A DNA stretch of 64,000 nucleotides. Source: Chiloscyllium plagiosum. Taxonomy: Eukaryota. Within the stretch, counting starts at the first letter, position 1. Each line of letters starts with the position of its first letter. The notes beneath the pieces were generated by a model. That model made no database searches. It was given only the letters and a program-made list of their open reading frames with translations, and was not told the origin of the DNA. The stretch is taken from positions 84,602,350 to 84,666,349 of the forward strand of contig NC_057713.1 in NCBI RefSeq assembly GCF_004010195.1. The letters are read 5' to 3'. Below are positions 1 through 64,000 of this stretch, piece by piece. A program made the position numbers and the translations under genes.

Positions 1-570
1 CCTATAACTAGCGGTCTCCTCCTCTCCCCCTTTCCCTTCTGAGTCTCAGAGCCACAGACCCCTTCACTGCAGCTTACACCTGCAACGCTGTCCCCCCCAA
101 CAGTTTCCAAAGCTGGTATACTTATTGTTTAGGGGAACGACCACAGGGGAACCCTGCACTGCCTGCTTCCTCCCCTTCCCACCTCTAACTGTTACCCAGC
201 TACCTCTGTTCTCTGGCGTAGCTATGTCCCTGTAGCTTCTATCTATCAGCCTCTCGAATAATCCTCAGTTCATCCAACTCCAGTTCCAGTTCCCTAACTC
301 GTTCTGTGAGGAGCAGGATCTGACTGCATTTCATGCAGATGAAATCGGCAGGAGTATCGGTGGTCACCCCGACCTCGAACATCCTGCAGGAGGAACATTC
401 CACTGCCTGCGCTGCCATTACTCTACACCTCATCTCCAAAAGAAGAACACTGAGTAGCTTACCTGGGGACTTTAAAATTAGGTTAGAGGAGGAGGATGGG
501 AGGGAGGCTCTACTATGTAGGGCCTGGGGTCTAGAACACACCCACTCAAATATCAATCACTTACCTTTCC
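1..570 (-). mobile_element. CR1-type LINE 5' UTR and ORF1 fragment
   Basis: ORF 239..556 encodes MAAQAVECSSC..FICMKC..ERVRELELELDELR, a zinc-binding plus coiled-coil CR1 ORF1 N-terminus. Confidence 0.8.
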
Positions 571-867
571 GACCAGTTATCTGTAATTAGTACTATGAAA
601 CTTCAGTTCTATGTGTGCACAAATAGTAATCTTGTGCATCTCAGTTGTTCAAAGAAAAAAACTCACGAGATCTGTTTTAAGAAGTGAGTGACTTTTAAGA
701 AGTGATTTTTGTTTTATGCAATTTTCTGGTAATCTGAGGGTTTTATTTTCCCCTTGATTTTTGACTTCACTTTGATTGTATTCAAACAAAACTACTGATT
801 ACAGACTACAGCATCCTGTTTCTGTTGTGGAGCTAAATGTGCATAGTAGAGAAATTATATTTTATGG

Positions 868-1190
868 ACAGCATGGTGGCTCATTGGTGCACTGCTGCCT
901 CACAGCACCAGGGTCCTGGGTTAATTTCACCCTCCGAATTGCATATTCTCCACATGTCTATGTGGGTTTCCTCCAGGTACTCGGGTTTTGTACAGTCCAA
1001 AGATCTGCAGGTTAGGTGGATTAACTATGCTAAATTGCCCAGGGATTGTCAGGCTAGGTGGATTAGCCATGGGAAATGCAAGGTTACAGGGATAGTGTAG
1101 GCGGCTTGGTTTGGATGGGATGCTGTTTGGAGGATCGGTGTAGACTTGATGGGCCAAACAGCCTGCTTTCATATTGTAGGGATTCTGTGA
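868..1190 (+). mobile_element. HE1-like V-SINE, diverged
   Basis: tRNA-like head and gtgggtttcctccaggtactc core; similar to the 12488 and 61538 copies. Confidence 0.8.
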
Positions 1191-1329
1191 TATGTTTTGT
1201 CTCATTGTTTCAAGCAGAAAATTCACATAGAATTTAATCCAAAAATGTATTAGGTAATGCATTTGGGGGTGATGAAACAAGGGCATATGTAATAAATAGA
1301 GGTAAAAATGCATGAGCACAGACCCAGGG

Positions 1330-2200
1330 ATAAGGAACTTATGATTTTAAATTTGAGATGACATTTAGTCATACAAATAGAAAAAGCATTTTTTTTTAAA
1401 TGTGAACTTGCAAATTTTGATGTTTAGAGGGATTCTTAGAAGGAGCAAAGCTTTCACATGCAAATTTAGGAAGCATTTAGGAAAGTGAATAGAAGATTGG
1501 CCTTTATTGAATAGGGACTGGAGTACAAGAATAATGAAGTCTTGCTAGAGTTGTGCAGTGCTTTGAGACCATAACAGGATTACTGAATACAATCTTGAAC
1601 TTTATATCTAAGGATGGATATACTTTTATTGAAGACAATACAACCGATGTTTACCAGATTTATTCCTGAGATGAGAGGATTGCCCTGTGATGAGAAGCTG
1701 AGTAAATAGAGCCTACACTCTCGAGTTTTTTTTAAAAAAAGGGGTGAGCTGTTTTAAAAATATAAAATTCTGAAGGTTCTTGACAGATGATTGAGAACAT
1801 ACGACTCTGTGGGTGAAATTAAACCAAGGTTCCTAGTGCTGTGAGGCAGCAATACACCACTGAGCCACCAGGCCATTGATGCTAAAAGGAGGTTGATTTC
1901 CCTGATGGAGAATCTTGAATGCATGAACACAGACTCAAGATAAGGGACGGATGATTTTAATTTGAGATGGGGAGAAACTTCTTCATTCAAGGGGTGTGAG
2001 AGTTTGGAATTCGAATTAAGTTGATTGTGGATGTTTCTAAATTAGATATATTTAAGGCTGACATAGACAGATTTTTGGTCTCTCAAGGACTCTGGGTATA
2101 GGCAAGAAAGTGACAATGAAGCCAGAAATTGACATGACTGTATTGAATGGCAGAGGAGGCTTGAGGAGCCATATGACTGAATCCTGTTCCTGTTACTTAT
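1330..2200 (+). mobile_element. Decayed CR1 LINE 3' fragment with a SINE head inserted at ~1808-1880 (minus)
   Basis: Degenerate CR1 ORF2 C-terminal and 3' UTR motifs. Confidence 0.6.
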
Positions 2201-3335
2201 GCCATATTCCCAAGGAATGTTCCAAGTGATTGCATTACAGAGCTAATAAAACCAGAGCTAACTGTGTGTTAAAGCTGTCGTACTGCTTGTGCGCCTTGGT
2301 CAGTCCTATAGTTTATACCTGGTGGCTACTCTAGTACTCCAGCACTCCAGTGCTCCTTCACTCCTATTTCGATGGGTTTAATGTACGAATCTAGCCCACA
2401 CTTTACATACTTGCAAGGACAGTAGTTTGAGAGATCCAAATTTTTACACTTTGAATATTGTAAATTTGAAACTCAATCGTGTTTGTTATGCATGTGGTAT
2501 TAATTTACTGTGGTTGATATTTTTCACTGGACTGTGGTAGTTTGGTGAAATGTACTGGATGCCAAGTAAAGGAGGCTTATCCTCAGGTGTACTTTAATAG
2601 GATTAGTCTCCAATTCCTTACAGTGAGCTAAGTGAAATGTCCGCATCCCAGCCAGGTCGGGATTGCTAGATTTAGAGTCCACAAATGAGCACAACCACAT
2701 TCATCTCATGGTCCTTTTATAACCCTGGTGCATCAAATATCACTTTCAGTGATACTCAAAATATTTTCTGTCCAGAGTTCAGAAGGATTCCAGCAACCAT
2801 TGCATCAGTTCAGGGTCAATTCAGCATTACAAGAAAATGTCATTCAGAACAACACCAATGAAGCAAAGCCAGGAAGCCGAGTAAAAGGAAGTACTGCCTG
2901 TAAGATGAACTAATAAGCACTCAATGGGGTGATGCAAAATAAATAATGAAATTACTTAAAACAAATGAATCCTGTTGCAGAAATGAACTCTTCAAAAGTT
3001 AATTATTTTGATTTTTTTGGTTGTAGTATACACAGAATGAATGCATCATACAACGTTTTAAAGGTGCAGCAAATCATCATCATATCTGAGTATCAGATTA
3101 ATGTGAAGAAGGCTCAAACTTTTCCAATAACAGGAGCCCATTGAAATGCCAAAAACACACCTGTTGTATTATCTAAGAATAAGTTGAAGACTATTTCTTG
3201 AATTTACTGAAGTTACAGCACAACCAGAATACTGCATTGGTTTAAACAAACAGCAATTGATCCTATGACCTGTCTAACCTTCTATGAAATTTAGTTTAGA
3301 GTTGATTGGTGTTTTCAAACACTTTTTCTGGCAGC

Positions 3336-4690
3336 TCAATCTATACATATACCACCCTCTGTGAAAACATTGCCCCTTAACTCCCTTTTAAATCTTTCCC
3401 CCCTCACCCTAAATCCAAGCCTTCTAGTTCTGGACTCCACCACCCCAGGGAAAACACCTTGTCTATTTACCATACCTATGCCCCTCGTGACTTTATAAAC
3501 CTCTATAAGCCTCTGACACTTTAGGGAAAACAGCCCCAGCCTATTCAGCCTCTCCTTATAATTCAAACCTTCCATTCCTGGCAACATCCTTGTAAATCTT
3601 TTCTGAACCCTTTCAAGTTTCACAACATCCTTCCTTTGGAAGGGGGATCAGAATTGTATGCAATATTCATAACCAATGTCCTGTACAGCTGCAACATGAC
3701 ATCCCAGCTCCTGTATTCAATGCTGTGACCAGCAAAGGCAAGCATACCAAATGCCGCTTTCACTGTCCTAGCTACCTGAGACTCCACTTTCAAGGAACTA
3801 TGAACCTGTACTCCAAGGTCTCTTTGTTCAGCAACACTCCCCAGGACATTACCATTAAGTATATAAGTCCTGCCCTGATTTGCCTTTCCAAAATGCAGCA
3901 CCTCACTCCATCAGCCACTACTCGGCCCAATTGGCCCATCTGATCAAGGTCCCATTGCACTCTGAGGTAACCTTCTTTGGTGTCATCTGCAAATTTACTA
4001 ACAATACCTCCTATGTTCACATCCAAATCAGTTATATAAAATATGAAAATCAGTGGACCCAGCACCTATCCTTCTAGCACACCGCTGGTCACAAGCCTCC
4101 AGTCTGAAACGTCATTAGCCACTCCGGCTCATTGGCCCATCTGATCAAGATCCCGTTGTACTCAGAGATAACTTTCTTTGATGTCCACTACACCTTCAAT
4201 TTTGGTGTAATCTGCAAACTTACTAACTATACCTTCTACCTTTACCTCCAAATCATTTATATAAGCGATTAAAAGCAGTAGACACAGCACCGATCTTTGT
4301 GGCACTCAACTGGTCACAGGCTTCCAGTCTCTGTATTCTATCTTTGAGCCAGTTCTGTATCCAAATGGCTAGTTCTCTCTCTATTCCACATACTCTAACC
4401 TTACTAATCAGTGTACCATGAGGAACCTTTTGAATGCCTTACTTAGGTTCGTATAGATCACATCCCCAGCTCTGCCCTCAACAATTCTCTTTGTTACTTC
4501 TTCAGAAAACTTAATCCAGTTAGTGATACATGATATCCCTAATCAGTCCTTGCCTTTCCAAATCATGTGAATCCTGTCCCTCAGGATTCCCTCTAATAAC
4601 CTGCCCACCACCAATGTCAAGCTCACCGCTCTATTTTTCCCTGGCTTTTCCTTATCACCTTTCTTAAATGGTAGCACCATGTTAGCCAAT
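3336..4690 (-). mobile_element. CR1 (HER1-like) LINE reverse transcriptase fragments
   Basis: ORFs with SKFADDTK, RDLGVQVHSSLKV and LERVQKRFTRMLPG. Confidence 0.9.
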
Positions 4691-4721
4691 TGGTACTGCT
4701 TCACTCTCTCATTTGGAATAA

Positions 4722-4835
4722 ATTTATCAATTTCTCATCCAATTTCCACCCTGTTTTCATCTTCACCTGGTCCATCTCGAACTCTTCATTTCCCTTCCTC
4801 AACATCTCTGTTTTCATTATGAGGGATAGGCTGGT
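4722..4835 (+). mobile_element. Penelope-like reverse transcriptase relic
   Basis: Translates as FINFSSNFHPVFIFTWSISNSSFPFLNISVFIMRDRL, resembling the PLE RT thumb motif N..HP..KFT....LPFLD. Confidence 0.55.
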
Positions 4836-5019
4836 CACATTAAACTTTCTCAAGTCTTCTATTTAAGTAACATTCGGTTCTTTTATTTGTCTAGCTAAAT
4901 TGCATAACCTCATGTAATGGGAGAAGAAAGGTGACTGGACTAGAAACATTAACTCTGTTTTTCTGTACAGGTTCTGCCAAATCTGCTCAATTTCTCCAAT
5001 AATTTGTTTTGTTTGTTGT

Positions 5020-5600
5020 AAAAGTAGTGTGCTCTTGCTGAAACTATGGAAGGCACTAGTCAGATCACAGCTGGAATACTATGTACACTTTTGGTCCCCT
5101 TATCCAAGGGGATACTGGCTTGGAAGCAGTTCAGAAAACATTCACTCGGCTGATCCTGGTTATGGAGAAACTATCTTATGAGAAGACATTGAGTAGGTTT
5201 GACCTGGACTCACTGGAAAATCGAAGATTGAGGTGTGACCTTATTGGAACATAAGGGGGCTTGCAAAGGTTGTTTCCTCTTGTAAGAAGAGGATAGGACA
5301 TGATGACATAAGCTCAGAATAAGGGGTCGCTCATTTAAGGTATAGCTGAGGTGGAATTTCTTCTCGCAGGATTGTGAATCTGTGGAATTCTTTACTGCAG
5401 AAGGCTGTAGAGGTTGGTTAAGTATATTTAAGGCTGAGATAGGCTGCAGTTTAATTAGTAAATGAATCAAGGGTTATCGGGAAAAGGCAGGAAAGTGAAA
5501 TTGAGAATTATTAGATCAGCAATCATCTCATTGAATGGTGAAGCAGACTCGGGCTGCATAGTCTACCTTAGCTCCTACATGTTATGGTCTTATGGTCTCT
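5020..5600 (+). mobile_element. CR1 LINE 3' end
   Basis: Decayed LVRSQLEY..FWSP coding sequence and (tatggtct)n tail. Confidence 0.75.
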
Positions 5601-8600
5601 TGTAGCCCTACATCAATCCAAGATCTCTGCTCACCTCCAATTCTGGCCTCCTCTGTATCCCAGTTTGTATACCACCAATTTTCACAGCTTCACCATTGGA
5701 AACTGTTCCTTCAACTGTCATGGCTCAAAGCACTAAAATTCCCTTTGTAAACTTTCACATCTCTCAATCTCTGAATTTTTGAAATGTTCTTTAAAATTGC
5801 TGCATTAAATTTTGGTCATCTGCCCTAATCTCTTATGTAACTTGGTTTTGCATGATAGCACATCAATGAAGGACTCAAAATTTAAGGTATAATAAACACA
5901 TGAACATTTCAAGGATTTTTTATACTTTCCAGTACATTAAAAGTTCTGTGAATTTAGTCCCTGTCTTTCTGTCTTGGTTAGATTGTAACCTACTTTGAGG
6001 GTTTTTTTTTTGGGGGGGGGAGAATGGTGAGGGTGGAATTGTTGACAAATGAGGATCATTAATTATATGTCAGCCATTAAGTTAGGAAACTGTTGTTAAC
6101 TGATGGCAACGTTTAATGTTATGTTGCCATCATACTGTTTTTGGAGCAAATATTATCTCCAGGATATTAGGTTATGTTGCTGGCAAAGCATCATTAGCAT
6201 GAGTACTCTTAAATTTGGTATCTTTTCGCAGTGTATTTTTGCAGTATTTATTCACTGTCTTCCCCTGCTGTCCATTAGCTTTTTTTAATTTCCAATTTCC
6301 TTTCAGTATGCACGTGACCTTTTTCTTAAATATCTCTTGATATATAATTTGCTGTTTAGGTATATAATATGTCAAGTTCTTTTTTAATTTTTATTTATAG
6401 AGAAGGCACATTAAGCTTATGGAGATATTTCACAGTAGCAGAATTGAAGCAGATTGCATTTGCCACTACTGGGTTGGAGCAAAGGAAATTGGTTCTGTGT
6501 TTTTCAGATTGATTTGTAGAGTGGAGTCCCTTTTTGGTGCATGAGAGCCAGCAAGAAACCATGGACTGGAGTTTCCAGTTCTGAATCAAGATAAGGAGGA
6601 CAAAATAGCCACTGAATGGTGTGAGATGCATAAGCTTATTAAGGGATAGGAGGAGCGACCGTGGGGTAAGATCCTTGCCACCTAAAGGGCTGGCTGTCCT
6701 CTGAGCATGGGATCAGTCAACCAGGCTCCTTGGACATTATCTGATTTTTAATGTTTAAAACAGGATAGATCATTGGTAACCAAAGGGTGAAAGGTTATCA
6801 AGGTTAGAAGAAGTGTGGCTTTGAGGTTACAGTCAGATCAAGTATGTTTTTGACAAATGGTGTGAGATGCATAGCCCTCCTTATCGTTTTTATATTTGTA
6901 TAGTAAGCGAAAGGTGCATTTGGAAGTGATAACTGGAGCATGGCCATTTTTCAGGCCTTGAAGCAAACCAGTTCCCTAAGAGAAGGTGGCAAAACTTATT
7001 TCAAGTCATATATAGCCACAGCTGGAACACATGCAAGAGTAGCATGCTGACCTGATCAAAATACATAGCACTTTATGTAATCTGCACCCATCAGTTAAGA
7101 ACCTAAGCAGTGACATCCATGGAATACATGATGAGCTTGGAGCAGGTGCCTGCACCCTGAAGGAATCTTCCTTCAGGGTAGCAAGAATATTGTTCAGGTT
7201 TTGAGGATATGCCAAATTCATCACAGCACGCTCATCATCCTTTGACAGAGGGAGTATCTGAGGAACAGAGCCCAATGAAACAGGCTACCCTTGTTTGAAT
7301 ATTCAAGAACAATCTCCTAAGAGGCCACAACAGATCCCTTTGAAACAAAGACAGCAGCCATGAAGGCAGATATTGCAAAGATTCCTCTGTTCAAAGCTTA
7401 GGGAACTCCAACAGATCACCAATCATTTACACTGAGGGTTCTCATCACTGCCAAGTAAAGTATCACTATTTCTGTGATGAATCAGACCCCTGAATTACTT
7501 TAGCATCACAATGAGCTTTTTGGACAAGACAATTGCTTTTTTAAAAATGAAGACTACAGGCCAAGCCTTGCTGAAAATATAATTTTCTAGTACTGAATTC
7601 TCTAACTGATGAAAGGTTCCCTGTGTGAACCCCTGAATGTTGCTCCTTGTAGTTAGGCCAGGGAGCTTCAAAGAGAAGGAAACTTGCTATGGCAGAAATA
7701 TGAGCCCATTAATTAGGTCCTCTCATCAGGAAATCTTCTGCCATGAGTTGTACTCCAAACTATGGATATGTGTCAAAAGGTATGTTTGTGCTTTATTCTT
7801 GTAGAGATATAGAAAAGAAGGGTTAAAAACCAAGTGCACCTGTGGTCTGTTTGCTGGAGGACTGATATGCTAATATGGAGTAGTTTGTTGTGAGGGTCAC
7901 TGTTTGATGACAGCCATTAAATATCCTTCGCTGCAGGTATTAAAAAAAAGGAAGCCCATCAGCAAGCCAACCATGTCCTAATGAAACATGACAAAAAAAT
8001 TTCACCTAACCTATAACACCAGGAATCTTGAAATTGAATATTTCATCAGCTACCATAGGGATCAAGGGAAAGCTGGGTGATCAGCAATTTAGTGGAAATA
8101 GGATCAAAAACATGAAGTGGATCTCAAGGATTAAGTTATCAATCTATGCACATTTTTCTCTTCTACTCCTCAAAGTCAGCAGTTGGAATAGTTTTCGTTT
8201 GCAGATTCCTGAGTCCAGCCACATTGTCTTTCAAAGCTAGATAGCTTGCAGGCAAGCCTTTCATCTCCCAATGTGTGAAATTATTATTACTAATTAAGTA
8301 TGAATTAAACAGGAGATGCAAATGTTTTAATGCTTTGTTGTATGGTTTTTGAAATCTTTAGATGTGTTAATTTTGATGCAGTATCACTGATTCCACATGG
8401 GTCTCTTTAACTTGTTTCAATCTATGATCCCTGTAGTCATTTTAAGTCTGGAGTCTGTGCCAAGATGGCTAGCAACGTGCAGATGTTACAGGAAAGATTA
8501 CCTCAGCCTGCACATATGGCATAGGTGACCTGACATTAGGTGGCTTTGTCCATATTCTGAAGCAGAATTTATGGGATTGTGTAAAATCAGGAGTACTCAA

Positions 8601-8879
8601 GACATTGTTCATTTGGTAGCCTCCCATCATGGTTACATTGGGAGTTTTGAGAGGTTATTTGATTCAGAGTCACATGTGAATTAGGCTGCTCAAAGTGGCT
8701 ATTCTACCCAATTACAGCCTTCATGACATCTCGGTCACTTGCACAGTATCCATATATGTACAGGAGGAGAGAAGAAGTGCTTTAAGCCATAAAAATGAAC
8801 GGACAAAGCAATGGATCCTTCAACGTTTTCAACTGATTTTATGCAAGAGCTGTTTGCACAAGGTTTTACAAGTGGTGGA

Positions 8880-9110
8880 AGGGGTTAGTTTAGCTCAGTT
8901 GGCTGGATGGATGGCTTGAAATGCAGAATGATGCCAACAGCATGCTTTCAATTCCTGTATCAGCTGAGGTTACCATGAAGCATTCTCCTTCTCAACCCGT
9001 CCCCTCACTTGAGGTGTGGTTACCCTCAGGTTAAACTCATTATCAGCTCTCGCTCTCGCGCCGCTCTCGCTCTCGCTCTCGCTCTCCATCTACTGTGGTG
9101 ACTTTACCTT
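8880..9110 (+). mobile_element. tRNA-headed SINE (second family) with internal (CGCTCT)n microsatellite at ~9045-9085
   Basis: tagctcagttgg A-box and ttcaattcc B-box; related copies at 11590-11745 (-) and 28410-28640 (+). Confidence 0.7.
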
Positions 9111-10543
9111 TACAAATGGGGAACAATAAAGAGAAGCTTCAGAACTGGTTTTCTCTTACCTGACGATCCCTTGACAACTCTTTAAAAACTAGGTAAGATG
9201 ATTCATGTACAACATCTAATGGTTGAGGCAGACTTTTTATTCTGACCAATCTGCCTCTGTTTCTGCATCCTGGAAACCTAACTGAGAGCAAACATGTCCC
9301 TTACCTATATAAGACCCCAAAGGCGGGGAAAGATCACTTGCTGGTACTAGGTTGGTGACCTGGACTCAAACTTGCTTTGCATTTTCCTTGACCTACAGAC
9401 AACATGACTTTCTTTTTGAGAAAATGGATTTCTAAGTGATATGTTAAAAGTGCAGCTTTGCATAATTGTTTTGATGTATATGCTTGATTAACATATTTGC
9501 TGCCTTCCTGTAATGATAATTTGAACAAAGTAAGATGACTATTTTAAGGATGTAACACATAAAAGTGAATAAACATTTCTGTCCAAAATATTCTATATTT
9601 TAATTTCCACAGTTTATAGAGTGTATGCTATTTTCTTAATATATGTTTAAACAATGTTTTTAGAGAATTAATATAATTAAGTTTTGTGAAAAGTTTTTGT
9701 CAGGTTTTGTTATTGTTTAATTTCAAACTGTATCAGCTGAATTTCTTGTACCTTACATGTGACATTGTGCAGCAACAAATAATGCTGTTCTGCTGGTTCA
9801 TCTCTTCCCAAAACCAAAACTTGCTTTGTAAAGATATTACCACTACATTACAATCATTAACCACAAGTACAGTACAGGTGGTCCCCAGGTTGCAAGCTGT
9901 TCGTAAGTACAAGTAAACATTCATATATCAGATATTTAAAATCATTATTAATGTGTCCCTGTATGGGATCATGTTCATATGTACGAGCATTTGTAAATCC
10001 CACGTACTAGAAAGTTTGTCGTATGTCATTGGTCTCAAGTTTCCAATAAAGATTGAAATCTTGTTTGAATGATCCAAATAATGCTTTTACTTATAAATTT
10101 TCTGCTTCTGCTCTCTCACTTTGAACGATTAGAAACTTTAGAAGCTGAATGAGGAAGCCAGGACTTTGCCATTGAAATATTTCATCCACAGCTTAGTTTC
10201 ATTACTTCACTTCTGAAGCTGAAGAAAGCTTATGCTAAATTTTGATAGCTAAATTTGATTGGTCTGATAAGGTCCAACATTCTATAATTGCTGCACTTGG
10301 GAAAAAAAACTTCTAAATTGTAAGTTTTACAATGTAGTGGAAAATTTAAAAAATTACTATTAGCCAGGAATATCTCCTAATTAAGACAGAAAGTATTGAT
10401 GTTCAGATGTTGCTCAGAGAACATTTCATCTATAGAGTTAACTGCAAACAAAAGAGGCAAATAAATACTTAGCTCTGAAGATACTTTTCACCTATGGTTA
10501 TTTCCTTCTCAAGTACATTTTCATATTTATTTTGTATTTTTAG

Positions 10544-10631
10544 ACCAACAGACAACCAGCAAGACTGAATCTCCTCACTTGCCAGGTGAAACCCGCTGCT
10601 GACGAGAAGAAATGTTTTGACTTGATATCAC
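10544..10631 (+). CDS. ASAP1: ASAP1 exon (PH domain): TNRQPARLNLLTCQVKPAADEKKCFDLIS(H)
   Basis: ttttag acceptor and gtatgt donor; 88 nt, phase 0 to 1; matches recalled human ASAP1 SNRQPAKLNLLTCQVKPNAEDKKSFDLISH. Confidence 0.95.
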
Positions 10632-11349
10632 GTATGTTTCTGTACTGTTATTGGCTTGGATTCTGTAGTTATAAAATAAATTGATGATTCAAAATTCCCT
10701 CAATGTTTAAACTTTGCAAGTATCCAGAAATATATTTTGCTAAGATATGTATATAAATCATTTGTATAGTCTAAGTATTGTGTCAACATTTACAGTCCTT
10801 TAGTCTTGCTGGTAGTACTTAACTTTTAACTAAAGAGCAAGTCTCACTATTCAGATTCTTTTGTAGAAGGAAAATAATTACAATGGATGATATTGCTAGT
10901 CCTTTGTTTAACATGTGTTCTTTGGAATTTTCAATACTTTTGTTTATATTTTTAATTTTATTTGAACAAAAATGTTGAGTTACAAATTTGAAGGTAAATG
11001 TAAATGAAGAATTTACATTAGCATTAGCAGAGAAACAGTTATTAACCCATCATCAATTTTCTATGTAAAAATCTGTTGTTGTGGAGCTAGACCTAAATAA
11101 CGTTCAAAACATTTCCCAATTATGATGACCTATTCCTATTTGTATTGTTATTCTTTGAAATCAAACAAACAACATATTATCATTCTAAAATCTGTGTTTA
11201 AGATTATCATAATTTCATTATTAATCAGGGATATTGATGATAATTATCCTTTAAGTGGTAATGCAATTTATCAGATTTAATTTTTATTTCAAGAATGGTG
11301 AATTCACAGTTGAAAATAATTTGCGTAGAATCATGACTATGTGTAGGAG

Positions 11350-11564
11350 GAAGTGAGGACTGCAGATGCTGGAGATCAGAGTCAAGAGTGTGGTGCTGGA
11401 AAAGTACAGCAGGTCAGGCAGCATCCAAAGAACAGGAGAATCGACGTTTCGGGCATAAACCCTTCAGGAATCGTGATGATGGGCTTATGTCCGAAACATC
11501 GATTCTCCAGCTCCTTGGATGCTGCCTGACCTGCTGTGCTTTTCCAGCACCACATTCTTGACTC
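11350..11564. mobile_element. Fold-back short PLE-derived element with decayed hammerhead motifs
   Basis: Inverted arms ~11379-11465 and ~11478-11564; same family as 21405, 57934 and 58837. Confidence 0.85.
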
Positions 11565-11949
11565 ATGAGTGTGTGTAGCAGATGCTTCTCCAACTGGTTG
11601 TGGTTTAACCTGAGTGTCACTACGCATCATGTAAGGAGAGAAGCTGAGAAGTAGGAACCATCATAGAAACCTCACCCTGAGTAGGAATTGATGGCATCAC
11701 TCTGCTTCACAAACTACCCATCCGTCCAACTGAGCTAACTGATCCTCTACAATAAGCATCGAAACCAGTGGTGGATTAGATACCATTGCAGGGATTGTAA
11801 CATAATGACAATAATATATGGTTTGAACAAGGGGTATTCAAGAACTCAAATTGTGTTGAGTTCCTTCTGAATTATAGAACAGGTACACTTTGCCATTCTT
11901 GAAATAACTCCTTTGATCCTAACCAGACAATATTCCTCATGAGCGCATG

Positions 11950-12285
11950 CTTTGTTCATTTTTTTCTTGTGAGGTAGGCATCATTGAAACTGCCTGAACT
12001 TGTTGTCCATCTTTTATTTTTCATGATTTGAGAAGCTTTTTAGTCCTTTTCAGAAGATGTTTAGGCAACATGACAATTGATCTGGTGTCATATGTAGGCC
12101 AGATCTTTCCTCAGGATATTATTGAACTAGATGGATTTTTATGACAAACAATGTTGGCTTAATGTCATCATTGTCACTAGTTTTTGACTTCAGACTAATA
12201 ATTTGAATTCACATTCAATCTGTCTCCCCAGGATATTAGTCTTGGTCTGTGAATTACTAACCCAGTGACACTACCAACATGCTAC
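11950..12285 (-). mobile_element. Old tRNA-headed SINE sharing head and tail with the LINE at 38500-43190
   Basis: Similar to 43000-43190 (head) and 38500-38570 (tail). Confidence 0.55.
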
Positions 12286-12487
12286 TTAAGATTGGAGAAC
12301 CAAGAGTTGTGAACCAGGGAAAGGAAACAGCAGGGAACATAAGAGTAGCATCCAACAGTGAGTTAGTGACAGGTAGTTTATGAAAAACTGAAATTGAATA
12401 TTTTGGCTTAAGTTGAAATCAGATCACCACCGGTTCACATCTAGTTTTGTTTAATTTAAGACCGAGATTTGACAAAGGATGTTAGAT

Positions 12488-12802
12488 CACGGTGGCACAG
12501 TGGTTAGCACTGCTGCCTCACAGCGCCAGAGACCCGTGTTCAATTTCCGCCTCAGGCAACTGTCTGTGTGGAGTTTGCACATTCTCTCCATGTCTGCGTG
12601 GGTTTCCTCTGGGTGCTCCGGTTTACTCCCACAGTCCAAAAATGTGTAGGTTAGGTGAATTGGCCATGCTAAATTGCCCGTAGTGTTAGGTGAAGGGGTA
12701 AATGTAGGGGAATGGGTCTGGGTGGGTTGCTCTTCGGAGGGTCGGTGTGGACTTGTTGGGCTGAAGGGCCTGTTTCCACACTGTAAGTAATCTAATCTAA
12801 TC
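12488..12802 (+). mobile_element. HE1-like V-SINE, young and near full length
   Basis: A/B boxes (tggcacagtgg, gttcaatttcc), V-domain, CR1-like tail and (taatc)n end. Confidence 0.92.
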
Positions 12803-13467
12803 ACTGATAATCAAAACTATTTAATTGCAGTCCTTAATCTAAAATATTCAACTCCTTTACTCATTGACATAGAGCAACAAAAAAAAGGACTTGAAATTTA
12901 ATCATGGACTACTTATTAAATTTGTTTTTGTAAGCAATATGAGAAGCTGAGGCCATATTGGTGGACGTCGACAAGGTTAAAATAAGTGTGGATGAAGTAC
13001 ATCAGCAGTAGTGTTTGGATGATACTTACAACTCATTATTGTCGTCTTCTCAGCTTGGAAGAATGTACTTCAGATCATAGATGGATACTGTACTGGCATA
13101 TACATAGTCTGCACTTTGAACCAAAGTGCATCACTGGATAAACACAGATCAGTTTATGAATTATTATGACACAGTGGGAGTGGGAATAGGGCTGCATGTA
13201 TTCAATAAGATTTAAAAGCCAGTTATACTAAATGCATTGCTCCTGAGTAAGGGAACAAAATTACACATTTGTATTCTCTGCACTTTACATTTAAAGAATT
13301 AAGAAAATCTTTCTCACACCTAGTAATCTTACATTTTAGGAATTCTGATTAGATAGATCATAGTATTTATGGAAAATTATTTCTGGTTACTTTTTGGCTA
13401 TTTTCCTCATGCCTGTTAACCTGGCCTTGTCACTTTTTACTTTATTTATCTTCCTTCCTTACAACAG

Positions 13468-13516
13468 ACAACAGAACCTATCACTTCCAAGCAGACGATG
13501 AACAGGAATGTCTAGT
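13468..13516 (+). CDS. ASAP1: ASAP1 exon (PH domain): (H)NRTYHFQADDEQECL(V)
   Basis: Pyrimidine tract plus acag acceptor, gtaagt donor; 49 nt; phase-compatible with both neighbours. Confidence 0.95.
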
Positions 13517-14094
13517 GTAAGTGCTTTTGTGACAAAAATCATTTTAATCAAGATTGTGTTATGGGGAAAGTGGATTGACCTGGTCACATGAAGACTTATC
13601 TTTGGAATTTTATTAAGCACAGACTAATTAGTAACTGTAATGAAAACCTCTACATGTTTTGAACCCTGTTTCAATCATTCACATAGTAACATTGCCCTGA
13701 CCAAGGCAATCACCTCTTTAGAAGTATGGTTATCCAGAGAAAATAATATTGTTTTCTGTATAAATTTTATCTGATTGTATGAACACTTAAGATTACATGA
13801 ACATTCTCAGGATTTCCATTCACTTGCAAGATTCTGTTAACAGTAAAGTGTAATATCCACTTCCCTACATACAAACACACACGCGACCTTCACTACCACC
13901 ACATGATAGTCACTTTAAAGATGCTAGATGTACCTTGCATATCTGCAGTTGTAAAACATATTGCACTAAATATAATCAACTTTGTTTTGGGAATTTTTAA
14001 AATAGAGAACTGTTTGACCAGTGACAAAAGCAACAGAAAAGTTGTATAAACTGAAAATTAATGTTTGTTTTGCGTCTTGTAATAGTTTTAGCTA

Positions 14095-14255
14095 TTGTTG
14101 TGGTTCTGTTCGCCGAGCTGGGAATTTGTGTTGCAGACGTTTCGTCCCCTGTCTAGGTGACATCCTCAGTGCTTGGGAGCCTCCTGTGAAGTGCTTCTGT
14201 GATGTTTCCTCCAGCATTTATAGTGGTATAAATGTTGTGTATAGTGGTATAAACA
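14095..14255 (-). mobile_element. Short Penelope pLTR fragment, 10-bp TSD ttttagctat (14086-14095 and 14256-14265)
   Basis: Near-identical to the 3' end of the GIY-YIG element at 47080-47836. Confidence 0.88.
14133..14172 (-). ncRNA. Minimal type-I hammerhead ribozyme motif (GUC site)
   Basis: Minus strand gca-CUGAGGA-U-GUC(A)CCU-AGAC-AGG(G)GAC-GAAAC-GUC-ugc; helix I gca/ugc. Confidence 0.75.
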
Positions 14256-14416
14256 TTTTAGCTATGTTGACTGAGGTCAATTTGTCAGTTGAAAATCAGC
14301 TTCAGTGTCGAAAGAAGTTAGTCTGCTGGAACTACATCTTTGTGGATGTGAGATGAGAACCTTAATTACTTTATTTGAGTACTGTTGTACTCATGGATAA
14401 AGGTCACTTTGACAGA

Positions 14417-15032
14417 TGTTATGGACTGGACCAAACCCCTTCAAATATAACAAGGAGGTAGTTTAGACCCCAACCTTTTCATATTTTTAAAGGCAAGTAT
14501 AAGATGTTGTGTTCCAGATGCAACTTGATTGGTCATACTGGCACTTTTGAAGCAACACACACTTAATTCTTACTCTATAGGCAAAATACAAACAAAAGAA
14601 AGAAGAATTGAAATAACTCTATTTGGAAAACGTACCAGAATAACAGATTACTTAACTTCTAAACCACATCTGTTCCAAAATAGTAACAGCCCATAAATAC
14701 ACCTTTGACAAAAGCAAATTCAGTAAAATAGATTGTCTCGTGCAATTATAGTAGCAGGAAGAGAACCTAGGCTTTTAGCTTAGGAGAGAGGGGAATAATA
14801 GCTTCCGCATCTAGCTTCAAGACCCTAGCAACTACTGAAAGTTAAACTAAAATCATGGTTCTATGGGAGCTTGAATCCATTCCTTCATACTGCTTTATTG
14901 TTCCAACTTCAAAAAAAAACCCAAGGCCTCAAGTCTGTTTTCTTCATTGGCTTGGGACAAACTGCTCGGTACCTCTGCCTCAACCTATCTTCATGAAAAA
15001 AATGCACCTCTTTTAGCCATAGTATCGTCACA
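14417..15032. mobile_element. Possible solo LTR
   Basis: Bounded by TGTTATG...CGTCACA (TG..CA with imperfect terminal inverted repeat); no clear TSD. Confidence 0.4.
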
Positions 15033-15679
15033 CTAGGCTTCGGAGAGCATTTGATTCCTGAAAAATTGCATTTCAGTTATGAAATTACTAAATTAACTTC
15101 ATCTTTACATACCCATTCACTATGGATCTGAGTAGCCCACTGATGAGGGTTTTAAGAAAATTTATTATTTACTATGTTTGAGCTAAAAATTGTAAGCTGA
15201 AGCTGTCAATGAAGCATTTTGATTTGTTTCCCAAAGCGGTGAATTTTTATCCTGGAGAAATTCGAACACTTTATCCTTTTACATCCAGAGTCTTCACAAA
15301 ATAATCTCCCTGTGGATCAAAACTGATACACTCTCAAAATAAATTACATCCACCATTGACTCATCTATTCGTATTGACAGGAACCTTAATGAACAATCAT
15401 TATTGTGCCCTTTTGAAAATTTTGTTCCACAACACATGGTTGTTGGCTACTCTATTGCCAATAAAAAGCAAATCATAGTCAGTTTTGTGTTGTAGACTTC
15501 TCTGACTAGAAGCAAAACTGGAACTGTTGAAAGACGTCTCTGCTTAACTTATAGTCACAAATTATATCATGGGTGTCATGTGTTGTAGTTTCTATTTAGC
15601 ACTTTGGATGTCACAATACAAAAGGTAAGTTACATTTTACGTCCTCTAGCTGTTTTAAGAACTGTTGGTACATGAACTG

Positions 15680-16945
15680 ATTGTAGGGAAAATGCTAGAG
15701 TCTATTATAAAAATTTAATAACAGAGCTCTTGGAAAACAGTGACAGGATTGGATAGAGTCAGCATGGACTTATAAAAGGGAAATCATGCTTGACAAATCT
15801 ATTGGAATTTTCAAAATGTAACTGGTAGCGTTCATAAGGAGGAATAAGTGGAAATTTATTTGGAAATTTAGAAGGCTTTTGATAAGGTCCCACACAACAA
15901 ATTAGCATATCAAGTTATAAGTAGGAATAAACAGGTCATTTTCTGAGTGACAGACAGTGACAATGGGATACTGCAGGAATCAGTGCTTGTATCTGAGCTA
16001 CTCACAATATATATTAATTATTTAGATAGGGGAACAAAATGTAATATCTCCAAGTTTGCAGATGATGCAAAGCTGGGTAGGAGGGTAAATTGTAAGGTTG
16101 GTGCAGAGATGCTTCAGTGTGATTCGGATAAGTTGAGCGATTGGCAGATGTATTGCAGATGAAGTATAATGTAGATATAATGAGACGTTATCCACTTTGG
16201 TAACAAAAACAGTAAGTAGTTTATTATCTGAATAGTGATAGATTGGGAAAGCTGGGAGTGCAACAAGATTTGGGTGACTTTGTACACTAGTTGCTGAAAG
16301 CAATGTGGTGCCACAGATGGTGAAGCGGGAAAATGATGTGTTGACCTTCATAATGACAGACTTTGAGAACACAAGCAAGAATGCTTTACTTCAGTTGTAC
16401 AGGGCATTGATGAGACTATACCTGGAGTATTGTGTACAGTTTTGGCGTCCTTATCTGAGGGCAGATGTTCTGGCTGTTGAGGGAGTGCAGATTTACCATA
16501 CTGATTACTGGGATGAGTAGGATTGACATATGAAGGAAGACTGGATCAGTTTGGACGATATTCACAAGAATTTTTAGAAGAATAGAAGGGGATCTCATAA
16601 AAACCTATGAAATTTAACAGGACTAGAAAGGATAAATGTAGGAAGGAAATTCCCAATCGCGAGGAATCCAGAACTAGGGGTTGTGGTCTGAGAATATGGG
16701 GTAGGCCATTTAGGACTGAGATGGCAAAACATTTCTTCACCAGACAGTGGTGAGCCTGTGGAATTCTCTGACACAGAAAGCAGTTGAGGCCAAAACATTG
16801 AATGTTTTCAAGAAGGATTTGGATATAGTCCTGATGGCTAGAGTATCAATGGGTATGGGGTGAAAGCAGGAATATGGTCTTGAATTGGTTCAGCCATGAT
16901 AATGTACAGCAGAGCAGGCTCAAATGGCTTTCTCTTGTTCCTATT
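15680..16945 (+). mobile_element. CR1 LINE RT and 3' fragment
   Basis: ISKFADDAKLG and LYRALMRLYLEYCVQFW. Confidence 0.88.
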
Positions 16946-18369
16946 GGCCCCAATCTTTAAACCTTAAATAGAAAGTTTGAAGCTGTAAGAGTCCCTTAAT
17001 GGATTCTTCGAGCTACAACTTATCATTTGTAAACAGACCTTAATCTTCTTAGGCTTTATTGAACAAATATTGTCCAAAATTTCCAATTTTGTTTCATTTT
17101 ATTTCTTTCTTGTGGTGTGTCGCTGGCAAGGCCATTGTTTGTTACCATCCCTTAATTGTGCGAGAGAAAATGCTGGTCTACTACCTTCTTGAAATGTTGC
17201 AGACTTTGGGGTGCTGGTACAGCAAAGTACTATTGGAAAGTGAGTTCCAGGATCAGTAATATGGTTCCAAGTTAAGATCGTGTGTGATTTCCTGGGAATT
17301 TGCTGTCCCCAAACTTCTAGATGGGTAAGAGTCTGAGAGTTTGCAAAGTGCTGCTGAAGAAGCCACACTGAGTTGCTGCAGTGCATCTTGTAATTAGCAA
17401 ATAGTGGTGGAAATGAATATTGATGTTACTGAATGAGGTGCCTATCAAGTCGGCTACATTAACCTGGATGACTTGGAACTCCTTGAAGGTTATTGGAACC
17501 ACACTTATGTGGTGAGTAATCCATTGTACTTCTGACTCATGTTGGCTTTGGGAGTCAGGAGGTGAGTTACTGCTGCAGAATTCCCAACCTCCTTTTGTAG
17601 CCTTTTATCATTCTAAAATGTAAAGAATAAAATAAAGGGTTGATTTTGCAATCTGGTACCTCAAGTGAGGAAGCAGTTCTCAGTGGAGTTTACGTTGAGA
17701 AATTGCAGGTGTATAGCTTGTGAAAGAATAGATCACTTCTCCATTGATACTACTAATTTGTTATTTTAAGGTTATTTTTATAGCATTAAAAGTACTGGTC
17801 CCCTATTGAAACATCCAAAGTATTGTGTTTTCTAAGTCTCATTACACTGAGATATTAAATGATTAGTTGATTATAGTGCTGATGAATGTAGATCGGATAA
17901 ATGGCTCACTAAAATTGGTATTTGCAACTGTTATTTGTACATCACAGAGTAGACATTCAGTGAATATGTATGGTTCAACTAGCACACTGCTCACATTGAA
18001 GGAAGACTGAAAATATTTGAATCCACTTACATTGAATCATATATCCATTGAAATTTGAAAGTGTATTTAGTATTTTGGTTGCAAATAATGATCTTGCAAT
18101 GGAAGCAATGTTGAAAAATCCATGATAATTTTGAATCAAAGGTTGGACTGGTGAAGCTTTGCTAAACGGATTCTTATTGACCACTGATGCCCTCTGCCTT
18201 CAGTTTTCAGGATTACCGCACATTCAATAATCTGTTTCTCTACTGATACAATATTTATTTTCATATATATTAAAGTCAATCAACAAGAGTAATCTTTAAC
18301 TGCTGAATCTGTTCTTATATGGATACTCTAGCAGGATTAAACCTCAAGAAGGGAGAAAGGGATATAGCA

Positions 18370-19720
18370 GGCCATTCAGTCTAACCTTATTGCTGGGAAA
18401 CTGTTGGAAGTTATTTTGAGGGACAGAACTAATCTGCATCTGGAGAGGCAGGGATTAGCCAAGAACAATGAGCATGGTCTTGGGGAGTTTGTGTCCGACC
18501 AATTTGATTAAATTTTTCAGAGGTAGCTAGGGGTGTAGATGAGAGCAATACATTTGATGTAACCTATTTTTACTTAAGTGAGTTTCCAAGGCTGATAGTG
18601 AAAGTAAGGGCCCATAGGATGTGAGAAAATTTGGTTAATTGGATCCAGAATTGACCAAGTGGTAGGAAGCAGGTGATTATGGTTGGGAAGTGTTTTTCAG
18701 ACTGAAAACCTGTATCCAGTGGAGTTCCACAGGGATCATTATTGGGACCCTTGCTGTTTGTGGTATACAGAAGAACTTCGATTGTCCAACGAGATGTGCG
18801 GGTACTATTTCGTTCGGATAATTGATTATTTGGTTAATTGATTTCCTCTGGGGCTCTGAGCTGTCTGTGAAATCTGCTCCCTGTTCAGGAGACTAGGCAT
18901 CAGCATACTGCGTGTGAAACCCCACCCTCCGTCCGCCTCCAATCTTGTCCAACACCGTGCCCCCCCGTCCATCCCCACCCAACGTCCAACCCCCTTCCAC
19001 ACCCTCAGCCCTGTCCAACGTGCCCCCCGACCCTGTCAGACTCGTCCCCACCCCCGGGGCAGCCAGACTGGATACCAGCAGAAAGACCGCTGCTGCCTTT
19101 GACAGGTTCCATCTCTGCCCTGTACAGGACAATGTTGGAGAGATTATCTGGGAAGGGAAGTGGTTAGGGTTCACCCCTATGTAGAACTCCAGGGAAAGTG
19201 TTGGGGGAAGAAAGAGGGTGGAAGGTCAAAAATTTACAGATTGTGCCTGGACTGTCCATGACTGTTCTCAGCATCATTTCAGTAAGCCAAGTTCATTTTT
19301 AATCATTGTATCTGTAAACAAAAAAACAAGATCAGGGTTGAAACAGCTCTTTTACATAATGTTTCTATTGGGACCTTGAGATTCCCTTAGGATAATCCAA
19401 TACTCGGATAATTGATATTCAGATAATTGATATCCGGTTATTTGAGGTTCCCCTATATAGGAATAATTTTGACACGAGAGTTGATCAGTAAGTTCATGAA
19501 TGATACACAAATTGGTTGGGTGGTAAATAGTGAGGATTATAACCTTCAATTGCAGAAGGGTATAGGCACATTGTCAGATGAGCTGATCAGCCACAGATGG
19601 AATTCAATCCACATAAGCGTGAGGTGATGTACTTGAGCAGGATCAACAAGGCAAACAGTACATGATGGACAGTAAGACGTGGGAAGTGCCAAGATCCAAG
19701 GGACGTTGGTGCACATGCCA
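18370..19720 (+). mobile_element. CR1 LINE RT fragment interrupted by a Tigger-like element
   Basis: SGVPQGSLLGPLLF before 18767; ISKFMNDTQIG resumes after 19457. Confidence 0.8.
18768..19455. mobile_element. Non-autonomous Tc1/mariner (Tigger/pogo-like) DNA transposon
   Basis: TA|CAGAAGAACTTCGATTGTCC ... GGTTATTTGAGGTTCCCCTA|TA imperfect TIRs, TA target, subterminal ggataattga repeats. Confidence 0.7.
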
Positions 19721-21404
19721 GTAGATGAATATGCAAATCAAAGACTTGTGTGGGAGAAGTGGGTTTTAGTTCATGGCCCACTGACATCAGTGGTTGAGAA
19801 AATGGCAGCTGTGCCATTGGGATAGTCAACACCTAAAGTAAGCTGGTGTCAGTGTTTTGCGGACCACATTGCTGGGGAAGTAGAGAGCGTTTTAAACTAA
19901 ATAAAAGGGGTAAGGTATCAAATGTGGGAAGATGTGCTGTTTTCAAAGAGTAGTGCCACGAACTGTAATATGTGGAGTGAGGGTCAAAGAATGGCAGGAA
20001 GGAATAGAGGGGGGGAAAAAAGAATGTGATGCACCAACAATGAAGATTAGATTAGTCTGATTCTGAAGAAGTGTCATTGTTAAATGTTAACCCTGCATTC
20101 TCGATATGGATGCTGCCAAATCTGTTGAGTTTTTCCTGTAATTTCCAACATCCATAGTTCTTTGATTTATATTAATCAAGACTAGATGTTACAAAGAAAA
20201 CAAAAAGGTAAAACTGAAGGCTCTGTATCTGAATGAGCGTAGCATCCATAACAAACTAGCAAATTGGTAGCAAGCATTGAAGTAAAAAAAAGATCTGATA
20301 GCTATTTCAAAGACATGATTTCAGTATGGCAAGTATTGAAGGTTATGCGACATTCAAAAAAATATAGAACTAGGTAAAGGTGGATGAGTAGTATTGTTAA
20401 TCAGGAATGGCATTTGCCCAATAGTGACAGATAATCTTGATTCAGGAGACCAGGATGAGAGTTGGCTTAGATGTGGAATCAGTTTGAGTGAAGGTGGGAA
20501 ATAATAAGTGAAATGACCCACAGATATTGTAACAGTAACCACAAGAAGAAATATTGGGTGCTTTTGAGGGGATGCCAACAATCTGGTGACTTCAATCTGC
20601 AAATAAAGTGCAAAAATCAGATTGGCAATAGTAGCCTGAAAGACGAGTTCATGAAAAGCTTTTTGAGATAATTTCTTGGAACAACACATCGTAGAACTAA
20701 CCAGTGAGCAAATTATATTAGTTTTGGTGTTGTGTAATGTGACCGAATTAATTAATGATCTCAGAGTTATAGCACCCCTAGGTATCAGCAACCATGGTAT
20801 GTTTGAATTTTGCATCCAGTTTGAAAGGAAGAAGCATTCCACATCCAAATATGGGCTATTTATGAGGGCATGAAAGCTAAACTAGCTGAAATTGGAACAA
20901 GAGGTTAAGGGATAGATCATTAGAGACACCATGGAAGACCTTTTAAGGGGATATTTCAGAATAAGTATACTTAAACTTTAAGTAAAAATTATATCATCCA
21001 TTGTTAATTGAAAATGTTAGAGTAAGTGTTGAACTTAAGGAAAAGGCACACAAACAACAGTGCAAAGTCGACTGGCAGGAGAGATGACTTGTCAAAGAGC
21101 AGCAGTTTAATCGGGGGGAGAAATTGGAATATGAATTTTAAAATGGTTTTAATTTTAAAAAGGAAGAGTTTCTACAGGTATTCTAAAAGGAAAAAAGTAA
21201 GGTAAGTGAGTGGTCCTTGAGTGAATGAGAATGGGAAGTTAATAATAGATGATAAGGAAATGTCTTCACTATAGAGAATACAAAAACAATTCTAGTGATA
21301 GTTGTAAATCGGAAGGGTGATGGTTATTTAGCAAAATTACATTCACGAAGAAGCAAACTAAGGGAGCTTTGTACTGACAAATCTCCAGGTCCAGATGGAT
21401 ATCA

Positions 21405-21626
21405 GGTAGGTAAAAACAATGACTGCAGATGCTGGAAACCAGATTCTGGATTAGTGGTGCTGGAAAAGCACAGCAGTTCAGACAGCATCCGAGGAGCAGT
21501 AAAATCGACATTTCGGGCAAAAGCCCATCATCCCCTGTATTCCTGATGAAGGGCTTTTGCCCGAAACGTCGATTTTACTGCTCCTCGGATGCTGTCTGAA
21601 CTGCTGTGCTTTTCCAGCACCACTAA
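21405..21626. mobile_element. Fold-back short PLE-derived element, 15-bp TSD tccagatggatatca (21390-21404 and 21627-21641)
   Basis: Inverted arms ~21445-21529 and ~21545-21632; inserted into CR1. Confidence 0.9.
21540..21573 (+). ncRNA. Minimal type-I hammerhead ribozyme motif
   Basis: CUGAUGA-A-GGGC-UUUU-GCCC-GAAAC-GUC; helix I is weak (uc/ga). Confidence 0.7.
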
Positions 21627-23193
21627 TCCAGATGGATATCATCCTAGGGTCTAGAAAGAGGTTTGTATTGAGAAAATATATGTTGGTCTTAATTTCACAA
21701 AATTCCCTAAATTCAAGTAAAGTTTCATTGTAGCAAACAGAATCTCTTCAAGAAGGGAGGGAGGCAAAACACTAGAATCTATCAGCTGGTTAGCTTGACA
21801 TCGGCCATGGAAATGGTGTTAGAATCAGTTATTGAAAAAATTATAGCTGCACATTTAGAGAAAATTGGAGTAACTGGGAAAAGTCAGAATGGTTTTTATC
21901 AAAGGGCAGTCTTGTTCGACAAATTCTTTGAAGGAGTAGCATACAATGTGGACAAAGGGGAGCTTGTAGAAGTTATATACTTGGATTTCTAGAAGGCTTT
22001 TGATAAGGTGCTCCACCAAAGTTTAGTGCAGAAAATAAATGCTCATTGTGTAGAGGATAATTTTTAGATGGATAGAAGGTTGGCTAACTGGCAAAAAAAA
22101 ACACAAATTTGTTTAGGTTTAGATATCAATTTTATTGTCGAGTATTATTTATTATCTCTAGTACAGCAATACAGGAGTACAGTGAAAATCATAAAGTTGA
22201 CATTCTCTGGCTCCATCCTAATATACAAAAGACAGGAACAAAAACAGAAGCAAAAGTTAAAGAATCGGCCTGATTGGCAGGATGTAACAACTAGAACAAT
22301 GAATTCACAGCAATGACTTTGTTGAGGGGAGTGAAAGCATGGTAGCTAAATTTGTAGGATCACACCAAACTAAGTAGAAAAGTCTATGAAGAAGAGACAA
22401 GGAAGTTTCAGACATAGGTTGAATGAGTGGGCAAATATTGGAGATGGAGGGTAATACAGGAAAATATGATGTTTTTCACTTTGGCAGGAAGAATGAAAAA
22501 GCAAGCAGTTACTCAGAGTACATATGAAGAAGTCTGAGATGAAGACAGATTTAGATGTTTCGGTGCATGAATCAAAAATGTTAGTATGAAGGTAAAACAT
22601 GTAATCAATAGAACTAATGGGATGCTATCCTTTATTGCGAGAGGAATTGAAAACAAACTTAAATTTATACTGGGCTTTCATGAGACGACATCTCTCATGC
22701 TGTCTGAAATTTGCTATCATTCTTTAAGAATGTAACTGCATTGGAGGCAATTCAGACTCGTAAACTCGTTGATAGAACTGATTGAAGTATGTAAGATTGT
22801 AAATGTTCTTGACAAGTTGAATGCAAAAATAATGTGTTGTCTTGTGGGTCAATCCAGAACTAGGGAGCACTGTTTGAAAATTAGGGGTCCATCCTTTCAG
22901 GGCAGATGAGAATTTTCTTTTAATCTGAGGGTTGAGCCATTGGAACTGTGTGTTAGAAGGCAATGGAGGAGGGATCAAGCTTTCAGCTTGAAAAGAAAAT
23001 CCATTGCTGAAAAAGCTATGGCCATGACCAGATAGGTGAGAGCAAAGCAAGGTGAGCAATTTCTTTTATATTTCTACTTTCAAAGTAACCCTATCTACTT
23101 AATTTGAAAGGTATCTTTTTTTGTGAATAACTATGTGCTCCCTTTGAGTTTTGTCATGCCTTAAGATTTTAAAGTTGTTTCTTTTTTTAACAG

Positions 23194-23357
23194 ATGGATA
23201 TCAGTATTAACTAACAGTAAAGAGGAGGCATTAAACATGGCATTCAGAGGAGAGCAAAGCAGTGGAGAGAACAGCATAGAGGACCTAACCAAAGCCATCA
23301 TTGAAGATGTGCAGCGGATGCCTGGCAATGATGTCTGTTGTGATTGTGGAGCTCCAG
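23194..23357 (+). CDS. ASAP1: ASAP1 exon (end of PH, start of ArfGAP): WISVLTNSKEEALNMAFRGEQSSGENSIEDLTKAIIEDVQRMPGNDVCCDCGAP
   Basis: ttttttaacag acceptor; 164 nt; first CxxC of the ArfGAP zinc finger; AFRGEQS..ENS.EDLTKAII is ASAP1-like rather than ASAP2-like; donor is a weak CAG|gtcttt. Confidence 0.93.
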
Positions 23358-25489
23358 GTCTTTGGTTATTTTTCCGCAGAGAAATTTTATTTACCTGATA
23401 GCATTGTCTACTTTTGCAATTTTCTGATCAAATGCAGAATATTATCAATTATGTACCTCATCAATGAGATACAAGTTAAGCCTCTCACAAGAAAGCTTTT
23501 TAGTCAGGTTTGATTTAAACTATGTTCAACTTCAAAACAGTTAAGAGTTGGTATGCAAAAAGCCTTGTTTTATAATGGTGTTTGTAGCTGGCTGTTTAGT
23601 GTTGGTTTTGCACAAAGCATAACATTCAGAAGAAGGTTTTCTAGTGCTTTCATTCCAAATAATCCTCATATAAAACATAATATTGTATTTTGTGCTTATT
23701 TTTCTCTGAAAAGGCAGTTTTGATATTAAAGTATATTCTTCCTGCTCTACTTGTCACTGTAAGTCCAGATCTAAAAGGTAGTATTTTTAGTACACAAAGT
23801 ATAATGCCTCCATAGCAGGCATATTCCTATTTATCAAAACTTTTTTTTTAATCTTGTCTTTTCCATTATGAAACGTGTAGTTTTAAATATTTTTCAGCAA
23901 GGGAATCTCATTGAACTCTCTAAGAGGTCATTTACAAACTGGTGCATATTCCCTGACGTGGAATGCTCAAGTCATTTCAGAATCAGTATTATACCCTATC
24001 TCCTTATATAATGATCTGATTACAAATCTTGAAAACTGTGTACATATCTAATAGTCTGAATTTATTGTTGATGACACGCACACATGCTCATGTAAACATA
24101 CCTTCCCAGAGGCATGATCGGGTTCAGAAGCCGAGGCCACCCAGATATCAATTGAGGTCCTTGAATGGAAAATGTGTTATCACTTTAGGGCCTCATTATA
24201 CTACTGCTGTTAATCAAATAGTTACAAAATGTTGGAATTAATTCAGTCAGGTGTAACTGGGTTTATAACAGCAGTATGATTATTGATATTTGATAAACAA
24301 CTATACTGATCCTTTTTAAAAAAACATTAATCCAAAGAAGTCATATGATTAGCAAATAGATGTTTTAAGCTAAATTATTTAATAACATTTTTCAGAAGTT
24401 TTATGGAATATTTTGTCTTTTACTTTCATATGCATGTCTCAGTCAATCTTAAATTTACTTGCTATATAAAAAAATTTAAAAGTAGTTTTGTTTATTGCTC
24501 TTTGTTCCCTGATTGGGTGTATGTATAAATTCTTCAATGTGAGAAGCTGTTTGGCAAACTTTATGGCATGACTCTACAATGGGAATGCCTAAACATGTTA
24601 GAACCAATTCCAATACTATTGTAAAGTGACAGAGGAAGTATGTGCTAAAAGTTGCTAGATCTCTTTGTGGTTTATTTCAAAAACAATGTTGGGCTGGTTA
24701 TTAAAGGTTTTGACACAGTAGTTCATTTTATACTCTGAGGGTAGCCATTTGAAAAGCAGTTGCCACATGCGTGGAGACAAGTAAACCCTTTTGAGTTTGC
24801 TTGCAGCCTTCTGGAGAGGATCCTCATTCACAGATATTCTGTATTTGATCAAGGAGGTGAGAGAGACTTGGTAAAACCTAACTAATCATTCGCTTTGATT
24901 CCTCTTCATCTCTCCCTACACTTCCCTGCTAGTGGCAATCCGAACTATAAGGCCATTGTTACGTGCCTTTTGTTTCAGCAGTGATTCCTGTTGAAGAACC
25001 AAATAAACCCCGGCTGGCAGCCACTGCTCCCAGTGCTGCTATTAGTAATGAAGCAGTTGGCAGCTCATTCATTAGGGATGGGCAAGCCCTACAATTCACC
25101 GTCTCCCTTGAAGCCAAGAATGTCATAACAGGATTTCTGCTGCCAGTACCGAAATTAATTCCTCAGTGTTTGAAAGATTGAATGAATGGATGTCCCACCA
25201 GGTTTGCTGCCAAACTTTGAGCTCCTTGATATCATCATTAAAATCAGACCTATGTATGATCATTAACTTGGAAAAATGTGTTAAGCTTTCCTAAAGCATT
25301 ATCAGTTGGATCAAGCTGACTCCTGTGTCCATTTTTTAATACAAACGTTTCTACCATAGAAGGCTCTGTGGGATGTGAAGTCACGCAAGATCGTAGGGAT
25401 TAGGTGTTGGTCATTTAGCCTTTTGAGCTTTCCCTTTCATAAAATCATGTGTCTTCCTGATCACATCATCATTTTCCAGATATCCTCCA

Positions 25490-27451
25490 ATGGATTCTAG
25501 CATCTTCCCATATGTTAGACTAACTGCTTCATAGTTTCCTGCTTTCTACCTCCCTCGTTCCTTAAAATCCCCTGAGACCATTCCAGCGTCTAAGGAATTT
25601 TGGAAAATTATAGGCAATGAACCTACATCTGTGCTGCCAATTCTTTAAAGGCCCTAAGATGTGGGCCATCTGGCCCTGAGGACTTGTCACCCTTTTGGTC
25701 CGTTAGCTCTCCTAGCATCTTTTCCCCAGTGATCATAATTGCTTAAAGTCTGTCCCCTTCCTTATGCTTCTTGCTTCTCATTTATCTTTATGAAGTTTAC
25801 TAAGTCGTCCGCCGTGATGACAGACAGAAATGAAATGTCAAAAGCCTTCGCCAGTTCTTTATTTTCATTATTAATTCTTCATACTCATTGTATTAGAGAA
25901 CCAATGTTAGTTTTTGTTACTCTTTTTGTTTAAATATTTACTCTCTATTTTTATATTACTTGCTAACTTTCTCCCATTTTGCTTTTTGCCTCTGTCTTCT
26001 CAGTCATTCTTTACTGTTCAGTCTTCTGACCTACCATTATTCTTTGCAGATTTGTAAAATGTTTTTTTCAATTTACTATTATCCTTAACTTTCTCATTTA
26101 GCCAGGAATGAATTATCCTTCTCAGAGTTTTTCTTGCTTACTGGGATGATCTTGCCCGAGAGTTATCTTGGAATCATAGAAATGTTAATGTAGATGGAGG
26201 CCTTTTGGCCCATGGTACCTACATTGGATGTTCAAATAATCATCATTATTTGGTGCCAATCTTCTGCTTTTCCCCACACATTGGCACACTATTTCTATCC
26301 AAATAATTCTCCAATGCTCCCTTGAATGTTATAAATGTCTCCTTTAAAAATCTGCCTCTATAATTGCATTGACCTACTTTTTAATCTAGTTTCTTAATTC
26401 ATCTTAGCAAGCTCTTTATATCCTCCAGAGTTATCTTTATTTTCTTTTAAAACCCCTCGTCATCAATTTACAGTTCTCCCTTTCAAAACTGAACATGACA
26501 TTTTATTGTGTTGTAGTCACTATCACCTAGAGGTTCCTTTAGTTATTGATTAAGTTATTAATCAACAGTAAGTTATTTATTAATCGTTGCACATTACCAG
26601 ATCTAAGATAAGTTGGCTGTAGAACATGCCAAACTACCTAACTGTCGCAAAGACACACTATGAACTCCTTTTTCAAGCTACGTTTACCAGTTTGCTTCTC
26701 CCATTCTACACATAGGTTAAAATCCATCATAATCACACACAATCTATTTGTTTAAATCATTTTGTATTTTACTGAAACTGATCCTACATTTTTGATCTTT
26801 TAAGTTAAGGTAATCTCTCAGTATTGATCTAATGCTATCCTTAATTAACAGAGTGAACCTGCCACCTTTCCTAGCTTTCTGTCAGATCCTAGTCTTGGTC
26901 ACCTTTCAGCTGTATTTCTCATATTACTATAAGATTATTCATATTTATCTCCATCTGTTCTAATAATTGTTTCCCTTAAATTTATCATGTCTCCCCTCAC
27001 TTGATTCTCCTCTGTTTAGACTAAAGCCTTCTCTACCATCCTAATTTTACAATTTGCTATACCATGAGTCTCAGCACAATTCAAGTGAAAGCCATCCCAA
27101 TAGTACAGCTTCTACTTTCCCCAGTACTGGTGCTAGCTCCTCGGGAAACAAAACCTATTTTTCCCATACCAGTCTTTGAGCCGGATATTCATTTCTCCAA
27201 TTTTATTTATCCAATGCCTATTTAGAGATTTTGACCTTTGAAGTTCTTTTTTTAAAAGTTCCTAGCTGCTCCTACCAATGGTGTTAGTACCTATATGGGC
27301 CATGACCACTGGATATTCCCCCTCCGAACTGCAAATTTTTCTCCAGCCAAGAGTAGATGTCCTGAACCCTAGAACTAGGCACGCACAACTGCCAGTTGTA
27401 CTTTGGCTCCTAATTGCCAAGAACTATATCTCTCCCCCAACTGTGCTGCCC
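25490..27451 (-). mobile_element. Old CR1 LINE fragments
   Basis: Reverse complement of DKSSGPDGPHLRAL and other decayed CR1 motifs. Confidence 0.6.
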
Positions 27452-27950
27452 NNNNNNNNNNNNNNNNNNNNNNNNNNNNNNNNNNNNNNNNNNNNNNNNN
27501 NNNNNNNNNNNNNNNNNNNNNNNNNNNNNNNNNNNNNNNNNNNNNNNNNNNNNNNNNNNNNNNNNNNNNNNNNNNNNNNNNNNNNNNNNNNNNNNNNNNN
27601 NNNNNNNNNNNNNNNNNNNNNNNNNNNNNNNNNNNNNNNNNNNNNNNNNNNNNNNNNNNNNNNNNNNNNNNNNNNNNNNNNNNNNNNNNNNNNNNNNNNN
27701 NNNNNNNNNNNNNNNNNNNNNNNNNNNNNNNNNNNNNNNNNNNNNNNNNNNNNNNNNNNNNNNNNNNNNNNNNNNNNNNNNNNNNNNNNNNNNNNNNNNN
27801 NNNNNNNNNNNNNNNNNNNNNNNNNNNNNNNNNNNNNNNNNNNNNNNNNNNNNNNNNNNNNNNNNNNNNNNNNNNNNNNNNNNNNNNNNNNNNNNNNNNN
27901 NNNNNNNNNNNNNNNNNNNNNNNNNNNNNNNNNNNNNNNNNNNNNNNNNN
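27452..27950. other. Assembly gap (about 500 N)
   Basis: Run of N. Confidence 1.
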
Positions 27951-28409
27951 NACCCCAGTCCAACACTGGCATCTCCAAATCAGAACTTTAAATGGGTTTC
28001 TAACAGTTCCGGGGATCTGAAATGTTGAAGCTCTTTCTGAATTCAGTGATTTATGTCTGTGGAATTGGAGGCACAATGCAGTCAATAGCAGAGCACTAAA
28101 TAACAGGCCACAGTTTCAGAATATCTGTGCCGATTTGACACATCAGTTCTTGGTTTACTCCAGCTAGGAATATCCCTGCAGATACTGGCATTGGAATTTG
28201 GTGCCTTGTAAATGGAGGAAGAGTTAATAGTCTTCTTCACCTGATATTATAAAGGCTCTCCAGCAAGAGACATAATAAACAGGCTTGAAGGTAGATTTTC
28301 TGTGACCTTGTTGCTGCTCTGGACTTTTGATTCAGTGGACCCCTAAAGTTGTTAACTCAACCTTCAACTTGTTTGTTAGGTTGAGATTTGAGAGATCCTG
28401 GATGAGCCA

Positions 28410-28640
28410 CATTTGTTGTTAGCTCAATTGGCTGAATAGCTGCTTTGCAGTGATGCCAACAGAATGGATTCAATTTCCACACCAACTGAGGTTACCAGAA
28501 AGATCCAGCCTTCTCAATCTCCTCCCTGAGGGGATTCTCCTGAGGCATGGTGACCTTCAGGTTAAACTCAGCACCAGTTATTTCTGTAATGAAAGACAGC
28601 AGCCCTATGGTCCACTGGGACAATGCCAACTTTATCCTTA
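28410..28640 (+). mobile_element. tRNA-headed SINE (second family)
   Basis: Similar to 8880-9110: ttagctcaattggctg ... cctgaggcatggtgaccttcaggttaaac. Confidence 0.7.
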
Positions 28641-30056
28641 CCACCAGACAACTGGCAATGGAAATCTATGAATTAATGAGAACTTCCACTTCTATTATAT
28701 TAAAGGCACTATATAAGTTTGGGTTGTTTATGTAGATGCAATAAACATGCAATTTTAGAAAACTTTCTACAAATATCACTAAGGAGATCACTAGAGAAGA
28801 TTGAAAGGTACACAGTTAGGGTGAGAATCATAATGATTCTGTTACACTGTCTCAATATCCATCTTATAGTTCTAAATGCTGCACACATTATTCTAAGTGA
28901 GGTCTCATTAAGGTTTTTATAGAGTCATTATTTCCTTGTGACTTTAATATGCTACATCTCTCACTATTAAATTAAGACTTCTGTTTGCCATTTTTAACAA
29001 CATTATCCAAGAGGAAGCTTGAAGGGATATTGAAATGGTGAAAAAATGTAATTAAAATTATTTTTGGATTTGTGGAGTATCATCTTCTATTGACTAGATG
29101 GGCCAAGTGGACCGATATTGTTTAATATCTGTTAAGACAATTAAAATCTGCCATAAATGTCATTTTAATTTGAAGAAAGTGAGAGGAAGTTACTTTACAT
29201 TGGTCTAATCTTTTGCATAACTAGAGGTGAATTGGGACAATGCTAATCTATAACTATCTTACAAAATTCTCAACATATTTTTAATCTGTTACAAGATGCA
29301 AGACTAATTCCATTGAAGACAGTCAGCTACTTTGAGAGTTAAACATGTTATATAATGTTTCATAGTTATAGTCATTGAATATGCAGAATAAAACATGTAT
29401 AACTTAACCCTAAGTTGTTTACAGCAGGTGTTTTTAGAATTTAGATGTAAAACAGTACAAATTTCATACATATACATGAAGGATTTAAACCCTGCTGGAA
29501 ATGTCTCTTCTTTACTAACTCATTTCAAATTTGCTTCCTATAAAATTCCTATCTCTGCATCCTTATAACTTAATCATCTCCTAATTCAATTACTTGTAAC
29601 AGAATAGATTTTCAAGATCGTGATGCAGTGGAACTATATATTAATAAATAATAAATATGCTATATCTGAATAATGATATTTTTATGAGGTGGGTAAATGT
29701 GAACGATGATTGCCTGAAATATTTTGTTTATGCAAGAGATTGAAAATGTAAATACTTCAGGCTATATTACGCTATTACACTTATTTGTCTGCTACAGTTT
29801 CTGAAAGTGTCATGGCTTTTGTTTTGGGAATGTTAAATAAATGAAGTCATGGTAAAGATAGTTGAATGCCTTGATGTATCCCTGGTTTATACGAAACCAA
29901 CAGATTCTAGAACAGCATGTGGCAAGAAAAGAAGGCTTTCAAAACGCTGTCAATGAAACGTTATTTGTTATCTTTTAATCAATAATTAACTGATGCCATG
30001 ATATGTATTCTGTGTGATTCCGAATAAATGAAATAAATAAATTATGTTGCTTCCAG

Positions 30057-30148
30057 CTGGCCAAGAATGTAGGAAATATCAGTTTCAATGAAATTCTAGA
30101 AGCCAATCTACCACAACCATCACCAAAGCCAATTCCACATAGTGACAT
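30057..30148 (+). CDS. ASAP1: ASAP1 exon (ArfGAP): LAKNVGNISFNEILEANLPQPSPKPIPHSD(M)
   Basis: ttccag acceptor, gtaagt donor; 92 nt, phase 0 to 2. Confidence 0.95.
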
Positions 30149-30639
30149 GTAAGTAAAATTGAAAGAAGTGATTTAGGAATAATAGAGAAAGTGAACCGAA
30201 ACACAGATTTATTCATTGTTTATGTTAAGTTTGTTTTTTTTCTTCAACTGCTTTCCATGTCCCAGAATTAGTTTTAGTTCAATTGCCATCAAATCAAAAT
30301 GATTTCCGTAGTATTTGATATCATTAACAAATACTATTGTCTGAGTAAGTGGAGAAGGAAGAGCAACTTCTCCTCTAAGTACCAGTTGAAATAAGATACC
30401 TTACCGTAGTCAGCAAGAGCAACAGCAGAGCAAAGTCAAATCAGACCATACCCAGCTGCTTGGCTGAGTATGAAAAGAAATCCAAAATTGATATCGCAGG
30501 AAAGTTGTGAATTGACTAATTGTTAAGAAGCTGCTTTGGTCTTTAAATTAAGTAATATTTCAAATACAAGGAGTAAGGTAAGGTCCCTCGCACATATTTA
30601 CTATTGTTTGACCTCTTCATTGCTCAGACCATTAGGTTT

Positions 30640-31360
30640 AGGAGTTGGAACGTCATGTTGCGGTTGTACAGGAGATTGGTGAGGCCTTTTGGAGTATTTT
30701 GTATAGTTCTGGTTGCCCTACAATAGGAAGAGTATTGTTAAATTGAAGAGAATGCAGAAAAGATTTATAAAGATGGGTAGGTTATCATCTTCCAAAATTC
30801 TGTAGAGTGTGGAACAGTCTCGGTAAGTGGGAAGATGGCAAATGTATATGCCACTATTTTAAAAAAGGAGAGAAAGAGAAAGCAGGAAACTGCAGACCAG
30901 TTAGCCCAACATAAGTCATTAGAAAATGCTGGTGTCTGTTATAAAGGGGACTTAGAAAATATCAGTGAGATTATAAAAGGTCAAACTTGAATTGTGAAAG
31001 GGAAACCTTTGACAAACTGACTAGAGTTTATTGAGAAAGTAACTAATAGAGTAGAAACTGGAGAACCAGTGGATGTGTGTATTTAGACTTTCAGAACATT
31101 TCTGATAAATTCCCACATAAGCTAACATGGAAAACTAAATTACAGGAATAGGGTGTTAAAATACAAGCATGGATTGAGAATTGGTTAGAAGACAAGAAAC
31201 AGAAATTGGAGTAAATAGGTCTTTTTCAGAATGGAAGGTGATGACCACTGGGGTACAGAAAGAATCACTCCTTGTGTCCCAGCTATTCACAGTATATATC
31301 AGAAATTTGGATGAGGGAATCAAATGTAATATTTCCAAGCTTGCTGACAAAATAAAATTA
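30640..31360 (+). mobile_element. CR1 LINE RT fragments
   Basis: NRSFSEWKVMTTGVQ..NLDEGIKCNISKLAD. Confidence 0.8.
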
Positions 31361-31364
31361 GAAG

Positions 31365-31455
31365 GAGAGAAATTGCAGAATTCAGCAGATCTGATAACAT
31401 CTGTAGAGAGAAAGCAGAGTTAATGTTTCGAGTCTAGTGACCCTTCCTCAGCACT
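31365..31455 (-). mobile_element. Older hammerhead-bearing PLE-derived short element
   Basis: Minus strand CUGAGGA-A-GGGUC-ACUA-GACUC-GAAAC-AUU-aacucug. Confidence 0.6.
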
Positions 31456-33067
31456 GGACTTTGCTGCCTCCTGACCAAATCTAGAGTGCTGGTAAAATCC
31501 TTCAGAAAGGATTATTCAAAGACTGTGGACATATCCACTCAGCTTGTGGAATCCAGTGTCCACTTGTCTCTCTTCGCTTTCAAACATATGTTATTTTGAT
31601 CATAGTTATGTGCATTTTCTTCCTTGTCACTAGTTTTACTTATAAAGCAGTTCTAGTAGTTTCTCTATAGCAACTTAAAAATCAAATATTGGACTCCCAA
31701 CTTAGTACTGGGAAACTGGCTTTCATAAAACTATTCTTAAGTGTGTAGGAAATACTTCCCACCTCTACTACAACATGCCATCCATCAATTCTTGGCCAAG
31801 AGAAGAAACAAACAAAGCAGAAGATGAGCAAGAATAAGAGAAGCAAAATGTAGGAAAAAAATTTAAAATTCTCAGAAATTATATTCACTATGATATACAT
31901 CAGTAGAACTACACAAAATGAGTATGAAAAGATGTGTTTTAACCCCATTTGCTTCCTTGCTTTAGGTACCTCCTCTTCCTGAGTATTCTCTTCTCCTCTC
32001 ATGATCCTGATTAAACATCCTTTGCCTAGCTTTGGGCGTTGCATTTGAAGAGTTAAACTTACTTTTAGCAGTGCACTTTATAGAAGCAGCTTTATGGTTA
32101 ATTGACTTGCATTGTACCCAGCATAAAAATTGGTGGTCTTATTAGATACTACTATGCCACCTCTGCTACCTGGATTTCAATCTAAGCCTAAGTGATGAAA
32201 GAATGGTCCCGTCTGCCTGCTCTAAGGGGTAAGAAGAGATCTAAAAATCTCACATCTGGCATATCCTATTAGTCACAATTTTGTCATATCTGAATGTCAG
32301 GTATACTGATGCTTCAAGTTTAGTTTAAAATGAGAACGTGCTTATCTTTGCAAGCTTTGCAATGTTGAGTTGCACTTAAAAGAATTTAAGGTTTAACAAA
32401 GTTTAAGCAGTTATATTGAATGAAAGACATTGACAAAAGCTCCTTGAAATTTGCCAGCATTGACATTCTTTTGGATGGGAAGAAAGAAAACTTTACAACT
32501 GGCATTAAGTTTAATATTTTATTGGTCACAGTAAATTAAGCTTTCCTCTGTTATACTTCTGAGGCAGGAGTTTTGTTTTTAAATTGGCTAACTGTTTTAA
32601 TGAAGTAGCAAAACAAAAGAATGTCATGGGAATACCATCAATGTTGAAATGTGTTTTTTCTTTAATGCCAACATTCTCCATCAAAGCAATTGAAAACAGA
32701 AAAAGAGCACAAAATGTTCACGCAGTAGCATCCTAGCTCATTGACTTGACTATGAATTTTCAAAAATCTCATTTGTTTTACTAACTTGCAATCGAGTAAG
32801 ACCTTTACTTTAATTCACATTAGTTAATACAAATTGTTGCAACATTGTAAAATATTTACTATATTTAGTAGAAGTTTATAAAAAGTGCCATATAATTAAA
32901 AAGGTTAATAGACTAATTATAAGCATGAGTATATTCAGGTAACACCACCAAATATATAAATTATATATTATATATATAATTAGATGTTCTACTTCTCCTT
33001 TGCATCTTTATTTGCCAGATAACTACGATATGTTTTGCAACAGCATAGTTTGTTGTCTTTTTAACAG

Positions 33068-33254
33068 GACTGCACGTAAAGAATACATACATGCAAAATA
33101 TGTAGATCATAAATTTGCCAAAAGGTTGTGCACCTCTTCCTTAGCTAAAATGAATCAGTTATTGGATTCTGTGAAGTCCAGGGATTTACTTGCACTAATT
33201 CAAGTCTATGCAGAGGGAGTTGAACTAATGGAGTCACTATCAGATCTTGGACAG
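33068..33254 (+). CDS. ASAP1: ASAP1 exon (end of ArfGAP): TARKEYIHAKYVDHKFAKRLC...SRDLLALIQVYAEGVELMESLSDLGQ
   Basis: aacag acceptor, gtgaga donor; 187 nt; visible within ORF 33000..33317. Confidence 0.96.
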
Positions 33255-33819
33255 GTGAGAACTAATAACTATTTTAACTGCCTAAGATTATACTTTACAG
33301 TTCTGTATATGAAGTGAAAATATGACATACAAATGATATGATTTTGATGAATAAACTTAACATTTTTAAAGTTTGACTTTTCACCTGGATTGTCATTTCA
33401 ATCTAAAATCTATCATTACCCCAGAGTGCTTTGTTTGCGAAGGTAAAAGCAAATGGAATATCCCAGTAAGCAAATATGTAGGAAATTGCAAGTCCAGGAA
33501 AACTCCGCAGGCCATATGGCTGGTCGTAAAACGAATATGGTTTACAATTGCACATATACAAATAACGATAGATGAGAAACATGACTTAAATCTTTGGCAT
33601 AGAGATGCAGCGGGAGCAAATAACTGTTAATGGTTCTCAAACCAGACCATGTCAAAGGCTGCATACAGGTCATGAAGGATGACAAGAGAAGTTTATCTTT
33701 GTGACATAATATGTTATTTTTGACTTGGATTATAATTATTTTGTTCAAAGTTTGTGAGAAGATTTGTAGCTCGGGTGCTCGTTGCTGTGATTCTGTTCGC
33801 CGAGCTGGAAGTTTTTGTT

Positions 33820-33859
33820 GCAAACGTTTCGTCCCCTGTCTAGGTGACATCCTCAGTGC
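33820..33859 (-). ncRNA. Minimal type-I hammerhead ribozyme motif (GUU site)
   Basis: gca-CUGAGGA-UGUCACCUAGACAGGGGAC-GAAAC-GUU-ugc on the minus strand. Confidence 0.7.
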
Positions 33860-34298
33860 TTGGGAGCCTCCTGTGAAGCGCTTCTGTGGTGTTTCCTCCG
33901 GCATTTATAGTGGCCTGTCCCTGCCGCTTCCGGTTGTCAGTTTCAGCTGTCCGCTGTAGTGGCCGGTATATTGGGTCCAGGTCGATGTGTTTGTTGATGG
34001 AGTTTGTGGATGAGTGCCATGCTTCTAGGAATTCCCTGGCTGTGGTAATGGTAGTGTTGTCACTACTATAATGGTAGTGTCAACACTACCATTATAGGGC
34101 AAGCCAAACAAAGAACAGCCAGGGAATTCCTAGAAGCATGGCACTCATCCACAAACTCCATCAACAAACACATCGACCTGGACCCAATATACCGGCCACT
34201 ACAGCGGACAGCTGAAACTGACAACTGGAAGCGGCAGGGACAGGCCACTATAAATGCCGGAGGAAACACCACAGAAGTGCTTCACAGGAGGCTCCCAA

Positions 34299-34338
34299 GC
34301 ACTGAGGATGTCACCTAGACAGGGGACGAAACGTTTGC
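34299..34338 (+). ncRNA. Minimal type-I hammerhead ribozyme motif (GUU site)
   Basis: gca-CTGAGGA-TGTCACCTAGACAGGGGAC-GAAAC-GTT-tgc. Confidence 0.7.
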
Positions 34339-36474
34339 AACAAAAACTTCCAGCTCAGCGAACAGAACCACAGCATAGTTATTTTGGTATTGTGGCATGG
34401 GAGGAAACCTGATCGGAGAGATTCAAACATGGAGTTCTATGAAAGGTGTGAAAGCATTTGAGACGCAAGAGAAAAGGGGTGTTGGAAATGGAATGGCTGT
34501 TTGCAAGGATGGAGGTTTCATGGATTTTTCTATTGAGGAATATGGTAATAACAGATGTCAGGGAAAGAGGGACAACAGCTGAAGAGAGAGAACTATTTAC
34601 AATATCAGTTTGGGGAAGTTGGGTGACCAACAGTTTAGTGTAATAGGATTGAGGAAGTGTGATGTGGGTCTAATGGTCAAGTTAAGCAGAGGCATTGAGA
34701 GGGAAAAGGAGAAATACAAGTTCTGAAATAAGACATATAGAATTAGGTTGGCTTTGTAGCGGAGGGGAATGTTAGTGTGTTAACTGTGTGTAATCGCTTT
34801 CTCTCACTAACTGTGTGCCCTGAGTGGCAAAGATGGCAAGAAGAAACTGCCAAGAATGGCAGAACATTTTATTTTAAAAAATGTCCACGTTGCTAAGGTG
34901 AGGCTCATCACCTTTATGGTCCTTTTGTTGATCTTGACTGAGAGACATATCTTGGCCATTAAGTCATGTCATTACTAGTTTACTGACCCAATTATGACTG
35001 ACAAAAATGCTCCAGCAAGCTATGACACAATGTGCCTCAGGGCAAACTCGCTCCATTTAACACAGTTACATTGATCCACACCACTAATATAAAATTAATA
35101 GAGCTAAACTCTGGGGCAAATGAAAAGTGATTTTTTTTCTTTGAAACAGCTAATCAGGTACTGGTCATAACAAAGGACACCTGCAAAATGGATAAATGAT
35201 ACCAGTCCCATAGGTGTCCATGATATGGTTTTCACTGTATCCATATGAATATTTATTATTTTTAGCCATTGTTACTACAGATGCTTAATGATGTTTCACA
35301 GAATAAGTTCCATGAATCCGAAATGTTTTCAGCACAGAGGAGGCCGTTATTCCTATTGTGTCTGTGCTGGCCTATGAAGGACAGGCACAATTATATAATC
35401 ATGCTGGGAGGCTGACAGGCATACTATACTTGGGTATATTTCTCTAATAAAGTGGGAGAAAGTTTACCTAGTGCTACTCCCTTTTCCCCAGAATTCTGTA
35501 AATTTTCAATTTTAAGTAATTTCTCCCTTTCGAAAGCCTCAATTGACCCCACTTCCATGACACACACAGTGTGAAAGCCTCTCAATGACTTGGCCTCCCT
35601 AGACTTCTGCAGCAATGAGTTCCACAGATTCACCTCCCTCTTGCTGACATCTTATTCTTTAATTGTCATACCACAGATAAATTTCACATTGTCAGAACGA
35701 CATAATAATACTTTTGAAGCAGCATGATCAAATTTACCCATCTCATTGACTTCTAAATCTAAGTTAGCCTTGTTATAAACTTTACTGGTTGAGGCCTCTT
35801 TATTGAAAAGTTCGGAGTTGTTGATCATTTTTCCAGCTATTTCAGTTTGCCTGTCTGGAGACTTGACAAGTACATTTTTATCCCTGCAAGTCCCAGACTA
35901 ATGTAACTTAAGCATATGTTGTGGTTAAATTGCAGCAAGTATTGCTACCATTTTTGAGAGTTTCAGGAAGTAAGTGAAGTACTTGTTGTTCAGGAACTAA
36001 TAAAATAGAAAATTGCCTCTCCACTCCTCTTCCCTACCATAATTATGTTTCACTTGTTCACTGCTTGCTTTGCCCTTCTTTGGAGCATTACAACTCTTTT
36101 TGGCTTTCTCCTGGTCCGTTATATCCTGATCCTTTATGAACTGAATCTTAAGTCCACGTATTATTTCTTGTTTTCTGGGTCCTCTATAATTTCCAAAGTT
36201 TCCAGACATAATCCTTGTAGGTACCTCTGATCTGGTAACGTCTCGGTTATTCAGTCTAGCTTTTGAAATAGGTTGATATTAAAAACGTAGGTGAAATACC
36301 CCAGAAATATAGGTAAAAATGCAGTTTTGCTTTCTCAGTCATTGTCAAGCAGTGTCACCATACTAACATGTTTTATATATATTGGTAGTATCAGAAGTCA
36401 TAATTTTTGGTGATGTGATAAATTGTCATAATTTTTGTACGTGCAGTTAATTCGGTTGTTTATTTAACAAACAG

Positions 36475-36560
36475 GAGCCAGGGGAAACAGTCCTTCACCT
36501 AGCTGTTCGAACTGCTGACCGAACCTCTCTCCACCTGGTTGACTTTCTTGTACAGAATAG
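36475..36560 (+). CDS. ASAP1: ASAP1 exon (ankyrin): EPGETVLHLAVRTADRTSLHLVDFLVQN(S)
   Basis: acag acceptor, gtaagc donor; 86 nt; ankyrin GETxLH motif. Confidence 0.95.
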
Positions 36561-37239
36561 GTAAGCAATCACTCAATGGCAAATGCAAGTGTTTACTATT
36601 AATATCCAATATCTTCTTTTAACTCATCTTGATCATAATAGTTTTATTTGCAAGCTTTGGCAGTGCATATAGTATACCAACTTTGTGATTTTTATTTATA
36701 TTTGTTCATGGGATGTGGGCAGCTTGGCCCATGCCTATTACCTTTGAGAAGAGAGTGGTGAGCTGCCTTCTTGAATTGCTGTAGTCCTTGTGATATCTGT
36801 ATAGCCAGAATGCTATTAGGCAAGGAGTTCTAGAATTTTGACCCAGAAGTGAAATATTGTGCGAACTCATGGTGGTGTGTCGCTTAGAGGGGAAGTTACA
36901 GTTGGTGGTTTTTAGAAGAGTTAGGATAAATCAGTTAGGAGCTGCAGAGTGATTATTTGGAAGTCTGGCCAGTCAACAGTCAGGGATGTCGTTTGAAATT
37001 GGTCAAGAGAGTGAGCCAGGGTCAGTCCTGGAGGTTAACTTAATGACAGTCAACAGGGTTGATCACACAGTCCTCAACCCACAAATGTATTAAGGCTGTT
37101 ACCGATGCAATTTATGCCCGGTTACAGCACTTCATCTCGTCTTCCCATTACAGAGTTAGAGTTAATGCTGCTGCTGGGCAGTATGTTTTAGCAACATAGC
37201 TGGCTTCTCCCAGCTGCAGGATGTCATGGCAAAGTTTGG

Positions 37240-38345
37240 CTGAGTGAGTGACGGTAACGAGGAAGTTGTTAAGTTACAGGACGATATCAGCAGATTGACC
37301 AATGGGCAGGTCAGTGGCAGATGGAATTAACGCTGATCATTGCGAGGTGATGCTCTTTGGATCTTGGGGTGCTTGTCCACAGATTGCAGAAGGTGGCAGG
37401 GCAGGTTAATTGGGTAGTTAAGTAAAGGCATTGTATTTATCAGTTGTGCCATATATTACAAGAGCAGAGAGGTCATTTTGGAGCTGTATAGAACTTTGAT
37501 TAAGCCACAGCGGAATAATATATGCAGTACTGCTCAGGAAGAATGCAGTTATACTGGAGGAGTGCAAAGAAGATTCACCATGATGTTGCCTGGAATGAAG
37601 CATTTCAGCTATGAAGAGAGGCTCGATAAGCTCAGGTTGTTTTCTTTGGAGTAGAGAAAGTTGAGGGAGAATCTAATAGACGTGTATAAAATTCTGAGCA
37701 TCACTGATAGGATAAATAGAAAGCAGCCGTTCCCCTTAGTTGGTGGGAGAATAATGAAGGGGAAGAATGTGAAATTGAAAAGGAGGAGGTTTAGAGGAGA
37801 CTTGAGGAAAGACGTTTTCAGAGGATGGTGGGGATGTGGGAGGGTATTTGAGTAACTTGAGTCACAACATTCAAGGCTATGGCCTACTGTGGGAAAATGG
37901 GACCAGTGTAGGTATTAGTATAGTATGGAGAGGCTGAACAGGCTAGGGCTGTTTTCCCTGGAGCGTCGGAGGCTAAGGGATGACCTTACAGAGGTTTACC
38001 AAATTATGAGGGGCATGGATAGGTTAAATAGACAAAGTCTTTTCCCTGGGGTCGGGGAGTCCAGAACTAGAGGGCATAGGTTTAGGGTGAGAGGGGAAAG
38101 ATATAAAAGAGACCTACAGGACAACTTTTTCACACTGAAGGCGGTACGTGTATAGAATGAGCTGCCAGAGGAAGTGGTGGAGGCTGGTACAATTGCAGCA
38201 ATTAAAAGGCATTTGGATGGGTATATGAAAAGGCCGAGTTTGGAGGGATATGGGCCGGGTGCTGGCAGGTGGGACTAGATTGGGTTGGGATGTCTGGTCA
38301 GCATGGACCGAAGGGTCTGTTTCCATGCTGTATATCTCTGACTCT
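37240..38345 (+). mobile_element. Two adjacent CR1/HER1 3' fragments (old 37240-37920; young 37924-38345)
   Basis: ERLNRLGLFSLERRRLRDDL..GESRTRGHRF; tail ccgaagggtctgtttccatgctgta shared with the HE1 SINE. Confidence 0.88.
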
Positions 38346-40413
38346 TTGTATGAATTTATGAAATGGTATGTTTGTCACATTGGGAGCACCATATCGTAAT
38401 ATGGCTGACTTCATGAACAGAAATGCATTCATTCCATCAAGATACAAGTCATCTGTGATTATTAATGCCACAACTTAGAAGTCTACACCTCTTTTAAAAT
38501 TTATTTGAGGGACACTTGTGTTGCTGGCTGGGTTAGCATTTATTGCTGTCCCTAGCTGCCCTTGAGAAAATGGTGGTGAGCTGCCTTATTGAATTGCTGC
38601 AGTCCATGTACTGCAGGTAGACCCACAAAGCTGTTGGCTGAGGGAATTCCAGGATTTTGACTCAATAACAGTGAAAGAAGAGCAAGATATTTACAAGCGT
38701 GGATGGTAAATGGTTTGGAGGGAGCTTGCAGCTGGTGGTATTCCCATGAACCTGCTGCCCTTGCCCTTCTAAACGGATGTAGTCGTGATTGGAAAGTGTT
38801 GTCTCAAGATTTTGGGCGAATTCTGCAGTGCATCTTGGTAGATAATACACACTCCTGTTGCTGAGCGTCAATGGTGGAGGGATTAGATGTTTGTGAATGT
38901 GGTGCTCGTCAAGGGGGCTGCATAGTGTCATGTTTCTTGGGTGTTGTTAGCTTTTCATCTATCCAAGCACGTGGGGAATATTTCACCACACTTGTGACTT
39001 GTTTTTTGTAGATGGTGGACAGGCTTAGGAAGGCAGGAGGTCACTTGCCACAATGTTTGAGCCTCTGGTCTGCTCTTAAGGCCACTGTATTTTTATGGGA
39101 AGTCCTGTTGGATTTCTGGTCAGTGGTAACCACAAAAATGTTGATAGTGGAGGATTCAATGATAGTAAGGTCATTGAATATCAAGTGTGGGTAGAATGTT
39201 TCTTATTGAAGATGATCATTACCCAGCATTTATATAGTATGAATGTTACTTGCAATTTGTCAGCTGAAGCCTGGATATTGCCCAGGTTTTGCTGCATTTT
39301 GACATGGACTGCAGCAGTATCTGAGGAATCGTGAATGGTGCTGAGCATTGTGCAATCATTGCTGAACATCCCACTTCTAATTTTATGATGGAGGGAAGGT
39401 CATTGATGAAACAGTTGAAAATGGTTGGACCTAGAACACTACCCTGAGGAACTCTGCAAGGATGTTCCTGGAGTTGAGTTGACTGACCTTCAACAACTGC
39501 AGCCATCATCCTGTGTGCCAGGTATGACTCCAACTAATGGAGAGTTTTCCCTCAAATCTCATTAGATCCAGTTTTGCTAGAGCTCCTTGTTGCTACACTC
39601 AGTCAGGAGCTGACACTCTGACCTCACCTCTGAAATTCAGCTCTCTTGAACCAAGTATGTAATGAGGTCAGGAGGTGGGAGGCCCTGGTGAAACCCAAAC
39701 TGGGCATCCTTGAGCAATTTGTTTCTGAACAGCTGCTTCTTGACAACACCATTGATGATCTCTTCCTTCATTTGACTGATGAACCAGAATAGACTACGGA
39801 ATGGTAATTGGTGATTGGATTTGTCATACTTTTTGTGTATAGGACATACCTGAGCAATTTTCTACATTCTTAGATAGATGCCATGTTGTAGCCGTAGTGG
39901 AACAGCTTGTCTAGATGAACAGCAAGTTCTGGGACACAAGTCTTCAGTCCTGTTGCTGGAATGTTGTCAGGGTTCATCGCCTTTACAGTATCCGGTGTCT
40001 CCAACCGTTTCTTGAAATCAATGTGAAGTGAATTGAATTAGCTGAAGACTGATATCCGTATACTGAGGGACTACTGGAAGAGGCCTTTGATGACTCACTC
40101 ATCACCGGTGGCTGAAGATTCTTGTGAATACTTCAGCTTTATCTTTTGCATTGATGTGTTGGGTTTTCCTATCATTGAGCATAGGTCTATTTGTGGAGCC
40201 ATCTCCTCCAGTAAGTTGTTTGATCATTCACCACCATCCACTGACTGGATATGGCACAATTGCAGAGCTTAGATCTGATCCATTGGTTATGGGCTCGCTT
40301 AGCTCTGTCTACCACTTGCTGCTTTAAACTGTTTGGAACACAAGTAGTCCTGTTTGTAGCTTTACTAGGTTAGCACATCATTTTTAGATATGTCTGATGC
40401 TGCACCTGGCATT

Positions 40414-40930
40414 AGACCATAAGATACTGGAGCAGAATTAGGCAATTTTGCCCCTTGCGTCTGTTCTGCTATTTGATCATGGCTAATATGTTCCTCAACA
40501 CCATTCTTCTTCCAATTACTTTTGATCCCCTTACATCAAGAACCTATCTGTTTTAGTCTTAAAGATACTCGGTGACTTGGCCTCTACAACCTTCTGCAGC
40601 AATGAGTTCCACAGATACACCACTCTCTGGCTGAAAAAATTCCTCTTCTTCTCAGTTCTAAAGGGTCATCCGTTCAATCTGAAGCTGTGCCCTTAGGTCC
40701 TCATCTCTCCCACTAGTGAAAACATCTTCTCCGTGTCCACACTATGCAGGCCTCTTAGTAACCTGTAAGTTTCAGTAAGATTTTCCCCTCATTCTTCTAA
40801 ACTCCCTTGAATACAGACTGTGTCCTCAACAGCTCTTCATAAGACGCACCCTTCAACCATGGGATCATTCTTGTAAACATCCTCTCGACCCCTTCCAAGG
40901 CCAGCACGTCCTTCCTTACATACAAGGCCA
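40414..40930 (-). mobile_element. CR1 LINE 3' end nested in the LINE above
   Basis: RKDVLALEGVERMFTRMIP and tatggtcta tail. Confidence 0.85.
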
Positions 40931-40935
40931 AAATA

Positions 40936-41590
40936 AAGGTTGGGAGGGTTAACAGCGTCACATTTGTAGGAATGACGATAACTGACAATCTGTCCTGGAC
41001 TTTCCACGTAGATGCGACAGTCAAGAAAGCACAACGCCTCTTCTTCCTCAGGTGGCTTAAGAAATTTAGCATATACGTAAGGACCCTTACCAACTTTTAC
41101 AGATGCACCATAGATGGCATACTATCTGAGTACATAACAGCATGGTATGGCAACTGTTTTGTAAGAAACTACAGAAGGTTGAATGCACAGCCCAGACCAT
41201 CATGGAAGCCAGTCTCCCATACATGGACACCATTTGTACTACTTGTTGCCACAGAAAGGCTGTTAACATCATTAAAAACCTGTCCCATCTTGGTAATGTT
41301 CTCCTATATCCTCTTCTGTTAAGCAGAAGATACAGAAGCCTGAACACACAAAACGAACAGTTCAAGAACAGCTTCTTCTTTGCCATTATTAGACTGATGC
41401 ATGGACTCTCTAGCTTCAAATAATGTTCATCTTGTTAATGTTGATCTTGCTTCACGCATCTCTGCAGTGTAACTTCTACGCCTCACTCTGTCTAAGTACC
41501 CTATGAGCCATGTGTACTTGCTTACTCTGATCTGTCTGTATTACTTGTAAACAAAGCTTTTCACTGTACTTAGGTACATGTGACTACGAT
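40936..41590 (+). mobile_element. Rex1/Babar-like LINE 3' fragment
   Basis: ITDNLSW..HVDATVKKAQRLFFLRWLKKF..TLTNFYRCTI..ITAWYGNC..LLLSRRYRSL..FKNSFF. Confidence 0.8.
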
Positions 41591-41644
41591 CAAAACTGCT
41601 CACATGAGCATTAAACAGCCTCAGTATTACATGCCTGCTGTTAT

Positions 41645-42053
41645 TAGAATTAGAATTAGAATTCCTGCAGTGTGGAAACAGGCCCTTTGGCCCAACAAGT
41701 CCACACTGCCCCTCCGAAGAGTATCCTACCCAGACTCATTACCCTAATTTCACCTGACTAATGCACCTAACCTACATAACCCTGAACATTATGGCAATTT
41801 AGCTTGGCCAATTCACCTAACATCCACCTCTTTGAACAGTGTGAGGAAACCAGAGTACCCACAGGAAACCCACGCAGACATGGGAAGAATGTGCAAACTC
41901 CACACAGACAGTCACCCAAGGCTGGAATCGAACCGGAGATCCTGGTGCTGTGCAGCAGCAGTGCTAACCACTGAGCCACCATGAAGGCTGGAATCGAACT
42001 CGGGTCCCTGGTGCTGTGAGGCAGCAGTGCAAACCACTGAGCCACCGTGCTGC
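41645..42053 (-). mobile_element. HE1-like V-SINE with tandemly duplicated tRNA head
   Basis: Two consecutive heads, 41920-41982 and 41983-42053; (aattct)n tail. Confidence 0.9.
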
Positions 42054-44225
42054 CCTGTTATATTTTAACCCTCTTGAAATGAATGCTGACATTGCATTTG
42101 CCAGCTGAACCTGCATGCTGAGTAGGGGTTATGCTGGGCATGAGTTTGTCAATTGTATTGGAGTATGATTCCGCTTCTGCTCCTGATACACACTCTTAAG
42201 TTGCTAGATCCATCCAAAGTTTGTCCCATTTAGCATGTGATAGTACCCACAACATGATGTAATGTGTTGTCAGTTTGAATGAGGGACTTCATCTCCACAA
42301 GGACTGTGCAGCCATCATTCTTATTGATACTGTCATGTATCTATGGCAGGCAGCTTGGTGAGGTCAGGTATGCATTTCCCTTTTGTTTTTGGTTCCTTCA
42401 CCACCAACCACAGAACCAGTCTAGCTGCAGTGTCTTTTAGGATCTGACCAGCTCAATTAGTAGTGCTGCTCTTGAGCCAATCTTGGTGGTGGGCTTTGAA
42501 ATCTCCCACCAACAGTACATTCTCCGTCTTTGCCACCCTCCATTTTTCTCCAAGTGTTCTTCAACATGGTGGAACACAGAGTCATCAGCTGAGAGAGGAT
42601 GGTGCATGTTAATAATATGGAGATTTCCTTTTCCATGTTTGATGCCGTGAGATTTTGAGGACTCCCAAAGCAACTTCCTCCCAAAAATATACCACTGTGC
42701 CACCATTTCTACCAGGCCAGTCCTGCCGGTGGGATATATCCTGGGATAATGATGGTCATGTCTGAGACATTGTCTGTTAACTATGATTCTGTGAGTATAT
42801 ATCAGACTGTTGGTTGACTAGCCTGTGGACAGTTCTCCTAACTTTGGCACTGAACCCCAGATGTTAGTAAGGAGGACTTTGTAGGGTCAGCAGGGTTGTT
42901 TATACATTTTCGATTCCAATGCCGAGATTGATGCCCGGTGATGGGTCCAATTTCATTTCTTTGAGACTTATAATGACTGTGTGGCTTGCTAGGCCATACA
43001 GCAGTTGAAAGTGAACCACATTGCTGTGGGTCTAGATTCTTTTTTGACAACCTGCAGTGGCTTCATTGTCATTAGTGAACTTTTAATCACAGATATATTT
43101 TGAATTCAAATTCCACCACGTACTGTGGCATGATTCAAACCTGGTTCTACAGAACATCATCTGAGTTCCTCAGTTAATAGTCTAATGAGGATTCTCATGT
43201 TCTTGCTTTGCTTCCAGGACTGGTTGCCTTACAAGGATGGTTGCAATACATTTACGAATGTGCACTAATATTTGTAGTGATGTGTCAGCTGATTAGCATT
43301 TTTATTTGGTTTCCCTCCCGCTACGTGCACAATGAAGTGTAACATATGGCTGGCATCTGTGTGGCTGCGGCTTTTGATCAGCTACGTACCCAGACTTTTA
43401 AAAATCCAGGAAGTCCTGGCCATGATAGGTTCTTCCACCTCTAGCAGGAGGGATGATGTGTGGGATGCCATTGAGACATGGTGCATAATTAATGAAGTAA
43501 TTTCTGGTAAAGTTCACCCCCAGTTTCTTCAACCATTCCGAAATTCTGAAGTTATATTTTCCTATATCCTGAGGTTACTGTACACTTTTTTTCTCATTCC
43601 AACTAATTAAGGATGTTATATGCTGCTCTCCATCTTACACTCTACTAAGGACAAAAAAAGCCACAGGTCCTGAAGAACGGTTACACCTGAAATGTCAACT
43701 CGGGGGGGCACCTGATGTTGCCTAGCTTGCTGTGGTCTTCTAGCCTTCTGCCTACCTACTCCATTTTACACTTAATTAAAAATTGTCAGTGGATTTCACA
43801 TGACTTTGCTATATCTGGTCCCTATTATGTTTCGCACAAATATTCAAGTAGAGTGTACTAAGATCCAATAGATATGTATTGTTGATATGTAGTGGTGGTG
43901 AGTAAACTGTTCTTAATCATACTCAGTTGAGGAGGTTTCCTGTCGAAATTACTAAGTTTAAGAATATGTCTGTCCAGAATAGTGAGGTTATACTTCACTA
44001 TTAAAAATTTCAATGTTGAACAGTTCTGGGTGTAGGGCCCTTGAGCATTCCATCAGAGATGATGTATAGTGAGAGATTGTAAGAGAGAAAGGAAACTGTA
44101 TCCCCATGGCATTTATTCACTCTGAAAAGTGAACAATAGAATTATGATATATCAATATATATCATATTCATATAAGAAATCTAAATTTATGTTGGTATTT
44201 TCTTATCATTTATATTCATATATAG

Positions 44226-44341
44226 TGGCAATCTGGACAAGCCTACTGCAAAAGGAAACACAGCTGTACATTACTGCTGCGTGTTCGATAAAGTGGAATG
44301 TTTAAAATTGCTTCTTCGGGGCAAACCAAGTTTAAATCTAG
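44226..44341 (+). CDS. ASAP1: ASAP1 exon (ankyrin): GNLDKPTAKGNTAVHYCCVFDKVECLKLLLRGKPSLNL
   Basis: tatag acceptor, gtgagt donor; 116 nt; phase 2 to 1. Confidence 0.95.
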
Positions 44342-45795
44342 GTGAGTGTAATGTCAGTGATTTTGAATTGCATTTTCCTTTTGCCCTAGACTTCCAGCAG
44401 ATCCTAGGAAATTACACTTCCTGTTCTAGTATTCAATATTCAGCTCAAGCAGTGTAGCAAAATGTTTGCAAAATCAAAGCTACTCGATCAACAGAAATTG
44501 CTGTAAAGACTCGGCAGGTTTGGCAGCATTTGTGGAGACAAAGCAGAGTTAATGTTTTGACCCTTTTTCATTGTATAATTTCTATTTCTATTCTTGTTTC
44601 TGATTTCCAACTTCAGCAGTTCTTCTCTTTTCCTTTGCAAAGCTATTCAGTGTCCATTCTAGCCTTATTACAGTATTATTAGCAACAAATTACAAAACCA
44701 AATATGAAATATAATTTAGATCAGTTAAAAAATTTAAATTAATTTCTAAACTGTCCGTTTCATTTTATACATTCACTCTACTAGCTCCTATTCTCTTTGC
44801 CATCCTAAAATAAATTCAAAATCTCCTATTTATCTTCATTCATTAACTGGTTATCAGTATCCATTTTGCAAAGTGAACAAATTGAATTAAGAATACTTTA
44901 ATCAGTCTGTAAGAACCATGAAAACCACCATTTTCAACCAACTGAAAGTCCACATGCTGCAAATTGACAAATTGGTAGCTCCTGTGAGTTTATATTACCC
45001 AAATTGGTATGATTGAGTTAAAACAACTGAAAATTTTAGAAAGTATACTTTAAGGGAAATAAGTACTTCTGATTGTACAGAGCCAATTTCTTAAAATAGT
45101 CAAGAAAAAGATTGGTTTGGACACACAACCAAAGACTAAGGACTGGTGAAGGAGGAGAGAAAGAAAATCACAAGAGGGGAGGGATGAGATATGAGATCAC
45201 AATCCAGATTAAATATATATGGAAGCTTCAAATTGGGAATCATTGATATAAATGTACATTTAAAAATGCTTCCACAAATTTCATTTTATCAGTACACTAT
45301 CCTGATGCTTGATACCACCATGCTGGCTAAGCTGGAGGCAGACCTTAAAGGACTATAGACAAGTAGACAACAACCACCACGAATGTGGGGAATTCAGAAA
45401 TTAGTAAAAAATAGTGAATTGATGAAGTCATGCATGATCTCAGTATATGATCGGAAGTCCAGGGCCCTTAAGGAGCAGTGGTAGTATCCCTACCTCTGAG
45501 CCAGAATACTGGGGTCAAGTCCCAACCACTCCAGAAGTGCCTTATAACATGAGGAAACACGTTTTTTGAAAAATGTCTATAAATAGAAGTCCACAAGTGA
45601 GCATTTTTAGTGGATCATCTAAAAAGATTTATTATGCTTTTGCTCAGAGTATCATTGAAACAAAAAAATGTATTTCTATAATCTAGCCCAAAAGCTATAT
45701 CAGAAAATTGCTTTCTAGTGTGAGAAAAATTGATTGACTTGCATTTTTCGTTTTGCTGTCTTATGTATTGTGCATTGGATTTATTTCACTTATAG

Positions 45796-45863
45796 TAAAC
45801 CAGAGTGGAGAAACAGCCCTAGATATAGCGAGAAGATTGCAGCGTCCACAGTGTGAAGAATTG
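45796..45863 (+). CDS. ASAP1: ASAP1 exon (ankyrin): (V)NQSGETALDIARRLQRPQCEEL
   Basis: tatag acceptor, gtaagg donor; 68 nt. Confidence 0.95.
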
Positions 45864-47079
45864 GTAAGGAGCAGTTCCCTTTCTTACATTCATATTAATT
45901 CCTGTTTCACAGAATTTCTAATCCAACCTTTGTATTTGAAGAAATGTTCATTCTAATGGAAGTAATAAAATCATTTTGCTGGCTGTTTACCTTACGACAA
46001 TATTGATCATGAATGACTTTAACATTTTTTAAAACTGAAGTGTACTTAAGTCAAGTCAGAAAGTTCACCTACTAGCATTTATAATCCTGCGTAATTTTAA
46101 ATTTCTACAGACTCTGTACAGCAGAAAGATCGATGTATTTATTCAGCATTACATAAACATGGTATCACATCCAACTAAAATGTTCAAAACACATTCTATA
46201 TAGACTTAAGTTCACTTTCTCATTCACTTAACCCATGTTTATTTAGAGCTTCGCATTAGGAAATTGAGTGGCAACATTCTTTTCTGTTAATTGCAGGAAG
46301 AATAGGTTCTCCTTCACTTGAAGATTGTATTTTCCTTCAATTATCAGAGTACGTCCACTTTACCTAGCAAAGCTATGGTGTTTCAATTCAGCACATCTGT
46401 CAGAAAAGATGTTGCTTCACAGACTTTGATGAATGCTACAACTCTGCAATCTCAAGTTAGTTGTAAGAATATCTCCACTATGTGCACTGCTCTGAAATCT
46501 ACACAGAATCCAAGTTACGAGATAAGAGAGAGACATAATGAAATGTATTTTCTTTATTATTTACGTAATTTTTAAAATTTACATATCTAAATAGGAACAA
46601 CTCCTTACTACCATCATGCTCAATCAAAAAGGCACTTTGTAACAATGGACTCACCAGGCAATCATCAATCATGGATGTGACTTATGCTACAGAAAGTTTA
46701 GCTGTGATAACCATTGCACTAGATTTGAACATACTTATTTGGAGTTATGAGCAACATTCCAAAGAAAGGTCATGATCAACGTTAAGGTTCTCCCCTTTTC
46801 ATAGCCACCTTGTCCTAATGTGTTAGTGAACTTTCTATAACTGATAGCACAGCATACACTTTTCCACTGTCACATAGGCTAACTTGCTGTGAAATGTATG
46901 CTTGTAAAGCTGTTACTAAAATTGGATTGAATTAGGTTATTGTCACATATGCTCACGTGAGTAGGGTGAAAAGTTTGTAAGTTGCTATTTACAGCGCTAT
47001 CAAAGAAGCATTGCCTTTGTTTTTCTCACCACTGCCAAAACTGCATGGCAATAGAATGTGTAGATGAATATCTTTGTCA

Positions 47080-47836
47080 ACACCTGTACAAGGTATTCGC
47101 CAAAAATGGATACCCGCGTAATTTCATCAACAGATGCCTAAGAGAAAGACAATGGAACGAGGACATGCCGCAACCCAAAGGACTAGCCACACTACCATAC
47201 AGCAGGAGCATTTCAGAACTGACAGCCAGACTACTACGACCACTAGGACTTATAACAGCACACAAACCAACAGCCACCCTCAGACAACAACTCACCAGAA
47301 CGAAGGACCCGATATCCAGCATGAGCAAAACTAATGTAGTGTACAAAATCCCATGCAAGGACTGCACAAAACACTATATAGGACAAACAGGAAGACAGCT
47401 AACGATCCGCATCTATGAACATCAACTAGCCACGAAACGACACAACCAGCTATCCTTAGTAGCCACACACGCAGACGACAAGCAACATGAATTTGACTGG
47501 GACAACACTACCATTATAGGGCAAGCCAAACAAAGAACAGCCAGGGAATTCCTAGAAGCATGGCACTCATCCACAAACTCCATCAACAAACACATAGACC
47601 TGGACCCAATATACCGGCCACTACAGCGGACAGCTGAAACTGACAACCGGAAGCGGCAGGGACAGGCCACTATAAATGCCGGAGGAAACACCACAGAAGC
47701 GCTTCACAGGAGGCTCCCAAGCACTGAGGATGTCACCTAGACAGGGGACGAAACGTTTGCAACAAAAATTTCCAGCTCAGCGAACAGAACCACAACAACG
47801 AGCACCCGAGCTACAAATCTTCTCCCAAACTTTGAA
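47080..47836 (+). mobile_element. 5'-truncated Penelope-like retroelement: RT C-terminus, GIY-YIG endonuclease and pLTR; 15-bp TSD tgaatatctttgtca
   Basis: ORF with KNGYP..FI, NVVYKIPCKDC..HYIGQTGR..RIYEH and REFLEAW; TSD at 47065-47079 and 47833-47847. Confidence 0.95.
47721..47760 (+). ncRNA. Minimal type-I hammerhead ribozyme motif overlapping the PLE stop codon
   Basis: gca-CTGAGGA-TGTCACCTAGACAGGGGAC-GAAAC-GTT-tgc; the ORF stop TAG (47738-47740) lies in helix II and its loop. Confidence 0.75.
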
Positions 47837-48199
47837 TATCTTTGTCAGTTGTGGCTTTCTTAAAGATGACACTCAAGCCTCAGGCATTATCTACAGTCAT
47901 TGGACTGGTACCATAAACAGTTATTTCTGGCACCTCATAATGTCTGTCTGATGCTGGCAGAACCATAAGCTTTGTCACAGAGATAGATGTTTCCGGCACC
48001 ACTTGACAATTTATTTGCCTTTGTCTTGACATTTTACTTGTGAGCAGTCTCCACATATAGAGCTTCTCTGATTAGTGCCTCTGTGACTTTAACAGAGACT
48101 AGCAGTTCTGGGGTAGTTCATGAGAGTATGGGCTAATGGTTCAAAGGCAAGGGCAAAGGAGTGGCATTTCCCCCTTCCCAATTCTAAATTCCTTGATTG

Positions 48200-48800
48200 G
48201 GCACAGAATGTTTGACATCCTCTATGAAACCTCAAGTCTTATTTGTTGAATAACCTATCGGAGGTATAGGAAAACATCTGAGTCCCTATAGATCGTTAGC
48301 CACCATTATGCTTTGTGAATTCAATGACAGTTGGCTTAAAGTGGTTCATAATGATCCTAATTCCCTTTTCTACAATGGCAGGCAGCATTCCCACATTGAC
48401 CCTTCCTGTCCTCAGTTTAAATGGGATGGATTTCCCAACACCAGTAATCCTGCTCAATTCTCTATTACTCCCCCAACCCCTGTCCCACCATTATATCCAC
48501 ACTCTTCAGCAGACTCCAGTAAATACAGCCAGATGTAATAAATCACGAAATGTATTCTGGGCTCCCTTTTTGAAAAAGGCATAACAAAGCATTTCTCGGC
48601 AGGCAAAGGTTTAACTTGCACTGGCATTCTGAAGACATCCACCTCTAAATCTCTTCCACCTCAATCCTTCAACCATAGTTTTCAAATGCTTGTCAGACGT
48701 GAAGCATGAAATTTCCTCCAAATGCATATTGAATAAACTAACAGTGCAGTGTGATTGAAAACTTATAGACCCAAGAAGATGCTTCAATCTCAAAATACTG
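48200..48800 (-). pseudogene. Possible ancient piggyBac transposase relic
   Basis: Fragments MPFSKR, LYLLES..GY and KPTVIEF.KH.GG..QMFSY resemble piggyBac PFKGR, GIK.Y.L.ES..GY and KP.VI..YN..MGGVD..DQM.SY in the right order. Confidence 0.4.
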
Positions 48801-49118
48801 ATTGAGCTTGTAGACCTGACAGTTTCTGTTATATAACATGGAATTTGTAGATAATAAATATTGATGCAAGCCTAAGCAGTGCATTTATATGGCTCCTCAT
48901 ACATGTAAAAAAAAATTTAAATGATCTGTTTATTTAGCCATCATACCTGATGACAAATACCATAATGATGAAAAAAATTGATGGTGAAATGTGCAATATT
49001 TATGAGTAGGAACCATTTGCCTTTCCTTCCCTAGGGAAAATGTTACTAATTGGAGGCTTAAGTATGCAAATATTCTGATCATAGTTGCACTTAGTGTAAT
49101 ATTTTATATTAATTTCAG

Positions 49119-49226
49119 ATCAGTCAAGCTGCTTTAGGAAAAGTTAATCCTCATGTTCATGTAGAATATGAGTGGCAATTACGGCAAGAAGAAATTGATG
49201 AAAGTGATGATGACTTGGATGTAAAG
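49119..49226 (+). CDS. ASAP1: ASAP1 exon: ISQAALGKVNPHVHVEYEWQLRQEEIDESDDDLDVK
   Basis: tttcag acceptor, gtgaga donor; 108 nt; NPHVHVEYEW and acidic ESDDDLD motifs typical of ASAP proteins. Confidence 0.96.
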
Positions 49227-50761
49227 GTGAGAACAGGGAATATATAATATCGGATCAGGTAATTTCCTTTTAGTCCATCAAACTGCACAATTTTAACATT
49301 CTCTAGAGCATTATTTGGTGGGCAAGACTATTCTAAAGAGATAGTGAAAATTATCTTTTAAACTATTTTTAACATAGTATTTTTAGGAATAGTATTTTAT
49401 AAGTGTGATTTTGTCTGATATATGTCACAATTTATTTTAGGCTTTGAATTTTGAATTAGTGCCATATGGATTTTCTGTGTATCTAAATAGTTAATCATTA
49501 ACTTGTAGATATTTCTGTAGTTGTGGTGATTTATTTCCAAACATTTTGAAGCAGCCTTCAGAATATACCTTTTATTTACTTTAGTGGGGTTTACTACTGA
49601 GCAATCGTGCAATAAGATTTTGTGAGAAAGACCTGGAATTTTTTTTTTATATTTTAAGGGAAACTCCCACAGCTTGATACAAGGGTTTTTTTAATTTTCA
49701 GTTTTGGGGCAGTTCTACAGAAGTGCTTGGATGAAGATGAATGTGTAATGAAGTACTCTTGAGAAAGAAGATAGTAAAACTAGATTACCTTAGAATAAGG
49801 AGTTGAGTAATAATTCCAGACTAAGTATTTGGATAAAACTCTGAAAAGGTTATTTGAACCTGAGTGAAAGCAGCAGGAAAGGGCTTTCAGAAAAAGCCAA
49901 TTGGATGTAAATGGTTTGGTCTGTTGTACTTTTACCTTAATTTCTTTTGCCTAATAAACTTTTATTGTTAAAACTAAGTCTGCAACATTGCATGATTGTG
50001 TTTCTGTGAGATACAACTCATAAAAACTAAAAGAAAATAAATTTGATCTATTGAGGCAGATTTCCGTCTGACATCTGACCTGTCCAGTAATCACATCAAT
50101 TGGATTCATAATGAGAAATTCATTTGAAGTATGATCTGTGGACATGTTTCGTCCTGAACAAGCAAGATGAAGTTTTGAATAAATATAGAATATAGATTCT
50201 GCATTGAATGGAAAAATTTCAGATAGCTCTCTGGGTGATAGCATTATTTAATGTGGCGCTGAGCCATAAGCATCAGAAGCTTCTCTAACCTGATATGTGA
50301 TAAATTGGCAAATGTAGCTGGAACTGTAGTTGAGATGTAACAGTCCAGTTAAAGAGATCCTTGGAAGCTTTCACTGCTGAGGTAGTTATATTACCGTACT
50401 TGAGATTTCACTTGAGTGAAGCAAAATCAATTAGTTAGGATTGCATGAAGTTAAGAGTCTGCTCTTCAACTTCCTTTTTACAAATTTCAATGGAGGATAT
50501 CTTAGAGAAGATCTAGTACAGTTGAAAAATCCATCTCAGTTGAGTTTTTATTTTTAACAGAGTCCAGGCAATAGACTGAGAAAATATAATTAAATATGTA
50601 CTTTAGCCCTTTGCCTCCTTACTACAAGGAGAACCCTATTGAATGTCAATATCAATCCTATGTTATGTAAATACTACATGAAATAGGAGTGGGAGAGCTT
50701 ATGGATAATAGATTGGCAAAATACTTAATCAGCTCTTGCTTTCCTGATCTGATTAAAACCA

Positions 50762-51960
50762 TGGGCAGAATTTTCTAGGTATCTGAATGACATGGGCTTT
50801 GATGAAATTTGTAGCACAAACGGCTGAGAAGTCCAGTGAGGCTAATTACTCAGTTGGGAGCATCTCACTCCATCTATTGCACACAATTCATAGATTGGAC
50901 TAGGTTGCGTCTCTATGCTGTTTACTTGCTGTCATTGTGCTTGCTCACACCGAACCTATCTGGATACTCAGAGCATCTCAGCCTTGCATGGCCTTGCCTT
51001 TTTTGCACTTTACTGTCTCAGCCATAGATATCTGCTTTGTCTTGCCTTGCTATTTCGTGTAGGCACAAAGGAACGAAGCTTGTCATGCTTGTTAGCAGGG
51101 CTTAGCCAAAACAAGGGGAATAATTTTCAGTTGAGAAAGCCAACACAAGTAAGTCAATGACAGCCTCTGATACCTGTCCATGGACTTGGAAATGGTCAGT
51201 CAGCCACTCAGCATGGATAGATTCAGGATGCTTTATACGTACAGGATGGGGAGCTAAATGTAGGGCAACCCACCATCTGTCTATAGTCTTTCTGTCCTAT
51301 TAGGGACCAGTTTCCTCCCTGCAATAAGGATGAGAGAGAGAGATTAAGGGAGATGAAAGTAGATGGCAATGCTGTTACCATTGGTGCAGGAGAAATCTCC
51401 AACAAGTGATTAGGCAATGCAAAGAGCATGCAAGGTTAGTTGTGTTACATGTTGGTGTGGGTGACAGCACGTGAGAGAAAAGCTGCACGCAATAGTGAGA
51501 GTGATGGTGCATGTGCCTAGGTGGGTGGTGTGCACTGTAGCAGACATACAATGAATGTGAAATATCAGAGAGACAATGATGGCACTTAAGCTGACAGAGT
51601 GGCGAAGGTCAATGACCTTCTTCCAGCAGTGCTGTGCATCCTTCCAGACAGTTTGTTCTGGTGTCATCCTCCACTGCTGGTTTTTGCAGAAGAGGAAGTT
51701 CTACCTCTTCACTAATCCTTCCAACAGGACGTCCAGTTACCTGACTTTAAAGTGGGGCATCAATTTTGCCCTGTCTGCCACATCCAGAGCAAACTTCAGC
51801 AACTGTGTAGGGGAACTCCGGACCGATAATGCTTGCTATAGTGCACAATAGGCTTTTAAAAATTACGCAGGGATGCCAGTGAATTTTAGGATATCCACTG
51901 AGTAGCAAGTTGTTCTAAGAACAGCATGTAATAACCCAGAATTGGAATTTCGGGTTCTAC
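50762..51960. mobile_element. Harbinger/PIF-like DNA transposon relic
   Basis: gggcagaattttc terminus; minus-strand Myb/SANT-like QHCWKKVIDL; homologous to 62708-64000. Confidence 0.5.
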
Positions 51961-51967
51961 TTTTAAG

Positions 51968-52290
51968 GTAGTATGGTGGCACAATGGTTAGTACTGCTGT
52001 CTCACAGCCCAGGGACCCGGATTGATTCCAGCCTCGGAATCTCCAGCTTCTTTCTCAGACTTTAAGATTGCATGTTCTCCTTGTTATTTCATGGGTTTCA
52101 GCCAGATGCTCTCACAGTTCAAAGATGTACAGGCTAGGTAGATTAGCAATGCTAGCTTGCCCCATACTGTCCAGGGATGTGCAGTCTAGGTGGATTAGCC
52201 ATGGTAAATACAGGTTATTGGGATAGTGGGAGTGAGTCTGTGTAGGATGCTCTTCAAAGTGTCAGTGCAGGCTTGATGAGCTGAATGGCT
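51968..52290 (+). mobile_element. HE1-like V-SINE, diverged
   Basis: tggtggcacaatggttagtactgctgtctcacag head. Confidence 0.8.
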
Positions 52291-53177
52291 CTTTGGGATT
52301 CTGAGTCTGTGCCATAACTGAGTTAGTTAGCTAGTTGATGAGGTGAAGTTGGTAAGATTTGGAGACAAACCCACTAGGCTTCGCTGATAGGAATCCCTCT
52401 TTTAGAAAAAAACTTAGCACAACTTGGACTTGGCCTAAAAAATTTAGTTTGAGCCCTTTATTTTAGATAAAATAAGTAATCATTTTAAGTGTTCCAGCAG
52501 ATAGCACATCAGTCACTGCAGTACTGCACTGTGAAGTAGATCAAAATTATCAGCTCAGTCTTTAAGTCGGATCTCAGTTTATGACATGACTCAAGTTGTG
52601 AATGTCTCCACTAAACCAAAACTCCTCAACTATGTAGTATGTTTACAAATAATTTTGTCTAATTCCAGGTTATATAATGATTTTACTTATTTGATTAGTC
52701 CGTAGAGAAATATTGACTCCTATACCTAAATAGCAATAAAAGTTAAATAATAAAATATAGGAAGCGAGATTCCTCTCCTATTTTATAGGATATGATGGAA
52801 ATTTGATATGATTTAAAATTAATCTTTGTTATTATAACTCTGGAAAGGAATAGTATCTAAGAGGGAATATATTTATTTGAAAAAATGTTGTCTGTCTTCG
52901 TTGTAACTATGTACGTTATGAGGTATGTTCGCCTAGAAATCACTGTCCCATATACAGCCAAAAAATCCAATCTTAAGAACCCAAATTTAAAACTAATTTA
53001 TTAAATAAAAATACCTTTTGGGGAAAAAAAAGAAACCACTGAAAACTGAATGTGTCAGATGCAGACATTTTTGATCCTTGGGTAACTCTCATCATCATGA
53101 TTTCAACAGAGATTAACTCTTGCTCAGATTTTGAGTGCTGATCTATTTCAAATTTGTCCTGTTTTCCCTTTCATTAG

Positions 53178-53403
53178 ACAAGTCCTGTAAAAAAAGAGCG
53201 TTCTCCAAGGCCACAGAGCTGCTGCCACTCTTCTAGTCTCTCCCCACAAGATAAACTTATGATTCCTGGACTTGGCATAGCACGGGAAAAACAGCGACTG
53301 TCTTATGGGGCGTTTAGTAATCAAATATATGGAGGTGGAACGGATTCTCCAACATCACCAGCCACTGATGCCCCTCCTCTTCCTCCTAGGAATCCAAGCA
53401 AAG
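53178..53403 (+). CDS. ASAP1: ASAP1 exon (Pro-rich): TSPVKKERSPRPQSCCHSSSLSPQDK...QRLSYGAFSNQIY...DAPPLPPRNPSK
   Basis: cattag acceptor, gttagt donor; 226 nt; ASAP1-type RSPRPQS, RLSYGAF and PPLPPRN (SH3 ligand) motifs. Confidence 0.95.
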
Positions 53404-56400
53404 GTTAGTGATAAAAATGAAAGAACAGTTTCTCTGAAGTGTCATTGTGTTTAAATATGATTTGCAGTTGTGCATTGAAGTGTTAATAGCACCTTGGTAA
53501 ATATTCTGGTCAAACAGCTGTGTACTTTTTTAAAATAGTGCCATTTGCCATTAACAGGAACATTGTTTTTCTATATCTCTTAATAAGTGGTTAACTTCAT
53601 TATAAACTTCATTGTTTAGCGAAAGAGTTTGATGTAATTATCAATAACTAATGGTGCCAAAATTTCTGTCTTCACCAAGCTTTGACAAATGTTGGAAAGA
53701 AAATGATACAATCCAAGTAGCAGATTGCTAGCTGACTATGCATCAATGCTTAAGTATTCCAAACCATCCACAAATTATATTTATGGAGAAAACAAAGTTG
53801 ATTTTAATCAATTGATTTGATTTTTAGTCCTTGTTTAGACCATTAATAAGAACATAGTAGAGCAAACTTTTTATTTACAGGCACCTATGAGACCATGAGT
53901 GGACTAGTTGGATCAAGTGGTTCACATAATCAGTGGAAAAACACACACTAAGTAAATTAAGCATTATGCAGAGGGTATACACATCACTTCTACTTTTATT
54001 TACATCTTTAATAATAATGAAACTTTGCCTTAAATAAAACTTTCCGGCAAAGAGCCTTTTCATTTGCACCCTGCACTGACTATTTGGAGATCGCAAAAAT
54101 GGAGTAAACTTCTATTATTTTGGGTCTATAATTTTTGCTGCTTTGAGAGTTCCAGTTGCAAAATCAAACTAAAATTGTGACATCCGATCAGAGATGGATT
54201 AATATACTTTAAAGGACACAAATATTATAGAGCAACACCACAAATGCATGTAGAACAATTAGAAAAATAGGTAGACTCACAGTATCAGGCAGAAATAGTG
54301 TTGGTAGGTGCTCAAAAAAGAAAGCAAAATTAAAACTAAATTTCAAGTTTTAAACTAGTTCAAAAATTCATGCATTTTCTATGAATTAATATAGTAACCC
54401 CGGATGGTAACTTACTTTCCTGGATCCTAAGCTGCAACAGCTCTTTCAACCCATTTCGTAGTCAGAGATTCAACCATACTCAAGTCCCCTCCCACCCCCA
54501 TTCTGCCATTTGTTCTGGATTCTACTGCAACCAACTGGATGGAAATCACATTCATCAGGCTGATTCTAAGTGGGGGATCTTGGTGCGGAATTTTCCCTGT
54601 TTTCCATCTGAAATTTCACTTCTTTGCCTCTTTTAAAACCAAGGTTGAACAGTCTGATAAATGATATAATTGCTAAGATGTTAAAGTCAATGTCCCAGAC
54701 TCTTTCATTGTTGCAAACAGTCTTAGGCATGTATTTTAGAACGAGCTGCACCTGTGGCCAAGCAGTTCCACTACAGCTGCAATACAAAAACCAAAATAAA
54801 TTGATACATTCAGCCACTTATTGCCCCATGAATCTAATCTTAATAATCAGCAAAATGATGAAAGGTGTTGACATTGCTGTCAAGTGTCACTAAATTGGTA
54901 ATAGCCTGGTCACAGATTGCTTGGCTTGGGTCTACCAATGTGCTTGGCTCCAGACCTTCACAGTAAAATCTTGATCCAGACCAAGATAAAAGAGCTGAAT
55001 TCTGGAGGTAAACTGAAAATGATTGGCCTTGACACCAATACAGCATTTGATGGAGCATCTCATCAAGCAGTTGTAGCAAAATCAGGAATAAATGGTAGTC
55101 TGTCTGCGTGAAGGAGTCATAGATAGCACTAAAAATGGCAGTGATTATCTCAGTCCCAAGCCATCACAATTTCTGAGAGGCCTAGCCTCTATCATCCTCA
55201 ACTAATTGCTCAATGATATGTCTGACCTAGTAAGATTAGAAATGAGGATATTCACTGTTAATTGGGTGCTATTCAATTCCATTTGCGATTCCCCAGATAG
55301 TGAAGTAGGTGTGCACACATGTAGCAGCACCTGACAATATTCATGCTTGAGATATTGGTTGGCAAGTAATATTTGTGCATACAAGGGTCAGGGTAATGCA
55401 GGCAATGACCATTAAAAGGAAAGAGTTTAACCCTTTCGTCCTAAATTTCAGTGGCATTGGTTGAATCCCTCACTATTAACATCCTGGGTGTTGCCATTGA
55501 CTAGAGCTTAATTGGACTAGCAATATAAATGCAATGATTTGAAGAGCAGGTCTGAAGTTGGACATGCTTGAACAAGTAACTCAGCCTCTGTCTTCCCCAA
55601 AGCCTGTCTGCTGTCAGGAAAATGGATAAGAAAGTGTCACTATAATAATGAATAAATGTTCATCTACCTACTATCTTTTAAATAATCACTGTTGGAACTC
55701 AGTCATAATTAATGATTGTGCATGGAGAACTGGGAAATCAACTGTGGGCACATGCATTTAAGGTTTGTGGAAAGGAGGAGATGCAGTCAGAATAAGATTA
55801 TTTTCTTTGTGTTAATTGTGGTTGGAGCTATTGTATAAATAGGAGAAGATGGAGGGAATCCAGACCTTGGCTCATGTAGACTGGTGGAGAAGGACAGGTA
55901 AATAACAACATTCTTCTATCTCAAAAATGCCATTTCACTAAACTTTACACACCTAACTATGCATGGCAAGCAATAAGAAATGGGCAAGGTCTATAATATC
56001 CTACAATGGTATTGGAAAATGCAGCCCTTTTTTAAATTCAAATACTCAAAATATGACATGACCTTGACAAGAGTAACCTTGCCTTTTTAAGTTAGGTAGC
56101 ACCTAAATGGCAATTCTGGATATTTTTGAGATATGATTTTTAAAAAAAATAATTTGGGTCCTGAACCACATCTAACACGAGCTGATTTGAATGCATTAGT
56201 TACTTACGTGTATCGGCAACATTTTACATGGGTTCAACCATTTGATCAGAAAATTCAGATAGAGTGCAGTGTGGGAACAAAGTAAAGGATAAGGATTAGC
56301 ACTGGACCTATTTCAATTACTTGTATGGGTACAACACCCAGTAAAACTACCCTTTATCTACACACAATACAGAATGCAAACATTTGGTATGATATCCAAA

Positions 56401-57933
56401 TTGTAATTCCCTTCTTGCAATTTTGTTCATCACAAAGATAGCCACTCTGTTAACGTTTGATCTCATATAAAATACTCCGTTTGCCAGTATACAAACACAC
56501 GTGGCAATCTTCCCAAGAATACTATACAAAGATTTAGGTGTTTTAAAATTAGTTTTAGCTTTCCATTTATGATACTGTTGTCTGAAATTGAAATGAAAGG
56601 TTATATAAAGCATATATGGAATTTTTATACAGTACTTATTTTTTATTTTAAAGAACAAAGAAAATTTACAGCCCAGAACAGGCCCTTTGGCCCTCCAAGC
56701 CTGAGCCGATTCAAATCCACCATCTAAAGCTGTCGCCCAATTCCTAAGGATCTGTGTCCCTCTGCTCCCCACCTACTCCTGCATCTGTGCAGACAGAACC
56801 TAAATGAATCTACCGTGCCTGCCTCTACTACCTCTGCTAGCAACGCATTCCAGGCACCAACCACTTTCTGTGTAAAGTACTTTCCGCATGTATCCCCCTT
56901 AAACTTTTCACCTCTCGCCTTGAACACATGACCTCTCGTTATTGAATGCCTCACCCTGGGAAAAAGCTTACTTCTATCTATCCTATCTATATCCTTCATG
57001 ATTTTGAAGACTTCAATCAGGTCCCCCCTCAATCTTCTTTTTTCTAATTAAAACAATCCTAACCTACTCAACCACTCTTCATATCTAGCACCTTCTATAC
57101 CAGGCAACATTCTCGTAAACCTTCTCTGCACCCTCTCCAAAGCATCCACATCCTTTTGGTAATGTGGTGACCAGAACTATACACGGTAGTCTAAATGCGG
57201 CCGAACCAAAGTATTGTACAATTTTAACATGACCTGCCAACTCTTGGACTCAATACCCTGTCTGATAAAGGCAAGCATACCATATACCTCCTTGACCACT
57301 CTAACCACCTGTGCAGCCACCTTCAGGCTACAATGGACCTGAACTCCCAGATTTCTCTGCTCATCGACTTTTCCCAAGGCTCTTCCGTTTATAGTATAGT
57401 TCGCTCTAGAATTAGAGTTCCCAAAATGCATCCCCTCACATTTGCCTGGATTGAACTTCACTGCCACTTCTCTGCCCAACTGTCCAGTCTATCTATATTC
57501 TCCTGTATTCTTTGACAGTCCCCTATGCTTTCTACTACTTCACCAATCTTTGTGTCATCTGCAAACTTACTGAACAGACCAACAAAGCCCTCTTCCAGTT
57601 AATTTATGTATATTACAAACAAGAGTGGCCCCAGCCCCGATCCCTGTGGAACACCACTGGTCACCTTTCCCCATTTCGAGAACCTCCCTTCAACCACTAC
57701 TCTCTGTCAGCTGTTGCTCGTCCAGTTCTTTATCCATCTAGCTAGAACACCTTGACACCATAAGACTTCACTTTCTTCATTAGTTTACCATGGGGAACCT
57801 TATTAAATGCCTTAATAAAGTCCATGTTTATGACACCTACAGCCCTTCCTTCATCTATCAACTTGGTCAGTTTCTCAAAGGACTCTATTTGGTAAGGCTT
57901 GATCTCCCCCGTACAAAACCTATCACTGATAAG

Positions 57934-58073
57934 GCAACATCCCTCCTTATTCCTGAAGAAGGGCTTATGCCTGAAACGTCGAATCTCCTGTTCCTTGGAT
58001 GCTGCCTGACCTGCTGCGCTTTACCAGCAACACATTTTCAGCTCTGATCTCCAGCATCTGCAGCCCTCACTTT
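57934..58073 (+). mobile_element. Single-arm short PLE-derived element, 14-bp TSD ctatcactgataag
   Basis: TSD at 57920-57933 and 58074-58087; inserted in CR1. Confidence 0.9.
57949..57984 (+). ncRNA. Minimal type-I hammerhead ribozyme motif
   Basis: auuc-CUGAAGA-A-GGGC-UUAU-GCCU-GAAAC-GUC-gaau; helix I auuc/gaau. Confidence 0.75.
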
Positions 58074-58836
58074 CTATCACTGATAAGCCCAATCTTTTCC
58101 AAATATAAGTAGATTTTATCCCTCAGTATCCCTTTTTTCCAGCAACTGACATCAGGCTTACTGGTCTGTAGTTACCTGGAATTTCCCTACTACTCTTCTT
58201 GTACAGGGGGACAACATTAGCAACCTTCCATCCTCTGGCACCTCACCTGTGTTTAAGGATGCTACAAAGATATATGTCAGGGTTCCAGCTATATCCTCTC
58301 TCGCCTCCCTCAGCAACCTGGGATAGATCCCATCCAGTCCTGAGGATTTGTCCACCTTAATATCCTTTAGCCTACCCAACACATCTTCCCTCCTTATGTC
58401 AACGTGATCCAGAGCAAGCAAACTTCTATCTCTAATCTCAACATTCATCAAGTCCCTCTCCTCGGTGAATACTGATGCAAAGTAATCATTGAGAATCTCA
58501 CCCATTTTCTCAGGTTTGACACACAACCTTCCTTCCTAATCCTTTAGTGGACCAACCCTTTCTCTAGTTACCCTCTTGCTTCTTATATATGAATAAAAGG
58601 CCTTTGGATTCTCCTTAATTCTGCTCGCTAAAGTTATTTCATGATCCCTTTTAGCCCGCTTGCTTCCTCGTTTAAGATTGGTCCTCTCTCCCGATATTCT
58701 TCTAAGGCCCACTCTGTTCTTAGCTGCCTGAACCTTATGTACGCTTCCCTTTGCCTTTTGGCTAGTAGCACGATTTCTCCTGTCATCCACGGTTCACGAA
58801 TCTTGCCTTTCCTATCCCTTGTTTTCAAAGGGACAT

Positions 58837-59052
58837 CTTCGAGGAGAAAGTGAGGTCTGCAGATGCTGGAGATCAAAGTTGAAACTTTATTGCTGGAACA
58901 GCACAGCAGGTCAGGCAGCATCCAGGGAACAGGAGATTCGACGTTTCGGGCACAGGCCCTTCCTGAAGAAGGGCCTGTGCCCGAAACGTCGAATCTCCTG
59001 TTCCCTGGATGCTGCCTGACCTGCTGTGCTGTTCCAGCAATAAAGTTTCAAC
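58837..59052. mobile_element. Fold-back short PLE-derived element with perfect 88-bp arms, 14-bp TSD tttcaaagggacat
   Basis: Arms 58875-58962 and 58968-59055, loop CTGAA; TSD at 58823-58836 and 59053-59066. Confidence 0.93.
58960..58993 (+). ncRNA. Minimal type-I hammerhead ribozyme motif
   Basis: uuc-CUGAAGA-A-GGGC-CUGU-GCCC-GAAAC-GUC-gaa. Confidence 0.75.
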
Positions 59053-61537
59053 TTTCAAAGGGACATGCCTATCCTGCCGTATATTCAACCGATCTTTGAA
59101 AGACTCCCACATATCAAATGTGCACTTTCCTTCACATAGCTGCTCCCAGTCCACATGTCCCAGCTTCTGCCAAATTTTGATATAATTGGCCCAATTTAGT
59201 ACTCTTCCCTTAAGACCATTTTCATCCCTGTCTACAAGTATTCTAAAACTTACAGAATTGTGATCATTCTTTCCAAAGAAATGCCTCACTGCAACTTCTA
59301 CCAACTTGCCTGGTTCATTCCCCAACACCAGGTCCAATGTAGCCCCTTCCTTTGTCGGACTATTAACATACTGCTCTAGAAAGCTTTCCTGAACATTCCT
59401 TACAAATCCTGCCCCATCCAGACCTCTGACACTAAGTGTATCTCAGTCAATATTGGGAAAATTAAAATCTCCCATCACCATCACCCTGTTGCCTCTACAT
59501 CTTTCCATAATCTGTTTACCTATTTGTTCTTCTACCTCACGCTCACAGTTGAAGGCCTGTAATACAGCCCCAACAATGTAACTGCACCGTTCTTATTTCT
59601 CCGCTCTACCCATAATGCCTCACTGCTCAAGCCCTCTATAGTGCCCTCCTTTAGCACAGCTGTGATATCATACCTGACCAGCAATGGAACTTCTCCCCCC
59701 ACTTTAACTTCCCTCTCTGTCCTGACTGAAGCATCCATATCCTGGAACAGTTAGTTGCCCATCATGCCCTTCCTTCAACTAAGTCTTTGTCATCACAATA
59801 ACGTCATACTCCCAGGCACCAATCCAAGCCCTAAGTTCATCTGCCTTACCCACTATACTCCTTGCATTAAAGTACATGCACTTCAGGCCACAAATTCTTT
59901 TGCATTCATCTGCTCTCTGCCTACTCTTCCTCTTGGTAATGCTAACTTCATGATCCTTAAGGTCTCCACCTCACTGTTCCCAATGCAAATGCACAGTGAA
60001 GTTTCCACCTCACTGTCTACTAGTCTTCACTTCACTTCAGGTTCCCAGCCCCCTGCCACATTAGTATAAACCCTCCCCAACAGCAGTTGCAAAAACTCTC
60101 CCAAGGACATTCGTTCCAGTCTGGTTCAGGTGTAGACCATCCATTTTGTTGGCTCCTCCTCTTTAACTTCTCTCCTAGCTCCCAGAATTCTGCTTTCAGG
60201 ACCTAATCTTGTTTTTTTTACTTATACCATTGGTGCCTATATGCTCCACGATAACTGGCTGTTCACCCTCCCCTTTCAGAATGCAGTGCAGACGGTCGGT
60301 GACATCCGTGACCCGAGCACCTGAGAGGCAACATACCATCTGGGAATCTCATTTTCAGCCACAGAACCGCCTATCTACTCCCCTTACAATAGAATCTCCT
60401 GTGACTATGGCCCAATTAGTCTTTTTCCTGCCCTTCTGAACAGCAGTGCCCACCATGGTGCCACGATCCTGGTAGCTGCTGCCCTCCCCTGGTGAGCCAT
60501 CTCCCCGAACAGTATCCAAAACGGTATACCTGTCTTGGAAGGGGAATGACCGCAGGGGACACCTGCACTGCCTTCCTACTCTTTCTCTGCCTTTTGGTCA
60601 CCCATTCACTCTCTCCTTCAACAATTCTAATCTGCGGTGTGACCAATTCACTAAACGTGCTACTCACGACCTCCTCAGCATCGCAGATGCTCCACAGAGA
60701 GTCCATCCACAGCCCAGAGCCATCATATGGTCAAACAAGAGCTGCAGCTGGACATATTTCTTGCAAGTGTAAGAGTCAGGAACTTCAGCCATGTCCCTGA
60801 GCTCCCACATCAAGCAAGAGGCACATGCCACCGGTCTGAGGTCCCCTGCCATTGTAAGCCTTAGCTTTATATCAACTAACTAAAACCAAACAATGCATTT
60901 AAAAATATGAAAGAAAAGAAAAACAGACCTTACCTTAGAGTCCTTTTCTTCTGTTTTTGGTGGGTGGAGGGGAGGGGGGTTGAAGCAGGAGGGAGATACT
61001 ACACATGTAGTATCTCTGCTTTAACCACTCCCCAAATATACACTAAGTCCTTACCTTCCCTGTAACCTCCTGGTCTGCATCTTCACCTCTGCTCTGTCTC
61101 CCGCTGCTCCCGGACAGGCAACAGGTTGCAGGCTTCAAAGGTAAGTATTTATACTGTTTGCTTATCTTCCTGGAAACTTTCTGGTCCCAAGGTCACCTCC
61201 ACTCTATCTTCCACTGCTCCCTTAGGAAAAAGGATTTATAATGAATTTCCTACTTAAAAATAATTGAAAATAAATGTATGCTGATATTTAGTTACTTCCA
61301 GTAACAGTAACATAGGTACACCACTGGAAGTTAACAAATCCATTGAAACTTGTATTAGTTAAATCAACCAGTTGGTATTTGACAAATGCAAAGGGATCCA
61401 TTGTTAGCCATTTTTCTTAGTTAGTGCTAACAGAGCCACTTTCTTGGGAACCCACACTTTGTATTATGCATTCCTGCAAATTTCACTGCCTTAAACATCC
61501 ACGACAAAAAAAAACGATTGTTGCAGTGCATGAAGTA

Positions 61538-61846
61538 GGCGGAATGGTGGCACAGTGGTTAGCACTGCTGCCTCACAGCGCCAGAGACCCGGGTTCAATT
61601 CCCACCTCAGGCGACTCTCTGTGTGGAGTTTGCACATTCTCCCCGTATCTGCGTGGGTTTCCTCCGGGTGCTCCGGTTTCCTCCCACAATCCAAAAATGT
61701 GCAGGCTAGGTGAATTGGCCATGCTAAGTTGCCCACAGTGTTAGGTGAATAGGTAAATGTAGGGGAATGGGTCTGGATGGGTTGCGCTTCGGCGGGTGGA
61801 CTTGTTGGGCCTGTTTCCACACTGTAAGTAATCTAATCTAATCTAA
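61538..61846 (+). mobile_element. HE1-like V-SINE, young
   Basis: Near-identical to 12488-12802; (taatc)n tail. Confidence 0.92.
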
Positions 61847-62707
61847 GTACTGCCATAATGGGCTAATACTGTATAAACAACATCTTCCAAAGCCACTGCT
61901 TTAACACTTAGAAGAACAAGAGCAGCATGTGCATTGGGAACATCTGTAACTCATATGCCCCTCCAAGCCTGACCACTTTGAATTGAAAATAAAGTATTCT
62001 CTCTTCATAGTACTGAGTCAATCTCCTGCAGTTCTCTACCTGACAGCAACATAAGTGTATCTGCACCGCACAGATTTCAGTAGGTCAAAAAAGTGGCCCA
62101 CCACAACCTTCACGAGAGCACTTAGCAAAGGACAGTAAATCCTGACTTTGTCACCAATGCCCGATCCTATGAATAAATAAAAGAAGTACAATAGTTATCT
62201 ATCTTAAAATCAGAATTTTGATCTAATTATAATTCCTTACTACAATAAATACACTTCAAACCAAGCAACACTTCATAATCACAAAACTGAGCAAATTAAT
62301 TTGACCTCTGTAAAAACTAATAATACTACCCACAAACTGAGATAAAAATCATTGTTTCTTGCATACAACTAAGGAGCCATTACTTTTTAAAAAAAGTATT
62401 TCCGATTCAAGATGCATTACTAATAATTAAAATTTAGAAGTGATTTTTAAACATTTTTTCTTAAGAGTATAGATTACAATGAATACAAGTCCAAATTAGA
62501 AATGATTTAAAAACAAAAAATGTTAGAATATGCTTTTACAGCTTTTTCCCATTACTTCTCACTTTGGCTTTTATAGCATGAAATCTTGTGTCATTTAATA
62601 TTCCTTGCTGTGCACCCTAACAGACTTTTACCCCCTTCCCCCACTTCAAACTCAAACCTATTACTTCATTCTTCAGTTATGATAGAAGGTTATCATCTTG
62701 AAACATT

Positions 62708-64000
62708 TGGCAGGATCGTATAGGGGTCTGAGCAACATTGGGCTATGGTGAGATTTGAGACAGATTTGGATGGGAAGTCCAGCAAAGCCAACTCCTGCCT
62801 TTGTAGTATCTCTCTCCAACTTCCATGTTTTTCACAAGGGTCATGGTAAGCTTATTGCTAGATAGCAATGAGTTTCTCACTAGTTTGCAGTGATTGCCAA
62901 CTAAGGTGGATTACATCTTGTTAAACACCTTATTGATGACCCAAGTCACGTCATAATTTTAAGTTTTTTATATAACCAAACTTGACAAACAAGTGAGAAA
63001 TCGAGAAAAGTAAACATGGAAGCCTGATCAGGTACCTGGTGAATTCAGCTTTCACTTGCTCCAAATAAGCTCCATGTTGAGAACCAAGCACCAGTATCTC
63101 AGGACATGTTTTATTGGCACGAGCCACACTTACACCACTATTTCAGACAGTGGAATCTGCAATGTACAACTTCTAAGAACTCAGATGAACCTCTACCAAT
63201 CCACTTACACTTCCGCACTTCAGTGCTTCGGACTGCACTGGTCACTATCACTGTAATGCTGCAGCAAGGACACTGCACTTAGGGACAAGTGCCCAGCTTA
63301 TGGACTGAACTAGGCTGCATTTCCAGACTCTTCATTCGCAGTCATTGGACTCACTCACTTTGGCAACCTGGATGCTTACAGCATCTCTGCTTTGTATTGC
63401 CATCTGTTTTTGTGCTTTCCCCTCTCAGTCAGAGATACCAAGCTCATTTAACTTCTGTCATATCTTTTCTTTTAGTACAGAACAAAGGAAGGAAGCTTGT
63501 TATGATTGTCAGCAGTCCTTAGCCGAGTCAAAAGGATAGTCTTCACTCAGGGAATCCTGGAACAGTAAGTCAAGGACATGTTGATATCTGTCTAGGGCTT
63601 GGAAACTATCAGTTAAGCTAATCTGGATGGTCAGGATACTCTCTGCGTGAGGAGGTGAAGAGTTGAATGCCATGCAGCCCACTACCCATCTTGAGTCTTT
63701 CTGCCCTGTTGGGGACTGCTTTCTCGCTGAAATGCGAACAAGTCAAGTATTATGGAAAATGAAAATAGATGACATAGCTGTTACTCTTGGTGCAAGTAGT
63801 GGAGTGACCCGAGTGAGTGATTCAGCAATGCTGAGGGCATTTGGGGTTAGTGGTGTTTGGAGTTGGGGTGATTGACAGCAAGTGAGGGAAGATATTGCAG
63901 GCATCAGTGAGAGTGGTAGAGCAGTAACCTTGGTGGGAAGTGAGGTATCAGGGAGAAGATGGTAACAGTTAAGTTTGTGAATCGGAGAAGGTAATTGATC
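62708..64000. mobile_element. Second Harbinger-like relic, runs off the window end
   Basis: 63520-63645 aligns by eye with 51100-51235. Confidence 0.45.

What the first reader, a model, noticed from the sequence alone, without database searches (positions are those of the whole stretch)
11350..59066. Family of short non-autonomous hammerhead-ribozyme retroelements scattered through ASAP1 introns
Seen: a ~125-220 bp non-coding family at 11350, 21405, 57934 and 58837, with older relatives at ~4925, ~20062, 31365, 43670 and ~44490. It starts at or just before CUGA(A/U)GA-A-GGGC-N4-GCCY-GAAAC-GUC. Helix II is preserved while its loop varies (UUUU, UUAU, CUGU), and three copies have 14-15 bp TSDs. 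Known: Penelope-like elements carry minimal type-I hammerheads in their pLTRs. Inference: these are ribozyme-bearing PLE-mobilised miniature elements that were active in several waves.
Basis: partly seen in the sequence, partly recalled or inferred. Interest (0 to 1): 0.8.

Follow-up and report, generated by a model that had tools for sequence, protein, structure and literature searches.

The report
Penelope retrotransposon leader-only insertions
These short hammerhead-bearing repeats are not a mini-element family of their own but the first 95-130 bases of an ordinary, very abundant Penelope-type jumping gene, and their fixed start point suggests the element likely begins copying inside the front end of its own RNA and runs off the capped tip, which would explain how this group builds its odd direct and mirror-image ends.

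Summary
Real, but not a separate family. The repeat is both the 5' leader and the 3' end of an autonomous EN+ Penelope-like element (RT + GIY-YIG, Neptune-type), about 140 insertions per Mb. Short and long copies mix on a tree. The minimal hammerhead is the known PLE motif and its helices covary across lineages, but copies do not begin at its cut site. They begin near A(-4), an initiator-like base about 30 nt below a TATA-like box, where ORF-bearing copies and template-jump joints also begin, often with an extra untemplated G. Best model (0.7): reverse transcription primes at one of two sites inside the 5' leader, runs off the capped RNA end, then stops, jumps, or meets a second-strand copy primed at the other site (33 of 42 palindromes have one tailed and one tailless arm). 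The scan reported similar inserts on other DNA before.

The parts
11347..11563 (.). Head-to-head palindromic leader insertion: tailed minus arm about 11347-11471, tailless plus arm about 11474-11563; both hammerhead cores damaged; decayed TSD 11332-11346 / 11564-11578
   Evidence: (I13, 88 nt, 90%)
21405..21632 (.). Head-to-head palindromic leader insertion: tailed minus arm 21405-21532 (core incomplete), tailless plus arm about 21539-21632; TSD 21390-21404 / 21627-21641 (last 6 nt of the arm shared with the TSD)
   Evidence: (I11, 88 nt, 98%)
21539..21574 (+). Minimal type-I hammerhead, core at 21543, predicted cut after 21570
57949..58075 (+). Solo tailed leader copy starting at about A(-4), with about 15 nt of filler (57934-57948); TSD 57920-57933 / 58074-58087; hammerhead core at 57953, predicted cut after 57980
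58837..59055 (.). Head-to-head palindromic leader insertion: tailed minus arm 58837-58962, tailless plus arm 58960-59055 (core at 58963, predicted cut after 58990); TSD 58823-58836 / 59053-59066
   Evidence: (I10, 88 nt, 100%)
31365..31456 (-). Older-lineage leader copy with an intact minimal hammerhead (5-bp helix II)
43666..43750 (+). Older-lineage leader copy; both core boxes present, mismatch at the base of helix II
4923..5005 (+). Decayed older-lineage leader copy; CUGA box lost
20062..20145 (+). Decayed older-lineage leader copy; CUGA box kept, helix II and GAAA lost
44494..44570 (-). Decayed older-lineage leader copy; only the part downstream of helix II remains
33744..34375 (.). Second, unrelated PLE family (Poseidon-like): inverted pair, 261-nt arms, tail on one arm, own hammerhead on each arm
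   Evidence: (I2)
47300..47836 (+). Poseidon-like 3' fragment: GIY-YIG C-terminus, TATA box, hammerhead, tail
14096..14256 (-). Short Poseidon-like copy with hammerhead and a 10-bp TSD
33068..33254 (+). Host gene exon (ArfGAP-ankyrin region of an ASAP-family gene); further exons at 10544-10631 and 53178-53316
   Evidence: ASAP1 assignment is recall

Best explanation
The repeats are short insertions of the hammerhead-bearing leader of an autonomous Neptune-type Penelope-like retrotransposon, likely made when its reverse transcriptase primes inside the front end of the element's own mRNA and runs off the capped 5' tip. Numbering from C3 of the CUGA box = 0: (1, shown) the unit is leader (-4 to about +125), ORF start 30-odd nt later, RT, Zn-finger linker, GIY-YIG, UTR, leader again. 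(2, inferred) RNA polymerase II starts at A(-4) and caps the RNA. (3, established in vitro for an anole PLE, inferred here) the protein nicks both target strands about 14-15 bp apart and primes cDNA internally at one of two sites, here about +88-94 and +122-125; the gap between them is the known 'tail'. (4, inferred) priming in the 5' leader gives a 95- or 130-nt run-off cDNA, like a retroviral strong-stop product, often with an extra base copied from the cap. (5, inferred) it is then joined to the target (solo copy), or jumps to another RNA position (leader-ORF-leader chimeras, and, if it lands on the RNA's 3' end, a seamless pseudo-LTR), or meets the cDNA primed on the other strand at the other site (palindrome with one tail). 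The hammerhead is carried along as part of the leader, is conserved between master lineages, and does not define the ends of the inserts; the intronic copies are predicted to be inert.
For: 26 of 30 loci picked by the GIY-YIG sequence have the leader about 100-200 nt downstream, the other 4 hold assembly gaps. 26 of 30 loci picked by the ORF N-terminus have leader sequence directly upstream by blastn, and the remaining 4 show its last bases by eye; 12 of 30 begin at -4 to +10, 3 of 30 carry UTR upstream. RT: RVT_1 E 2.9e-6; 293 longer homologues, best ones 850-950 aa single ORFs with RT and often GIY-YIG; GIY-YIG E 7.5e-4. Unbiased sample, 120 stretches, 1.15 Mb: 202 arms, about 160 insertions. 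Of 150 arms (leader identity >=85%, not at a gap) 73 start at -10 to +10, 42 reach into the UTR, 29 start after +10, 6 at -25 to -11; break rate per base at -6 to +5 is 13 times that at +11 to +60 (p 3e-28, arms not fully independent) and 11 times that in the UTR; at the cut site (+26 to +30) it equals its neighbours (0.0046 vs 0.0048 and 0.0037). 17 of 21 joints I picked join a variable ORF position straight to the leader, 12 of the 17 at A(-4) or up to 4 nt above it, several with untemplated filler. Untemplated G vs untemplated A directly before A(-4) in direct leader-to-leader joints: 7 vs 1 among 15 matches, 22 vs 4 among the first 100 of 269 (hand counts). Genome-wide G vs A before the same 29-mer: 3955 vs 1854 against a background G share of 0.41. 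TATA-like motif starts 34-37 nt above C3 in 31 of 75 family-A cores (about 35 of such cores have UTR upstream), and a canonical TATAAA at 33 in an older lineage and 36-40 in a third family. 3' ends are bimodal; 33 of 42 palindromes pair a tailed with a tailless arm, 1 two tailed, 5 two tailless, 3 other (p 7e-6 for 33 of 39); 28 of 42 have a TSD of 8 bp or more, mode 15. A third PLE family shows the same pile-up (27 of 49 at -13 to +10). In reads of a related organism loose ends gather before the base equal to -4 (104 reads) and behind +125/126 (417 reads). In vitro basis: both strands cleaved and extended, two internal start sites, hammerhead cleavage not needed (PMC11167929).
Against: No transcription start was measured: the one RNA run that held reads is poly(A) single-cell data, reads lie on both strands and mostly run into unrelated flanks, and no pile of read starts appeared. 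A(-4) is also the first base of hammerhead helix I, so structure and promoter are confounded. The pile-up is spread over about 15 nt with mode -3, not one base. The Poseidon-like family shows no pile-up below its TATA box (0 of 16 arms start between -57 and +6), so the pattern is not general. Part of the genome-wide G excess can come from inverted-arm remnants at palindrome centres (seen); in the unbiased and N-terminus sets it was only 10 vs 5 (p 0.04). 28% of arms carry UTR, and these could arise by plain priming in the 3' leader of a read-through RNA. Partner arms were the best or tied match in only 7 of 30 pairs, so one shared template molecule is not shown. No intact full-length copy was seen in one piece; the unit is read from overlapping real copies with gaps.
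Confidence: 0.7

Rival explanations
1. Ordinary 5' truncation: RT primes in the 3' pseudo-LTR and falls off preferentially at the hammerhead's 5' edge because of RNA structure or bound protein.
For: 5' truncation is typical of PLEs (PMC8557442); A(-4) coincides with helix I; 42 of 150 arms do continue into the UTR.
Against: ORF-bearing copies start at the same place; ORF-to-leader joints break there; untemplated G excess; TATA-like and initiator-like motifs at promoter spacing; an RT that has unwound the whole motif has little reason to stop at its far edge (inference).
Confidence: 0.15
2. One reading: a distinct non-autonomous mini-element, transcribed and re-mobilised by a PLE in trans.
For: Short copies outnumber long ones; Drosophila Penelope has an internal promoter (PMC2377424), so a copy starting at the start site could be transcribed; non-autonomous PLEs exist (MRC1, PMC8557442).
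Against: Short and long copies intermix: 14 changes vs 14.8 shuffled, 158 of 500 shuffles as low, starred branches force at least 10 changes, one identical short/long set (only 124 columns, many forks open). No internal deletion or private sequence; palindrome centres differ copy to copy.
Confidence: 0.07
3. For the palindromes only: snap-back self-priming (on an antisense template, as proposed for rotifer PLEs, or of the run-off cDNA) rather than priming on both target strands.
For: Arms overlap by a few bases in many pairs; self-priming is the published reading (PMC3846280 Discussion); arms are usually of the same subfamily.
Against: Both inner ends cluster near -4 with variable spacers or filler, both outer ends fall on the two family-wide 3' positions, and TSDs are kept; dual-strand cleavage and extension is shown in vitro.
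Confidence: 0.2
4. Retrozyme-like: hammerhead self-cleavage releases the RNA unit that is retrotransposed.
For: Conserved core and covarying helices; in direct leader-to-leader joints upstream ends crowd 0-4 nt past the predicted cut (about 40 of the first 100 of 269 rows) and are fewer before it (32 non-array rows of the first 100 of 127).
Against: No excess of 5' ends at the cut; most of those joints keep 2-3 templated bases beyond the cut, and a 5-nt microhomology between G+A(-4)UUC and the helix-I 3' strand can explain them; no tandem arrays of the repeat in the window; helix III is absent, the solo copy folds no better than shuffles (z 0.47) and the palindrome folds into one long hairpin that buries the motif.
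Confidence: 0.04

Closest known systems
EN+ Penelope-like elements with direct/inverted pLTRs and a 30-40 bp tail (PMC8557442, PMC3846280, PMC2377424)
   Same: Single ORF with RT and C-terminal GIY-YIG; pLTR spanning 3' UTR and 5' leader; inverted copy at the 5' end; tail on one end; variable-length TSD; TATA and initiator-like motifs in the pLTR.
   Different: Here the commonest insert is the leader alone with a fixed 5' start. The rotifer paper ascribes solo pLTRs to recombination or deletion and the inversions to self-priming; the Drosophila paper says no mechanism for pLTR regeneration is evident.
Poseidon from Anolis carolinensis (PAc), in vitro mechanism (PMC11167929)
   Same: Hammerhead at the front of the transcript, two internal RT start sites flanking the tail, both DNA strands extended, cleavage not needed.
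   Different: In PAc the ORF starts inside the hammerhead; here the leader is non-coding. The text I read does not discuss run-off at the RNA 5' end, cap copying or template jumps.
Minimal type-I hammerheads of metazoan PLEs (PMC4209133)
   Same: No helix III, palindromic 15.2-16.2, extra base between 9 and 10.1, G10.1-C11.1, short helix I; mostly single motifs, some in opposite-strand pairs, read as truncated PLEs.
   Different: Helix II is only 4-5 bp in this family; activity untested here.
Non-LTR retrozymes (PMC7229834; bioRxiv 10.64898/2026.07.22.740005)
   Same: Short, non-coding, type-I hammerhead, PLE-related.
   Different: Retrozymes are head-to-tail tandem repeats with two or more hammerheads; these are solo or head-to-head, flanked by TSDs, and contiguous with an autonomous element.
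Minus-strand strong-stop DNA of LTR retroelements (recalled, no call)
   Same: Works like it in the model: short cDNA of the RNA's 5' end, then transfer.
   Different: Primer is nicked target DNA, not tRNA; no integrase, no true LTRs; not a member.

Membership tests
EN+ Penelope-like element | ORF with PLE-type RT and C-terminal GIY-YIG linked to the repeat | tested here: met
   read from overlapping real copies, none intact in one piece
EN+ Penelope-like element | pLTR present at both ends of the unit / partial tandems | tested here: met
   leader upstream of the ORF start and downstream of the UTR; 3 of 30 N-terminus loci are tandems
EN+ Penelope-like element | Inverted copy and 30-40 bp tail on one end | tested here: met
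   42 head-to-head pairs, 33 with one tail
Neptune/Nematis clades | CX2-5CxxC linker motif upstream of GIY-YIG (PMC8557442) | tested here: met
   CX4CxxC at the end of the L244 translation, continued in L024
Neptune clade | RT phylogeny with labelled references | not tested
   no named reference sequences were at hand; Neptune rather than Nematis is inference from vertebrate host
Minimal type-I hammerhead | Invariant core with covarying helices I and II | tested here: met
   15 hand-picked lineage representatives: 82.5% of cells paired, all 8 pairs with double changes, covariation 0.72 vs at most 0.23 when slid; two rows are misaligned by one column; rows are related
Minimal type-I hammerhead | Self-cleavage as dimer or with protein | not testable with these tools
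   no genomic excess of 5' ends at the cut
Non-autonomous PLE derivative family | Own lineage apart from the autonomous copies | tested here: not met
Non-LTR retrozyme | Head-to-tail tandem units each with a complete hammerhead | tested here: not met
   none in the window; direct leader duplications exist genome-wide but are rare (269 matches) and look like one-off joints

The most novel reading that the evidence does not exclude
PLEs replicate by a strong-stop-and-jump route: target-primed cDNA starts inside the 5' leader of a capped mRNA, copies the cap, and jumps to the RNA's 3' end to rebuild the pseudo-LTR, while a protein dimer primes the second strand at the other start site. Hundreds of thousands of shark insertions would be a frozen record of each step, solving how pLTRs, partial tandems, inversions and one-sided tails arise.
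Probability: 0.4. Interest if true: 0.72.

Novelty: new variant of a known kind. Interest (0 to 1): 0.43.

Why it matters
The element, its hammerhead and its inverted/tail layout are known. What could matter is the mechanism: papers on PLEs state that the origin of pseudo-LTRs and tandem/inverted structures is unexplained (PMC2377424, PMC8557442). The fixed start, the extra G and the jump joints give concrete predictions that the existing in vitro system (PMC11167929) can test directly. It also warns annotators that such short hammerhead repeats are pieces of a PLE, not SINE-, MITE- or retrozyme-like families, and at roughly half a million copies (extrapolated from 139 per Mb) they seed many perfect intronic hairpins.

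Tried and rejected
Rfam scan: no hammerhead family hit; only hairpin-type chance matches. Hammerhead cut as the 5' end of copies: rejected. A splice acceptor near the hammerhead as cause of the pile-up: rejected, since joints have variable upstream sequence and lie at -4. One search's first counts (19 of 133 UTR-bearing) were biased against long copies by an identity filter and by dropping self-matches; one search replaces them; the tree used the labels (66 short, 16 long). Arm-versus-arm identity could not tell one template from two. Sequencing runs: no holder on record as RNA was listed; run X20 laid no reads; RNA 3' ends in reads remain unexamined. Pfam did not recognise the short host exons. 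Literature searches that found nothing on the model: Penelope+Neptune+shark+retrotransposon, 0 papers; Penelope-like+strong stop+reverse transcription+retrotransposon, 0; twin priming/non-templated, none on PLE mechanism by listing; solo pLTR/transcription start/cap, only the two papers already read; template jump/partial tandem. The library lacks most subscription papers and Repbase, so 'not in print' is limited to these. The text of the PMC11167929 supplements held no hit; its Fig. S2 (coverage of genomic copies) is an image I could not see and may already show the 5' pile-up.
Full report
Observation. The window lies in a 3.56-Gb genome; that it is a cartilaginous fish is my inference from recall of its repeats. 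The four young copies are present with exact TSDs of 15, 14 and 14 bp and one decayed TSD. Three are head-to-head palindromes with 88-nt arms, one arm about 35 nt longer at its outer end. The hammerhead motif is intact on three + arms, broken on both arms of the 11350 copy, and among five older relatives intact only at 31365. A descriptor found 85 motifs in 1.15 Mb against 0-2 in 5 Markov controls. The host is an ASAP-family gene on the + strand; ASAP1 is recalled.

What it is. Genome copies of the repeat run upstream into a UTR and a GIY-YIG frame; 26 of 30 loci chosen by that frame carry the repeat downstream. Walking further gave an RT whose best longer homologues are 850-950 aa RT proteins, many with GIY-YIG, and a CX4CxxC linker, the mark of Neptune/Nematis in PMC8557442. 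Loci chosen by the ORF N-terminus showed the same repeat directly upstream of the start codon. So the repeat is the 5' leader of the transcript as well as the last part of the 3' pseudo-LTR. In 120 stretches taken at round coordinates (1.15 Mb) there were 202 arms in about 160 insertions. On a tree of 82 leaders, short and UTR-bearing copies are intermixed. There is no separate mini-family.

Where copies start and end. With C3 of the CUGA box as 0, of 150 well-matching arms not at a gap 73 start at -10 to +10, 42 reach into the UTR, 29 start after +10 and 6 at -25 to -11; 34 arms below 85% identity and 17 at gaps or edges were set aside, and including the former changes little. The break rate at -6 to +5 is 13 times that further in and 11 times that in the UTR; at the predicted cut it is ordinary. 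ORF-bearing copies start in the same zone (12 of 30). Of 21 joints I picked, 17 link a variable ORF position directly to the leader, 12 at A(-4) or just above. A(-4) sits in an initiator-like context (consensus recalled), with a TATA-like or canonical TATA motif about 30 nt upstream in three lineages. Directly before it an untemplated G outnumbers an untemplated A by 7 to 1 and 22 to 4 (first 100 of 269 rows, hand counts); genome-wide G:A is 3955:1854, partly inflated by inverted remnants. An extra G from copying the cap is known for other retroelements (recalled). 3' ends fall at about +85-94 or +122-125; 33 of 42 palindromes have one of each, and 28 of 42 keep a TSD. A third family repeats the pattern; a Poseidon-like family does not. 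Reads of a related organism show loose ends at the same positions but no pile of read starts.

Mechanism. PMC11167929 (parts 1-2 of 4 read) shows a PLE protein cutting and extending both strands from two internal RNA sites that bound the tail, without need of hammerhead cleavage. Combined with the above, the simplest account is priming in the 5' leader, run-off at a capped end at -4, then joining, jumping, or meeting the second-strand cDNA. Linkage, positions and counts are shown; start site, cap, jump to the 3' end and two-strand priming are inferred. Stalling at helix I remains the main rival because helix I also begins at -4.

The hammerhead. It fits the minimal motif of PMC4209133 (parts 1-2 of 4 read), which already reports single and opposite-strand motifs as truncated PLEs and low activity. 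Across 15 lineage representatives the core is fixed and both helices covary. In the intronic copies it cannot work alone: no helix III, no stable fold for the solo copy, full sequestration in the palindrome. One unexplained hint: upstream ends of direct leader joints crowd just past the cut, but most keep bases beyond it and microhomology can explain them.

Known and new. Inverted pLTRs, tails, TSDs, TATA/initiator motifs and solo pLTRs are described (PMC8557442 passages; PMC3846280 passages and Discussion; PMC2377424 passages). Retrozymes are tandem (PMC7229834 passages; bioRxiv 2026.07.22.740005 part 1 of 5 and passages). PMC12910113 passages added nothing. I found no paper with a fixed 5' start, cap-like G or leader run-off (limits under Tried and rejected). 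Earlier notes of this scan reached similar readings on other DNA; my reading was stated before that look-up, and they are not independent support.

Verdict. Interest 0.43.

Noticed in passing
window 14096-14256, 33744-34375, 47300-47836: A second, Poseidon-like PLE family with its own hammerhead and TATA box, including a 261-bp-arm inverted pair; its copies do not pile up at a fixed 5' start (16 arms).
   Followed up: partly
L195:8918-9110, L179:8142-8300, L116:2480-2650: A third hammerhead-bearing family with the same short solo/palindrome layout (60 arms, 18 pairs in 1.15 Mb) and a canonical TATA box; its ORF was not traced.
   Followed up: partly
G000, 15 loci among the first 100 rows (e.g. 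C1:88730047, C24:642443): A 28-bp tandem array covering about -17 to +11 of the leader recurs at many loci: one variant master that propagated the array.
   Followed up: no
G000, rows: Upstream ends of direct leader-to-leader joints crowd 0-4 nt past the predicted hammerhead cut; cleavage or microhomology not resolved.
   Followed up: partly
L251, L258, L274, L277 joints: A- or T-rich untemplated runs at ORF-to-leader joints, possibly tails of prematurely ended RNAs that served as jump acceptors.
   Followed up: no
leader +100 to +128: The tail end resembles a branch point, pyrimidine tract and AG acceptor in some subfamilies; no donor or spliced form was looked for.
   Followed up: no
window 27452-27951: 500-base assembly gap; many long copies of the element elsewhere are also broken by gaps, so long and inverted copies are probably undercounted.
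   Followed up: no
window 889-1082, 12482-12742, 41655-42054, 51966-52214, 61537-61797: Another abundant repeat family (SINE-like by recall) unrelated to the finding.
   Followed up: no

Follow-up and report, generated by a model that had tools for sequence, protein, structure and literature searches.

A perfect hairpin bounded by a direct repeat

The window, a 64,000-nt stretch of the Chiloscyllium plagiosum genome, contains a perfect hairpin whose five-nucleotide loop coincides with the start of a hammerhead ribozyme core. We asked how this hairpin arose and whether the position of its loop has any meaning. Sequence comparison confirmed the arrangement described in a first-pass annotation: the two arms (58875-58962 and 58968-59055) are perfect reverse complements, matching at 88/88 positions, the loop at 58963-58967 reads CTGAA, and the minus arm lacks CUGA, beginning at +5 (element positions are numbered from the C of CTGA). 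The hairpin is far beyond chance, with a folding energy of -197.8 kcal/mol for the unit (z = -23) and 0/200 shuffled sequences folding equally well. A 14-bp direct repeat bounds the region 58823-59066 on both sides (Table 1). The insertion unit comprises 230 bases, with arms of 88 and 126 nt and no open reading frame. The minus arm runs 38 nt (58837-58874) past the end of the plus arm, which marks the structure as something other than a single strand simply folded onto itself; the first-pass annotation does not mention this extension. The arms carry no mutations, indicating that the insertion is very young. As set out below, the locus is a real, young and ordinary member of a known insertion type. 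In our view, the 230 bases are probably the inserted, hammerhead-bearing end module of a Penelope-like element (PLE), a young retroelement of Neptune type, with both arms likely reverse-transcribed from one RNA and likely joined at TTC/GAA.

Table 1. Features of the hairpin locus and its surroundings (window positions)
Feature	Position	Strand	Basis or remark
Solitary, older copy of this PLE end module	57949..58075	+	88-89% identical; whole sense hammerhead motif; own flanking duplication
Decayed LINE receiving the insertion	58158..59700	-	Reading frame across the site
Left copy of the target-site duplication (TSD), 14 bp	58823..58836	+	Direct-repeat check
38-nt PLE 'tail', minus arm only	58837..58874	-	End at about +131; family mode +125 to +127
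Inverted arm, first base +5, without CUGA	58875..58962	-	Sequence comparison
3-nt TTC/GAA overlap, presumed to join the arms; equals 5' strand of hammerhead helix I	58960..58962	+	Sequence; joining role inferred
Minimal type I hammerhead motif	58960..58993	+	Helix I 3 bp, helix II 4 bp, without helix III loop
Hairpin loop CTGAA, first five bases of the hammerhead core	58963..58967	+	
Direct arm, tail-less, end near +91	58968..59055	+	Last three bases overlap the TSD
Right TSD copy	59053..59066	+	Direct-repeat check

The parent element is probably a Neptune-type PLE

The plus arm was 93/93 identical to a module lying downstream of long reading frames that encode RT and GIY-YIG domains at two loci (L214 and L218). 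These parent frames were 893 and 649 aa long. RVT_1 scored above its cut-off, and GIY-YIG within the long frames reached 21.2-21.5 bits, just under the cut-off of 22.6, and the EN piece alone passed it with 27.5 bits (Pfam). The arm was also 93/93 identical to the module that follows a GIY-YIG-coding stretch in two further loci (L118 and L119), and 92/93 identical in a third (L120). The parent frames showed DKG and a CxxxxCxxC linker. A CX2-5CxxC motif in the linker before GIY-YIG is described as a mark of the Neptune and Nematis clades (PMC8557442), and from its sequence the parent appears to be a Neptune-type PLE, the motif being common to Nematis.

Several features of endonuclease-bearing (EN+) PLEs were found together. 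The parent ORF, with RT and, at the C-terminus, GIY-YIG, lies upstream of the module; the locus is a 5'-truncated copy with an adjacent inverted copy, as are 32/72 sampled insertions; a tail in the 30-40-bp range is present at a single end (38 nt here, and in 28/28 classifiable pairs); and the TSD measures 14 bp here and 13-17 nt, junction overlaps included, in 31/40 sister loci. The insertion unit of EN+ PLEs has already been described in PMC3846280 and PMC8557442, with an inverted copy alongside, a tail on one side only and a TSD.

Other members of the family showed further rearrangements. The N-terminus of the 893-aa frame (L214, 883-3561) holds a fourfold repeat of about 37 residues each. 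In twelve loci (L111-L122), the inversion breaks at one and the same point, where the endonuclease-coding piece starts (12/12, in a search that favoured such copies), which suggests that a deleted, inverted derivative was itself copied. On several contigs, a tandem junction from about +206 to -18 creates a hammerhead-bearing repeat unit of about 224 nt; it was seen in 8/30 loci examined, plus L102 (L102, L167-L171, L174, L185 and L191), and this tandem unit may be a retrozyme-like derivative. Locus L108 has two arms, each beginning at -4, that are separated by about 135 nt of unrelated sequence (807-941).

Hairpins of this kind are abundant and their junctions vary

Exact matches to a 22-nt arm marker were counted in the 3.56-Gb source genome. 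The marker occurred 19,590 times (control, 0), and 1,905 head-to-head pairs had a gap of at most 19 nt (control, 4). The exact junction of the present locus was found in 204 genome copies, about 11% of the short-gap palindromes. Among the first 50 short-gap palindromes listed, 9/50 had the CTGAA-loop junction and 11/50 had another junction type.

These counts bear on two claims of the first-pass annotation. The loop was held to lie at a special position; this was not supported, since single and two-armed family copies alike have their starts just upstream of the core, and CTGAA is one of many junctions. What places the loop in the hammerhead core is that copies end 3-7 nt upstream of the core and are presumably joined at TTC/GAA. 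The arms were also said to share variants absent from other copies. In the window, the other copies of the family (77-89% identical) do lack those variants, yet what the arms show is just the young subfamily's own sequence, with its 19,590 genome matches. We also weighed a cap-derived extra base at the junctions and discarded the idea, as target overlaps and natural upstream bases fit the letters equally well.

Long and short arms are strictly paired

To describe arm geometry, we took the first 100 marker hits on one contig (C1), which correspond to 73 loci, and tallied 72; one locus (L050) was left out because its second arm was not recovered, and two (L059 and L086) were tallied as single despite small extra tail pieces. 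The sample contained 32 two-armed and 40 single insertions. All 40 single copies ended near +91 (16) or near +126 (24). Both ends fell within these site windows in 28/32 two-armed pairs, and every one of these 28/28 combined a long arm with a short one (P about 1e-9, from the single-copy frequencies of 24:16); two loci (L043 and L063) represent one duplicated insertion, leaving 27 independent pairs. The remaining 4/32 pairs had one long end and another end outside both windows. What looked like a second pair of end sites was the known pair again, seen within a tandem copy; one locus (L017) ends at about +125 and +255.

At the other end of the module, 52 of the 104 arms started at -7..0, 20 at +1..+10 and 6 near the cut site at +28. 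Cleaved RNA was rejected as the usual template, given that only 6/104 arms start near the cut site. Arms running further upstream than -13 numbered 13/104, indicating that the 5' stop is not absolute. Single copies started at -7..0 in 21/40 cases. Among the 28 pairs, the arm reaching further 5' was the short arm in 16 and the long arm in 9, with 3 ties.

Both arms probably derive from one template

A one-base variant of the core, present in 351 of 12,036 core matches (2.9%), served as a marker of template origin. One arm carried this variant in 26 palindromic loci, 14 of which had a readable second arm. The variant was on both arms in 11/14 readable loci and discordant in 3/14 (P 4e-15 under independent templates); L063 was discordant as well. 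Later mutation would explain the discordant loci, and so would two templates. The first-pass proposal that both arms came from one template in a single recent event is therefore upheld by the concordance of 11/14 loci for a variant at 2.9% and by the single TSD around the unit. One RNA molecule, two RNAs from a common source locus and subsequent homogenisation between the arms would all be consistent with this concordance.

Twin priming on a single RNA as the probable insertion mechanism

Seven observations constrain the mechanism: family identity, the TSD, the one-sided tail, variable junctions, the +91/+126 pairing, arm concordance and the 5' pile-up at -7..0. The priming and joining steps that follow are what we infer from finished insertions, no intermediate having been observed. 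The endonuclease would make a 14-nt staggered cut in the target DNA. Of the two cut DNA ends, one would prime internally near +91, the second near +126, and both cDNAs would be extended to about 3-7 nt ahead of the hammerhead core, probably the 5' end of the RNA. The cDNA 3' ends would then anneal by microhomology, with flaps trimmed and gaps filled. At the present locus, the terminal GAA of the short-arm cDNA would pair with TTC in the long-arm cDNA, placing CTGAA exactly in the loop; the loop is CUGAA because TTC and GAA flank those five bases where the cDNAs end. The tail is absent from the arm reaching further 5', so it is not a copy of that arm.

In vitro work on an Anolis PLE reports that both target strands are cut and extended and that reverse transcription starts from two internal sites bracketing the tail; the protein is a predicted dimer, and the template is uncleaved RNA (PMC11167929). 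Put in full, the reading would be that a PLE dimer twin-primes a single RNA at +91 and +126, one site per DNA end, that the cDNAs run to the capped 5' end at hammerhead helix I, and that microhomology joins them; to this complete version we give about an even chance. The transcript may start at -4, a guess that is based on an initiator-like motif. If the complete version holds, the thousands of stubs are a read-out of an unsolved step of PLE integration, and they seed host introns with perfect double-stranded RNA of 85-90 bp.

The main rival of twin priming is self-priming, in which one strand, antisense RNA or cDNA, folds back at TTC/GAA and is copied into a hairpin whose open end is then trimmed unevenly by the endonuclease. 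Antisense-RNA self-priming has been proposed for palindromes at inverted junctions by Arkhipova et al. 2013 (PMC3846280). It accounts for arm identity and for the concordance of variants, a staggered cut of the hairpin would also yield the strict combination of a long and a short arm, and TTC-CTGAA-GAA is a natural 3-bp mini-hairpin. With a fixed cut polarity, however, the tail should keep to one and the same side of the loop, whereas we observed 16:13 among loci sharing the identical junction and 9:16:3 across the sample; this mixed polarity argues against a fixed asymmetric cut. Moreover, single copies, which have no hairpin, end at the same two sites in 40/40 cases, the 38-nt tail of the present locus is not copyable from the short arm, and priming of both strands on sense RNA has been shown in vitro (PMC11167929). 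We therefore regard self-priming as unlikely. Our literature search found no paper stating strict long-plus-short pairing from one RNA; subscription papers or supplements may describe it.

Each palindrome is built anew

The same counts bear on another reading, in which the 230-base palindrome is itself the mobile unit, MITE-like or retrozyme-like, and is copied from a palindromic master. The exact junction is common to 204 loci, and dozens of loci match the whole unit at 96-100%, as such copying would produce. To examine tail polarity, we took 40 other exact-junction loci, the first listed of the 204. The tail was on the core-bearing arm in 16/40 and on the other arm, as here, in 13/40; 1/40 was short plus short, and 10/40 were unclassifiable by ungapped extension. 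Both polarities thus occur at an identical junction (16:13), indicating that these loci do not descend from one master palindrome. In addition, this junction makes up only about 11% of the short-gap palindromes, among many others, and private variants were found on both arms of single loci (L241, L258 and L224). With both polarities and many junction types in place of one palindromic master with fixed ends, the family is not MITE-like. A palindromic master is largely refuted by tail polarity, and we hold copying of the whole palindrome to be very improbable; each palindrome is built anew.

The hairpin lies in an intron with its hammerhead in sense

The insertion landed in a decayed minus-strand LINE at 58158..59700, which we take to be CR1-like from its motifs. 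The same four residues of the LINE frame occur at both TSD copies and the frame runs on across the site, as expected for a target-site duplication. Plus-strand exons of an ASAP-type gene flank the stub, the nearest found lying at about 53.2 kb and 67.3 kb. The stub is therefore intronic, with the hammerhead in sense. ASAP-type ArfGAP exons were located at 23336, 44224, 45810, 49161 and 53193 (+), and further ASAP-type exons at 67302, 91192 and 103910 (window numbering, past the window end). The best match of the ankyrin exon was PDB 1dcq; the other exons were found through motifs, and the label ASAP1-like is presumptive.

The older copy of the module at 57949-58075 sits 1 kb upstream of the hairpin stub. 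Elsewhere in the window, older head-to-head copies of related subfamilies occur at 11345-11549 and 21423-21619; in both palindromes one arm is about 35-49 nt longer, and their junction is unlike that at 58823-59066. Additional hammerhead-like motifs of other repeat families were seen at 34302, 47724 and 43670 (+) and at 33856, 14169 and 31451 (-). Four of these share a longer helix II, and several are in sense within the host gene.

The predicted block of the hammerhead is a by-product

The hammerhead motif consists of CUGAAGA at 58963-69, helix II at 58971-74/58979-82 and GAAAC-GUC, with a predicted cut after 58990. The features of minimal type I hammerheads were present, namely the conserved core, helix II, the palindromic 15.2-16.2 pair and an NUH site (the motif was read by hand and its pairs were checked). 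Rfam gave no match at the gathering threshold in the window, and within 57900-59100 none of its hammerhead families matched even when E was allowed to reach 10; the Rfam miRNA matches within 57900-59100 were generic hairpins, all far below gathering. Helix I is naturally 4 bp, as in the 57949 copy, and the junction leaves 3 bp here. In folding predictions, forcing the hammerhead fold cost 47.6 kcal/mol in the whole insertion versus 0.8 in the plus arm alone, and the pairing probability of helix II fell from about 0.87 to 0.00 with the upstream arm present. Helix I was predicted at a probability below 0.08 even without the upstream arm, and helix II of the 57949 copy was also predicted to form rarely (P about 0.01).

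The first-pass annotation proposed that the hairpin silences the ribozyme. The predicted block of the fold (helix II from about 0.87 to 0.00) and the intronic, sense position bear this out in part, but we found no support for a special loop position or for one that serves to silence a ribozyme. There is also little to silence: minimal monomers are reported to be inactive, the Anolis motif depends on its protein, the junction clips helix I, and 1 kb upstream a sense copy with the whole motif has survived. In published in vitro assays, minimal PLE hammerheads tested as monomers did not cleave (PMC4209133); the hammerhead of Anolis needs its protein, and RNA-seq showed no cleaved ends (PMC11167929).

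A stronger version would hold that the inverted arm has been kept because it silences a harmful self-cleaving intron ribozyme or feeds ADAR or Dicer for regulation. The locus is intronic with its hammerhead in sense, the hairpin is predicted to abolish helix II, and the minus arm is transcribed first; a transient pairing with the older upstream copy is also predicted (106/126 nt). A perfect 88-bp duplex is the type of substrate that ADAR binds. Against such retention, the geometry is the default of the family, with 32/72 sampled insertions two-armed. The reported lack of cleavage by monomeric minimal hammerheads (PMC4209133) and the protein dependence of the Anolis motif, without cleaved ends in RNA-seq (PMC11167929), argue in the same direction, as do the 3-bp helix I, the older sense copy with a whole motif 1 kb upstream and the unmutated arms of a very young insertion. 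Retention for such a purpose seems to us highly doubtful. Our model instead has the arms pairing in the ASAP1-like pre-mRNA, with the predicted loss of the hammerhead fold a by-product that shows no sign of selection.

The locus is probably correctly assembled

Short-read contigs from two studies matched the right junction with 0 differences (X1, 59031-59121; X2, 59029-59224), although their reach into the element was under 31 letters, and none spanned the whole hairpin. An empty allele was sought in the short-read contigs and none was identified. A 244-nt skip joint (runs X1 and X4) was considered and rejected as the empty allele, for which a skip of 230 nt would be expected; the joint carries 13 other letters in X4 and was taken to be a paralogous LINE copy. 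An assembly artefact is thus unlikely, the support being short-read contigs rather than long reads: perfect palindromes do assemble poorly and no contig covers the whole unit, but the 14-bp TSD with a host LINE frame continuous over the insertion, the one-sided tail at the family's usual positions, the right junction in contigs of two studies and the own 13-17-nt duplications of 31/40 sister loci leave a fold-back chimaera of assembly or library scarcely credible.

Comparison with known systems

As a ribozyme, the motif resembles the minimal hammerheads of metazoan PLE pLTRs described in PMC4209133. It has the CUGANGA core, one extra base before helix II, a short helix I and a palindromic C15.2-G16.2 without a helix III loop. 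Helix II is 4 bp here versus 7-8 bp in the Schistosoma families of that report, and unlike in that set, helix I is clipped by the junction to 3 bp and the whole core is on one arm only. The same paper mentions dual hammerhead motifs that lie 100-700 bp from each other on opposite strands; its main text makes no mention of sharks. Non-LTR retrozymes (bioRxiv 10.64898/2026.07.22.740005) are similar in being non-coding, hammerhead-bearing and derived from PLE pLTRs. They are described as head-to-tail tandem units, each with a whole hammerhead, whereas the present locus is a head-to-head pair with one core; at least 2 head-to-tail units with whole hammerheads are not found, and there is no tandem array at the site.

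As an insertion, the closest counterpart in the sources consulted is the EN+ PLE unit exemplified by Pen2a_Av (PMC3846280; PMC8557442). Both have a head-to-head inverted copy, a palindrome at the junction, a parent with RT and with GIY-YIG at its C-terminus, a tail at a single end (38 nt here, 31 bp in Pen2a_Av, 30-40 bp typically) and a TSD around the whole unit. Unlike Pen2a_Av, the stub is minimal, with no ORF and arms of 88 and 126 nt, and its TSD is about 14 bp as against 8-10 bp in the rotifer examples. The route by which PLEs produce inverted, one-tailed insertions is called still undefined in PMC8557442. The element PAc (Poseidon of Anolis carolinensis, PMC11167929) shares the two internal RT starts bracketing the tail, the cutting and extension of both strands, and a hammerhead that stays uncleaved in the copied RNA. 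It differs in that the parent here has the Neptune/Nematis linker motif; the main text on PAc describes neither a strict pairing of one site per strand nor the joining of two cDNAs into a palindrome.

Taken singly, the locus matters little, as one young insertion among thousands. Unlike in the rotifer examples, however, copies here number in the thousands and are hence countable. The copy population supplies countable constraints, namely strict long-plus-short pairing, either polarity, one template source and cDNA ends at the 5' edge of the hammerhead. A further possible outcome is that the introns of this genome carry perfect duplexes in large number. These constraints are testable in the existing in vitro system.
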